Assembly: GCA_045863395.1 (NCBI GenBank)
Contig: BTVJ01000070.1
Location: 1 to 37,123, forward strand
Source: Myxococcales bacterium
GTDB lineage: Bacteria > Myxococcota_A > UBA9042 > JABWCM01 > BTVJ01
Direction of reading: 5' to 3'
Length of the DNA: 37,123 nt
In this document: piece by piece, positions 1-37,123 of the stretch
Layout: every line of letters starts with the position of its first letter
Numbering within the stretch: the stretch's first letter is position 1
Translations under genes and position numbers: made by a program
The notes under the pieces: model-generated
Databases searched by the model: none
Told to the model about the DNA's origin: nothing
What the model saw: only the letters and a program-made list of their open reading frames with translations

Positions 1-16
1 GCCGCCCGAAGGCGGC
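1..16 (-). terminator. GC hairpin with C(UUCG)G tetraloop, candidate intrinsic terminator of the 52..3591 gene
   Basis: Minus strand reads GCCGCC-UUCG-GGCGGC (perfect 6-bp stem), ending 35 nt past the stop at 52. Any U-tract would lie outside the window. Confidence 0.45.
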
Positions 17-51
17 CATGAGGGGCGTGCAGCTATTTGTTGCTGACCCTG

Positions 52-3000
52 TCAGTTGCAGCCTGGGATGGGCCCGTGCAGGCAGTCGCCCGTCATGAGG
101 TCGCACAGATCCACGGTGCAGGTGTCGCCGTCGTCGCAGTCGACGGGCTTGAGGACACAGCCGCCCTTCGCGGGGTCGCACTGCTCGACGGTGCACTGGT
201 TGGCGTCGGCGCAGAACCGCGGCGGGTGCAGGCACTCCCCGCTGGTCATGACGCAGATGTCTTCGGTGCAGACCTTGTCGTCGTCGCAGTCGACCTGGGT
301 GTGGGTGCAGTTCCCCGTGGCCACGGTGCACTTGTCGATGGTGCACCCGTTGCCGTCACCGCAGTCGCTGTCCTTGGTGCACTTCACGCACACGGCGGCC
401 GCCTGGTGGCCACACCCGCCCACGTCCGGCAGACAGTAGTCCGTCGTGCAGGGGTCGTTGTCATCGCAGTTCACGGGAGCGTGGCGGCAACCATAGCCCG
501 GGTCACACCAGTCCTCGGTGCACGGGAGGCCATCATTGCAGTCGTCGGGCCCCGACTGGCACTGGCCGGTGGCCAGGCACACGTCCTTGGTGCAGGGGTC
601 GCCATCGGCACAGAAGCCCATGCTGACGCAGCCCGTCTCCAGGTCGCACAGGTCGAGGGTGCAGGCCAGGCCGTCGTCGCACGCGCTGAGCAGGAAGAGG
701 CACCCCACGTCGGAGTCGCAGGAGTCGTCGGTACACGCGTTGCCGTCGTGGCAGGTCTCCTCCTGGTGGACGCAGCCGAGCGCCATATCGCAGTAGTCGA
801 AGGTGCACTCGTCGCCGTCGTCGCAGTCGAGCTGCGTGTAGACGCACTGCCCCGTGCCCTCGTTGCAGTCGGGGATGGCGCACGCCCCTACGGGCTTGCA
901 GTCAGCGTCCGCCGTGCACTTGCAGCCTGGAGCCGGGCTTGCCAGGTGCACACAGCCGATGCCATCGATGCACGAGTCGATGGTGCAGGGGTCGCCGTCG
1001 TTGCACGACTCTGGAGCGTTGATGCATCCCGTCGAGGGCGAGCACAGGTCCGTTGTGCACAGGTCCCCGTCGTCGCAGCTCTTGGGCCCGGTGACGCACG
1101 TGAGGCTGGCCACGTCGCAGACGGACTCCACGCACCCGTCCCCGCTGAAGCACACGCCGAAGCAGGGCACGCACCCCTTGATCGCGTCGAAGGCGCAGGT
1201 GCCGCTCGGCTTGCACGAGTCCGCGGTGCAGGGGTTGCCATCGTCGCACTGGGCGGCTGTGACGCACCCGAGGCACCCGGGGATGACCGCGTGGACGCAC
1301 AGCCCCAGGGCGTCGCAGCTATCGGCGGTGCACGGATCACTGTCGGCGCAAGCGAAGGGCTTGTGGACACACGTGCCGGTGACCTCGTCGCACAGGTCGA
1401 TGGTGCACGGGTTGTTGTCCGCGCAGTCCGAGGAGAGCTGGGTGCAGGTGCCGTCGCACTCGAGCTTCGGCTGGTGTACGCACAGCCCGGTCATCACGTC
1501 GCAGTAGTCCACGGTGCAGATGTCGCTGTCGCCGCAGGTCTTCGGCACGTTGACACAGCCGCCGAACTGGGTGTCACACAGATCGGTCGTGCAGGGGTTC
1601 AGGTCATCGCACGTGCGGGGCTTGGTGGAGCAGTTGCCCGTCGCCGGGTCGCACACGCCCTCCAGGCAGGCGCTCCCCGCCTCGCAGATCACGGGGATCT
1701 TCTCGCAGAGGTGGGTCACCGAGTTGCACGCGTCCTTGGTGCAGGCGTTGTTGTCGTTGCAGTCGGCGGCGGTCTTGCAGTAGATGCAGCCGACCACGGG
1801 CGCGTGGCTGCAGCTCCCGTCCGCGGCGCATACGTCCGTAGTGCATGGGTCGCCGTCGTCGCAGGCGTCCGCCGGGTAGGAGCAGCCGAAGGGCTCCTGG
1901 CAGATGTCCGACGTGCAGGGGTTCGCGTCGCTGCACGCCACCGCAGGGTACTTGCAGGTCCCCGTTCCCGGGTCGCATACGTCATCGGTGCAGGCCTTGC
2001 CGTCCGCGCAGGTGCTCACCGTCGCGCAGCCGGCGAACAGATCGCAGAAGTCGTCGGTGCAGGCCAGCCCGTCGTTGCAGTCCAGCGGTACGTTCTTGCA
2101 GCCAGAGGCGTCGCAGAGGTCTTCGGTGCAGGCGTCGCCGTCGCTGCACGCCAGCTTCACGTTGGAGCAACCGAGGGGCGACACGCACTTGTCGGCGGTG
2201 CAGATGTCGCCGTCGTTGCAGTCAGCGGCGACGTGGGTGCAGCCGTTGGCTCCGCAGGCGTCCACGGTGCACTCGTCATAGTCCTCGCACGAGATGGGGG
2301 CGTTGGAGCACCCCATCCAGGACAGGCACACGTCGTCTGTGCACGGGTCGCCGTCGCCACACTCCACCTTGGCGTAGCCGCACGTCCCCGTCGCCGGGTC
2401 GCAGAGATCGTCCGTGCACTGGTTCCCGTCGTTGCAGTCGAGCAACGTCGCGAAGCACCCGGTCACGGGGTCACACCCGTCCTTCGTGCACAGATCGCCG
2501 TCGTCACAGGTGCTCGGGATGAACACGCACCCCTTCGCGGGGTCGCAGGTGTTCTCTGTGCACGGGTTGAGGTCATCGCACAGCTTGGGCGCGTGGCTGC
2601 ACGACCCGGTGGCGATGTCGCACAGGTCCTGGGTGCACGGGTTGGCGTCGTTGCAGTCCGCCGCGGTCGTACACTCGACGCAGCCGGAGATCTGGGCGTG
2701 CACACACCCGAGGGACGGATCGCACGAGTCGGCAGTGCAGTCCTTGCCGTCGTCGCAGACTGCGGGCGCGTGGGTGCACGTGGCGACCCCGCCCACCGCC
2801 GAGCACCCGTCATCGGTGCACGGATCGTCGTCGTCGCAGTCGGCCGCGGCGTAGACGCACCCTCCCGGCAGCGCGCAGGAGTCGTCCGTGCAGGGGTCGT
2901 TGTCGTTGCAGACCTTGTCCGACTGCACGCAGCCGGCGACGACGTCGCAGAAGGAGACCGAGCAGGCGTCCCCCGGGGCACAGACCTTCGGGGTGTACGC

Positions 3001-3591
3001 GCACTGGCCCGTTGTGGCCGAGCAGGCGTCGTCAGTGCACGGGTTCCCGTCGTCGCAGACCTTGGGCGCGTAGACGCACAGCCCCGTGGCCGGGTCGCAG
3101 GAGTCCGTGGTGCAGCCCTTCGCGTCGTCGCAGGTGACGGCCGCGTGGCCGCACTCACCCGTCTTGGGGTCGCACGCATCCACGGTGCAGGCGTCCCCAT
3201 CGTCGCAGTCCACGTCCTTGCACGGATCCACGTCGGGCCCTGTGTCCTTCGCGCCAGTGTCGGCCGTGTCGCCCCCATCGCCGGGATCCGGGACATCGGC
3301 CGAATCGGCGGCGTCGCCCCCGGCGTCCGCGCCGGTATCGCTCCCACTGTCGGAGCCGGTGTCGCCGGGATCCGCAGAATCTACGCCCGTGTCCCCGGAG
3401 CCTCCCGTGTCGCCCCCGGCGTCCGCGCCCCCGACGTCCGCGCCGGTGTCTGCCCCCGAGTCCTCGACGGTCTGCGTGTCACCCCCCGCGCCGTCCGCCG
3501 CGTCATCCCCGGGCAACGCCGCGGGGCCCTCCGCCGGGTCCACACACGCCCCCAACACCACTGCGCAGACCAACCAAGCCAGCGTCCTCAT
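52..3591 (-). CDS. Cys-rich repeat lipoprotein, 1179 aa (~40 Dicty_CTDC-like repeats)
   Basis: Signal MRTLAWLVCAVVLGA-C16 (lipobox LGAC), ~100-aa D/G/A/T linker, then ~24-25-aa units C-[DN]-D-x-x-x-C-T-x-D-x-C to the C-terminus. GGAG upstream of the ATG; 18 nt downstream of the previous stop. Confidence 0.9.
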   Translation of the reverse strand: MRTLAWLVCAVVLGACVDPAEGPAALPGDDAADGAGGDTQTVEDSGADTGADVGGADAGGDTGGSGDTGVDSADPGDTGSDSGSDTGADAGGDAADSADVPDPGDGGDTADTGAKDTGPDVDPCKDVDCDDGDACTVDACDPKTGECGHAAVTCDDAKGCTTDSCDPATGLCVYAPKVCDDGNPCTDDACSATTGQCAYTPKVCAPGDACSVSFCDVVAGCVQSDKVCNDNDPCTDDSCALPGGCVYAAADCDDDDPCTDDGCSAVGGVATCTHAPAVCDDGKDCTADSCDPSLGCVHAQISGCVECTTAADCNDANPCTQDLCDIATGSCSHAPKLCDDLNPCTENTCDPAKGCVFIPSTCDDGDLCTKDGCDPVTGCFATLLDCNDGNQCTDDLCDPATGTCGYAKVECGDGDPCTDDVCLSWMGCSNAPISCEDYDECTVDACGANGCTHVAADCNDGDICTADKCVSPLGCSNVKLACSDGDACTEDLCDASGCKNVPLDCNDGLACTDDFCDLFAGCATVSTCADGKACTDDVCDPGTGTCKYPAVACSDANPCTSDICQEPFGCSYPADACDDGDPCTTDVCAADGSCSHAPVVGCIYCKTAADCNDNNACTKDACNSVTHLCEKIPVICEAGSACLEGVCDPATGNCSTKPRTCDDLNPCTTDLCDTQFGGCVNVPKTCGDSDICTVDYCDVMTGLCVHQPKLECDGTCTQLSSDCADNNPCTIDLCDEVTGTCVHKPFACADSDPCTADSCDALGLCVHAVIPGCLGCVTAAQCDDGNPCTADSCKPSGTCAFDAIKGCVPCFGVCFSGDGCVESVCDVASLTCVTGPKSCDDGDLCTTDLCSPSTGCINAPESCNDGDPCTIDSCIDGIGCVHLASPAPGCKCTADADCKPVGACAIPDCNEGTGQCVYTQLDCDDGDECTFDYCDMALGCVHQEETCHDGNACTDDSCDSDVGCLFLLSACDDGLACTLDLCDLETGCVSMGFCADGDPCTKDVCLATGQCQSGPDDCNDGLPCTEDWCDPGYGCRHAPVNCDDNDPCTTDYCLPDVGGCGHQAAAVCVKCTKDSDCGDGNGCTIDKCTVATGNCTHTQVDCDDDKVCTEDICVMTSGECLHPPRFCADANQCTVEQCDPAKGGCVLKPVDCDDGDTCTVDLCDLMTGDCLHGPIPGCN

Positions 3592-3609
3592 GCTCTCTCC
3601 CTGTGCAGG

Positions 3610-6177
3610 CTAGTCGGCTCCCCTCACGAGGAGCCGGTAGCGATCATACCCCTGATTGTCCGAGTCGATGCGCGAGATGCCGGTGTTGTCCAGCGCCTGG
3701 ACCTTGACCGTGTGCGTCCCGGGCGCAAAGTCCTGCCCCCAGCCCAACACCGCGGGGGCCCACCAGGTCTCCGCCCCCTCGTGGACGGCGATAGCGAGGC
3801 CCCAGGTCCCGTGCCCGAGCGGAGTCCCGTCCACGACCAGGCGATAGCCTGTGTGGCTGCTCCCCGACGATGTGGTGCGCTGCGTCCCCGCCATCTCGAA
3901 CTGGACGTGGGTGGTCGCGCCCACCGCGAACGTGTGGCTCAGGTTGGGGACGTCCACCCACGAGTTGGGCACCGTGAAGCCGGTGCTGTTGGACTCGTAG
4001 GAGGCGGTCACACTGCCCTGCGGCGCCCAGCGAACCAGCATGCGGTAGCGGCTGTAGTCTTGGGTGCTGTTGTGAGCGAAGCACGCCCCCGAGCTGGACG
4101 TGTTGGCCATCTGGAGGGTCACGGTGTGGCTGCCGACCCCGAGATTGGTCCCGTACTTGAGCGCCATCGGCGTCCACCAGCCCTGGTCCGAGTCGGAGAC
4201 CACGATGGCCTGGCCGTGGGATGGGTTGCCGAGGCCGGTCCCATCCAACACGAACCGGTAGGCGCAGTGGCCCTGACTGCCCTGGGAGTATTGGGTCCCG
4301 GTGGCCGAGATCTGCACGTGGGCCGGCTCCGTCAAGGTGAACGTCGTCGAGACTCCTGGCACGGTGGTCCACCCTGTGTTGTTGTTGAGCTGGAGCTGCC
4401 CATTTCCCTGCACCCAGCTCACGCGGCTCTCGGGGTAGGCGCTCACCAGCAGGCGCGACCCATCGTAGATCTGTCCGCCGTCCCCGTCCAGGGTGCAGTC
4501 CCCGTAGCCGCTTGCGTTGGTTGCCTGCGGCGTGATCGTGTGCGTACCGGCCCCCAGCACGAGCCCGTACTCGATGTCGAAGGGGGTGTGCCAGCGGGTC
4601 GCGCCTTCCTGCACGACGATGCCCAGGCCCCAGGTCGACTGACCGTGACGGGCACCGTCGATGGTGAACGTGTAGCCCACGTGGCAGAGCCCGTTGCCCC
4701 CGCCAGCCCACCGCATGGTCCCGATCCACCGCAGATGCACGAAGCGGGGCTCGGTCAGCGTGATCGCCGCGCCCAGCCCCGGCGCGTTCCCCCAGTTGCC
4801 GTCGGGCTTCGTGACCGTCCAGTTGTTTCCGTTGGACTTCCACGTCCAGAGCTGCGCTCCCTGTGAGGGCGGCGGCGCTCCGCTCCCAAGCTCCGTGAAG
4901 TCCGCGCCGTCGCACACCTCCAGCGCGTCGCCAGTCCATCGCAGGGTGCCCGCCTTGTCGGCGTTGCAGACCGAGTCGGCGCCAACCTGGACGCCCCCCG
5001 CCACGGAGAGCGCGGCCTTGGGGGCGAGGGTGCCAACGCCGACCTTCCCCGCGCCATCGACCACGAGGCGCGCCGCCGGAGTCCCCGCGCCCGTCGCAAC
5101 CACGAAGGAGCCCGCCGTTGAGGTCTGCGGCTGGACCACCAGGTTGCCCGCGACATCGAAGGGGGCAGCGCCGCCCCCGCTCGTCCGGTAGGCAGCCGCG
5201 GCCCCGGACCCCGCCACGAAGGCGCCGAGCCCGTCCTCGAGCTGGAGCCTCGCCCCAGCCCCGGACAGCCCAGCGACCCCCTCCACGTGCAGGCGGTCGC
5301 TGCTACTCCCCGAGCCCACGCTCACGTTGCCGGACACGCTCAGGTTGCCAGGATTGATCGCCACGTCGCCGTGGGCCGTCCCCGTCCCGAACTCGATGCC
5401 CTTGAAGGCCCCCCCGTCGGTGACGCGGACACCTTGCGCCGCGCGCAGATCGAGGGGGGAGCCCGTCGCCGACGCCAGGCTCGCCCCCGCCAGGTTCACC
5501 GTACAGCCGCTCCCGAGCGCGGTGCACGCGGCGAACGTCCCCTTCACGGAGACGTTGCCGTCCAGCGCCACATTGGGGGCGATGTGCGCGCCGGTCAGGC
5601 AGCCGGTGCAGGCGAGGGACAGCGCCGGACCGCCCTTGGCGTTGCTGGCGGCGTAGTCGAAGGAGACCTTGCCGGGGGTGACGGAGCCGTCGCTGAGGAG
5701 CGGCGTGCTGATGGCCCCCCCCTCGATGGCCGCCGCGCCCACGCAGCCAGTGCAGGACAGGCCGCTCGCGGTGCTGGCCGTCGCCGCCGTGTTGGCCGTC
5801 GTCGCCGTGTTCGCGTGCTCGGCGACGAGGGCGAAGGGCGTCGCGCGCACCTGGGAGCGGGGCAGCGTCTCTGTTCCCACGGTGGTCTCCAGCCACACGG
5901 ACGCCCGCCCGTTGAGCAGCCCCGCCGGGAGCGGCCCCATCACCGCGTCGAAGCGCCCGGCGGTGACCACGACGTTTGGCACCGTCTGCTCGTAGAGGTG
6001 GGTCGTGTCGTCGGCCTGCGCGAAGAGGCGCAGCGTCATGGTGAACGTGCCACTGGCGGGTGAACCACCCGCGGTCTCCAGCGCCCCCTGGACGGTGATC
6101 TTCGGCTCCACGGGGGCGGCAAGGAGTGGCGAGATGAGGGCGAAGGCCAGGACGGTCACAACCCAGGCACCCTTCAT
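3610..6177 (-). CDS. Secreted phage-tail-fibre-like adhesin, 855 aa, with three tandem C-terminal beta-sandwich domains
   Basis: AAGGAGG RBS; Sec-type signal; N-domain (ITVQGAL...GRFDAVMG...WLETTV...PRSQV..TPFALVA) typical of deltaproteobacterial fibre proteins; two L[SA]CTGC motifs; fibre motifs GNVSVG..SDRLHV and GKVGVGTLAPKAALSVAG; Cx5-GTLRW..LEVCDG module; triplicated tip. Confidence 0.8.
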   Translation of the reverse strand: MKGAWVVTVLAFALISPLLAAPVEPKITVQGALETAGGSPASGTFTMTLRLFAQADDTTHLYEQTVPNVVVTAGRFDAVMGPLPAGLLNGRASVWLETTVGTETLPRSQVRATPFALVAEHANTATTANTAATASTASGLSCTGCVGAAAIEGGAISTPLLSDGSVTPGKVSFDYAASNAKGGPALSLACTGCLTGAHIAPNVALDGNVSVKGTFAACTALGSGCTVNLAGASLASATGSPLDLRAAQGVRVTDGGAFKGIEFGTGTAHGDVAINPGNLSVSGNVSVGSGSSSDRLHVEGVAGLSGAGARLQLEDGLGAFVAGSGAAAAYRTSGGGAAPFDVAGNLVVQPQTSTAGSFVVATGAGTPAARLVVDGAGKVGVGTLAPKAALSVAGGVQVGADSVCNADKAGTLRWTGDALEVCDGADFTELGSGAPPPSQGAQLWTWKSNGNNWTVTKPDGNWGNAPGLGAAITLTEPRFVHLRWIGTMRWAGGGNGLCHVGYTFTIDGARHGQSTWGLGIVVQEGATRWHTPFDIEYGLVLGAGTHTITPQATNASGYGDCTLDGDGGQIYDGSRLLVSAYPESRVSWVQGNGQLQLNNNTGWTTVPGVSTTFTLTEPAHVQISATGTQYSQGSQGHCAYRFVLDGTGLGNPSHGQAIVVSDSDQGWWTPMALKYGTNLGVGSHTVTLQMANTSSSGACFAHNSTQDYSRYRMLVRWAPQGSVTASYESNSTGFTVPNSWVDVPNLSHTFAVGATTHVQFEMAGTQRTTSSGSSHTGYRLVVDGTPLGHGTWGLAIAVHEGAETWWAPAVLGWGQDFAPGTHTVKVQALDNTGISRIDSDNQGYDRYRLLVRGAD
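3613..4854 (-). repeat. Three ~137-aa tandem domains (approx. 4432-4854, 4021-4431, 3613-4020)
   Basis: Each shares W..[AV]P.[LV]...[IF]....GT....H..Y.[FL]..DG...G....G..I.V.....W..P....[YW]G....G[TS]HT...Q...Y...R[LM]LV. Confidence 0.85.
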
Positions 6178-6211
6178 GGGGCCTCCTTCAGCGGGCGTCG
6201 GTACGTTGGCT

Positions 6212-6230
6212 CAGAATGAGAATCATAGGG
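6212..6230. promoter_or_regulatory. Fur-box-like operator overlapping the -10 element
   Basis: CAGAATGAGAATCATAGGG matches GATAATGATAATCATTATC at 12/19, with core AATGAGAATCAT; AT-rich island in a GC-rich context. Confidence 0.4.
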
Positions 6231-6250
6231 TCCCTCACCGCCCATGTCAG
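6222..6250 (-). promoter_or_regulatory. sigma70-type promoter for the fibre gene and probably the lipoprotein gene
   Basis: Minus strand CTGACA (6250-6245)-N17-TATGAT (6227-6222); each hexamer is 5/6 consensus; 45 nt above the ATG at 6177. Confidence 0.65.
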
Positions 6251-8004
6251 TAGAATTCTCCGCACTCCCCGCAGGCGAGGCTCTGGCGCAGGAACTTCCT
6301 GCGCTGCTCCACGAAGCCGCGCACCGTCGCGACCGCGTCGTGGAAGTCGGCGACCGTGTCATTGCGGTCCCCGTCGTCACTGGCGACGAGCGGAGCGAGC
6401 ACCTCCTCCAGCGCCATGCTCAACTTGGGGATCCCGTCGGTCCACGCCGGATCGTCGATCATGGCGCACAGACGCCCGCGGATCCGCGGTCCCCACACGG
6501 GGTCCTCGATGGCCAGGTCGATGAGCAGGTTGTAGAGCCCATCGACGGGGAAGCTGGCCGGCACCCCGGCCGGAAGGGCGCCGACCGTCCACGGGGAGTC
6601 GATCACCTGATCCACGCAGAGTGTCTCGTGCTCCGTGCTCCAGAGGCAGCCGAAGGTCAAGTCCAGATCCCAGGGCAGCATGACCCAGCGCCCGCCAGTC
6701 CCGGGCTGTCGCGTCAGGTAGTAGTTCTTGCGCAGGTGGTCCGCGCTCTGGACCAACGCCAGGGTGGCGACGAGATCGACCAGGAGGTCCATGTCGACGG
6801 CGCCCACGACGCGTGTCACGTGGGGAACTCCCGCGACGCGGTCTTCGTAGTCCTCCCAGATCACGTCCTCGACGAGCCCGATCAGGTGCGACAGGGTGCC
6901 GCTGGCGCCGTTCGCCTTCACGTCGAAGGCCATGCCGTAGAGCACCTTCGGGGTGAGGGGGACGAGGGAGCAGACCCCCTGTGACGCTATCTCCCGGCTC
7001 GGGTCCGCCTCGACCAGGGGCTCGTCCTTGGCCCAGCCCCGCGCGGTGAGCATGGGGTCCGCTACGCGCTCCACCTCCATCATCACCCCGTAGTTCTTGC
7101 CATTCAGGGTGACGTGGACGGGCCGGACCCTGGGCGCCGGCAGCCGCGTCAGCCTCGCGAACGTCTCCATGGCGAGCAGGTTGCGCAGGAAGCTCCGGTC
7201 GTTGTACTCGGCGCGCAGGTTGATTCGGTCCGAGGTGCCCGGGGTCGGACCCGTGGGCAGCTCGATGCGAAAGGACTTCTTGGGGAAGTCCACGCTGTTG
7301 CCGCCACGAATGCGGATCTGGCAGCCTGGGTAAGCCACGCCGTCGACGGTCAGGGTGCAGGGGACGAGGTTCTTCGCATACGGATCGTTCCAGAAGGCGG
7401 GCCAGTCCGCGGGGTCCACGCCGATCTCCCAGAGCGGCAGCTCTTGGGGAACACAGATGCCGTGGCTGCACCGCTCGCCGGCACGACACTGTCCATCCCC
7501 GGCGCAGGGACCGCAGGCGCCGTCCGAGCAGCCCTCCCGGTCCCGGCAGTCGCTCGCGGACGCGCACGGCCCGCACTTCCCGGATACGCAGCCTTCTCCC
7601 TTGAGGCACGCCAGCGCGGTCGAGCACGTCCCGTCTCCGACGATGCCCGCTGACGGCGGCAGGAGCACGCACCCCTCGGCGGATGCCGTGTCGGGCTCGT
7701 CGCCATCAATCAACCGGGCATCGCCTTGGCCCGCGTCGTCACCATCCTCCGCGAGCGCAGCATCTCCGGAGCCGTCACCCGCGGTCTTGGAGTCGACGAC
7801 CACGACCGCAGCGTCCGAAGCCTTGCCAGGCCCGGAGGCATCTCCCACCTCCGATGGCGCGACGTCTGCGCCGCTGCCTGCTGCACCATCTACTGCGCCT
7901 GGAGAACCGTCCCCTGCGCCTGGAGGACCGCACGCCGCACCCGTCAGGAAGAGCCCCAGGGCGACCCACTGCGCAGAACCTCTGCCAGGTGGGGGATACC
8001 TCAT
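6247..8004 (-). CDS. Exported (probable lipoprotein) CotH-family atypical protein kinase, 585 aa
   Basis: CotH motifs RIRGGNS, PKKSFRI, LRAEYNDRSFLRN, YGVMMEVE, DHLRKNYYL, LPWDLDLTFG. N-terminal hydrophobic stretch ends TGAAC, followed by an acidic linker and 3 short Cys repeats. Start set at ATG 8004 (ATGA overlap with the upstream stop) instead of 8055. Confidence 0.85.
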   Translation of the reverse strand: MRYPPPGRGSAQWVALGLFLTGAACGPPGAGDGSPGAVDGAAGSGADVAPSEVGDASGPGKASDAAVVVVDSKTAGDGSGDAALAEDGDDAGQGDARLIDGDEPDTASAEGCVLLPPSAGIVGDGTCSTALACLKGEGCVSGKCGPCASASDCRDREGCSDGACGPCAGDGQCRAGERCSHGICVPQELPLWEIGVDPADWPAFWNDPYAKNLVPCTLTVDGVAYPGCQIRIRGGNSVDFPKKSFRIELPTGPTPGTSDRINLRAEYNDRSFLRNLLAMETFARLTRLPAPRVRPVHVTLNGKNYGVMMEVERVADPMLTARGWAKDEPLVEADPSREIASQGVCSLVPLTPKVLYGMAFDVKANGASGTLSHLIGLVEDVIWEDYEDRVAGVPHVTRVVGAVDMDLLVDLVATLALVQSADHLRKNYYLTRQPGTGGRWVMLPWDLDLTFGCLWSTEHETLCVDQVIDSPWTVGALPAGVPASFPVDGLYNLLIDLAIEDPVWGPRIRGRLCAMIDDPAWTDGIPKLSMALEEVLAPLVASDDGDRNDTVADFHDAVATVRGFVEQRRKFLRQSLACGECGEFY

Positions 8005-8585
8005 CCTTCGTTCCCGACCGCCCGAAGCGCCAGGTCGATGCGGTCGTGGCCCCACCAGAACCGGTCACCCACGTGGAAGGCGGGGAGGCCGAACACGCCG
8101 GCCGCCACGGCGGCATCGGTGGCCTCGCGGAGGTGATCCTTGACGTCCTGATCCGCTGCCCTTGCGAGGAGCGCTCCGTCCCCAAGGGCTTCGAGGACCG
8201 GCGCGAGCCCCTGGGGTGAGGAGACGTCCACGTCATCTACCCAGTAGGCACGGAAGACCGCGTGAGCAACGGGGTCCACCCGGCCCGCAAGCTCCGCCGC
8301 GGCGAGGACCCGCTGCGGAAGCAGCGTGTTGATGGGGAAGCGCGACGGGAAGCGGAACGGGATCCCATACTGGGTCGCGAGCTCCTGAAGCTCCCGCAGC
8401 ATGTAGCGCCCCTTCGTCGGATTGGTGGCAGGAGCGTGGTTGCCCGAAGCCTTGAAGATGCCGCCGATGAGGACCGGCCGCAACCGGATGGGGACGCCCT
8501 GAGCCCGCCGAGGCGACAGCTCCAGGGCAAGGTACGTGTAGGGGCTCCCGACGTCGATGTCGAGGATGATCTCCGAGCCGCTCAT
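8001..8585 (-). CDS. 2-hydroxychromene-2-carboxylate isomerase / GST-kappa-like DsbA-fold protein, 194 aa
   Basis: DVGSPYTYLA, RPVLIGGIF, FPINTL, GVFGLPAF, FWWGHDRI motifs; GGAGG RBS; no cysteine and no signal peptide. Confidence 0.88.
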   Translation of the reverse strand: MSGSEIILDIDVGSPYTYLALELSPRRAQGVPIRLRPVLIGGIFKASGNHAPATNPTKGRYMLRELQELATQYGIPFRFPSRFPINTLLPQRVLAAAELAGRVDPVAHAVFRAYWVDDVDVSSPQGLAPVLEALGDGALLARAADQDVKDHLREATDAAVAAGVFGLPAFHVGDRFWWGHDRIDLALRAVGNEG

Positions 8586-8638
8586 GCTGCCTCCATGCGG
8601 ATGTCAGGGGCCCACAGCCTACGCTTGATCGGGGGCAG

Positions 8639-8667
8639 TCGACAACCGCGGCGACCCGAAGTACCAT
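8639..8667 (+). promoter_or_regulatory. sigma70-type promoter, probably giving a leaderless mRNA for 8674..9300
   Basis: TCGACA (8639-8644)-N17-TACCAT (8662-8667); the ATG A is 7 nt after the -10; no SD motif. Confidence 0.55.
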
Positions 8668-8673
8668 GCCGCC

Positions 8674-9300
8674 ATGGACGCTGACATGAGGAACTGCCCG
8701 TACTGCGCCGAGGAGATCCGAACCGCGGCGATCAAGTGCAAGCACTGCGGCACCATGCTCGACGGGTCCTCTGCCCCGCCGGCGCCTCGCCGGCCGCCAA
8801 CGGGGAGCCCGCGCGCGCCCGTCGATGCACAGACAGAGGTCTTCTTCGAGGGCGCGCCGAGCTGGGTCGCGTACTTCGGCGACGTGGTCATCCCCACCCT
8901 GGTACTGATCGCCGCCTCGGTCGGCCTGGCGTGGTTTGAGGAGACGCGCGTCTACGCACTCGTGCCCGTCGGCCTCTTCCTTCTCCTCGTAGCCTACTGG
9001 TATCTGCGGCTGCGCAGCGAGCGCATCTACGTGAGCGACATGCGTGTGGAGACCCAGTCGGGCATCGTGGCGCGCCACGTGGACTCGCTGGAGCTCTGGC
9101 GCGTCCATGACATCCGCTACGCCCAGACCCTGGTGGACCGACTTCTCTTCCGAAGCCGCATCACGCTCTGGTCCCAGGATCAGTCCACCCCTCAGCTCCA
9201 CCTGGTAGGCCTGCCTGGCGGCCGCGACCTCTACACGAAGCTCCGCGACGCCGTGGACAAGAGCCGGCGCCAGCGGGGCGTCCTCGGCATCATCGAATAG
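8674..9300 (+). CDS. Membrane protein with N-terminal zinc ribbon and bacterial PH (bPH_2/DUF304-type) domain, 208 aa
   Basis: CPYCAEEI..AIKCKHCG, Pro-rich linker, two hydrophobic helices, then Y.VSD.RV....GI..R....LEL.RV.DI...QTL.DRL. Confidence 0.85.
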   Translation: MDADMRNCPYCAEEIRTAAIKCKHCGTMLDGSSAPPAPRRPPTGSPRAPVDAQTEVFFEGAPSWVAYFGDVVIPTLVLIAASVGLAWFEETRVYALVPVGLFLLLVAYWYLRLRSERIYVSDMRVETQSGIVARHVDSLELWRVHDIRYAQTLVDRLLFRSRITLWSQDQSTPQLHLVGLPGGRDLYTKLRDAVDKSRRQRGVLGIIE

Positions 9301-9306
9301 CAGCGG

Positions 9307-9334
9307 TTGACAGCCCCCGATGCCTCCCTACATT
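9307..9334 (+). promoter_or_regulatory. htpG promoter (sigma70-like and/or RpoH-like)
   Basis: TTGACA (9307-9312)-N16-TACATT (9329-9334); also readable as TTGA...CCCTACAT, resembling heat-shock sigma32 promoters. No CIRCE repeat seen. Confidence 0.6.
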
Positions 9335-9369
9335 CCTGCGCCGAAGACGTCGCAGAACGGGAGGACGCC

Positions 9370-11268
9370 ATGACAGCGGACAAGACGACCCACAGCTTCC
9401 AGGCAGAGGTGAACCAGCTCCTCTCCCTGGTGGTCAACTCGCTCTACAGCCACAAGGAGATCTTCCTCCGGGAGCTGGTCTCCAACGCCTCGGATGCGCT
9501 CGACAAGCTCAAGTTCCGGGCGCTGACCGAGCCCGGCCTGGCCACCGGCACGCCGCTGGAGGTGCGCATCCGCGCCGACCGCAAGGCGGGCACCCTGTCC
9601 ATCGACGACACGGGGGTCGGCATGAGCCGCGACGAGCTCATCGAGAACCTGGGCACCATCGCCCACAGCGGCTCCCGGGCCTTCCTGGAGCAGGCGCGCA
9701 AGAATGGTGAGGCCAACGACGTGCGGCTCATCGGCCAGTTCGGGGTCGGCTTCTACAGCGCGTTCCTGGTGGCCGACCACGTGGAGGTGGTGTCTCGTGC
9801 GGCGGGCTCGACGGAGGCGTGGCGCTGGATCTCCGACGCCAAAGGCACCTACAGCATGGAGCCGGCGGAGCGGGAGACCCACGGGACGGAGGTCCTGCTC
9901 CACGTCGGCGAGGAGCACCGGGAGTACCTGGACGAGTGGCGACTGCGGGAGCTGATCCGGCGGTGGTCCGACTTCGTCAATCACCCCATCAAGCTCGCTG
10001 CGACCCACGAAGAAGGTGAGGATGGCGACGAGCCAAAGCTCGAGGTGATCAATCGGGGGACGGCGCTGTGGCAGCGCAGCAAGTCGGAGATCACCGCCCA
10101 GGAATACGAGGACCTCTACAAGCACCTCACCCATGACTGGGAGTCCCCGCTGGCACACACCCACTTCACCGTGGAGGGGACGCAGCTCTTCAAGGCGCTC
10201 CTCTACATCCCCAAGAAGGCGCCCTTCGATCTCTACATGCGCGAGCAGCGCCGGGGCGTGAAGCTGTTCGTGAAGCGCGTCTTCATCATGGACGACTGCG
10301 AGGAGCTGCTTCCCCCGTGGCTCCGATTCATGCGCGGCGTCGTCGACTCGGACGACCTGCCCCTCAACGTGTCCCGCGAGATCCTGCAGGACTCGTCCAT
10401 CACGCGGACCATCCGCAAGCAGATCGTCAAGAAGACCCTGGACCTGCTCACCGAGCTGGCGACGGATCGCCCGGACGACTACAAGGCGTTCTGGGAGACC
10501 TACGGACCCGTGGTCAAGGAGGGGATCCACTTCGAGCACGACTCCCGCGAGCGCATCGCGTCGCTGCTGCGCTACGACAGCTCCGCCGACGGGGGCCAGA
10601 CCAGCCTGGAGGCATATCTCTCCCGCATGCCCGAGTCGCAGGAATCCATCTGGTACATCACGGGCGAGTCTCGCGCCGCGGTCGCCAGCAGCCCACACCT
10701 GGAGGCTCTGCGCCGCAAGGGCTGGGAGGTCCTCTACATGACGGACCCCGTCGACGAGTGGGTCGTCGAGGCCCTGCCCGAGTTCAAGGGCAAGAAGCTC
10801 GCCTCGGCCATGAGGGCGGACATCGACCTGGGGGAGACCGAAGAGGAGAAGAAGACCCGCGAGGAGCAAGGGGACAAGCTGGGCGCCCTGGTCTCACGCA
10901 TGAAGGAGCTCCTCTCGGACAGGGTGACCGAGGTGCGCCTCTCGTCGCGGCTCACCGACTCCGCCGCGTGCCTCGTCGTGCCCGAGGGCGGCCTCCACGC
11001 GCACATGGAGCGCCTCCTGCGCAGCCACGAGCGGAACATGCCGGGCAGCAAGCGCATCCTCGAGATCAACCCCAATCACCCGATCATCGCCAACATGCAG
11101 GCGCTCGTGGAGAGAGACCCCGCGTCGCCTCAGGTGGCAGAGTGGACGGAGCTGCTCTTCGACCAGTCGCTGCTCACCGAGGGGAGCCCCCTGCCCGACC
11201 CGAACCGCTTCGCCAGGCGCGTCACCGAGCTGCTGCACCGGGCGAGCACGGCGGCGGTCTTCGGGTAG
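9370..11268 (+). CDS. htpG: Molecular chaperone HtpG (Hsp90), 632 aa
   Basis: FQAEV..LL.LVVNSLYSHKEIFLRELVSNASDALDK, DTGVGM, NLGTIAHSG, IGQFGVGFYSAF, GVVDSDDLPLNVSREILQ, LEINPNHP. ATG 9370 follows GGAGG; the TTG at 9307 is the -35 box. Confidence 0.98.
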   Translation: MTADKTTHSFQAEVNQLLSLVVNSLYSHKEIFLRELVSNASDALDKLKFRALTEPGLATGTPLEVRIRADRKAGTLSIDDTGVGMSRDELIENLGTIAHSGSRAFLEQARKNGEANDVRLIGQFGVGFYSAFLVADHVEVVSRAAGSTEAWRWISDAKGTYSMEPAERETHGTEVLLHVGEEHREYLDEWRLRELIRRWSDFVNHPIKLAATHEEGEDGDEPKLEVINRGTALWQRSKSEITAQEYEDLYKHLTHDWESPLAHTHFTVEGTQLFKALLYIPKKAPFDLYMREQRRGVKLFVKRVFIMDDCEELLPPWLRFMRGVVDSDDLPLNVSREILQDSSITRTIRKQIVKKTLDLLTELATDRPDDYKAFWETYGPVVKEGIHFEHDSRERIASLLRYDSSADGGQTSLEAYLSRMPESQESIWYITGESRAAVASSPHLEALRRKGWEVLYMTDPVDEWVVEALPEFKGKKLASAMRADIDLGETEEEKKTREEQGDKLGALVSRMKELLSDRVTEVRLSSRLTDSAACLVVPEGGLHAHMERLLRSHERNMPGSKRILEINPNHPIIANMQALVERDPASPQVAEWTELLFDQSLLTEGSPLPDPNRFARRVTELLHRASTAAVFG

Positions 11269-11288
11269 CCCCGTCGTCCCGTACAGTC

Positions 11289-11332
11289 AGGTCGGTGGGC
11301 AGCGCTCGCGCCGCCCCCCCCTCACCCGACCT
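11289..11332. terminator. Imperfect hairpin between the convergent htpG and giant-gene stops
   Basis: AGGTCGG...CCGACCT outer arms enclose GGGCAGCGC/GCGCCGCCC; no U-tract. Confidence 0.3.
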
Positions 11333-14300
11333 CAGTCCAGGTAGCACTTGTAGTTGCCGAAGAAGTCCTTGCCGCACTTGCAGTTGCCGTTGTAGCAGCC
11401 GGGCTGGCCCTGGCAGAAGGTCGTGCCGGCGTTCTCGTCCGTCTGCCCGTCGCAGTCGTTGTCGAGCCCGTCGCACTGCTCGGGCTGCGGCTGCACGGAC
11501 CCGATGCACTCGGTCCAGGCCGCAAGCTCGCAGATCGAGATTCCCGTCTGACAGATTCCCTGGCCTGGGCCCTCGTTGCACTCCTTGGTGAGCGCCCCGC
11601 CGTCCGGGCCCTCGTCCGCGACGCCGTCGCAGTCGTTGTCCTCGCCGTCGCAGATCTCCGGCACGGGGACCTGCTCGTCCATGCAGGGGCCCCACACCGC
11701 GCCGGAGCAGGTGCGGGTGCCGCCGTGGCAGTTGCCGATGCCCGACGACCCGCTGCCGCCGCTGTAGCAGGGCTCGGTCAGCGCGAAGCCGTCCAGTCCC
11801 TCGTCGGTCTGTCCGTCGCAGTCGTCGTCCGCGTTGTTGCACAGCTCCGCGTAGGGCTGCTGCGCGGTGCAGTTCTTCCACTGCCCGGCGAGGCAGCTCT
11901 CGACACCCGTGCCGCAGGCCGTGGCGCACGCCTTCTGCAGCGGCGTGCCCGTGGGGCCTTCGTCGGTGACTCCGTCGCAGTCGTCGTCGATGTTGTTGCA
12001 GACCTCGGGGAGCACCGGCGGCGCCGTGCAGTTGACCCAGAGCCCAGCGGCGCACGTCTCGGTGCCCGTTCCACACGCCGTGGAGCAGGTCTTCACGAGG
12101 CCGTCGTCGACGACGCCGTTGCAGTTGTCGTCCTTGTTGTTGCAGGTCTCCGCCTTCGGGGCGATGGTCGCGGCGCTGCAGACGGCGGGCCCGGCCGGGC
12201 TGGCGCCGTTGCAGACCCAGTTGCCCCAGGCCAGGCACTCACCGACGCCCTTGGAGCACAGCCCGCCCAGCGCGTTTCCGTTGGTGTCCGGGTACCAGTC
12301 CTCATCGACGAGGCCGTCGCAGTCGTTGTCCTGACCGTCGCACACCTCTGGCTCCGGCACCACCGAGCACACGCCCCAACCGCCGCTCGCGCACTGCTGC
12401 TTGCCGCCGATGCCGCAGTCCGGGTTGCAGGCCCGCGCCGCCACCTGCTCGTCGACGTCGCCGTCGCAGTCGTCGTCGGACCCATCGCACCGCTCGCCGG
12501 AGACGACGGACAGGGCGGTGTCCAGGATCCCGACCAGGGCGGACGGGCTCGTCGCGGCGTAGAACCACGTGTCGCTCGGGCTGGTCCGCGGCTTGGGCAG
12601 CCCCCCGGCAATTGCCATGGCGTTGAGGGTGGCGACATCGCCCGACCCGTAGCCATAGCCAACGACGATGGTGTTGACGCCGGCCGCCGCGAGCTGCTCG
12701 ATGACCGCGACCCGGCTCGGGCTCTCCGTACACCCAGCGCCCCCGTCCGTGATCAGCACGATGGTGCTGTGGGCGTTGGAGTACGCCAGTGTCTGGAGCT
12801 GCGCCCCCGCTGCCGCCAGCGCCTGCGCCATGGGGTTGGAGCCGCTGGTCGGCGTCGCCCCCGCGAGGAACGTCGAGATCTGCGCCTGGGTGGCGTGGAA
12901 CGGCACGTCCAGGCCCGCCGAGGAGCTGCACGCGCCAGACGTCGGGAACACCTTGAGGCCCACGTTCATGACGGGCGCGTACACGGCGGCGGTGAGGTCG
13001 ACCGCGTCGGTCGCCCACTCCCAACGGGTCATGGCGCCGTCCGCCGTGTTCATGGACGCCGAGCGGTCGAGCACCAGCACCACGTTGTTGGACGCCGGCA
13101 CGCAGGACGGGTCGCACAGGTACGTGAAGTCGCAGGACCCGGCCGCGCAGAAGTCCTCGGTGCAGGTGTCGCCGTCCTCGCAGTCGCCCGAGGTGAAGCA
13201 GCACGCGGTGCCGACCGTGATGTCGTCCAGGTAGACACCCTCGAACTGGTTGTACGCCCCGTCGCCGCTGTCGAACTCGAAGCGCAGGGTGACTGACTGC
13301 CCACCAAAGGTCGCCGGATCCAGGTTGACGTCGATCTTCCGCCAGACGCCGCCGGTCGACCCGATGAGCGCCTCCGTGGAGTTCCAGACCTCCTGGTCGA
13401 CGCTGCCATCGACGGACCGCACCCGCACGACCAGGGCGTCGTAGTCCGTGGAGCCGGCGAACATCTCGGTCTCCATCCAGATGTGGAAGCGCAGCCGGTG
13501 CATGACGCCGCCCGCCAGGGCAAGCGCGGGAGACTCCAGGCGCGCCCGCACCCTGCCCTTGTCGTAGTTGTGGTTGATCGGGTCGCCGAAGTAGGCGGAG
13601 TGCGCAGGGGAGACAGACCGCTTCGTGTCGGCCTGCCACCCGAGCAGCGAGCCGCTCAGCTTCGTGGACGTCATCTTGCCCAGGGTCCCGGCGCTGAAGC
13701 TCTCGCTGAACACCCCGTTGGTCCAGGCCGCGGGACTCGTCAGCGGCGCGCACACCTCGCAACCCGACGACGGGTTCACGTCGCCCGGCGCCCAGCAGTC
13801 CCCGTCGATGAAGCAGTTGCCATCGATGATCGCGTGGGAGGCCACGCCGCCGGAGCAGGTGTCGGCCGTACACGACTTCCCGTCGTCGGGCACGTTGCTG
13901 TCGTCGATCACGTTCTTGCTCGTGCCGCCCTGGCAGACGAGATCCGTGCACGGGTTCCCGTCGTCTGCCGCGGGATTGGGTGCATTGGAGTCGTCCGGCG
14001 TGTGGACGCAGCCGCCCGCGGCGATGCTGCACGCATCGTCCGTACATGCCTCGCTGTCGTTGCAGGCCGCGTGGTTCGGGGTGCTCGTGCCCTCGCCGGC
14101 CACGCACACGTCGACGGTGCAGGCGATGCCATCGGTGAACGACTCGTCGGTCTGGCCATCGCAGTCGTCGTCCTGGCCGTTGCAGGTCGTGTCCTGCGCA
14201 AGCGGCGGAGACGACGGCGTGCAGGCGATCTCGCTGCCGCTCACGCACGTGGACTGGCAGGCGCAGACCCCGAGGCCGTAGGTGGTCGGGATGAACGCCT

Positions 14301-17300
14301 CGTCGGTCTGGCCATCGCAGTCGTCGTCCAGGCCGTCGCAGTCCGTGTCGTCGCCGGTCTGGGGCTTGGGCGCGCACGCGACGACGGCACCGCTGACGCA
14401 GGCCGAGGTGTTGGCGCACACCCCCGTCCCGCAGGCGACCGGCGCATAGTCCTCGTCCTTCTGACCGTCGCAGTCCTCGTCCTTGCCGTCGCAGATGGTG
14501 TCCGACGGCTTCGGGAGCACCTGCCCGACGCAGGCGCCATAGGTGCCGCCCGAGCAGGTCGCCGTGCCGCCCTTGCAGAGACCGACGTCGATGGTGCCGT
14601 TCGGCCCCGTGTAGCAGGCCTGGGTCAGCGGCACGCCCGGCGAGGCCTCGTCAGTCTCGCCGTCGCAGTCGTCGTCGGCGCCGTTGCAGGTCTCCGGGAC
14701 CGACTGGCTCTGCGACCCGCCGGGCTCCGTCGAGCACCGCGCGTTCGACGCATTGAAGCACTCCACGGTGCCGACGCCGCAGGCGCCCACTCCGTCACAC
14801 GGCCCGCCGATGGGCTGGCCCTGGTAGACGAAGCCCTCGTCCGTCATGCCGTTGCAGGAGTTGTCGAGGCCGTCGCACAGCTCGATCTGGCTCTGGTCGT
14901 TCGTGCCGTCCGGGTTGGTGGAGCAGGTCGCCGCCGTCTTGCCCGGGTTGCAGTGGACGGTGCCCATGCCGCACTCGCCGATGCCGTCGCAGGCCTGGCC
15001 GAGCGCCTTCTGCTGGCCGTTCTCTTGCGTGTAGACGAAGCCCTCGTCCGTCGCCGCGTCGCAGTCGTTGTCCTTGCCGTCGCAGATCTCGCTGACCGCC
15101 TGGCTCGCCGAGCCGTTCGGGTCCGTAGAGCACGTGGCCGCCGCGAGAGACGCGCACTCCACGACGCCGATGCCGCACTCGCCGACGCCGTCGCAGCTCT
15201 GGCCCTTGGCGCGGACGGTGCCGTTCTGCTGCGTGTAGGTGAAGTCCTCGTCGGTCAGGCCATCGCAGTCGTCATCCTTGCCGTTGCACTTCTCGGCGAC
15301 GGCCTGGCTTGCTGTCCCGTCCGGGTTCGTGGAGCAGGTGGCGCTCGTCGTCGTCTTGCACTGGACGACGCCCGCACCACACTCACCCGTGCCATCGCAA
15401 GCGCTGCCGACCACGATGCCGCTCCAGGCGAAGTCCTCGTCGGTCAGCCCGTCGCAGTCGTCATCTACCCCATTGCAGGTCTCTGCGATGTTGGTGACCG
15501 TCTCGTTCACGCACTCCAGGACCACGAGGCTCGGCGCGCACGTGAACGTGCCGTTCTTGCACTGATCGGTGTCCGCCCCGTCGCAGGCCGCGCCCTTGTT
15601 GGCGAAGGTCTCGTCCGTCTGGCCGTCGCAGTCGTCGTCCACGCCGTTGCAGGCCTCGCCCTGCCCGAAGAGCGCCGCGATCTTCACGGGCGTGAGCACC
15701 TTCCGGTAGACGGCCACCTCGTCGAGGTTGCCCTTCCATACGTTGATGCCTGCTCCCGCGGACCCGATGTGCATCGGCTGGGTGGTCGTCCCGAGGGCCC
15801 CGAAGGGCGCGGTCACCGAGATCTTCTGCACGCCGTCGAGGTAGCCCACGACGGTGCCGGTCGTGCCGGACGTGCTCTTGAAGGTCGCCGCCACGTGGGC
15901 CCAGGCGCCCTGCGGGACGGTGCCCACCTTCCACTGGCTGTTGTTGAGCTTGATGAACAGCTCGCCCGTGGCGCCGACCACGAACATGGTCCAGGCGGTC
16001 CCATTGCCCTTGTCCACGATGTGCTGGTACGTGTGGCCGTTGCCGCCCCACTTGACCCACGCGGCCAACGTCAGGTCCGTGGTCGCGTCGAGCGTCGCGT
16101 GGTGCGGGACCGCGCCGTAGGCGGTCGTCCCGTTGAGCACGATGGCCTTGCCGTAGCCCGTCGGGCCTGCGGTGGTCCAGGTGGCGGCCGTCAAGGCGGC
16201 CACGCCGACGGATCCCGACGCGCTCGCCGCCGTCGCCCCGCTGCCCTCCTCGAATCGGTAGAAGGCGACCGGCCCGTCGGTGACGCACTCCACGCCCGTG
16301 CCATTGGCCTTGCAGGTGAACAGGCCGTCTTTGCACTGGTCGTCGTCGCCCCCGTCGCAGGCCTGGCCCTTGGTCGGGAAGTCCTCGTCGACGGAGCCGT
16401 CGCAGTCGTCGTCCTGGCCGTTGCACGTCTCGGCGATGTTGGTCACCGACTCGTTGACGCACTCCGTCCCGCTGCCGTTCGACTTGCACGTGAACGACCC
16501 GTTCTTGCACTGGTCCGCGTCGGACCCGTCGCACGGGTCGCCCAGCTCCGCCCACGTCTCGTCCGTGAGGCCGTCGCAGTCGTCGTCGGCGCCGTTGCAG
16601 GCCTCGACGATGTTGCTGACCGTCTCGTTGACGCACTCCAGGTTGCTGCCGTCGGCCTTGCACGTGAAGGTGCCGTTCTTGCACTGGTCCGTGTCCGCCC
16701 CGTCGCACGCCTGCCCCTTGGTGGGCCAGTTCTCGTCGGTGAGGCCGTCGCAGTCGTCGTCGAGGCCGTTGCACTTCTCCGTGATGTTGGTCAGCGTCTC
16801 GTTGACGCACTCGACGCCGGTCCCGGCCACCGTGCAGGTGTACGTGCCGTTCTTGCAGAGGTCGGTGTCCGCTCCGTCGCAGGACTGCCCCTTCAGCGGG
16901 AAGTCCTCGTCGGTCTGGCCGTCGCAGTCGTCGTCCAGGGCGTTGCACTTCTCGGCGATGTTGGCCGGCGTCTCGGGCCCGCACACCGTCGCCCACTGGG
17001 AGGTCGTGCAGATCATCACGCCGTTCTTGCACTGGTCAGAGTCCGGCCCGTCGCAGGACTGCGCCAGGTCCGCAAACGCCTCGTCCGTGAGGCCGTCGCA
17101 GTCGTTGTCCGCGCCGTCACACAGGTCCTCATTGAGCTGTAGCGCCGGGATGCCGCTGCTGGCACGGGCGGCAATCTCCGCCGCCGACAGGGCCCGGTCG
17201 TAGATGGCGACCAGGTCGACCTTGCCGTCGAGCCAGCGGTTGGGCTCGCCGGTCCGCCCGATGGTCACGGGCGCCGTGCTCGTCGGCATGGGGAACACAC

Positions 17301-20300
17301 ACTCCCCGCCGAGGGGCGAGACGCCTGCCGCGACGCCGTTGATGTAGTACTCGTGGGTCTGGGTGAGCGGGCCGCGGTTGACCGCCGCCAGGTGGACCCA
17401 CTGGCCCAGCGGCGGCTTCGCCGTCGAGGCGGACCCGCAGTGCGGCGTCGCTCCACCTGGGTTGATGCCCGACGTGCTGAAGTGCAGGAAGCCCGCGCTC
17501 GTGAGATAGAGCGAGTAGTTCCGCGGCAGGTCGCCCTTGGCGACGATGCCGGCAAAGCCCCAGCCCGCGGGGGGCAGCGCGTCGATCCATACCCACGCCT
17601 CGAGCGACGCCGGGCCGGCGATTGCCAGCGATGCGCTGTGCGGCGCGGTGACCGCGTCGTCGACGCCGTCCAGGTCCACGGCGGTCCGCCCGCCCAGGGT
17701 CGTCCACAAGGCGCCGCTCAGGGCCGCGTGGTTGCCGGAGCCGCTGGCGTCGTGGGCGGTGGTGCCGGTCTGCTCCGAGAACGTCCAGGCCCCGACGGGG
17801 CCGTCGTTGCGGCAGGTCGTCGCGAGGCCGCTCGGCGCGCAGATCAGCGAGCCGTCGCTGCACAGGTCGCCGTCGTCGCCGTCGCACGCGTTGCCGAGCG
17901 CCGACCAGCCCTCGTCCGTGAGGGTGTCGCAGTCGTTGTCGAGGCCGTCGCACAGCTCGTGGTTGATATCCGCCGCGGGCACTCCCGTGTTCATCAGCGC
18001 GACGATCTCGGACGCGGACAGCGGGCGCTCGTACCAGACCACGTCATCCAAGGTGCCGCTGAAGGCCTGGGAGGCGCTCAGTCCGCCGTTGGGGCTGTCC
18101 TGGTCCTGCCCGAGCCAGATGTCGCTGTTCCAGGTGGTGGTCGCCTCGTTGACGGTCACTGGCTTGTTGAGCCGCTCCACGCCGTCACGATAGGCCCGGA
18201 ACGTCACGCCGTCGTAGGTCACGGCGAGGTGCGACCAGGTGTTGAGCGGCAGGCGCATCACGTGCGTCGACGAGCCACCGGAGATCAGGCCACCAGCGAA
18301 GTCGATTGCGCCGTAGGCGCTGATCTCGAGGCCCGTGTTTCCATTGGTGCTGGTGCGGCTGACGATGTAGCGAGAGCCGTCCACGTCCGGGTAGACCCAG
18401 GCCGCGAAGGTCATCTTCCAGCTCGTGAGGCCGGCAGGCGGGACGCGCACGCGCGTGACCGTCGTGCCACCCGGGAAGGATGGCGAGAACGCGAAGTTGA
18501 TACCGAAGGCGCCGTTCTTGCCCGGACCGTAGCTGGTCGTCCCGTTGCCGGTGCCCTGAATGGAGCCGTTGCGCCCATTGCCGGACGTGTCGATGGCGCT
18601 GGTCCCGGAGCCCTCCTCGAAGCGGAACACCAGGCCCGCGCCGTCGCTGCAGACCGTGCCCGACTTGTCGAGCTTGCAGAGGACCACGCCCTCGGTGCAG
18701 AGGTCCGCGTCGGCCCCGTCGCAGGCCTGCCCGATGCTCGGGATGTCCGGGCCCGCGCACACCCCGGCAGTGCAGGTGTCCGGCGCCGTGCAGGCGCTCC
18801 CGTCGTTGCAGGCCGACCCGTTGCTCTTGTTGCTGAACGCGACCTGCGAGGTGGCCGCCGTGCACTGCTTGCACTGGTTGCCCGGGTCCGTGTCGCCGTT
18901 CGCGTAGCAGACGCCGGCGATCAGGCACTTGCCCGCGTCGATGGTGCTCGAGCACGAGTATGTGGTGGCTCCGGTCGTGTTGCACACGTCGGTCGTACAC
19001 CCGAACCCGTCGCCACAATCGGGCGCCGGGCCCGCGGCGCAGCTCCCCGACTGGCAGGAATCTCCGACCGTGCATCCGCTGCCATCCGCGTCGCAGGCCG
19101 TCCCGTTCGTCTTGTTGGTCCACGCCGTCTGGCTCGACGCCGTGCTGCACGTCTGGCACTGGTTGGCGGGATTGACCACGTTGTTTGCCCAGCAGGGGCC
19201 GACGCTCGTGTCGACGAGCGTCAGAGTGTCGACGTAGAGGTTGATGTCTCCGGCCAACGGCACGCAGGTGGGGCTGCACACACTGGAGCAGCTACAGCAG
19301 GCGTCGTTCTCCAGCTTGATGGAGACGGTCGTCGACGCGGCCGTGGCCGTGAACGACCACTTCGGGTAGGACCAGTCGTTGGTGCCGGCACCGTCCCACA
19401 TGCTGACCAGCACGCCGTCCTTGTAGAGTCCCACCTTGATCTTGTTGGTGCAGTTGTGCAGGTAGTCCGCCACCTTGGCGACCACGTCGTAGTTCCTGCC
19501 GGCAACCGTGGTCATGGCGTAGTCGAAGCGGCTGGCCGTGCTGCACCCGGAGGTGCAGCCGCCGCCCGTGCAGGTCAGGCCCAGCGGCGCGGAGCCCGTG
19601 GTGGCCGTGCACGACCCGCTGGCCCCCGTGAAGGCCGAGGCGTCCACCTTGGTGATGGCGCCAATCACGCACTGGCCCGCGACCGGCGGGTTGCTGCACG
19701 TGTAGGTGTTGGCGCCCGTCGACGTGCACACGTCGCTCGTGCAGGAGATGCCGTCGGAGCAGGACGGGACCGCGCCCGCCACGCAGGTGCCCGCCTGGCA
19801 GGAGTCCCGGAAGGTGCAGCCGTTGCTGTCCTTGTTGCACGCCGTCCCGTTGAGCTTGTTGCTCCACGCCGTGTTCGTCGTCGCCGCCGCGCAGACCTGG
19901 CACTCGTTGGCCGGGTTCTGCGCCCCGTCGGCGTAGCAGACCCCGCCGATGGAGCAGGACCCCGCGTTGATGGCGAAGGTGCACGTCCCGTCGCCGTTGC
20001 ACGAGTCGGTGGTGCAGGCGAGGTTGTCGTTGCAGGTATAGGGCACGCCGGCGCACGACGAGGACGGCCCACCGGAGCACACGTCCGTCTTGGTGCACGC
20101 GTTCGAGTCGTCGCAAGCCGCCCCCGCCGGCTTGCCGTTGCCCTGGCACACGGTCCCCGTCCCGTCGGCCTTGCACACCTTGGTGGCCGCAGCCTCGCAG
20201 GTGCCGACGCCCATGGTGCACGCGGCGCCCACGTCGAAGCCCTCGTCCGTGGCGCCGTCGCAGTCGTCGTCAGCCCCGTTGCACACCTCGGCGATGTTCG

Positions 20301-23300
20301 TCACGGTCTCGTTGACGCACTCGACGGTCGCGCCGTTGGCCGTGCAGGTGAACGTGCCGTTCTTGCACTGGTCCGAGTCCGAGCCGTCGCACGCCTGGCC
20401 CTTGGTCGGGAAGTCCTCGTCCGTCGAGCCGTCGCAGTCGTCGTCGACGCCGTTGCACTTGTCGACGATATTGGTCACCGACTCGTTGACGCACTCCACT
20501 ATGATCTGGGAGGTGGCGCAGGTGAACGTCCCGTTCTTGCAGAGGTCGGCGTCCGAGCCGTCGCAGCTCTGCCCCTTCGTGGCGAACAGCTCGTCCGTCT
20601 GCCCGTTGCAGTCATTGTCCACGCCGTCGCAGTACTCGTAGTTCTTGCTCGCAGGCAGACCACTGCTGAAGATCTGCGCGATGCGGGCACCGGTGAGCGC
20701 GTGGTCGAAGATTGCGACCTCGTCGAGCCGTCCGTTGAAGAAGGAGCCCGCCACGCGACGGCCCACCTGCACGACGTTGTTGTTCGTGACGATGGTGCCA
20801 TTGCCCGTATTGGCCTGCGTGGTCTTCAGCACGCCGCCCACGTAGGTGCGAATCTGATTGTCGGGACCGTGGGTGCATGCCACGTGGGTCCACGTGTTCG
20901 CCGGCACCGCGGCTGTGCCCGACCAGAACCAGGAGCCACCGCTCGTCGCCACGGCGCACTGGAACGTGCCGTTGTTCACCCCGGCCTCGTAGGTGCTCTC
21001 CTTGTTGACGATGATATTGGAGCCCGTCACGCCGCTCCAGTAGACCCAGGCCATCATGGTGATGCCGGGGCCGGTCACCTTGTTCGACGTCCCGTTGGCG
21101 ATCTCCAGCCACTGGGCGCCTGCAAACTGTGCAGCACCACCCGATTGGCCCGCCGCCCAGGTGGCGCCGTTGAAGGCCGCGTGGTTCCCGTAGGAGGACG
21201 AGTCGAAGGCCGTTGCGCCCGTTCCCTCGTCCAGCTTCAGGTAGACCACGGGCTCGCCGGCGCACATGGCGCCGCTGGCGTCCGGCTTGCACACGATGAC
21301 GCCCTCGGAGCAGGAGTCCGGGTCGGCGCTGTCGCAGGAGGCCCCCAGGTTGAAGCCCTCGTCGGTCTGGGCGTCGCAGTCGTCATCCAGGCCGTTGCAG
21401 ATCTCGACGATGTTTGCCGGAGACTCAGGCCCACACGTCACGCCCGTCTGTGCACCATTACAGACCAACACGCCGTTCTTGCACTGGTCCGAGTCAGGCC
21501 CGTCGCAGGACTGACCCAGCGTCGCGAAGTCTTCGTCCGTGGACCCATCGCAGTCATCGTCGATGCCGTTGCACTTCTCCGTGATGTTCGTGACGCTCTC
21601 GTTGACGCACTCGACTCCGGCACCGTTGGTCGTACAGGTGTACGTACCGTTCTTGCACTGGTCCGAGTCTGAGCCATCGCACGTCTGGCCCTTGAGCGGA
21701 AAGTCCTCGTCAGTCTGACCATCGCAGTCGTCGTCGATGTTGTTGCACTTTTCGGTGATGTTCGCTGGCGACTCCGTACCGCACGTGACCGTGGTCGTGG
21801 TCGCGCAGACCACCAAGCCGTTCTTGCACTGGTCGGAGTCGGGGCCGTCGCAGGTCTGACCCAACGTCGGCCACAGCTCGTCCGTCAGGCCGTCGCAATC
21901 GTCGTCCGCCCCGTTGCACAGCTCGACGATGTTGGTCGGAGATTCCGCGCCGCACACGGTGGTCAGCAGGTTGGTCGTGCAGCCGAGCTGCCCGTTGAGA
22001 CACAGGTCCGAGTCAGGCCCGTCGCAGGGCCCGAAGACGTGACCGTCGTCCGCGCCGTTCTTGCAGTCGTTGTCGAGGCCGTCGCAGTATTCGAAGTTGA
22101 TCTGCTCTGGTGGCACGCGGCCCTTGCTGTACAGCGCCGCCACCTGGTCCCGGGTCAGCTCCTGCGTGAAGACGCTGACCTCGTCGATCTGGCCCTTGAA
22201 GAGCCCCTGGGCAGTACCGTTCCAGTAGTAGGCGCCCAAGTGCAGATACCCAAACGCGCTGTTGGACGTGATGGTATTCACGGTGCCGCTCGGGACGCCG
22301 TTGACGTAGATCCGGTCCACGCCGCCCACCTTGAACGTGACGACCACGTGCGTCCAGGCGTTGTCCGGCGCCACCACCGATGAGACGATGTCCGAGTTGT
22401 CGCCGTCCCAGAGCGCGAACCGGATGAGGCGGTCGGCGCTGCGCCACATGCGCCACCGCCAGCAGCAGCCGTTGCCGTCATTGTGGCCGCTCGACGAGAT
22501 GATGTGCTGGTCGCCTGTGGAGGCGGTGGGGCGGATCCAGACGGAGATGGACTGCTGGCTGAACCCCGCGAACTTGGCCCAGCCCGGGTGCCAGGCATAG
22601 TCGTCCACTCCGTCGAAGGACAGAGCCGTGCCCTGCTTGCCGGCAGCCCATGCCGTGCCGTTCATCAGGCTCAGGTCGAACCCGCCGCCACCGCTGTCCT
22701 TGGCGAGCGCCCCACCGTTCTCGGGGAACGTCCACGCTCCGAGCGGCCCGTCGGGGCAGACGACGCTCAGCTCGTCGACGGTGCAGGCCCGGACCATGTC
22801 GCTGCACAGGTCCGCGTCGGCGGTCGTGTCGCAGGCCACACCGATGTTTGAGTAGCCCTCGTCGGTCAGACCGTCGCAGTCGTCATCGATGCCATTGCAG
22901 CGCTCGGAGTTGGCGAGCTGACCCGGGACGAGGCCCGTGAACAGGGTCACCGCGTCGGCAGCGCTCAGCTCCCTGTTGTAGATGGCCACCTCGTCGATCT
23001 GCCCACCAAAGGAGCCGCTCCCCGTCGGGCACGCCACGGTGTTGCTCCAGTTGCCGATACGGACGGGGTTGGTCGACGTGGTCAGGACTCCCGTCGGCAC
23101 GGTGCTCTCCAGCAAAAGGACGCCGTTCCTGTATGTGCGCAGCTTGCCGGTCGCGCCGCTGTAGGTGAACACCATGTGCGACCAGACGGACTCGGGCACG
23201 CTGTTCGTGCCGCTGAACAGGCGCTGCGTACCGCCGGACTGGAGGTTGACCGTCCACGTGACCGACTGGTTCTCCTCGTAGATGAGGTTGAACGTGGTCG

Positions 23301-26300
23301 CCGTCGCCCCCTGACCAAGCAGCCACCGCCAGTTGTTGACGCCTGCCGTGGTGTTGCAGTCGGTCCCCGCGTTTGGCTTGATCCACATGGACACCGAGAC
23401 CGAGTCGATGGGCGCCAGCGACGCCGCATAGGGGATCTGGATGTAGTCGTCCACGCCGTCGAGCGTCGCCGCCTTGCCGTAGACCCCCTCGCCCCACGCC
23501 GACCCGTTCACGCGCGTGCCGTTGTTGGCGTTGCCAGCCCAGTCGGCCGCCGTGGTCCCCGTGCCCTCGTCCAGCTTCAGATAGACCGACGCGCCGTCGT
23601 CGGCGCAGACCACGCTCGTGCCGCTGCACACCTTGATCCCGTCCGTGCACGCGTCCGCGTCGGGTCCGTCGCAGGCCTGACCGATCTGCGGGTCAGCCGG
23701 GCCGCCGCAGGTGCCCGCCGTACACGTGTCCGGCGACGTGCAGGCGCTCCCGTCGTTGCAGGCGGTGCCATTCGGTTTGTCGGACCACGCGGTCTTGCTC
23801 GTGGCGCTCCAGCAGCGCTGGCACTGGTTGGCGCCGTTGGTCGCGTTGTCGTTGTAGCAGCTCGTTCCGATGAGGCAGGTGCCGTTGTTGACCGTGTGGC
23901 TGCATGAGTAGGACGACGCTCCGGTGGAGACGCACGCGTCCGTGGTGCAGGTGTAGGCGTCCGCGCAGTTCGGGGCAGCGCCCGCCGTGCAGGACCCGGT
24001 CTGGCAGGTGTCGTTGACCGTGCAGCCGCTGCCATCCGCGTCACAGGAGGTCCCGTTGGCCTTCAAAGCATCCGCCGGGCACGAGACGCCACTTCCGGAA
24101 CAGTTCTCCGCCACGTCGCACTGGGTCGCGGCTGGACGACACACCGTCGAGGTCGGGGCATAGGCGTCCACCGGGCAGGTGTTCGCCGATCCGTTGCAGG
24201 TCTCCACCAAGTCGCAGACCCCAGCGGAGGCTCGGCACACGGTCCCGGAAGGACGTACGACGTCTGTCGGGCACAATGCCGCGCTTCCCGTACACTTCTC
24301 TTCCACGTCGCAGCCCCCGGCCACAGCCGGCCTGCAGACCGTGGTGTTCGCGACGAAGACGTCGGTCGGGCACGTGACTGCCGTCCCGTTGCAGGTCTCC
24401 GCCACGTCGCAGACCCCGGCTGATGCGCGGCACACGCTCCCACTCGCCACCTTCGCGTCAGCCGGGCAGGCCGCCGTGCTGCCGGTGCACTTCTCCTCGA
24501 TGTCGCAGACTCCCCCCGAAGGGCGACACACCGTGCTGTTTGCCAGGAACGCGTCCGCGGGGCACGTGACCGCCGTCCCGTTGCACGTCTCTGCCACATC
24601 GCAGACTCCAGCAGATGCTCGGCACACGCTCCCGCTTGCCACCTTCGCGTCCACCGGGCAGGCCGCCGCCGACCCGGTGCACTTCTCTTCGATGTCACAC
24701 ACGCCGCCCGACGGGCGGCACACGGTCGTGTTTGCCAGGAAGGCGTCCGCGGGGCACGTGACCGCCGTGCCGTTGCACGTCTCCGCCACGTCGCAGACAC
24801 CGGCCGACGCGCGACACACGCTCCCGTTCGCCACCTTCGCGTCAGCGGGGCAGGCTGCCGTCGTGCCCGTACACTTCTCCTCTATGTCGCAGACTCCGCC
24901 AGATGGACGACACACCGTCGTGTTCGCCACGAACGCGTCGGCCGGACACGTCACCGCGGTCCCGTTGCAGGTCTCCGCCACGTCGCAGACCCCGGCTGAT
25001 GCCCGGCACACGCTCCCATTCGCCACCTTCGCGTCCGCGGGACAGGCCGCCGTCGTGCCGCTGCACTTCTCTTCGATGTCACACACACCGCCGGACGGGC
25101 GGCACGTGACCGTGTTGGCCACGAATGCGTCGGTCGGGCAGGTGTTCGCCGTCCCGTTGCAGGTCTCTGCGACGTCGCAGACGCCCGCCGAGGCGCGGCA
25201 CACCGTCCCGTTCGCGGACTTGGCATCCACCGGACACGCAGCGGCGCTCCCCGTACACTTCTCCTCAGGGTCGCAGACCCCGCCGGACGGGCGACAGACC
25301 AGGGTGTTGGCCTGGAAGGCGTCCGTCGGGCAGGTGTTCGCGGTGCCGTTGCAGGTCTCCGCCACGTCGCACGGTCCCGCGGACGGCCTGCAGACCGTCC
25401 CGCTGGCCGACTTCAGGTCAGCGGGGCACGCGGCAGCGCTCCCCGTACACTTCTCCTCCGGGTCGCAGACTCCTCCAGAGTTGCGGCACACCGTCGCGCT
25501 CGACGCGAACGCGTTCGTCGGGCAAGTGTTCGCCACCCCGTTGCAGGTCTCCGCAACGTCACAGGCACCCGCCGATGCCCTGCACACCGTACCGTTCGCC
25601 TGTACGACGTCCGCCGGGCACGCCGCGCTGGTGCCGGTGCATTTCTCCTCCACGTCGCAGCCTCCGGCCACCGCCGCGCGGCACACGACCGTGTTGGCCA
25701 GGAAGGTGTCCGCGGGGCACGCCACTGCCGTCCCATTGCAGGTCTCGGCCACGTCGCATGCGCCGGCGGAGGCCCGGCACACGGTCCCCGCCGCCGACTT
25801 GGCGTCCGCCGGGCACTGCGCCGTCGTCCCATTGCAGGTCTCGGCCGGATCGCACCCACCGGCGGAGGCCCGGCAGACGGTCCCCGCCGCCTTGGCGACA
25901 CCCGTACACACGCCGCCCTGGCACGAATCGTTGGTGCAGGCGTTGCCATCGTCGCAGGCCGTTCCGTTGGGCTTGAACGTGACGCTGCACGTCGTGCCGA
26001 TGCCGTTGGCGTTGCAGACCTTGACGCCGGTGTTGGCGCAGGCTCCCGTGCCCACGGTGCATGCGACCCCCTTGTCCCACCCCTCGTCGGTGACCCCGTC
26101 GCAGTCGTTGTCGACGTTGTCGCAGGCCTCGAAGTCCTTGAACTTGGCGTCCACGCTGCTGTTCATCACGGACTGGATCTCGGCCTGTGTCAGCGCATAG
26201 CCGTAGACGGCAGCATCGTCCATCTGCCCGAGCCAGTACGCGTCGTGCCCCTGGCCAAAGCGCGACACGGCGTTCGGGGCCGCGATTGCCCAGTTCACGC

Positions 26301-29300
26301 CCGACCGGGACGCCACCAGGCTCCCATTCATATAGACGCGCATGAAGTCGCCGGCCTGGTCCCACGTGGCGGCGAGGTGCACCCACGTGCCCGATACGAG
26401 ATACGCGCCCGGCGCGAAGGTCAGGTCGTTGCCGCAGCACCCCGCGTTCGGCACGATGCGGAAGTAGAAGATGTTGCTCGTCCACTTGAACAGCGAGATC
26501 CACCCCGGGTTGTTGACTCCGTTCTGCGTCTGGAACACGCCATAGGCCGTCCCGTTGGTCCCGGCGAATCCCGGGCGGAGCCACACAGACACGGTCCCAG
26601 ACGTAGGCTTGATGCCCGTACTCGGGAACTGCGTATAGCCGACCCCACCGTCGAAGGTCAGGGCCTGCCCGCCGAACTTCGCCGTGGTCGTCCGCGCGAC
26701 GCTCCCCGTAAGCGTGCCATTGTTGCCGTTACCTGCGAAGTCGTAAGCGATGGTCCCGTTACCCTCGTCGAAGGGGAAGTACGTGATCGGGCCCTGGTTT
26801 GCACAACTGCCCGTACCTCCAGAGCACATCACCACGCCGTCGTCGGTACACAGGTCCACGTCCTCCGTCGAGTCGCAGAGGGTCGTCCCTTGGACCGCGC
26901 AGGCCCCCCCGTAGAGGCACTGGCCCGCGATGAACGGGTTGGAGCAGGAGTAGGTGTTGGTGCCCGTCGAGGTGCACACGTTGTTGGTGCAGCTATAGGC
27001 GTCGGCGCATGCCTGCGCCGCGCCCGCGGTGCAGGTCCCCGACTGGCAGGAGTCGTTGGTCGTGCAGCCGTTGTTGTCGGCGTTGCAGAGCGTCCCATTG
27101 GTCTTGTTGGTCCACGCCGTCTTGCTCGTAGCGGACACGCACGCCTGGCACTGATTCGATGGGTTGACCGCGCCCTCAGCGTAGCACACTCCCGAGATGG
27201 CGCACCCGGTCGTGACCGTGAAGGTGCACGTGCCGTTGCCGTTGCACGTGTCCGCGGTGCAGGTGAGTCCGTCGTTGCACGTGTACGGCGTACCCACACA
27301 CGAGGAGCTCGGCCCCCCCGTACACCGGTCCGGGTAGGTGCAGAGGCCGCCATCGTCGCACGCCGTCCCGCTCACCTTCCCATCCGTGACACTGCACACC
27401 GTCGTGAACCCTGGCGCCAGGCAGACCTTGGTGCCAGCGACCGCACACTGGCCGACGCCCGCAGAGCAGGCAGTCCCCTTGTCGAATCCCTCGTCGATGC
27501 CGCCGGTGCAGTTGTTGTCCACCCCGTCGCAGATCTCCAGGTCCTTGTACTTGGCCTCGACGCTGCTGTTCATCAGGGTCTGGATCTCGGCCTGGGTGAG
27601 GGCATAGGAGTAGATCCCTACGTCGTCGATGCGGCCCCTCATCCAGGCGTCGTGGCCCACGCCGACCCGGGACAAGGCGGCGGTGACGGGGATGTTCCAG
27701 TTGATCCCCGAAGTCTTCGAGGCGACGAGCGTCCCGTTGGCGTAGACGCGAATGGCATTGGAGGTCTGATCCCACGTCGCCGCGAGATGGACCCAGGTCC
27801 CGCTGACCAGATAGCCCGACGGCGCGAAGGTCACGTCGTTGACGCAGCAGTCTCCCGTCGCCGAGATCCGGAAGTAGAAGATGTTGCCCGTCCACTTGAA
27901 CATGCTGATCCAGCCAGCGTTGTTGACCCCGCTGTTGGTCTGGAACATGCCATACGCCGTCGCGTCCCCGCCGTTGAAGTCGGGTCGGACCCACATGGCG
28001 AGAGACCCCCGGCGCGTGTCGATCCCGCCGCTCGAAAACTCCACGTAATCCGACGCACCGTCGAAGTAGAGCGCCTGCCCTCCGTACTTGGCCGTCGTCG
28101 TCCACGCCGTATTTCCGACCAGGGTCCCGTTCTTTCCGTTCCCCGAGAAGTCGCGGGTCAGCGTCCCATTCCCCTCGTCGAACGGGAAGTAGGTCGTCGG
28201 CCCTCGGTCCTCGCACTTCGTCGACCCATTGGCCAGATTGCACACGATGACGCCGTCGTCCGAACACAGGTCGGGGTCGGGCCCGTCGCACGCCGCCCCC
28301 AGGTTGAACCCTTCGTCCGTCAATCCATCGCAGTCGTTGTCGACGAGATCGCAGATCTCGGGTACGTTCGCCGGGCTCTCGTTGACGCACTCCACCCCCG
28401 TCCCGTCCGCCTTGCACGTGAAGGTCCCGTAGGCGCACAGATCCGCGTCCGACCCGTCACAAGCCTGACCCTTTGTCGGAAAGTCCTCGTCGGTGAACCC
28501 GTCGCAGTCGTTGTCCTTGCCGTCGCAGATCTCCCACTTCGACGCGGTGACCCGGACGCGCTCCAGCGTGTACGGGTCCCCCGACCGGGGATTGTAGACG
28601 TACCCGTCCGGCATGTAGGTCATCGAGAGTGAGTTGGTCGTGGACCCGTTGGAGGCGTGGCCGTAGAACGCCCCGAAGGTCGTCCCACCGGACCCCGTGC
28701 CCACGCGCCGCAGGATATCGTCACCGGGATACGTCGCCCAGCGCTTCACGTAAAGGTAGGTGCCGTCCGACGCCACGACGCCCGCTCCCGCAATGGACCC
28801 ATTGGTCGCGGACGCCTCCCAGTTCGAGGTGGTCGCCGATGGTGCCGTCGGTGCCCACGTGGCCCCATGAGCCCACCGCGCCACGTTGGACGCATAGAGC
28901 GAACCCATGAAGACCTTGTCGAGCACCCAGTCCCACTGCCCATTGATCATGGAGACTGGGCTCCCCTGGGGGACCTGGCCCACATTGGCCACCAGGGTTC
29001 CGTTCGACACTACGATTCGATCGATGCGACCGATGCCTCCCGTCCACTCGATTGGGTAGAGGTACCCTGTGCCGGTGTGGCGTCCACCCGAGTAGGGTGC
29101 GTCCACGACGGCCCCGTCGGCATAGAACGACACCGTCCCACTGTCGCGTTGGGCCACCTGCGCGAAGCCGTTGCGCGGGTCGAACTGGCGATACCGGTAG
29201 CCGTTGTAGGCCGCCCCCCTGCCATACGCCAGGTTGTAGAGATAGCGACCGTCGGAGGTGATCAACTGGTGGCCGCCAACCACATTGCCCGTCGACCTCT

Positions 29301-31566
29301 CCAACAGACCTGCTGGCACCGTGACCGTGGTCATGACGCCATAGTCGCTGACATTCGGGACGCAGTAGTACTGGCCTCCGGAGCACATGTACTTGCCCGC
29401 GCCGCAGTCACCCAGCATCCCCGTGGAGCAGGTGCCGTACGACGTGCCGTTGGACTTGGCAGTCCACGTCGTCGTCGACGTGGCCGTCGCGCACTGCTGG
29501 CAGTTGTTCGACGGATTGGAAGTGCCGTTCGTGTAGCAGACGTTCCCGATGTCGCAGTAGCCAGCCTGAAGGGCATAGTTGCACCCGCCCGCGCCGTTGC
29601 AGGAGTCCGTCGTGCAGGCCTTCCCGTCGTTGCACGAATAACCCGTCCCGGCGCAGACCCCGGAGGAGTTGCACAGGTCCGAGTAGGTGCAGGCGTTTCC
29701 ATCGGTGCAGGCCACCCCGGTCCGTGGGCTCCAGGCCGTCGTGCTCGTCCCCGTGATGCACGCCTGGCACGAGTTGGACGGATTGACGGCGCCGTTTGCG
29801 TAACACACCCCCGCAATCAGGCAGTTGCCCCCGATCAGCGTGTTGGTGCAGCCGCCGGAGCCATTGCAGGCGTCCGATGTGCAGGTCAGGTTGTCGTTGC
29901 ACGAGTACGGGGTGCCGACGCAGCTCTTGTTGACGCAGGTGTCGGTCTTGGTGCACGCATTTCCGTCGTTGCACGCAATGGAGTTGGCCACGTTGGAGCA
30001 GACTCCACCTGAGCAGGAGTCGTTGGTGCAGACGTTGTTGTCGTTGCAGTTCATGGGGGTGCCGGACCAGCAGCTCCCCCCACTGCAGTAGTCGTTCACC
30101 GTGCAGGCGTTTCCGTCGTTGCACGCCGTCGTCAGGTTCGAGTAGACACACGCGCCGTTCGCCGTGTTGCAGTACTCGCTCGTGCAGACGTTGTTGTCGT
30201 TGCAGTTCTTGGGGTTCGTCCCGTAACACCAGCCGCCCGAGCAGTAGTCGGTCAGCGTACAGGCGTTTCCATCGGTGCACGCCGCGGAGTTGGCGCTGTA
30301 CTGGCACCCGATCCCCGAGTGACACCAGTCATCGGTGCAGACGTTCCCGTCATTGCACGTGATCCCCTGATAAACGCACTGATTGCCCCAGCAATAGTTG
30401 TTCGTGCAGGCATTGTAATCGTCGCACTGCCAGTCGTAGTAGCACTGCACATAGCAGTAGCCGCACTGCTGGCAGGCGTCGTAGCAGCAGTCTCCGTAGC
30501 TCACGCAGGCAGAGTCGCAGTAGCAGCCGGCGTAGGAGTTGTACCCGCCACACTTGCCCGCGCATGAGCTGGGGTCCCCCCCACCGCAGTGTCCACACCA
30601 GTAACACGAGTCGTAGCAGCAATCACCGGCGATGACACAGTAAGAGTCGCACCAGCAGCCATAGGGGGAGTAGGTGCCGCAATAGCCGTAGCAGGAGTCG
30701 ACGGGCTCGCAGGTGTTGCGGTGATCGCACTCTCCCATGACGCAGGCATCGACGGTGCAGTCGTCGTGATCGTCGCAGTCTGCCTTCACGGAGCACGCCT
30801 CGACTACCTCGAAGGTGGGGTCCAGGTAGACGGGCGCCACCCTCTCGACCCCCGTGACCCACGAACCGTCGAACCGGGTCTCCACCTCCAGCTCGGTTCC
30901 GTTCCACTTCACCCGATAAGTACCCGGGCTCAGGGACGGCCCCCCTTCGGTTTGCGAGTCCCACGCGACAGGCTCGCGGAGCCGGAAGCGCACGATCCCG
31001 TCCTCATCCAAGAACTCCACGAGCCGCCCCTCGACCCAGTCGGCGGTCACCTCCACCCCATCGGCCACCACCCGGGTGATGCCCGTCAGGGCCAGGCGCT
31101 CCTCCAAAACCACGGACTCCGCGCCCCAGAGATCGCCGTCGTCCAGCAGATCGAGCCGGACGAGCTGCTTCAGGGCCGCCGCCTCCACCTCATAGGAGAG
31201 CTGGTACCGAACCGGGTCCGGCTGAGCGTAGTCGAGGGTCCGTCCCCCGCTGACGCGCTGCGCGTGGCTGAGGCGCACCGGCTCCCTCATGGCGCCATCG
31301 AAGCGAAGAACGGGCTCATCCACCTGCAGGACGCCGTGGCCCCCCGCCGTCGCCAGGGCTGGCGCTCCAGCCTCTTCCGGCGCCGGGATGACCACGACGA
31401 AGTGATCGAGGTTCACCTCCCAGCGCTCGGCAGCCGAGCGGACCGGTCCTGTGGCCTCTGCCTCCGACGCAGACTGCGCCCTGGCCGTGGCTGCCCAGAA
31501 GGCGGCGAGGCTCAGCGCGGCAATCACCGAACGTCGCGCCCGCTTGGCGCTGGCCAGAGAAAGCAT
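11332..31566 (-). CDS. Giant secreted multidomain Cys-rich adhesin/matrix protein, ~6744 aa (6752 from the GTG at 31590)
   Basis: Uninterrupted 20.2-kb ORF with coherent domains throughout. ATG 31566 has GGAG 6 nt upstream. Signal peptide ..RARRSVIAALSLAAFWAATARA|Q; no lipobox and no C-terminal TM or sorting motif. Confidence 0.93.
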   Translation of the reverse strand: MLSLASAKRARRSVIAALSLAAFWAATARAQSASEAEATGPVRSAAERWEVNLDHFVVVIPAPEEAGAPALATAGGHGVLQVDEPVLRFDGAMREPVRLSHAQRVSGGRTLDYAQPDPVRYQLSYEVEAAALKQLVRLDLLDDGDLWGAESVVLEERLALTGITRVVADGVEVTADWVEGRLVEFLDEDGIVRFRLREPVAWDSQTEGGPSLSPGTYRVKWNGTELEVETRFDGSWVTGVERVAPVYLDPTFEVVEACSVKADCDDHDDCTVDACVMGECDHRNTCEPVDSCYGYCGTYSPYGCWCDSYCVIAGDCCYDSCYWCGHCGGGDPSSCAGKCGGYNSYAGCYCDSACVSYGDCCYDACQQCGYCYVQCYYDWQCDDYNACTNNYCWGNQCVYQGITCNDGNVCTDDWCHSGIGCQYSANSAACTDGNACTLTDYCSGGWCYGTNPKNCNDNNVCTSEYCNTANGACVYSNLTTACNDGNACTVNDYCSGGSCWSGTPMNCNDNNVCTNDSCSGGVCSNVANSIACNDGNACTKTDTCVNKSCVGTPYSCNDNLTCTSDACNGSGGCTNTLIGGNCLIAGVCYANGAVNPSNSCQACITGTSTTAWSPRTGVACTDGNACTYSDLCNSSGVCAGTGYSCNDGKACTTDSCNGAGGCNYALQAGYCDIGNVCYTNGTSNPSNNCQQCATATSTTTWTAKSNGTSYGTCSTGMLGDCGAGKYMCSGGQYYCVPNVSDYGVMTTVTVPAGLLERSTGNVVGGHQLITSDGRYLYNLAYGRGAAYNGYRYRQFDPRNGFAQVAQRDSGTVSFYADGAVVDAPYSGGRHTGTGYLYPIEWTGGIGRIDRIVVSNGTLVANVGQVPQGSPVSMINGQWDWVLDKVFMGSLYASNVARWAHGATWAPTAPSATTSNWEASATNGSIAGAGVVASDGTYLYVKRWATYPGDDILRRVGTGSGGTTFGAFYGHASNGSTTNSLSMTYMPDGYVYNPRSGDPYTLERVRVTASKWEICDGKDNDCDGFTDEDFPTKGQACDGSDADLCAYGTFTCKADGTGVECVNESPANVPEICDLVDNDCDGLTDEGFNLGAACDGPDPDLCSDDGVIVCNLANGSTKCEDRGPTTYFPFDEGNGTLTRDFSGNGKNGTLVGNTAWTTTAKYGGQALYFDGASDYVEFSSGGIDTRRGSLAMWVRPDFNGGDATAYGMFQTNSGVNNAGWISMFKWTGNIFYFRISATGDCCVNDVTFAPSGYLVSGTWVHLAATWDQTSNAIRVYANGTLVASKTSGINWNIPVTAALSRVGVGHDAWMRGRIDDVGIYSYALTQAEIQTLMNSSVEAKYKDLEICDGVDNNCTGGIDEGFDKGTACSAGVGQCAVAGTKVCLAPGFTTVCSVTDGKVSGTACDDGGLCTYPDRCTGGPSSSCVGTPYTCNDGLTCTADTCNGNGTCTFTVTTGCAISGVCYAEGAVNPSNQCQACVSATSKTAWTNKTNGTLCNADNNGCTTNDSCQSGTCTAGAAQACADAYSCTNNVCTSTGTNTYSCSNPFIAGQCLYGGACAVQGTTLCDSTEDVDLCTDDGVVMCSGGTGSCANQGPITYFPFDEGNGTIAYDFAGNGNNGTLTGSVARTTTAKFGGQALTFDGGVGYTQFPSTGIKPTSGTVSVWLRPGFAGTNGTAYGVFQTQNGVNNPGWISLFKWTSNIFYFRIVPNAGCCGNDLTFAPGAYLVSGTWVHLAATWDQAGDFMRVYMNGSLVASRSGVNWAIAAPNAVSRFGQGHDAYWLGQMDDAAVYGYALTQAEIQSVMNSSVDAKFKDFEACDNVDNDCDGVTDEGWDKGVACTVGTGACANTGVKVCNANGIGTTCSVTFKPNGTACDDGNACTNDSCQGGVCTGVAKAAGTVCRASAGGCDPAETCNGTTAQCPADAKSAAGTVCRASAGACDVAETCNGTAVACPADTFLANTVVCRAAVAGGCDVEEKCTGTSAACPADVVQANGTVCRASAGACDVAETCNGVANTCPTNAFASSATVCRNSGGVCDPEEKCTGSAAACPADLKSASGTVCRPSAGPCDVAETCNGTANTCPTDAFQANTLVCRPSGGVCDPEEKCTGSAAACPVDAKSANGTVCRASAGVCDVAETCNGTANTCPTDAFVANTVTCRPSGGVCDIEEKCSGTTAACPADAKVANGSVCRASAGVCDVAETCNGTAVTCPADAFVANTTVCRPSGGVCDIEEKCTGTTAACPADAKVANGSVCRASAGVCDVAETCNGTAVTCPADAFLANTTVCRPSGGVCDIEEKCTGSAAACPVDAKVASGSVCRASAGVCDVAETCNGTAVTCPADAFLANSTVCRPSGGVCDIEEKCTGSTAACPADAKVASGSVCRASAGVCDVAETCNGTAVTCPTDVFVANTTVCRPAVAGGCDVEEKCTGSAALCPTDVVRPSGTVCRASAGVCDLVETCNGSANTCPVDAYAPTSTVCRPAATQCDVAENCSGSGVSCPADALKANGTSCDADGSGCTVNDTCQTGSCTAGAAPNCADAYTCTTDACVSTGASSYSCSHTVNNGTCLIGTSCYNDNATNGANQCQRCWSATSKTAWSDKPNGTACNDGSACTSPDTCTAGTCGGPADPQIGQACDGPDADACTDGIKVCSGTSVVCADDGASVYLKLDEGTGTTAADWAGNANNGTRVNGSAWGEGVYGKAATLDGVDDYIQIPYAASLAPIDSVSVSMWIKPNAGTDCNTTAGVNNWRWLLGQGATATTFNLIYEENQSVTWTVNLQSGGTQRLFSGTNSVPESVWSHMVFTYSGATGKLRTYRNGVLLLESTVPTGVLTTSTNPVRIGNWSNTVACPTGSGSFGGQIDEVAIYNRELSAADAVTLFTGLVPGQLANSERCNGIDDDCDGLTDEGYSNIGVACDTTADADLCSDMVRACTVDELSVVCPDGPLGAWTFPENGGALAKDSGGGGFDLSLMNGTAWAAGKQGTALSFDGVDDYAWHPGWAKFAGFSQQSISVWIRPTASTGDQHIISSSGHNDGNGCCWRWRMWRSADRLIRFALWDGDNSDIVSSVVAPDNAWTHVVVTFKVGGVDRIYVNGVPSGTVNTITSNSAFGYLHLGAYYWNGTAQGLFKGQIDEVSVFTQELTRDQVAALYSKGRVPPEQINFEYCDGLDNDCKNGADDGHVFGPCDGPDSDLCLNGQLGCTTNLLTTVCGAESPTNIVELCNGADDDCDGLTDELWPTLGQTCDGPDSDQCKNGLVVCATTTTVTCGTESPANITEKCNNIDDDCDGQTDEDFPLKGQTCDGSDSDQCKNGTYTCTTNGAGVECVNESVTNITEKCNGIDDDCDGSTDEDFATLGQSCDGPDSDQCKNGVLVCNGAQTGVTCGPESPANIVEICNGLDDDCDAQTDEGFNLGASCDSADPDSCSEGVIVCKPDASGAMCAGEPVVYLKLDEGTGATAFDSSSYGNHAAFNGATWAAGQSGGAAQFAGAQWLEIANGTSNKVTGPGITMMAWVYWSGVTGSNIIVNKESTYEAGVNNGTFQCAVATSGGSWFWSGTAAVPANTWTHVACTHGPDNQIRTYVGGVLKTTQANTGNGTIVTNNNVVQVGRRVAGSFFNGRLDEVAIFDHALTGARIAQIFSSGLPASKNYEYCDGVDNDCNGQTDELFATKGQSCDGSDADLCKNGTFTCATSQIIVECVNESVTNIVDKCNGVDDDCDGSTDEDFPTKGQACDGSDSDQCKNGTFTCTANGATVECVNETVTNIAEVCNGADDDCDGATDEGFDVGAACTMGVGTCEAAATKVCKADGTGTVCQGNGKPAGAACDDSNACTKTDVCSGGPSSSCAGVPYTCNDNLACTTDSCNGDGTCTFAINAGSCSIGGVCYADGAQNPANECQVCAAATTNTAWSNKLNGTACNKDSNGCTFRDSCQAGTCVAGAVPSCSDGISCTSDVCTSTGANTYTCSNPPVAGQCVIGAITKVDASAFTGASGSCTATTGSAPLGLTCTGGGCTSGCSTASRFDYAMTTVAGRNYDVVAKVADYLHNCTNKIKVGLYKDGVLVSMWDGAGTNDWSYPKWSFTATAASTTVSIKLENDACCSCSSVCSPTCVPLAGDINLYVDTLTLVDTSVGPCWANNVVNPANQCQTCSTASSQTAWTNKTNGTACDADGSGCTVGDSCQSGSCAAGPAPDCGDGFGCTTDVCNTTGATTYSCSSTIDAGKCLIAGVCYANGDTDPGNQCKQCTAATSQVAFSNKSNGSACNDGSACTAPDTCTAGVCAGPDIPSIGQACDGADADLCTEGVVLCKLDKSGTVCSDGAGLVFRFEEGSGTSAIDTSGNGRNGSIQGTGNGTTSYGPGKNGAFGINFAFSPSFPGGTTVTRVRVPPAGLTSWKMTFAAWVYPDVDGSRYIVSRTSTNGNTGLEISAYGAIDFAGGLISGGSSTHVMRLPLNTWSHLAVTYDGVTFRAYRDGVERLNKPVTVNEATTTWNSDIWLGQDQDSPNGGLSASQAFSGTLDDVVWYERPLSASEIVALMNTGVPAADINHELCDGLDNDCDTLTDEGWSALGNACDGDDGDLCSDGSLICAPSGLATTCRNDGPVGAWTFSEQTGTTAHDASGSGNHAALSGALWTTLGGRTAVDLDGVDDAVTAPHSASLAIAGPASLEAWVWIDALPPAGWGFAGIVAKGDLPRNYSLYLTSAGFLHFSTSGINPGGATPHCGSASTAKPPLGQWVHLAAVNRGPLTQTHEYYINGVAAGVSPLGGECVFPMPTSTAPVTIGRTGEPNRWLDGKVDLVAIYDRALSAAEIAARASSGIPALQLNEDLCDGADNDCDGLTDEAFADLAQSCDGPDSDQCKNGVMICTTSQWATVCGPETPANIAEKCNALDDDCDGQTDEDFPLKGQSCDGADTDLCKNGTYTCTVAGTGVECVNETLTNITEKCNGLDDDCDGLTDENWPTKGQACDGADTDQCKNGTFTCKADGSNLECVNETVSNIVEACNGADDDCDGLTDETWAELGDPCDGSDADQCKNGSFTCKSNGSGTECVNESVTNIAETCNGQDDDCDGSVDEDFPTKGQACDGGDDDQCKDGLFTCKANGTGVECVTDGPVAFYRFEEGSGATAASASGSVGVAALTAATWTTAGPTGYGKAIVLNGTTAYGAVPHHATLDATTDLTLAAWVKWGGNGHTYQHIVDKGNGTAWTMFVVGATGELFIKLNNSQWKVGTVPQGAWAHVAATFKSTSGTTGTVVGYLDGVQKISVTAPFGALGTTTQPMHIGSAGAGINVWKGNLDEVAVYRKVLTPVKIAALFGQGEACNGVDDDCDGQTDETFANKGAACDGADTDQCKNGTFTCAPSLVVLECVNETVTNIAETCNGVDDDCDGLTDEDFAWSGIVVGSACDGTGECGAGVVQCKTTTSATCSTNPDGTASQAVAEKCNGKDDDCDGLTDEDFTYTQQNGTVRAKGQSCDGVGECGIGVVECASLAAATCSTDPNGSASQAVSEICDGKDNDCDAATDEGFVYTQENGQQKALGQACDGIGECGMGTVHCNPGKTAATCSTNPDGTNDQSQIELCDGLDNSCNGMTDEGFVYQGQPIGGPCDGVGACGVGTVECFNASNARCSTEPGGSQSQSVPETCNGADDDCDGETDEASPGVPLTQACYTGPNGTIDVGLCKGGTATCSGGTYGACVGQVLPKPSDTICDGKDEDCDGQKDEDYAPVACGTGVCANTSACVSGAVVACAPKPQTGDDTDCDGLDDDCDGQTDEAFIPTTYGLGVCACQSTCVSGSEIACTPSSPPLAQDTTCNGQDDDCDGQTDESFTDGIACTVDVCVAGEGTSTPNHAACNDSEACTDDACSIAAGGCVHTPDDSNAPNPAADDGNPCTDLVCQGGTSKNVIDDSNVPDDGKSCTADTCSGGVASHAIIDGNCFIDGDCWAPGDVNPSSGCEVCAPLTSPAAWTNGVFSESFSAGTLGKMTSTKLSGSLLGWQADTKRSVSPAHSAYFGDPINHNYDKGRVRARLESPALALAGGVMHRLRFHIWMETEMFAGSTDYDALVVRVRSVDGSVDQEVWNSTEALIGSTGGVWRKIDVNLDPATFGGQSVTLRFEFDSGDGAYNQFEGVYLDDITVGTACCFTSGDCEDGDTCTEDFCAAGSCDFTYLCDPSCVPASNNVVLVLDRSASMNTADGAMTRWEWATDAVDLTAAVYAPVMNVGLKVFPTSGACSSSAGLDVPFHATQAQISTFLAGATPTSGSNPMAQALAAAGAQLQTLAYSNAHSTIVLITDGGAGCTESPSRVAVIEQLAAAGVNTIVVGYGYGSGDVATLNAMAIAGGLPKPRTSPSDTWFYAATSPSALVGILDTALSVVSGERCDGSDDDCDGDVDEQVAARACNPDCGIGGKQQCASGGWGVCSVVPEPEVCDGQDNDCDGLVDEDWYPDTNGNALGGLCSKGVGECLAWGNWVCNGASPAGPAVCSAATIAPKAETCNNKDDNCNGVVDDGLVKTCSTACGTGTETCAAGLWVNCTAPPVLPEVCNNIDDDCDGVTDEGPTGTPLQKACATACGTGVESCLAGQWKNCTAQQPYAELCNNADDDCDGQTDEGLDGFALTEPCYSGGSGSSGIGNCHGGTRTCSGAVWGPCMDEQVPVPEICDGEDNDCDGVADEGPDGGALTKECNEGPGQGICQTGISICELAAWTECIGSVQPQPEQCDGLDNDCDGQTDENAGTTFCQGQPGCYNGNCKCGKDFFGNYKCYLD
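12508..13089 (-). other. von Willebrand factor A domain
   Basis: VVLVLDRSASM (DxSxS), IVLITDG, GVNTIVVGY, LNAMA..GG. Confidence 0.88.
13213..13713 (-). other. MAM-like / cleaved-adhesin-type jelly-roll domain
   Basis: FSESF...W...LESP..L....L.F..W..TE....YD.L.V...W....V.L....GQ.V.LRF.F.S.......G.YLDDITV. Confidence 0.65.
19207..19659 (-). other. Carbohydrate-binding-module-like jelly-roll
   Basis: G.NY.V...V...WSFTAT...TTVSIKLEND...GDINLYVDTL resembles the F.ND....DRNLYVD motif of Ca-dependent CBMs. Confidence 0.5.
24055..25884 (-). repeat. 19 tandem 32-33-aa disintegrin-like repeats
   Basis: Unit VCR.S.G.CD..E.C.G....CP.D matches the C-terminal half of disintegrin domains (CR.....CD..E.C.G.S..CP); 96-bp period. 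Confidence 0.85.
28545..29346 (-). other. Cys-free beta-rich, probable beta-propeller domain (~265 aa)
   Basis: Recurring blade-like motifs SDGRYLY, GTGYLY, DKVFM, SDGTYLYV, PDGYVY. Confidence 0.55.
30463..30699 (-). other. Two somatomedin-B-like domains
   Basis: SCYGYCG..CWCDSYCVIAGDCCYD..C and SCAGKCG..CYCDSACVSYGDCCYD..C fit SC.G.C...C.CD..C....DCC.D...C. Confidence 0.8.
30811..31430 (-). other. Cys-free N-terminal domain ending in a PVYLDPT motif
   Basis: LKQLVRL...FRLREPVAWDS...DGSWV....R.APVYLDPTF resembles the 'W....R.YPV.IDP' N-terminal module of large exported WapA/RHS/DNRLRE-type proteins (recalled, not searched). Confidence 0.5.
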
Positions 31567-31597
31567 GTCACGCTCCGTGTTCATCTGCACGTCACCG

Positions 31598-34500
31598 TCA
31601 TGGGCAGAGGTCCTGGACGATCACACACGTCCCGGACCCGCCGCAGGTCGCCAGAACACAGGGGTCCAACCCCTCGCAGTCCACGTCGGTCCCACAGGGG
31701 ACGCAGCCGGACACGAGGGCGTAATCGCAATATCCAATTTCGACACAGGCCTGAGCGGTACACCCGTCGCCATCGTCGCAGTCGGCGGCAGTGGCGCAGG
31801 GGATCCCGCTGCATGCGGGATCGATGACGACGTGCTCACAGAGCCCCAAGGGCGAGCACTTGTCCCACGTACACGCGTCCGTGTCGTGGCAGTCGGAGGC
31901 CTTCGTGCACTTCTGGGCGACACAGCCGCTGATGGGCGAGGCGCTGCACGTGCCGTTCAGGCAAGCATCCGCAGTGCAGGGGTTCCCGTCGGAGCAGTCG
32001 CTGGCCTGCTCGCATGGCCCGGGACACCCGACGATGGGTATGTTGAGGCAGACGCTGCCCGAGCAGACGTCGGACGTGCAGGGGTCCAGGTCGTCACACA
32101 CGGCCGCCCCTGAGCAGATCTTCCCGCTGCAATGGAGTCGGTCCCCATGGGCGCACACGGTCGCCCCGGCGCAGTCGTCCACCGTGCAGGGGTCCCCGTC
32201 GTTGCAGTCCCCCTTCGTGGCGCATGGGCCGGCGCCGCAGCCGGGGACGGCGGCCCAAGAGCACAGCCCTGCCGCACAGGTCGCAGACCAGCAGCCGCCG
32301 AGCGAAGAACAGTCGGTCGCCGTGACACACGCCGCGCACCCATTCACCGGCTCGTGCACGCACCCGCCGGAGACGCAAGAGTCCGCCGTGCAGGGGTCCG
32401 CGTCATAGCAGTCCTGGGGGTAGACGCAAGGGGCCGTGGAGCACCCGGACACGGGCACCTCGACGCAGATGCCCGCGGCCGAGCACTTCTGTACGACGCA
32501 GGGCTTCCCCGTCTGACAGCCAGCGTCGGATGCGCATGGGGTGCCCATGCAGTAGGGAATCGGAGCGTTCTGGCAGTTGCCATTGACGCAGGAGTCGCTC
32601 GTACACACCTTGCCGTCGTCGCACTCCCCTGCGGTGGAGCAGGGCTTGGTGCCGCAGCCCGGCTCAGGGGAATACTCGCAGATTCCCTGGGCGCCGCACT
32701 TGGGGATCTTGCACTCGCGGGGAGGACAGTCGCTCACCTTGGTGCAGGTCACGCACTCGGGGATGGGCACGTAGGTGCAGGACTGCCCCACGCACGCGTC
32801 GATGGTGCAGAGGTTCGAGTCGTCGCACTGCCACGTCTCCGTGCAAGTGCCGTTACCGCAGCCTGGCCCGCTCAGAGGCGGGTGTACGCAGATCCCCGGC
32901 GGGTAGCAGACGTCCACGGTGCAGGAGTCTCCGTCCCCGCAGTCGCCGTCGCCTGCGCACGGGGCGCCGCCGCAGTAGGGAGGAGCCCAGTGTTGGCAGC
33001 CGCCAAACGTCGTGCAGGTGTCGGTCGTGCATGGGTCAGAGTCGTCGCAATCCTTGTCGGTCGAGCACTCTGCCGAGCAGCCGGCGAGGGGCTGCACGGA
33101 ACACACCCCGAGCACGCAGGTCGGCACCACGCACGGGTCCCCGTAGTCACAGTCGGGAGATGTCACGCACGGCATCCCCGTGCATCCGTCGATTCCAACC
33201 AGCGTGCAGCTCCCGGTCGGCGTACACGTGTTGATGGTGCACGGCTGACCGTCTTCACAGTCCGCGTCCTTCGCACACTCGCCCCCGCAGGGAGTGATGG
33301 GCGTGGACGTACACACGCCGGAAGAGTCACAGGAATCGGCCGTGCATGGCTCGCCGTCGTCACACTGTCCACTGCTCGCGCAGGGCTTGCCGGTACAGCC
33401 GAGGATGGGTGCCGGAACACAGGTGCCACCCAGGCAGAGGTCGACCGTACACGGGTCACCATCCCCACAATCTTTGGGAGTGATGCACGGGGTACCGCAG
33501 CCGGGAATCGGCGTCATGGCGCAGAAACCGTCAGCGCAGGCGTCGGTCGTGCAGGCGTCGGCGTCGTCGCAGAAAGCCTGGGTCTGGCACGGCACGCCAG
33601 GGCACCCCGGAAGGGGCTCGAACGTGCAGTACCCACCGAGGCACACGTCGCTCGTGCACTCCCAGAAGTCGTCGCAGTCGGCAGACACGGCGCAAGGCTG
33701 GAGCCCGCAGCCCGCGATGGGCGCAAATACGCAGTAGCCGCCGACACCACAGGTGTCCGCCGTACAACCATTGAGATCGTCGCAGTCGCCGTGGACCGCA
33801 CAGCCGACCAGGCCGCAGCCAGGGATCGGAGCGTGGCCGCAGGTGCCGCCGCTGCACGAGTCCACCGTACATGGGTCTCCGTCGTCGCACGCGCCCGCGC
33901 CGCCGCAGGTTGTCCCGCAGCCCGCCTTGGGAGTATGGGCGCATGTCCCCCCGAGGCACTGGTCCGTCGTACACGAATCGCCGTCATCACAGTCGGAGGG
34001 CCCACCGCAGCATCCAGGGACGCTCGCGGAGGGTATGCAGGCCCCATTCAAGCACTGGTCACCGGAGGTGCAGGGGTTCCCGTCGTTGCAAGGCCCCTGA
34101 GCTGGCAGATTGTAGCAGCCCGAGGCGGCCTGGCACCCGTCGGTGGTGCAGCCGTTGCCGTCGTCGCACGGTAGAGTCAGCCCCTGGCAGACTCCGGCCT
34201 TGCATGCATCCCCCGCCGTGCACAGGGACCCGTCCTCGCAGAGGGTCCCGTCGGGGCGCGCCACCGTGGTGCACGCCCCGCTGGCGGGCTGGCAGACCGC
34301 CAGCACGCAGGAGCCCTGCGGCGGCGGGCACTTCACGACCGTCGCGGGATTCACCTGGCACGCCCCGGCGACGCAGTGGAGGGTCCCGTTGCACAGGTCG
34401 CCGTCCTCGCCGGGCTTGCAGTCCCCGTCGGTCTGGCACCCGCAGATGTTGGGCCCGGACTCACAGGCGCCGCCCGTGCACAGGTCACCGAAAGTGCATG

Positions 34501-36748
34501 GGTTGCCGTCGCTGCACGCTCCCGAGCCCGGCTCGTTGATGCAGGCGCCCGAAGCCGAGCAGGCGTCCGAGGTGCAAGGGTTGCCGTCGTCGCAGGACTT
34601 GGCCAGGCCCGAGCACACGCCACTCTTGCAGGCCGCGAACAGCAGGCACGCGCCGCCGGCGCAGGGGACGCCGTCCGGAGCGGACAGCACCGCGCACTGC
34701 CCGGTCGCGGGGACGCACGCGGCCACCGCACAGGGGCCCGTAGCGGTCTTGGAGCAGTCGGGGATGGTCGCCGGGTCGACAACGCAAGCACCATCCTTGC
34801 AGACGAGCGCTCCATTGCAGAGGTCCGCGTCGTCGACCTCCGCGCAGTCCGCGTCCGTGACACAGGCACACACGTTCGCCCCGGCCTTGCACGCCCCACC
34901 GGCGCAGGTGTCCCCGAGCGTGCATGGGTTTCCGTCCTCGCATGGGGCCGCCGCCGCGATGTGTACGCACCCCTTCGCGGGGTCACAGGCATCGGCGGTG
35001 CAGGGGTTTCCGTCGCCGCAGGAGTCCACCGCGCCGCTCTTGCACTTGCCGGCCAGGCAGGCGTCACCGATGGTGCAGCCGTTGCCGTCGGTGCAGGTCG
35101 AGCCATCCACGAGCGGGATCTGAACGCAGGCTCCCGTCGCCGGGTCGCACGCCGCGCTGTTGCAGGGGGTCGCGGCGCCGGCACAGGATGGGATCGTCGT
35201 GGGATCGAGCAGACACTTGCCCCCGGCGCAGGTCAGTGTCCCATTGCAGGCGTTGCCGTCCTCGAACGCCGCGCAGTCCGCCTGCACCGCGCAGGCGCAC
35301 ACGTTGCCGGTGGGGATGCACGCTCCGCCCTTGCATGCCTCGCCGATGGTACAAGAGTCGCCGTCGTCGCACGGGCCATCCACCGGGGCGTAGGAGCATC
35401 CGCCGCCCACCTTGCAGGTGTCGGCGGTACACGGGTTGCCGTCGTCACAGGACACAGCCGTCCCACCGACGCAGGCTCCAGCCACGCAGGCCGTCCCCTT
35501 GGTGCAGGGGTCCCCGTCCTCGCACGGCGCACCATCCTTTGCAGCGGAAGCAGCACAGGAACCGGTCGCCGGATCGCACGCGTCCTCCGTACAGGGGTCT
35601 CCATCCTCGGGACACGTCACGGGGCCGCCTGGACCCGGGAGGCAGGCGCCCCCCTGGCAGGTCAGAAATCCTTTGCAGGCGTCGCCCTCGAGGTTGGCAC
35701 AGTCGGCGTCCGTCGCGCAGGAGCAGACGCTACCCGCCGCCGTGCAAGCACCGCCGGCGCACGCGTCGCCGACGGTGCAGGCGAAGCCGTCGTCGCAGGG
35801 CGCACCGTTGGCGACGTGCGTACAGCCCGCCGGATCGCACGCGTCGTCCGTGCAGGGGTTTCCGTCCGCGCATTGCGCATCGGACTCGGCGGAGTCGTGG
35901 ATGCAGCCCACCATCATGTCGCAGGAATCAGCGGTGCATGGGTCGCCGTCATCACAGTCCAGAGGCCCGTCCGGCACGCAAGCCCCGCCGTCGCACACGC
36001 CCGCGGTGCAAGGCTGGGCCGCGACGCAGGGACCCGCCGCCGCCTCGTAGGTGCAACCCGCCGCCCCGCAGGTGGCCGCGGCGCAGGCGCCCTCGGAGGG
36101 GCACAGCGCGTCATCGGGCTCGTGGGAGCAGCCGGTCACCGGATCGCAGGCGTCCACGGTGCAGGCGACGCCGTCGTCGCACAAATCGCCGTCGGCGAGG
36201 TGGGAGCAGCCCGTCGAGTCGCAGGCATCCGTCGTACAAGGGTCCCCGTCGTCGCACCCTGCGCCCGCCACGCACTCCCCCGCGTCGCAGGCGTCGTCGC
36301 TCGTGCACGGGTCCCCGTCGTCGCACGGGCCGCTGGCGCCCGCGTGGCTGCAGTCGCCCGTCTCGGTGTCGCACAGATCCTCGGTGCAGACGTTGCCATC
36401 GTCGCACGGCGCACCCTCGTCCGGCACGCACTCGCCCGCGTGACAGGACCACCTCGGTTCACAGGGGCTCTCGATCTTGCAGGTCGCTCCATCGGACAGC
36501 GGGGTCGTCCTGCACTCCCCGTCGGCGCACGCCACCGCAAGACACGGGTCCGAGGGGCATGGCTCGCCACGGCACAGCCCTGCCCCATCGGCCCCCCCGG
36601 AGTCCGAGGGGTCGGGTGAGCCATCGTGGGTCGCATCCGCGGCGGCGTCGGAAGCGGCGTCGGCAGCAGCGCCGCCCGATCCTGGGCCCGGGCACGCGGC
36701 GAGCGAGAGCGTCAGCAGGCAGGCCAGGCTGAGGAGGGGGGACCGCAT
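31598..36748 (-). CDS. Large Cys-rich repeat lipoprotein, 1716 aa
   Basis: Start reset to ATG 36748 (GAGGTG RBS; MRSPLLSLACLLTLSLAA-C, lipobox LAAC). Acidic linker, then only CDDG.PCT.D.C-type repeats. Stop is 31 nt before the giant-gene ATG. Confidence 0.9.
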   Translation of the reverse strand: MRSPLLSLACLLTLSLAACPGPGSGGAAADAASDAAADATHDGSPDPSDSGGADGAGLCRGEPCPSDPCLAVACADGECRTTPLSDGATCKIESPCEPRWSCHAGECVPDEGAPCDDGNVCTEDLCDTETGDCSHAGASGPCDDGDPCTSDDACDAGECVAGAGCDDGDPCTTDACDSTGCSHLADGDLCDDGVACTVDACDPVTGCSHEPDDALCPSEGACAAATCGAAGCTYEAAAGPCVAAQPCTAGVCDGGACVPDGPLDCDDGDPCTADSCDMMVGCIHDSAESDAQCADGNPCTDDACDPAGCTHVANGAPCDDGFACTVGDACAGGACTAAGSVCSCATDADCANLEGDACKGFLTCQGGACLPGPGGPVTCPEDGDPCTEDACDPATGSCAASAAKDGAPCEDGDPCTKGTACVAGACVGGTAVSCDDGNPCTADTCKVGGGCSYAPVDGPCDDGDSCTIGEACKGGACIPTGNVCACAVQADCAAFEDGNACNGTLTCAGGKCLLDPTTIPSCAGAATPCNSAACDPATGACVQIPLVDGSTCTDGNGCTIGDACLAGKCKSGAVDSCGDGNPCTADACDPAKGCVHIAAAAPCEDGNPCTLGDTCAGGACKAGANVCACVTDADCAEVDDADLCNGALVCKDGACVVDPATIPDCSKTATGPCAVAACVPATGQCAVLSAPDGVPCAGGACLLFAACKSGVCSGLAKSCDDGNPCTSDACSASGACINEPGSGACSDGNPCTFGDLCTGGACESGPNICGCQTDGDCKPGEDGDLCNGTLHCVAGACQVNPATVVKCPPPQGSCVLAVCQPASGACTTVARPDGTLCEDGSLCTAGDACKAGVCQGLTLPCDDGNGCTTDGCQAASGCYNLPAQGPCNDGNPCTSGDQCLNGACIPSASVPGCCGGPSDCDDGDSCTTDQCLGGTCAHTPKAGCGTTCGGAGACDDGDPCTVDSCSGGTCGHAPIPGCGLVGCAVHGDCDDLNGCTADTCGVGGYCVFAPIAGCGLQPCAVSADCDDFWECTSDVCLGGYCTFEPLPGCPGVPCQTQAFCDDADACTTDACADGFCAMTPIPGCGTPCITPKDCGDGDPCTVDLCLGGTCVPAPILGCTGKPCASSGQCDDGEPCTADSCDSSGVCTSTPITPCGGECAKDADCEDGQPCTINTCTPTGSCTLVGIDGCTGMPCVTSPDCDYGDPCVVPTCVLGVCSVQPLAGCSAECSTDKDCDDSDPCTTDTCTTFGGCQHWAPPYCGGAPCAGDGDCGDGDSCTVDVCYPPGICVHPPLSGPGCGNGTCTETWQCDDSNLCTIDACVGQSCTYVPIPECVTCTKVSDCPPRECKIPKCGAQGICEYSPEPGCGTKPCSTAGECDDGKVCTSDSCVNGNCQNAPIPYCMGTPCASDAGCQTGKPCVVQKCSAAGICVEVPVSGCSTAPCVYPQDCYDADPCTADSCVSGGCVHEPVNGCAACVTATDCSSLGGCWSATCAAGLCSWAAVPGCGAGPCATKGDCNDGDPCTVDDCAGATVCAHGDRLHCSGKICSGAAVCDDLDPCTSDVCSGSVCLNIPIVGCPGPCEQASDCSDGNPCTADACLNGTCSASPISGCVAQKCTKASDCHDTDACTWDKCSPLGLCEHVVIDPACSGIPCATAADCDDGDGCTAQACVEIGYCDYALVSGCVPCGTDVDCEGLDPCVLATCGGSGTCVIVQDLCP

Positions 36749-36817
36749 TTCACCTCTACAAGCGCCGGGCTGGGGAGCCCGCAGGGAACATCGCTCCTGG
36801 CGCGCAGACCCGGGGCC

Positions 36818-36932
36818 CGCCTCGCGAGACCATGTGTGCGCACACATGAGTCCACGACCAACGCAACGGAGCGAGCCGGCCCCGGGTGCAATTTGCACAC
36901 CGCAGAGGTCACCTCTGCCAACGGGCCCGGCC
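36818..36932 (-). promoter_or_regulatory. Cluster of inverted repeats in the predicted 5' leader
   Basis: Perfect 18-bp palindrome CATGTGTGCGCACACATG (36831-36848), GTGCAA-T-TTGCAC (36886-36898), GCAGAGGT-C-ACCTCTGC (36902-36918). Confidence 0.6.
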
Positions 36933-36953
36933 AGGCACACGTGACGGCCTGTG

Positions 36954-36982
36954 ATCCTACCGGCCTGCGGCGGGCCGGGCAA
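36954..36982 (-). promoter_or_regulatory. sigma70-type promoter of the 25-kb two-gene unit
   Basis: TTGCCC (36982-36977)-N17-TAGGAT (36959-36954), with A-rich AAAGGAAAA just upstream. Confidence 0.5.
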
Positions 36983-37053
36983 CACGTTTTCCTTTGCAGG
37001 ACGTAGCCGATCTGCCCCGCGAGGCCCGAGAGCGGGTCCGTTGAGACCGCCGT

Positions 37054-37123
37054 GGGGGGGGGGGGGGGGGCCGCCCCCCCCCCCCCGCGCCCCGCGGGGC
37101 GCGCGGCGCCCGGGGGCCCCCCG
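37054..37123. other. Poly-G/poly-C low-complexity contig end, probable sequencing or assembly artefact
   Basis: Long G run followed by C runs and G/C-only sequence at the window edge. Confidence 0.75.

Follow-up and report, generated by a model that had tools for sequence, protein, structure and literature searches.

Does a contig that is almost filled by genes for exported proteins, several of them rich in cysteine, encode one surface system, or do separate surface genes merely lie side by side? We asked this of a 37,123-nucleotide stretch (hereafter the window) from a Myxococcales bacterium (GenBank GCA_045863395.1), which spans contig BTVJ01000070.1 entirely; the genome is 8.77 Mb long, 97% complete and 71% GC. 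A preliminary description had joined its five surface-protein genes into a single 'ECM'-like system, a proposal that we find mostly unsupported. The sole recurring link among these genes is that between a fibre gene and the lipoprotein gene beside it.

Gene layout of the window

All five genes lie on the minus strand, and their open reading frames total 33,252 nt with a coding-type GC3 of 0.83–0.92, which agrees with the earlier estimate that exported proteins fill some 33 kb. One group comprises LP1 (52..3591), a 1179-residue all-CTDC (PF00526) lipoprotein and the partner gene of the fibre; the MAT-like fibre itself (3610..6177; 855 residues); and a CotH-family kinase lipoprotein (6247..8004; 585 residues) that contains PF08757 and a small Cys-rich module. 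The other group comprises a giant secreted mosaic protein (11332..31566; 6744 residues) and LP2 (31598..36748), an all-CTDC lipoprotein of 1716 residues whose gene is the last on the contig. The preliminary description correctly saw that these groups are split, but assigned the split to htpG; three genes intervene, together with a convergent junction: a DSBA-like (PF01323) protein (8001..8585, minus strand; 4-nt overlap with the CotH start), a zinc-ribbon and bPH_2 membrane protein (8674..9300, plus strand) and htpG (9370..11268, plus strand). The DSBA-like product was considered as a dedicated disulfide oxidase and rejected, as it lacks both Cys residues and an export signal. Signal peptides and lipoboxes were called by eye: LP1 (LGA-C16), LP2 (LAA-C19) and CotH (GAA-C25) have lipoboxes, and the fibre and the giant have Cys-free signal peptides.

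Surface-gene density in the window is 88%, the highest among 150 windows of the genome (the runner-up has 46%), an extreme that arises because the giant gene alone is 20 kb long. As a cluster of genes, the window is ordinary for its genome, density alone being extreme: five such genes per 37 kb are found in 3 of the 150 windows, against 2.2 expected. The gene count is within chance, and the earlier caveat that the linkage might be incidental was apt; where Cys-rich genes crowd together in genomes of this kind, chance is often enough to account for it.

Our check of the assembly took in positions 27–10298: one identical contig of the probable source run matches this region, and pieces from an independent DNA run span it as well. 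A promoter search yielded three sigma70-like sites (0.5 expected), one of which lies at the gap between CotH and the fibre (6222..6250, minus strand; a 10/12 consensus match only) and could permit transcription of the fibre and LP1 without CotH. Contigs from RNA libraries of a related strain (two runs of one study, carrying neither strand nor level) span LP1, CotH, the 5' part of the fibre gene, htpG and the 3'-terminal 8.7 kb of the giant gene; they are sparse at about 3340–5050, that is, at the fibre tip.

A large family of disulfide-rich lipoproteins

That three of the proteins share CTDC repeats was confirmed, with 34 motifs in LP1, 25 in LP2 and 13 in the giant; the corresponding PF00526 scores are 503 and 273 bits for the two lipoproteins, whereas either half of the giant, at 17–25 bits, stays under the cut-off. 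LP1 consists of a lipobox, an acidic tether of ~108 residues and CTDC repeats that continue up to the C-terminus, with 176 mature Cys. LP2 has a short tether and 272 mature Cys. Across the genome we counted 141 CTDC-motif ORFs, 57 of them with at least 10 repeats, and 76 MopE-like ORFs; PF00526 is present in all 41 class genomes searched, at 114–3013 first-look candidates per genome.

An all-CTDC class, with minimum values of 10 repeats and 11% Cys, holds 54 proteins. Scoring of Cys parity needed a locatable tether, which left 19 of the 54 unscored; in each of the other 35, the number of mature Cys is even, as it is in the giant (502 Cys). Full disulfide pairing of the all-CTDC proteins and the giant is therefore likely, as the preliminary description had anticipated in proposing disulfide-bonded surface proteins. 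The even counts support export and leave no spare Cys, and we reject disulfide cross-linking by that route.

A fibre with a constant N-end and a diversified tip

The fibre is built of a signal peptide, a conserved N-domain (residues 23–125; 5803..6111, minus strand), a CxxC hinge, a beta-rich shaft that is modelled with low confidence (pLDDT <50 across most of residues 111–400 in the monomer) and a three-domain tip (residues 441–855; 3613..4857, minus strand). The N-domain is predicted to be a small Ig-like beta-sandwich (pLDDT 90), for which a structure search returned middling Ig-like matches (best 4yok; Z 8.2, rmsd 3.6, 83 residues aligned) and a profile search of PDB sequences two weak rows only (E 0.03). 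It matches the Atlas family PF30789, which occurs on S74, fibrinogen and YadA-type fibres. Against NF053851 (Bdello_MAT_N) the window's fibre scores 16.5 bits and does not reach the cut-off of 60; 13 of 25 paralogues match this model at E up to 0.2, five of them at E <0.001, the best at 29.3 bits. By sequence comparison, we regard the fibre N-domain as distantly homologous to that of the Bdellovibrio MAT proteins, below the level of curated membership.

There are 63 fibre N-domain genes in the genome, that of the window included, and the tips of the paralogues fall into 35 clusters; 11 of the 16 paralogue tips scanned are lectin-like (fibrinogen-C, LamG or Link/C-lectin). This family is a mosaic in which a constant N-end is combined with diversified tips in many copies. 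The S74 autochaperone (PF13884) was found neither in the window's fibre nor in the 16 paralogues scanned. Searches with the fibre returned nothing usable from metagenome contigs and, from genome contigs, only a 75-residue shaft match in an Elusimicrobia record at a locus without the N-domain.

The tip of the window's fibre is modelled as three tandem TNF/C1q-type jelly rolls (pLDDT ~90). Taken together, the three domains resemble an engineered single-chain C1q (5hzf; Z 32.3, rmsd 2.8, 337 aligned); a single domain resembles PLTL (9ib6; Z 13.7, rmsd 2.3, 122 aligned) and the MAT protein Bd2734 (Z 9.3, rmsd 3.2, 122 aligned). The tip is accordingly predicted to be a natural single-chain TNF/C1q trimer, and the packing in this model may lean on the engineered single-chain structures. 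The three-domain unit is preserved in all of the 21 tip homologues; in 15 of them it sits directly on a Cys-repeat protein that has no fibre N-domain and mostly has a lipobox. Judged from their sequences, these 15 homologues unite stalk and tip in one chain; the window divides them between two genes.

Fibre and lipoprotein genes adjoin one another across the genome

Pairing was counted on a set of 6129 genes that we called ourselves, with starts placed only approximately. An all-CTDC protein is encoded immediately beside 24 of the 63 fibres, and within two genes of 31; the remaining 32 have none within that distance. Shuffled adjacency averaged 1.0 when all genes were permuted and 1.2 for genes of at least 500 codons, with a maximum of 5 in 300 shuffles. 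The association falls off sharply with distance, from 25 all-CTDC genes in 119 slots at one gene from a fibre, to 10 in 110 at two genes, to at most 2 per ~100 at three to twelve; exported-looking control genes have an all-CTDC neighbour in 10 of 442 cases. The orientation of the pairs is biased: 11 are fibre-first, 9 lipoprotein-first, 5 divergent and none convergent. On a tree of the N-domains, which is poorly resolved and has one mis-cut row, fibres with a partner do not group together (15 changes, against 19.5 when shuffled), so one co-duplication does not suffice to explain the pairing.

Tail-bearing lipoproteins beside the fibres of relatives

We then collected 80 stretches around the listed fibre matches in 22 related genomes, which together hold 97 fibre genes, a part of the ~540 matches outside the window's genome that is biased towards best hits. 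A Cys-rich gene adjoins 26 of these 97 fibres; of the slots next to a fibre, 30 of 165 are Cys-rich, against 23 of 500 for other genes, all of them co-directional, in a sample whose kin are not independent. The numbers vary between genomes (G001, of the same order, 1 of 26 fibres; G036, 0 of 6; G014, 0 of 5). Just one of the 97 fibres has an all-CTDC neighbour, and that neighbour bears a beta-tail; the tail-less all-CTDC pairing seen in the window occurs at none of them.

This beta-tail is a Gly-rich, three-strand segment of ~55 residues with which most of the Cys-rich fibre partners in relatives, themselves lipoproteins, end. It has no Pfam or NCBIfam match and is absent from LP1 and LP2; the window's genome has six tail genes, five of which adjoin a fibre, none in the window. 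Tail matches other than the seeds lie directly upstream of fibres at C128 and C112 in the window's genome and at two loci of relative G009. Among 18 newly found tail genes, mostly of one family (21 non-seed loci, less 3 at which the tail match was non-terminal), none has a fibre within 1.5 kb. In another class, an upstream acidic-linker protein with a similar tail, as judged by eye, is present at 9 of 30 fibre loci (17 of the 30 have an upstream same-strand frame), with a lipobox visible in 5 of the 9; the profile match between the two sets of tails is weak (probability 27.6, E 6.5e-4). Small domains resembling the tail sit upstream of fibres in other phyla. A search of 1.84 billion representatives with the tail profile returned only 22 proteins, none below 1e-10, and such weak matches do not establish a link to those domains; nor did the tail retrieve any usable match from the Atlas.

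Three N-domain copies of a paralogue (not the window's fibre) were folded at pLDDT 87–89. When the N-domain trimer of the paralogous C94 pair was modelled with its tail, the complex scored 0.48, against 0.02 for the best of three controls, with contacts that agree at 86% or more and a partner pLDDT of 51–57. In a calibration set that the C94 job does not resemble, the mark used was attained by 116 out of 157 solved pairs and by 2 out of 215 mismatched ones; at 0.60 or below, only 18 of the 157 solved pairs attained it, and both mismatches did. The prediction thus lends weak support to a complex of tail and N-domain, and the beta-tail is a candidate for the MAT surface anchor.

The giant mosaic and the CotH-family kinase

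The giant carries 13 CTDC, 29 MopE-like, 8 LamG and 18 disintegrin-like repeats and one VWA domain, between an N-domain that closes in LDPT and a conserved Cys-rich C-terminal cap; two of its motifs are presumably somatomedin-B-like. Its ATG at 31566 is preceded by GGAG and lies 31 nt past the LP2 stop, as had been described, and the impression that it lacks an anchor also held: it has no hydrophobic segment above 1.46 on the Kyte-Doolittle scale and no NCBIfam sorting tag. Two orthologues are mostly 65–85% identical to it (200-residue bins) outside residues 1–400 and ~1600–2800. Both keep the C-terminal cap, are without the disintegrin array, and open with a lipobox-like Cys and ~50 extra residues, at starts that may be mis-called. 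On this basis the orthologous giants seem to be lipid-anchored themselves, and, since the lipobox-like start occurs in the orthologues only, the window's giant looks like a derived, non-lipidated form. The disintegrin-like array (24049..25881, minus strand; no RGD) is found in no other ORF of this genome. We rejected it as a unique feature, as such repeats are present in 37 of 107 class genomes.

The CotH kinase matches the full PF08757 profile at 126.7 bits (cut-off 23.8) with the family's motifs intact, whose conserved roles we take to be catalytic. It is one of nine CotH matches in the genome.

Competing explanations

The proposal that all five genes jointly build a disulfide-rich matrix, with the giant tethered by the lipoproteins and phosphorylated by the kinase, appears improbable to us. 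It draws on the 31-nt gap with its ribosome-binding site between LP2 and the giant, on the absence from this giant of the lipobox-like start of its orthologues, for want of which it could need a tether, and on the genome's densest window of such genes. Furthermore, the orthologues of the fibre, CotH and the giant (80%, 68% and 58% identical, the last over the searched region) are listed with an identical longest contig of 40,859 bp; fibre and CotH orthologues also have in common a listed contig of 113,630 bp, and a second giant orthologue lies on one of 62,074 bp. Close kin thus probably have the block in synteny, something that a larger conserved unit and plain inheritance would explain equally well. 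Against the matrix stands the finding that its links do not recur. Only the window's own giant, among 14 Cys-rich giants in the genome, has an all-CTDC neighbour, and only the window's own CotH gene, among the nine, lies no more than two genes away from a fibre or an all-CTDC gene; a fibre lies downstream of CotH at none of 4 loci in class relatives and none of the 15 metagenome loci with at least 2 kb there (upstream at 1 of 31). No fibre, CotH or htpG gene was found at six disintegrin-repeat loci or at two loci with homologues of the giant's N-domain. There is, moreover, no free Cys for cross-linking, the two groups are kept apart by three genes of unrelated kinds as well as by a convergent junction, and the window's gene count is within chance. 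The tethering or cross-linking of the giant and the dedicated kinase, both central to the preliminary description, thus find little backing; what survives of the lipoproteins' link to a system is the genetic tie between LP1 and the fibre. LP2, being last on its contig, could have a fibre partner beyond the contig end.

Two further explanations concern the pair itself. The fibre and the CTDC lipoprotein could be co-regulated from common promoters without touching, either as separate adhesins or as an adhesin and a spacer coat, with a few beta-tail proteins anchoring fibres in trans. As a general account we consider this rather unlikely, and for LP1 it stays a substantial alternative. All three orientations compatible with it are present among the pairs, LP1 has no recognisable binding domain, and anchoring proteins that serve many fibres would suit the detection of just one to four stand-alone tail genes in genomes with 26–68 fibres (in the window's own genome, six tail genes for 63). 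It is opposed by the failure to find a common motif upstream of the 63 fibres, where the top k-mers are Cys-repeat coding sequence of upstream partners; by the correlation in length between paired fibres and lipoproteins (Spearman 0.42 over 35 non-independent pairs), as would be in keeping with direct contact; and by the tail-bearing Cys-rich lipoproteins with which relatives fill the same slot. The same correlation, weak as it is, might instead speak for a lipoprotein that assists folding or secretion, as a chaperone or length gauge, and then releases the fibre; the missing autochaperone in the 16 paralogues scanned points the same way, as do the DsbC-like lipoprotein genes at a single fibre locus and a single tail locus. 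Yet with every cysteine paired there is no redox site, half of the fibres lack a partner close by, and we consider this reading very improbable indeed.

A proposed tether model for the fibre

We lean, with a confidence somewhat above even, towards the disulfide-rich lipoprotein as the cell-side holdfast or stalk of the fibre, with the giant and CotH as probably independent neighbours. Fibre and lipoprotein would both be exported by Sec and folded oxidatively, and LP1 would be lipid-anchored in the outer membrane. The fibre, itself without an anchor, would trimerise and be captured non-covalently, its N-end held by the lipid-anchored partner, itself made up of a disulfide rod on an acidic tether. 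In relatives, the C-terminal three-strand beta-tail would bind the fibre N-domain; LP1 is tail-less, so either its CTDC repeats would bind the fibre, or one of the six tail proteins encoded elsewhere would do so. As both of the window's lipoproteins lack the tail, we infer their tether role from linkage alone. The variable tip, predicted to bind surface glycans, would reach out to prey or surfaces, and 63 fibres of 35 tip classes might give a presumably predatory cell a grip on many of either.

A more specific version of the tether model we offer tentatively, as one that is more likely wrong than right: MAT-type fibres would be displayed by a plug system, in which the ~55-residue tail of lipid- or scaffold-anchored spacers folds onto the N-domain trimer and is the missing MAT anchor; all-CTDC lipoprotein rods would have replaced the tail at ~30 loci in this lineage and would hold the fibre directly; and the tip in the window would be a natural single-chain TNF/C1q trimer.

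Comparison with known systems

The closest counterpart is the non-S74 group of MAT proteins of Bdellovibrio bacteriovorus (Bd2734, 8okw; PMC10769870), likewise a large set of paralogues in which the N-domain is conserved and the tips are exchanged; a TNF-like tip, as in Bd2734, and a fibre without its own anchor are further common features. The differences are that NF053851 stays below its cut-off here, that there are 63 copies rather than 21, that the window's tip has three TNF-like domains per chain, and that the genes are paired with Cys-rich lipoproteins. How MAT fibres are held at the surface is a question that the available part of that paper leaves open in its Discussion, where the N-domain presumably binds a surface element; in the accessible portions of two later sources, the word 'anchor' does not occur (a 2026 review, PMC13689555) and MATs are counted only (PMC13147790). 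Gene pairing now names candidates for this element, the beta-tail domain and the CTDC lipoproteins of this lineage, and the partners in the tail model are small (~57 and 119 residues). The PF00526-repeat proteins, massively expanded in all 41 class genomes searched, gain a candidate role, and the predicted natural single-chain TNF/C1q trimer is a further yield. The parts we drew on of a study that places Myxococcota among the giant-gene-rich phyla (bioRxiv 10.1101/2023.11.21.568195) and of one on sludge Myxococcota, where adhesins are not covered (PMC11821767), complete this background; within the literature searched, which excluded supplements and subscription journals, the text available holds no account of the pairing, of the tail or of a natural bacterial single-chain TNF trimer.

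Cys-rich repeats as a stalk have a precedent in Myxococcus TraA, whose repeats were proposed to form a rigid stalk for a recognition domain and were noted to resemble PF00526 (PMC3325183, as far as accessible); unlike in TraA, stalk and recognition tip reside here in separate genes, and Pfam/NCBIfam scans of all window genes found no PA14, TIGR04201, MYXO-CTERM or adjacent OmpA-type TraB. The CotH kinases (PF08757) are represented in the window by a lipoprotein form. The fold of the tip is like that of engineered C1q, adiponectin and APRIL-BAFF trimers (5hzf, 4dou, 4zch) and of Photorhabdus PLTL (9ib6); unlike the engineered trimers, the three-domain chain of the window is natural and bacterial, at 7–16% identity. 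A working analogy, and only that, is provided by the Fim/Mfa type V pili of the Bacteroidia (PMC13655056, in the part available), in which a lipid-anchored subunit holds its adhesive partner through C-terminal donor beta-strands. We see no sequence relationship to these pili, which differ in that our system has no polymerising pilin and a trimeric fibre is expected; by the same analogy, one might guess that the tail and the fibre N-domain make a donor-strand contact.

Fibre genes and the genes between them

In one relative (G018, C2:31765-80536), about 12 fibre genes follow one another in a tandem array; in another (G030, C10:137484-146126), a single gene for a lipoprotein bearing the C-terminal Gly-rich β-tail precedes four fibre genes, and at locus L123 of G012 lipoprotein and fibre genes alternate. 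CxxC motifs follow the conserved N-domain in 59 of the 63 fibres of the window's own genome (G000), at 5600-5760 in the window.

Other genes of G000 also lie at such loci. Two paralogous HEAT-repeat-like genes (C31:21063-21818 and C51:35254-35964) each lie between a fibre gene and a CTDC lipoprotein gene. A second pair of paralogues (C5:31394-32020 and C9:2447-3205, the latter at locus L137) encodes lipoproteins that, by eye, are DsbC/thioredoxin-like, both without CxxC; one of these genes sits between a fibre gene and its CTDC lipoprotein gene, the other directly after a tail-bearing gene.

Directly 3' of the stop codon of LP1, one of the window's two CTDC lipoproteins, lies a REP-like repeat (window 1-55) that forms small hairpins and has 23 copies of at least 35 nt in G000, 10 of them at contig ends. 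The contig's other end carries a poly-G/poly-C tract (37050-37123), probably an assembly artefact.

Giant proteins and the tail in other settings

G000 has two more giant ORFs, both Cys-poor, of 8992 codons (C22:20355-47330) and 6968 codons (C10:48098-69001). A homologue of the N-domain of the window's giant (G016, L143:3748-8736) ends in what by eye is an IPTL-CTERM-like sorting tail, which shows that this N-domain is found on differently anchored proteins.

The β-tail likewise has other settings. In family f7 (L163-L180), where it ends in a W-rich amphipathic helix, the tail-bearing Cys-rich gene is kept upstream not of a fibre gene, but of one that by eye is homocysteine-methyltransferase-like. 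The signal-peptide protein P0024 combines a tail identical in sequence to that at L055:8686-8841 (G009) with a pair of repeats that resemble dockerins by eye; in that lineage, therefore, fibres might dock on cohesin scaffolds.

Follow-up and report, generated by a model that had tools for sequence, protein, structure and literature searches.

The giant ORF described here codes for a protein whose parts are less exotic than first thought; its conserved C-terminal core, together with the rule by which domains are inserted into its MopE-type repeats, is more informative. Judging from its sequence, we read the product as a non-enzymatic, multivalent surface adhesin or tether, with a probability of roughly 0.58. 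The window, i.e., the whole stretch of 37,123 nucleotides that was analyzed, is an entire contig (C70) of a host genome of 8.77 Mb that is 97% complete, and host sequence is found in sludge, wastewater, and bioreactor data sets.

Integrity of the Giant ORF

The ORF is uninterrupted on the minus strand from 11332 to 31590; it gives 6,752 aa if started at the first GTG (31590) and 6,744 aa if started at an alternative ATG (31566), with GGAG found 6 nt upstream of the latter. Residue numbers are counted from the GTG throughout. GC3 is 0.83–0.98 in every full 250-codon block, and the mature chain has a mass of 687 kDa. The first-pass annotation of this DNA had reported one 20-kb ORF with several hundred Cys, which we confirm (6,744 aa from 31566, 502 Cys): this is a real protein-coding gene with a predicted product of about 6,700 residues.

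A chimera, in which unrelated genes would have been joined via repeats during assembly, could be suspected, the source being a short-read MAG, the internal repeats of the gene being up to 86% identical in DNA, and no single outside contig among those listed spanning the gene. We nevertheless hold such an artefact to be highly improbable, because colinear homologues exist in two other assemblies and contigs of other studies cover the gene; the chimeric assembly that the annotation had named as its possible undoing is, thus, not borne out. These full-length homologues, P0002 (6,447 aa) and P0003 (6,419 aa), share with the giant protein a common order of N-terminal domain, propeller, eight LamG, CBM-like module, MAM, VWA, and tail, at identities mostly of 50–85% and of just 27–28% in the N-terminal domain, and the giant protein nests with them in a quick-search tree. 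Part of the stretch is present in 20 runs from 9 studies among the 23 runs listed, one of the 20 being possibly the source of this assembly, and the contigs of four runs were aligned to 20,000 bases of it. Contigs of run X2 cover 29751–31649 (0 differences, extending beyond the gene start into the upstream gene), 24973–26108, and 21550–24412; they run across the SMB region and the two borders of the disintegrin array, with 0–1 differences. Outside contigs tile most of the gene, and none of those listed covers it whole; the number of repeats in the disintegrin array is backed by short contigs and only weakly checked. Six RNA-labelled runs contain part of the sequence as well, as contigs in which DNA is possibly included; two of them were among those aligned.

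Module Map and Predicted Folds

Table 1. Features of the giant gene and of the gene upstream (positions in the window).
Feature	Position	Strand	Remarks
Giant ORF	11332..31566	-	6,744 aa from ATG 31566; contigs of other studies cover it
Signal peptide, Sec/SPI type	31477..31566	-	Basic n-region, hydrophobic core, A-R-A cleavage site, no lipobox; by eye
Unnamed N-terminal domain, ends VYLDPT, residues 39-262	30805..31476	-	27-28% to P0002/P0003
Two somatomedin-B-like (SMB) units, residues 299-378	30457..30696	-	8-Cys pattern; not in P0002/P0003
CTDC-type Cys-rich repeats	29362..30441	-	More between later domains
Five-bladed beta-propeller, residues 749-1017	28540..29346	-	Between Cys a and Cys b of a MopE repeat
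LamG 1	27544..28209	-	Laminin_G_3
LamG 2	26137..26799	-	63% identical to LamG 1
19 disintegrin-like half repeats, 32-33 aa, 4 Cys, no RGD	24055..25887	-	Not in P0002/P0003
LamG 3	22912..23598	-	PDB 4qvs E 9e-10
LamG 4	22099..22752	-	Laminin_G_3
LamG 5	20644..21258	-	Laminin_G_3
DUF642/CBM-like module with Cys-rich insert	19198..19665	-	Sub-threshold DUF642, CBM60; 78% in P0002/P0003
LamG 6	17965..18645	-	Laminin_G_3
LamG 7	17134..17808	-	Laminin_G_3
LamG 8	15661..16281	-	Laminin_G_3
MAM-like/choice-of-anchor-J-like domain, conserved core	13207..13719	-	Sub-threshold HMM and fold matches
VWA domain, MIDAS DxSxS...D, conserved core	12502..13095	-	43 bits
Seven MopE-type repeats, conserved core	11428..12501	-	
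EGF-like tail, five Cys, ends C-Y-L-D	11335..11427	-	Family: C-x-x-[D/E]-COOH
CTDC-repeat lipoprotein, ~1,716 aa, lipobox LAAC	31598..36748	-	Upstream; stop 31 nt before the giant gene's ATG

All the modules named in the annotation (SMB, disintegrin, LamG, MAM-like, VWA, and CTDC) were found, the disintegrin ones as half-domain repeats; of its “LamG/pentraxin” label, the LamG half stands, with Laminin_G_3 (PF13385) above cut-off at eight stretches, the Pentaxin model being much weaker. Absent from it were 35 MopE-type repeats (38 pattern matches minus three that are not MopE), the five-bladed propeller, the DUF642/CBM-like module, the N-terminal domain, and the conserved tail. LamG 1 and LamG 2 apart (63% identity), LamG pairs are 23–31% identical. 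No catalytic family of Pfam or NCBIfam was matched in the giant protein. The tail has a weak EGF_integrin match (E 0.064) and no match in the PDB by sequence. The N-terminal domain, also without a match in the PDB, is found in 3 of 107 class genomes; it has six weak matches, three of which resemble repeat noise, and further unnamed clusters appear at low recognition. Its weak relatives include P0033 and P0031, the latter with a sub-threshold DUF7948 match at the position of the N-terminal domain followed by CBM96, and it may resemble the start of WapA-type proteins.

Piecewise models followed by structure searches, the check proposed at first pass, supported the MAM and VWA folds and brought out the propeller. 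The model of the last 800 aa (pLDDT 76.6, pTM 0.48) comprises MAM, VWA, and small Cys modules, and its structure search was filled by VWA and MAM matches. The MAM-like domain scores below the HMM cut-offs (InhA-like_MAM 19.8 for 26.9, choice-of-anchor J 29.3 for 30); its Foldseek matches, namely neuropilin-1 and meprin MAM and gingipain K1/K3 adhesin, point to a MAM-type jelly roll. The VWA fold is matched with Z 21.9 and rmsd 2.1 over 180 aligned residues, in addition to the HMM score of 43 bits. Its MIDAS has the DxSxS motif and the distal Asp. In both the giant protein and P0003, Asn takes the Thr position, which is Thr or Ser in most relatives; 15–16 of 16 members keep DxSxS/T and the distal Asp.

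The propeller model (pLDDT 78, pTM 0.81) has five blades, and no Pfam family covers the domain. Its best structural match is glutaminyl cyclase 3mbr (Z 16.5, rmsd 3.6, 218 aligned, 9% identity), and glutaminyl cyclase, GH43, and olfactomedin propellers are matched at Z 13–16.5 with about 10% identity. Such a match between a model and known structures gives a fold and no function; a catalytic role could still be entertained because the fold is common to enzymes. This propeller also occurs in other giant proteins (G005:C1, G001:C338, P0013), as tandem copies and in circularly permuted order, P0013 being an unrelated Cys-poor protein of 4,873 aa.

The MopE Repeat as an Insertion Site

The backbone of the giant protein consists of MopE-type repeats, with 6 Cys each, and of CTDC repeats. 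In a plain MopE repeat, a Cys stands 9–16 residues ahead of the C-x-x-x-D-x-D-C motif. In the giant protein, it is this loop that is replaced by the propeller, the eight LamG, and the VWA (10/10 such domains). Each inserted domain has either no Cys of its own or two. The MAM and CBM-like modules are placed in a comparable way, within CTDC-type units. The same arrangement is seen in the family at large: 103 of the 120 LamG in 31 members are preceded by a Cys and followed by a MopE motif, and the flanks of the VWA are invariant in 16/16, with Cys before and E-x-C after. The flanking Cys pair would, thus, staple each inserted domain as a side branch, the pairing being deduced from Cys spacing (the structure model gave no bond list). 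An inter-chain disulfide through a spare Cys of the tail had been prompted by the odd Cys count (43) after the VWA; it was rejected, as the first repeat takes its missing Cys from immediately ahead of the VWA and the total per mature chain is even in 9 of 12 cases. The stapled inserts would explain the odd count after the VWA, and the even totals give no sign of inter-chain bonds.

Animal-like Modules

The two SMB-like units reach 22.9 and 13.8 bits against PF01033 (cut-off 23.1), have the eight-Cys SMB spacing, and find their best PDB match in the SMB domains of 9ftw (E 9e-6). The 19 disintegrin-like repeats cover only positions 46–75 of the 75 positions of Pfam Disintegrin. Compared with ADAM and snake-venom disintegrins, the giant protein lacks the full-length domain; it also lacks the RGD-type loop, there being no RGD anywhere in its sequence, and the metalloprotease domain, no peptidase being matched in Pfam or NCBIfam.

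The annotation had framed these modules as those of animal proteins; they are present, and their exceptional status is not upheld: of 106 other class genomes, 57 have matches to the SMB pair (at E up to 1e-5) and 36 to the disintegrin array. Within the host genome, simple patterns counted over 13,006 GC3-filtered ORFs, shadow frames included, give 134 ORFs for CTDC, 77 for MopE, and 22 for SMB. Such counts indicate that the animal-like modules are a stock kit across the host lineage. High Cys content is also seen elsewhere in the genome, with 329 of 4,414 filtered ORFs of at least 300 aa having at least 5% Cys. In the literature, a disintegrin family has been noted in Minicystis (PMC8436480), and the legend to a figure of bacterial teneurin-like proteins mentions CTDC repeats (10.1101/2025.11.11.687626). 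Among the 31 family members examined, the SMB pair and the disintegrin array are confined to a single one, which is the giant protein itself; they are probably recent inserts, because they are absent from its two nearest homologues, P0002 and P0003, and they are best read as spacers or accessory inserts, not as signs of an animal-type function.

A Conserved C-terminal Core Defines a Family

By sequence comparison, the conserved part of the protein is a C-terminal core made of MAM, VWA, seven MopE repeats, and an EGF-like tail ending in C-x-x-Asp/Glu. Of 106 other class genomes, 15 have the MAM-VWA tandem, at 18 places in all and mostly as one copy each, in a survey that scored 17 candidates per genome. 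The region after the VWA, of about 380–435 aa, consists of seven MopE-type repeats and the five-Cys tail, and has exactly 43 Cys in 22 of 25 rows, some of which are the same protein twice (two rows are incomplete and one has 57). Among 153 fetched proteins, the tandem is present in 29, of which 28 have the tail and one is incomplete. The tail pattern, searched with the last residue left free, ends in Asp or Glu in 34/34 proteins of this set, a tally that contains a few duplicate rows and leaves out a figure of 18/18 that holds by construction; 33 of these 34 also have the VWA, the other being a fragment. Full-length tail matches occur in 13 of 401 phylum genomes (15 candidates scored per genome), all of the same class and mostly genomes that were sources of the profile.

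In the N-terminal arm ahead of the core, members differ widely: the LamG count runs from 0 to 15 across 31 members, and complete members measure about 1,100 to 6,750 aa, with N-termini of SPI type or of lipoproteins, most being SPI-type and unanchored (by eye). Wider scans for close relatives gave LamG or MopE matches only. In the host genome, the tail is absent from other genes; we, therefore, rejected it as a genome-wide sorting signal, the giant gene being its only carrier there. Five other VWA + MopE proteins end in MYXO-CTERM-like tails (by eye). A 270-aa lipoprotein (G065:C29:83536-84345; L041:7536-8345) combines one MopE repeat with the same acidic tail and has no VWA, and a second subfamily (P0077, P0084, P0085, P0088, and P0094) has a VWA, about 1,000 aa of repeats, and the same tail, which ends in CILE or CVME.

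The databases name the homologues ‘VWA domain-containing’, ‘MopE-related’, or ‘hypothetical’ and assign them to Myxococcales or Myxococcota, which, together with the 18 MYXO-CTERM matches of the genome, marks the host as a Myxococcota MAG. The automatic names ‘MopE-related’ and ‘VWA domain-containing’ of Myxococcota MAG proteins (PF11617) are found on members of the family; each describes one motif, and neither the core, the tail, nor the insertion pattern is in any of them. In the main texts of the open literature, we found no characterized protein with this architecture and no description of the family, so that the annotation's statement that no characterized bacterial protein is built this way is borne out there and in the automatic database names.

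Genomic Neighborhood

The CTDC-repeat lipoprotein gene upstream probably shares an operon with the giant gene, and its product is a candidate partner of the giant protein. Of 15 related loci examined, 12 show an upstream gene, and in 5 of these the immediate upstream neighbor is CTDC-rich; the lipoprotein has only repeats in common with these genes. Three of the 12 loci follow panB/panC and four (one family) follow a pilQ-aroK-aroB-TPR region, gene names at these loci being read from the sequence. In L018, L021, L033, and L036, which represent four families, the family gene adjoins selA-rpsP-rimM, a housekeeping region; going by gene order, this suggests an old, vertically kept gene.

The remainder of the window codes for a second CTDC-repeat lipoprotein (52-3591, minus strand; 1,179 aa, 28 Pfam stretches); a secreted protein of 855 aa (3610-6177, minus strand) with no Pfam match, a phage-fibre-like N-half (weak Bdello_MAT_N), and three similar C-terminal repeats, whose gene ends 18 nt before that of the lipoprotein; and, upstream of the fibre-like gene, a CotH kinase-domain lipoprotein, thus a kinase of secreted type, with a short Cys-rich linker (6247-8055, minus strand). 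A zinc-ribbon/bPH_2 membrane protein (8674-9300) and htpG (9307-11268), which converges on the giant gene, are on the plus strand. The DSBA-fold protein coded at 8001-8585 (minus strand) was considered as a periplasmic oxidase and rejected, having no signal peptide and SPYT in place of CxxC.

Two longer ORFs are found elsewhere in the host genome, C22:20355-47330 (8,992 aa) and C10:48098-69001 (6,968 aa), each preceded by a gene of 2,100–2,200 aa with a similar C-terminus; the C10 protein shares the propeller. The cohesin-/dockerin-like modules of two other giants of the genome match 9–11 ORFs, among which are neither the giant gene nor its upstream neighbor.

Export and Anchoring

The annotation had seen no RTX, autotransporter, or MYXO-CTERM signal, and motif, Pfam/NCBIfam, and MYXO-CTERM searches agree: the RTX nonapeptide motif has 0 matches in the giant protein and no RTX family is matched in Pfam or NCBIfam; no autotransporter family of the same libraries is matched and there is no C-terminal beta-barrel; and none of the 18 MYXO-CTERM matches of the genome is in the giant gene. 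Neither is there a transmembrane anchor, no hydrophobic 19-residue window of the giant protein, its end included, exceeding 1.46.

The survey of T2SS and Dsb genes suggested at first pass returned a T2SS cluster (gspC, D, E, F, G, J, K, L, and another pseudopilin) on C26, a contig other than that of the giant gene, along with four VKOR genes and 24 DsbA-like domains above threshold, spread over 13 ORFs; DsbB was not found in this 97%-complete genome, in which VKOR is present. Several of the 13 DsbA-like ORFs are triple repeats, and three are fused to VKOR. In M. xanthus, MYXO-CTERM proteins reach the surface via the T2SS, and TraA without its anchor is released through it (PMC11980579). Sec export, oxidation, and the T2SS are likely the default route of the giant protein, because of the SPI signal peptide, the T2SS cluster, the enlarged VKOR and DsbA-like set, and the TraA precedent. 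Export, which the annotation had called unexplained, is, thus, accounted for in principle by the Sec signal and the gspC-L cluster, although 687 kDa would be far above the size of known T2SS substrates.

Comparison with Known Systems

Giant T1SS adhesins, such as LapA of Pseudomonas fluorescens and the Aeromonas long adhesin, have no signal peptide, are exported by an RTX/T1SS route, and are built of Ig-like repeats with few Cys; 9no5 and 9das are VWA structures of this group. They resemble the giant protein in their very long repeat stalk and in a VWA and sugar-binding-type domains near the C-terminus, and the job is likely the same, whereas the giant protein starts with a signal peptide, lacks the RTX motif, contains 502 Cys, and carries domains within its repeats.

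Closer to the host, the M. xanthus gliding adhesins CglB and CglD are, like the giant protein, surface proteins of Myxococcota with a MIDAS-type VWA (10.1101/2023.10.19.562135; PMC9946355), and CglD has in addition a Cys-rich EGF-like stalk and acidic Ca2+-binding repeats (10.1101/2023.10.19.562135). Both, according to these sources, differ in being lipoproteins tied to the Glt machine. The giant protein exceeds CglD (1,130 aa) sixfold in length, lacks a lipobox, is built with MopE instead of thrombospondin-type repeats, and carries eight LamG and a MAM; the CglD model NF033765 does not match the giant gene, nor does it pass its cut-off anywhere in the genome. TraA and other MYXO-CTERM proteins also combine a Sec signal with Cys-rich repeats, and T2SS-dependent surface display is described for them (PMC11980579); the giant protein has no transmembrane/Arg-rich tail and carries at that position an EGF-like module ending in Asp. 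Myxococcota PilY1 proteins have a variable N-terminal adhesive part, in some cases with a VWA or long and Cys-rich, and a conserved C-terminal part (PMC13190605); in contrast, the giant protein has no C-terminal PF05567 propeller, its sole propeller being five-bladed and near the N-terminus, and its gene has for neighbors a CTDC lipoprotein gene and htpG instead of a minor pilin cluster.

Very large genes are common in Myxococcota and have been linked to adhesion; the giants of Omnitrophota and other predators are, likewise, proteins of several thousand residues with attachment-type domains and a proposed part in prey adhesion, but they adjoin their own secretion genes and carry enzyme domains (10.1101/2023.11.21.568195). 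Neither cysteine nor concanavalin is mentioned in the main text of that source. Lastly, no YD-repeat shell or toxin tip of an RHS/teneurin-like toxin was matched in the giant protein in Pfam or NCBIfam. By analogy, the giant protein most likely works like the giant stalked adhesins and CglB/CglD, while standing outside the RTX, autotransporter, MYXO-CTERM, PilY1, CglD, and RHS families.

Proposed Role and Alternatives

As an adhesin or tether, the giant protein would leave the cytoplasm through Sec as an unfolded chain, and some 250 disulfides would be oxidized in the periplasm. Each inserted domain, stapled by its flanking Cys, would hang off the backbone like a bead, and the acidic D-x-D-x-D-C-D repeats would probably be stiffened by Ca2+. 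The protein would then thread through the T2SS secretin, its small modules following one another in a thin chain. Its conserved core, whose end corresponds in position to the MYXO-CTERM of sister proteins, would keep it at the cell or matrix, with the co-encoded lipoprotein as a possible attachment point. Glycan binding by the LamG domains is what we infer at the level of their family; the divergent LamG, MAM, CBM-like, and propeller domains may, thus, bind several glycans or surfaces (prey, floc polysaccharide, substratum), and the VWA MIDAS a protein ligand. The fixed core would serve anchoring or protein binding, the variable arm reach and ligand range. The Asn at the MIDAS Thr position, the mass of 687 kDa, the location of the T2SS genes on another contig, and the presence of a CTDC-rich upstream gene at just 5/12 loci count against this reading.

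Instead of being held at the cell, the protein might be a released structural matrix protein that polymerizes, its terminal carboxylate completing a metal site (the VWA MIDAS or another) on a second molecule, which we deem unlikely; it would form fibers or a mesh, and such a bacterial counterpart of VWF or mucin networks is a similarly tentative proposal. The obligate Asp or Glu at the end of all 34 tail-pattern proteins, 33 of them with a VWA, speaks for it, as do the SPI-type, unanchored N-termini of most complete members (by eye) and the MIDAS DxSxS/T and distal Asp conserved in 15–16 of 16; but the 270-aa lipoprotein of G065:C29 has the tail without a VWA, there is no spare Cys for inter-chain bonds (even counts in 9/12 mature chains), and several members are lipoproteins, so that release is not general. 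Taken to its full extent, it would make the family an undescribed matrix system, with a stapled-repeat socket, T2SS threading of up to 690 kDa, docking of the tail into the MIDAS, and a VWF-like network, a picture that we find doubtful; the tail with its obligatory terminal carboxylate would then, under the same doubt, be a new anchoring or polymerization signal replacing MYXO-CTERM. Coupling of an adhesin to a motility machine that would export or display it, as a PilY1-like pilus tip or a CglB/CglD-like focal adhesion, is improbable. The VWA and Cys-rich stalk do resemble CglD, the gene follows the pilQ-aroK-aroB-TPR region in 4/12 loci (one family), and GltG-like genes and a further secretin are present in the host; yet the C-terminal PilY1 propeller, a minor-pilin cluster, and a match of the CglD model (in the giant gene or, over cut-off, in the genome) are all lacking, the giant gene and pilQ are on different contigs here, and the neighborhood varies between families. 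Quite improbable, too, is a coat or decoy that would protect the cell from grazers, phage, or proteases, for which length and a variable arm would outweigh specific adhesion: the arm changes quickly while the core is fixed, GC3 is 0.83–0.86 in the N-terminal and disintegrin parts for 0.94 in the core, and small disulfide modules are often inhibitors, but variable arms are typical of adhesins too, and the eight LamG are kept in order at 50–82% identity in three species, which suggests specific binding.

If the giant protein is secreted whole via the T2SS, the size range of this machine would be extended several-fold beyond known substrates, and the acidic tail would then be a new candidate sorting or assembly signal. 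In the host's habitats (sludge, wastewater, and bioreactors), flocs form under the influence of adhesion and predation. SMB, half-disintegrin, and EGF-like modules appear as routine bacterial parts in this lineage, which bears on the origin of animal extracellular domains. More generally, one uncultured class of Myxococcota has a conserved and apparently unstudied family of exported proteins, from 1,100 to 6,750 aa, that is put together by a simple building rule.
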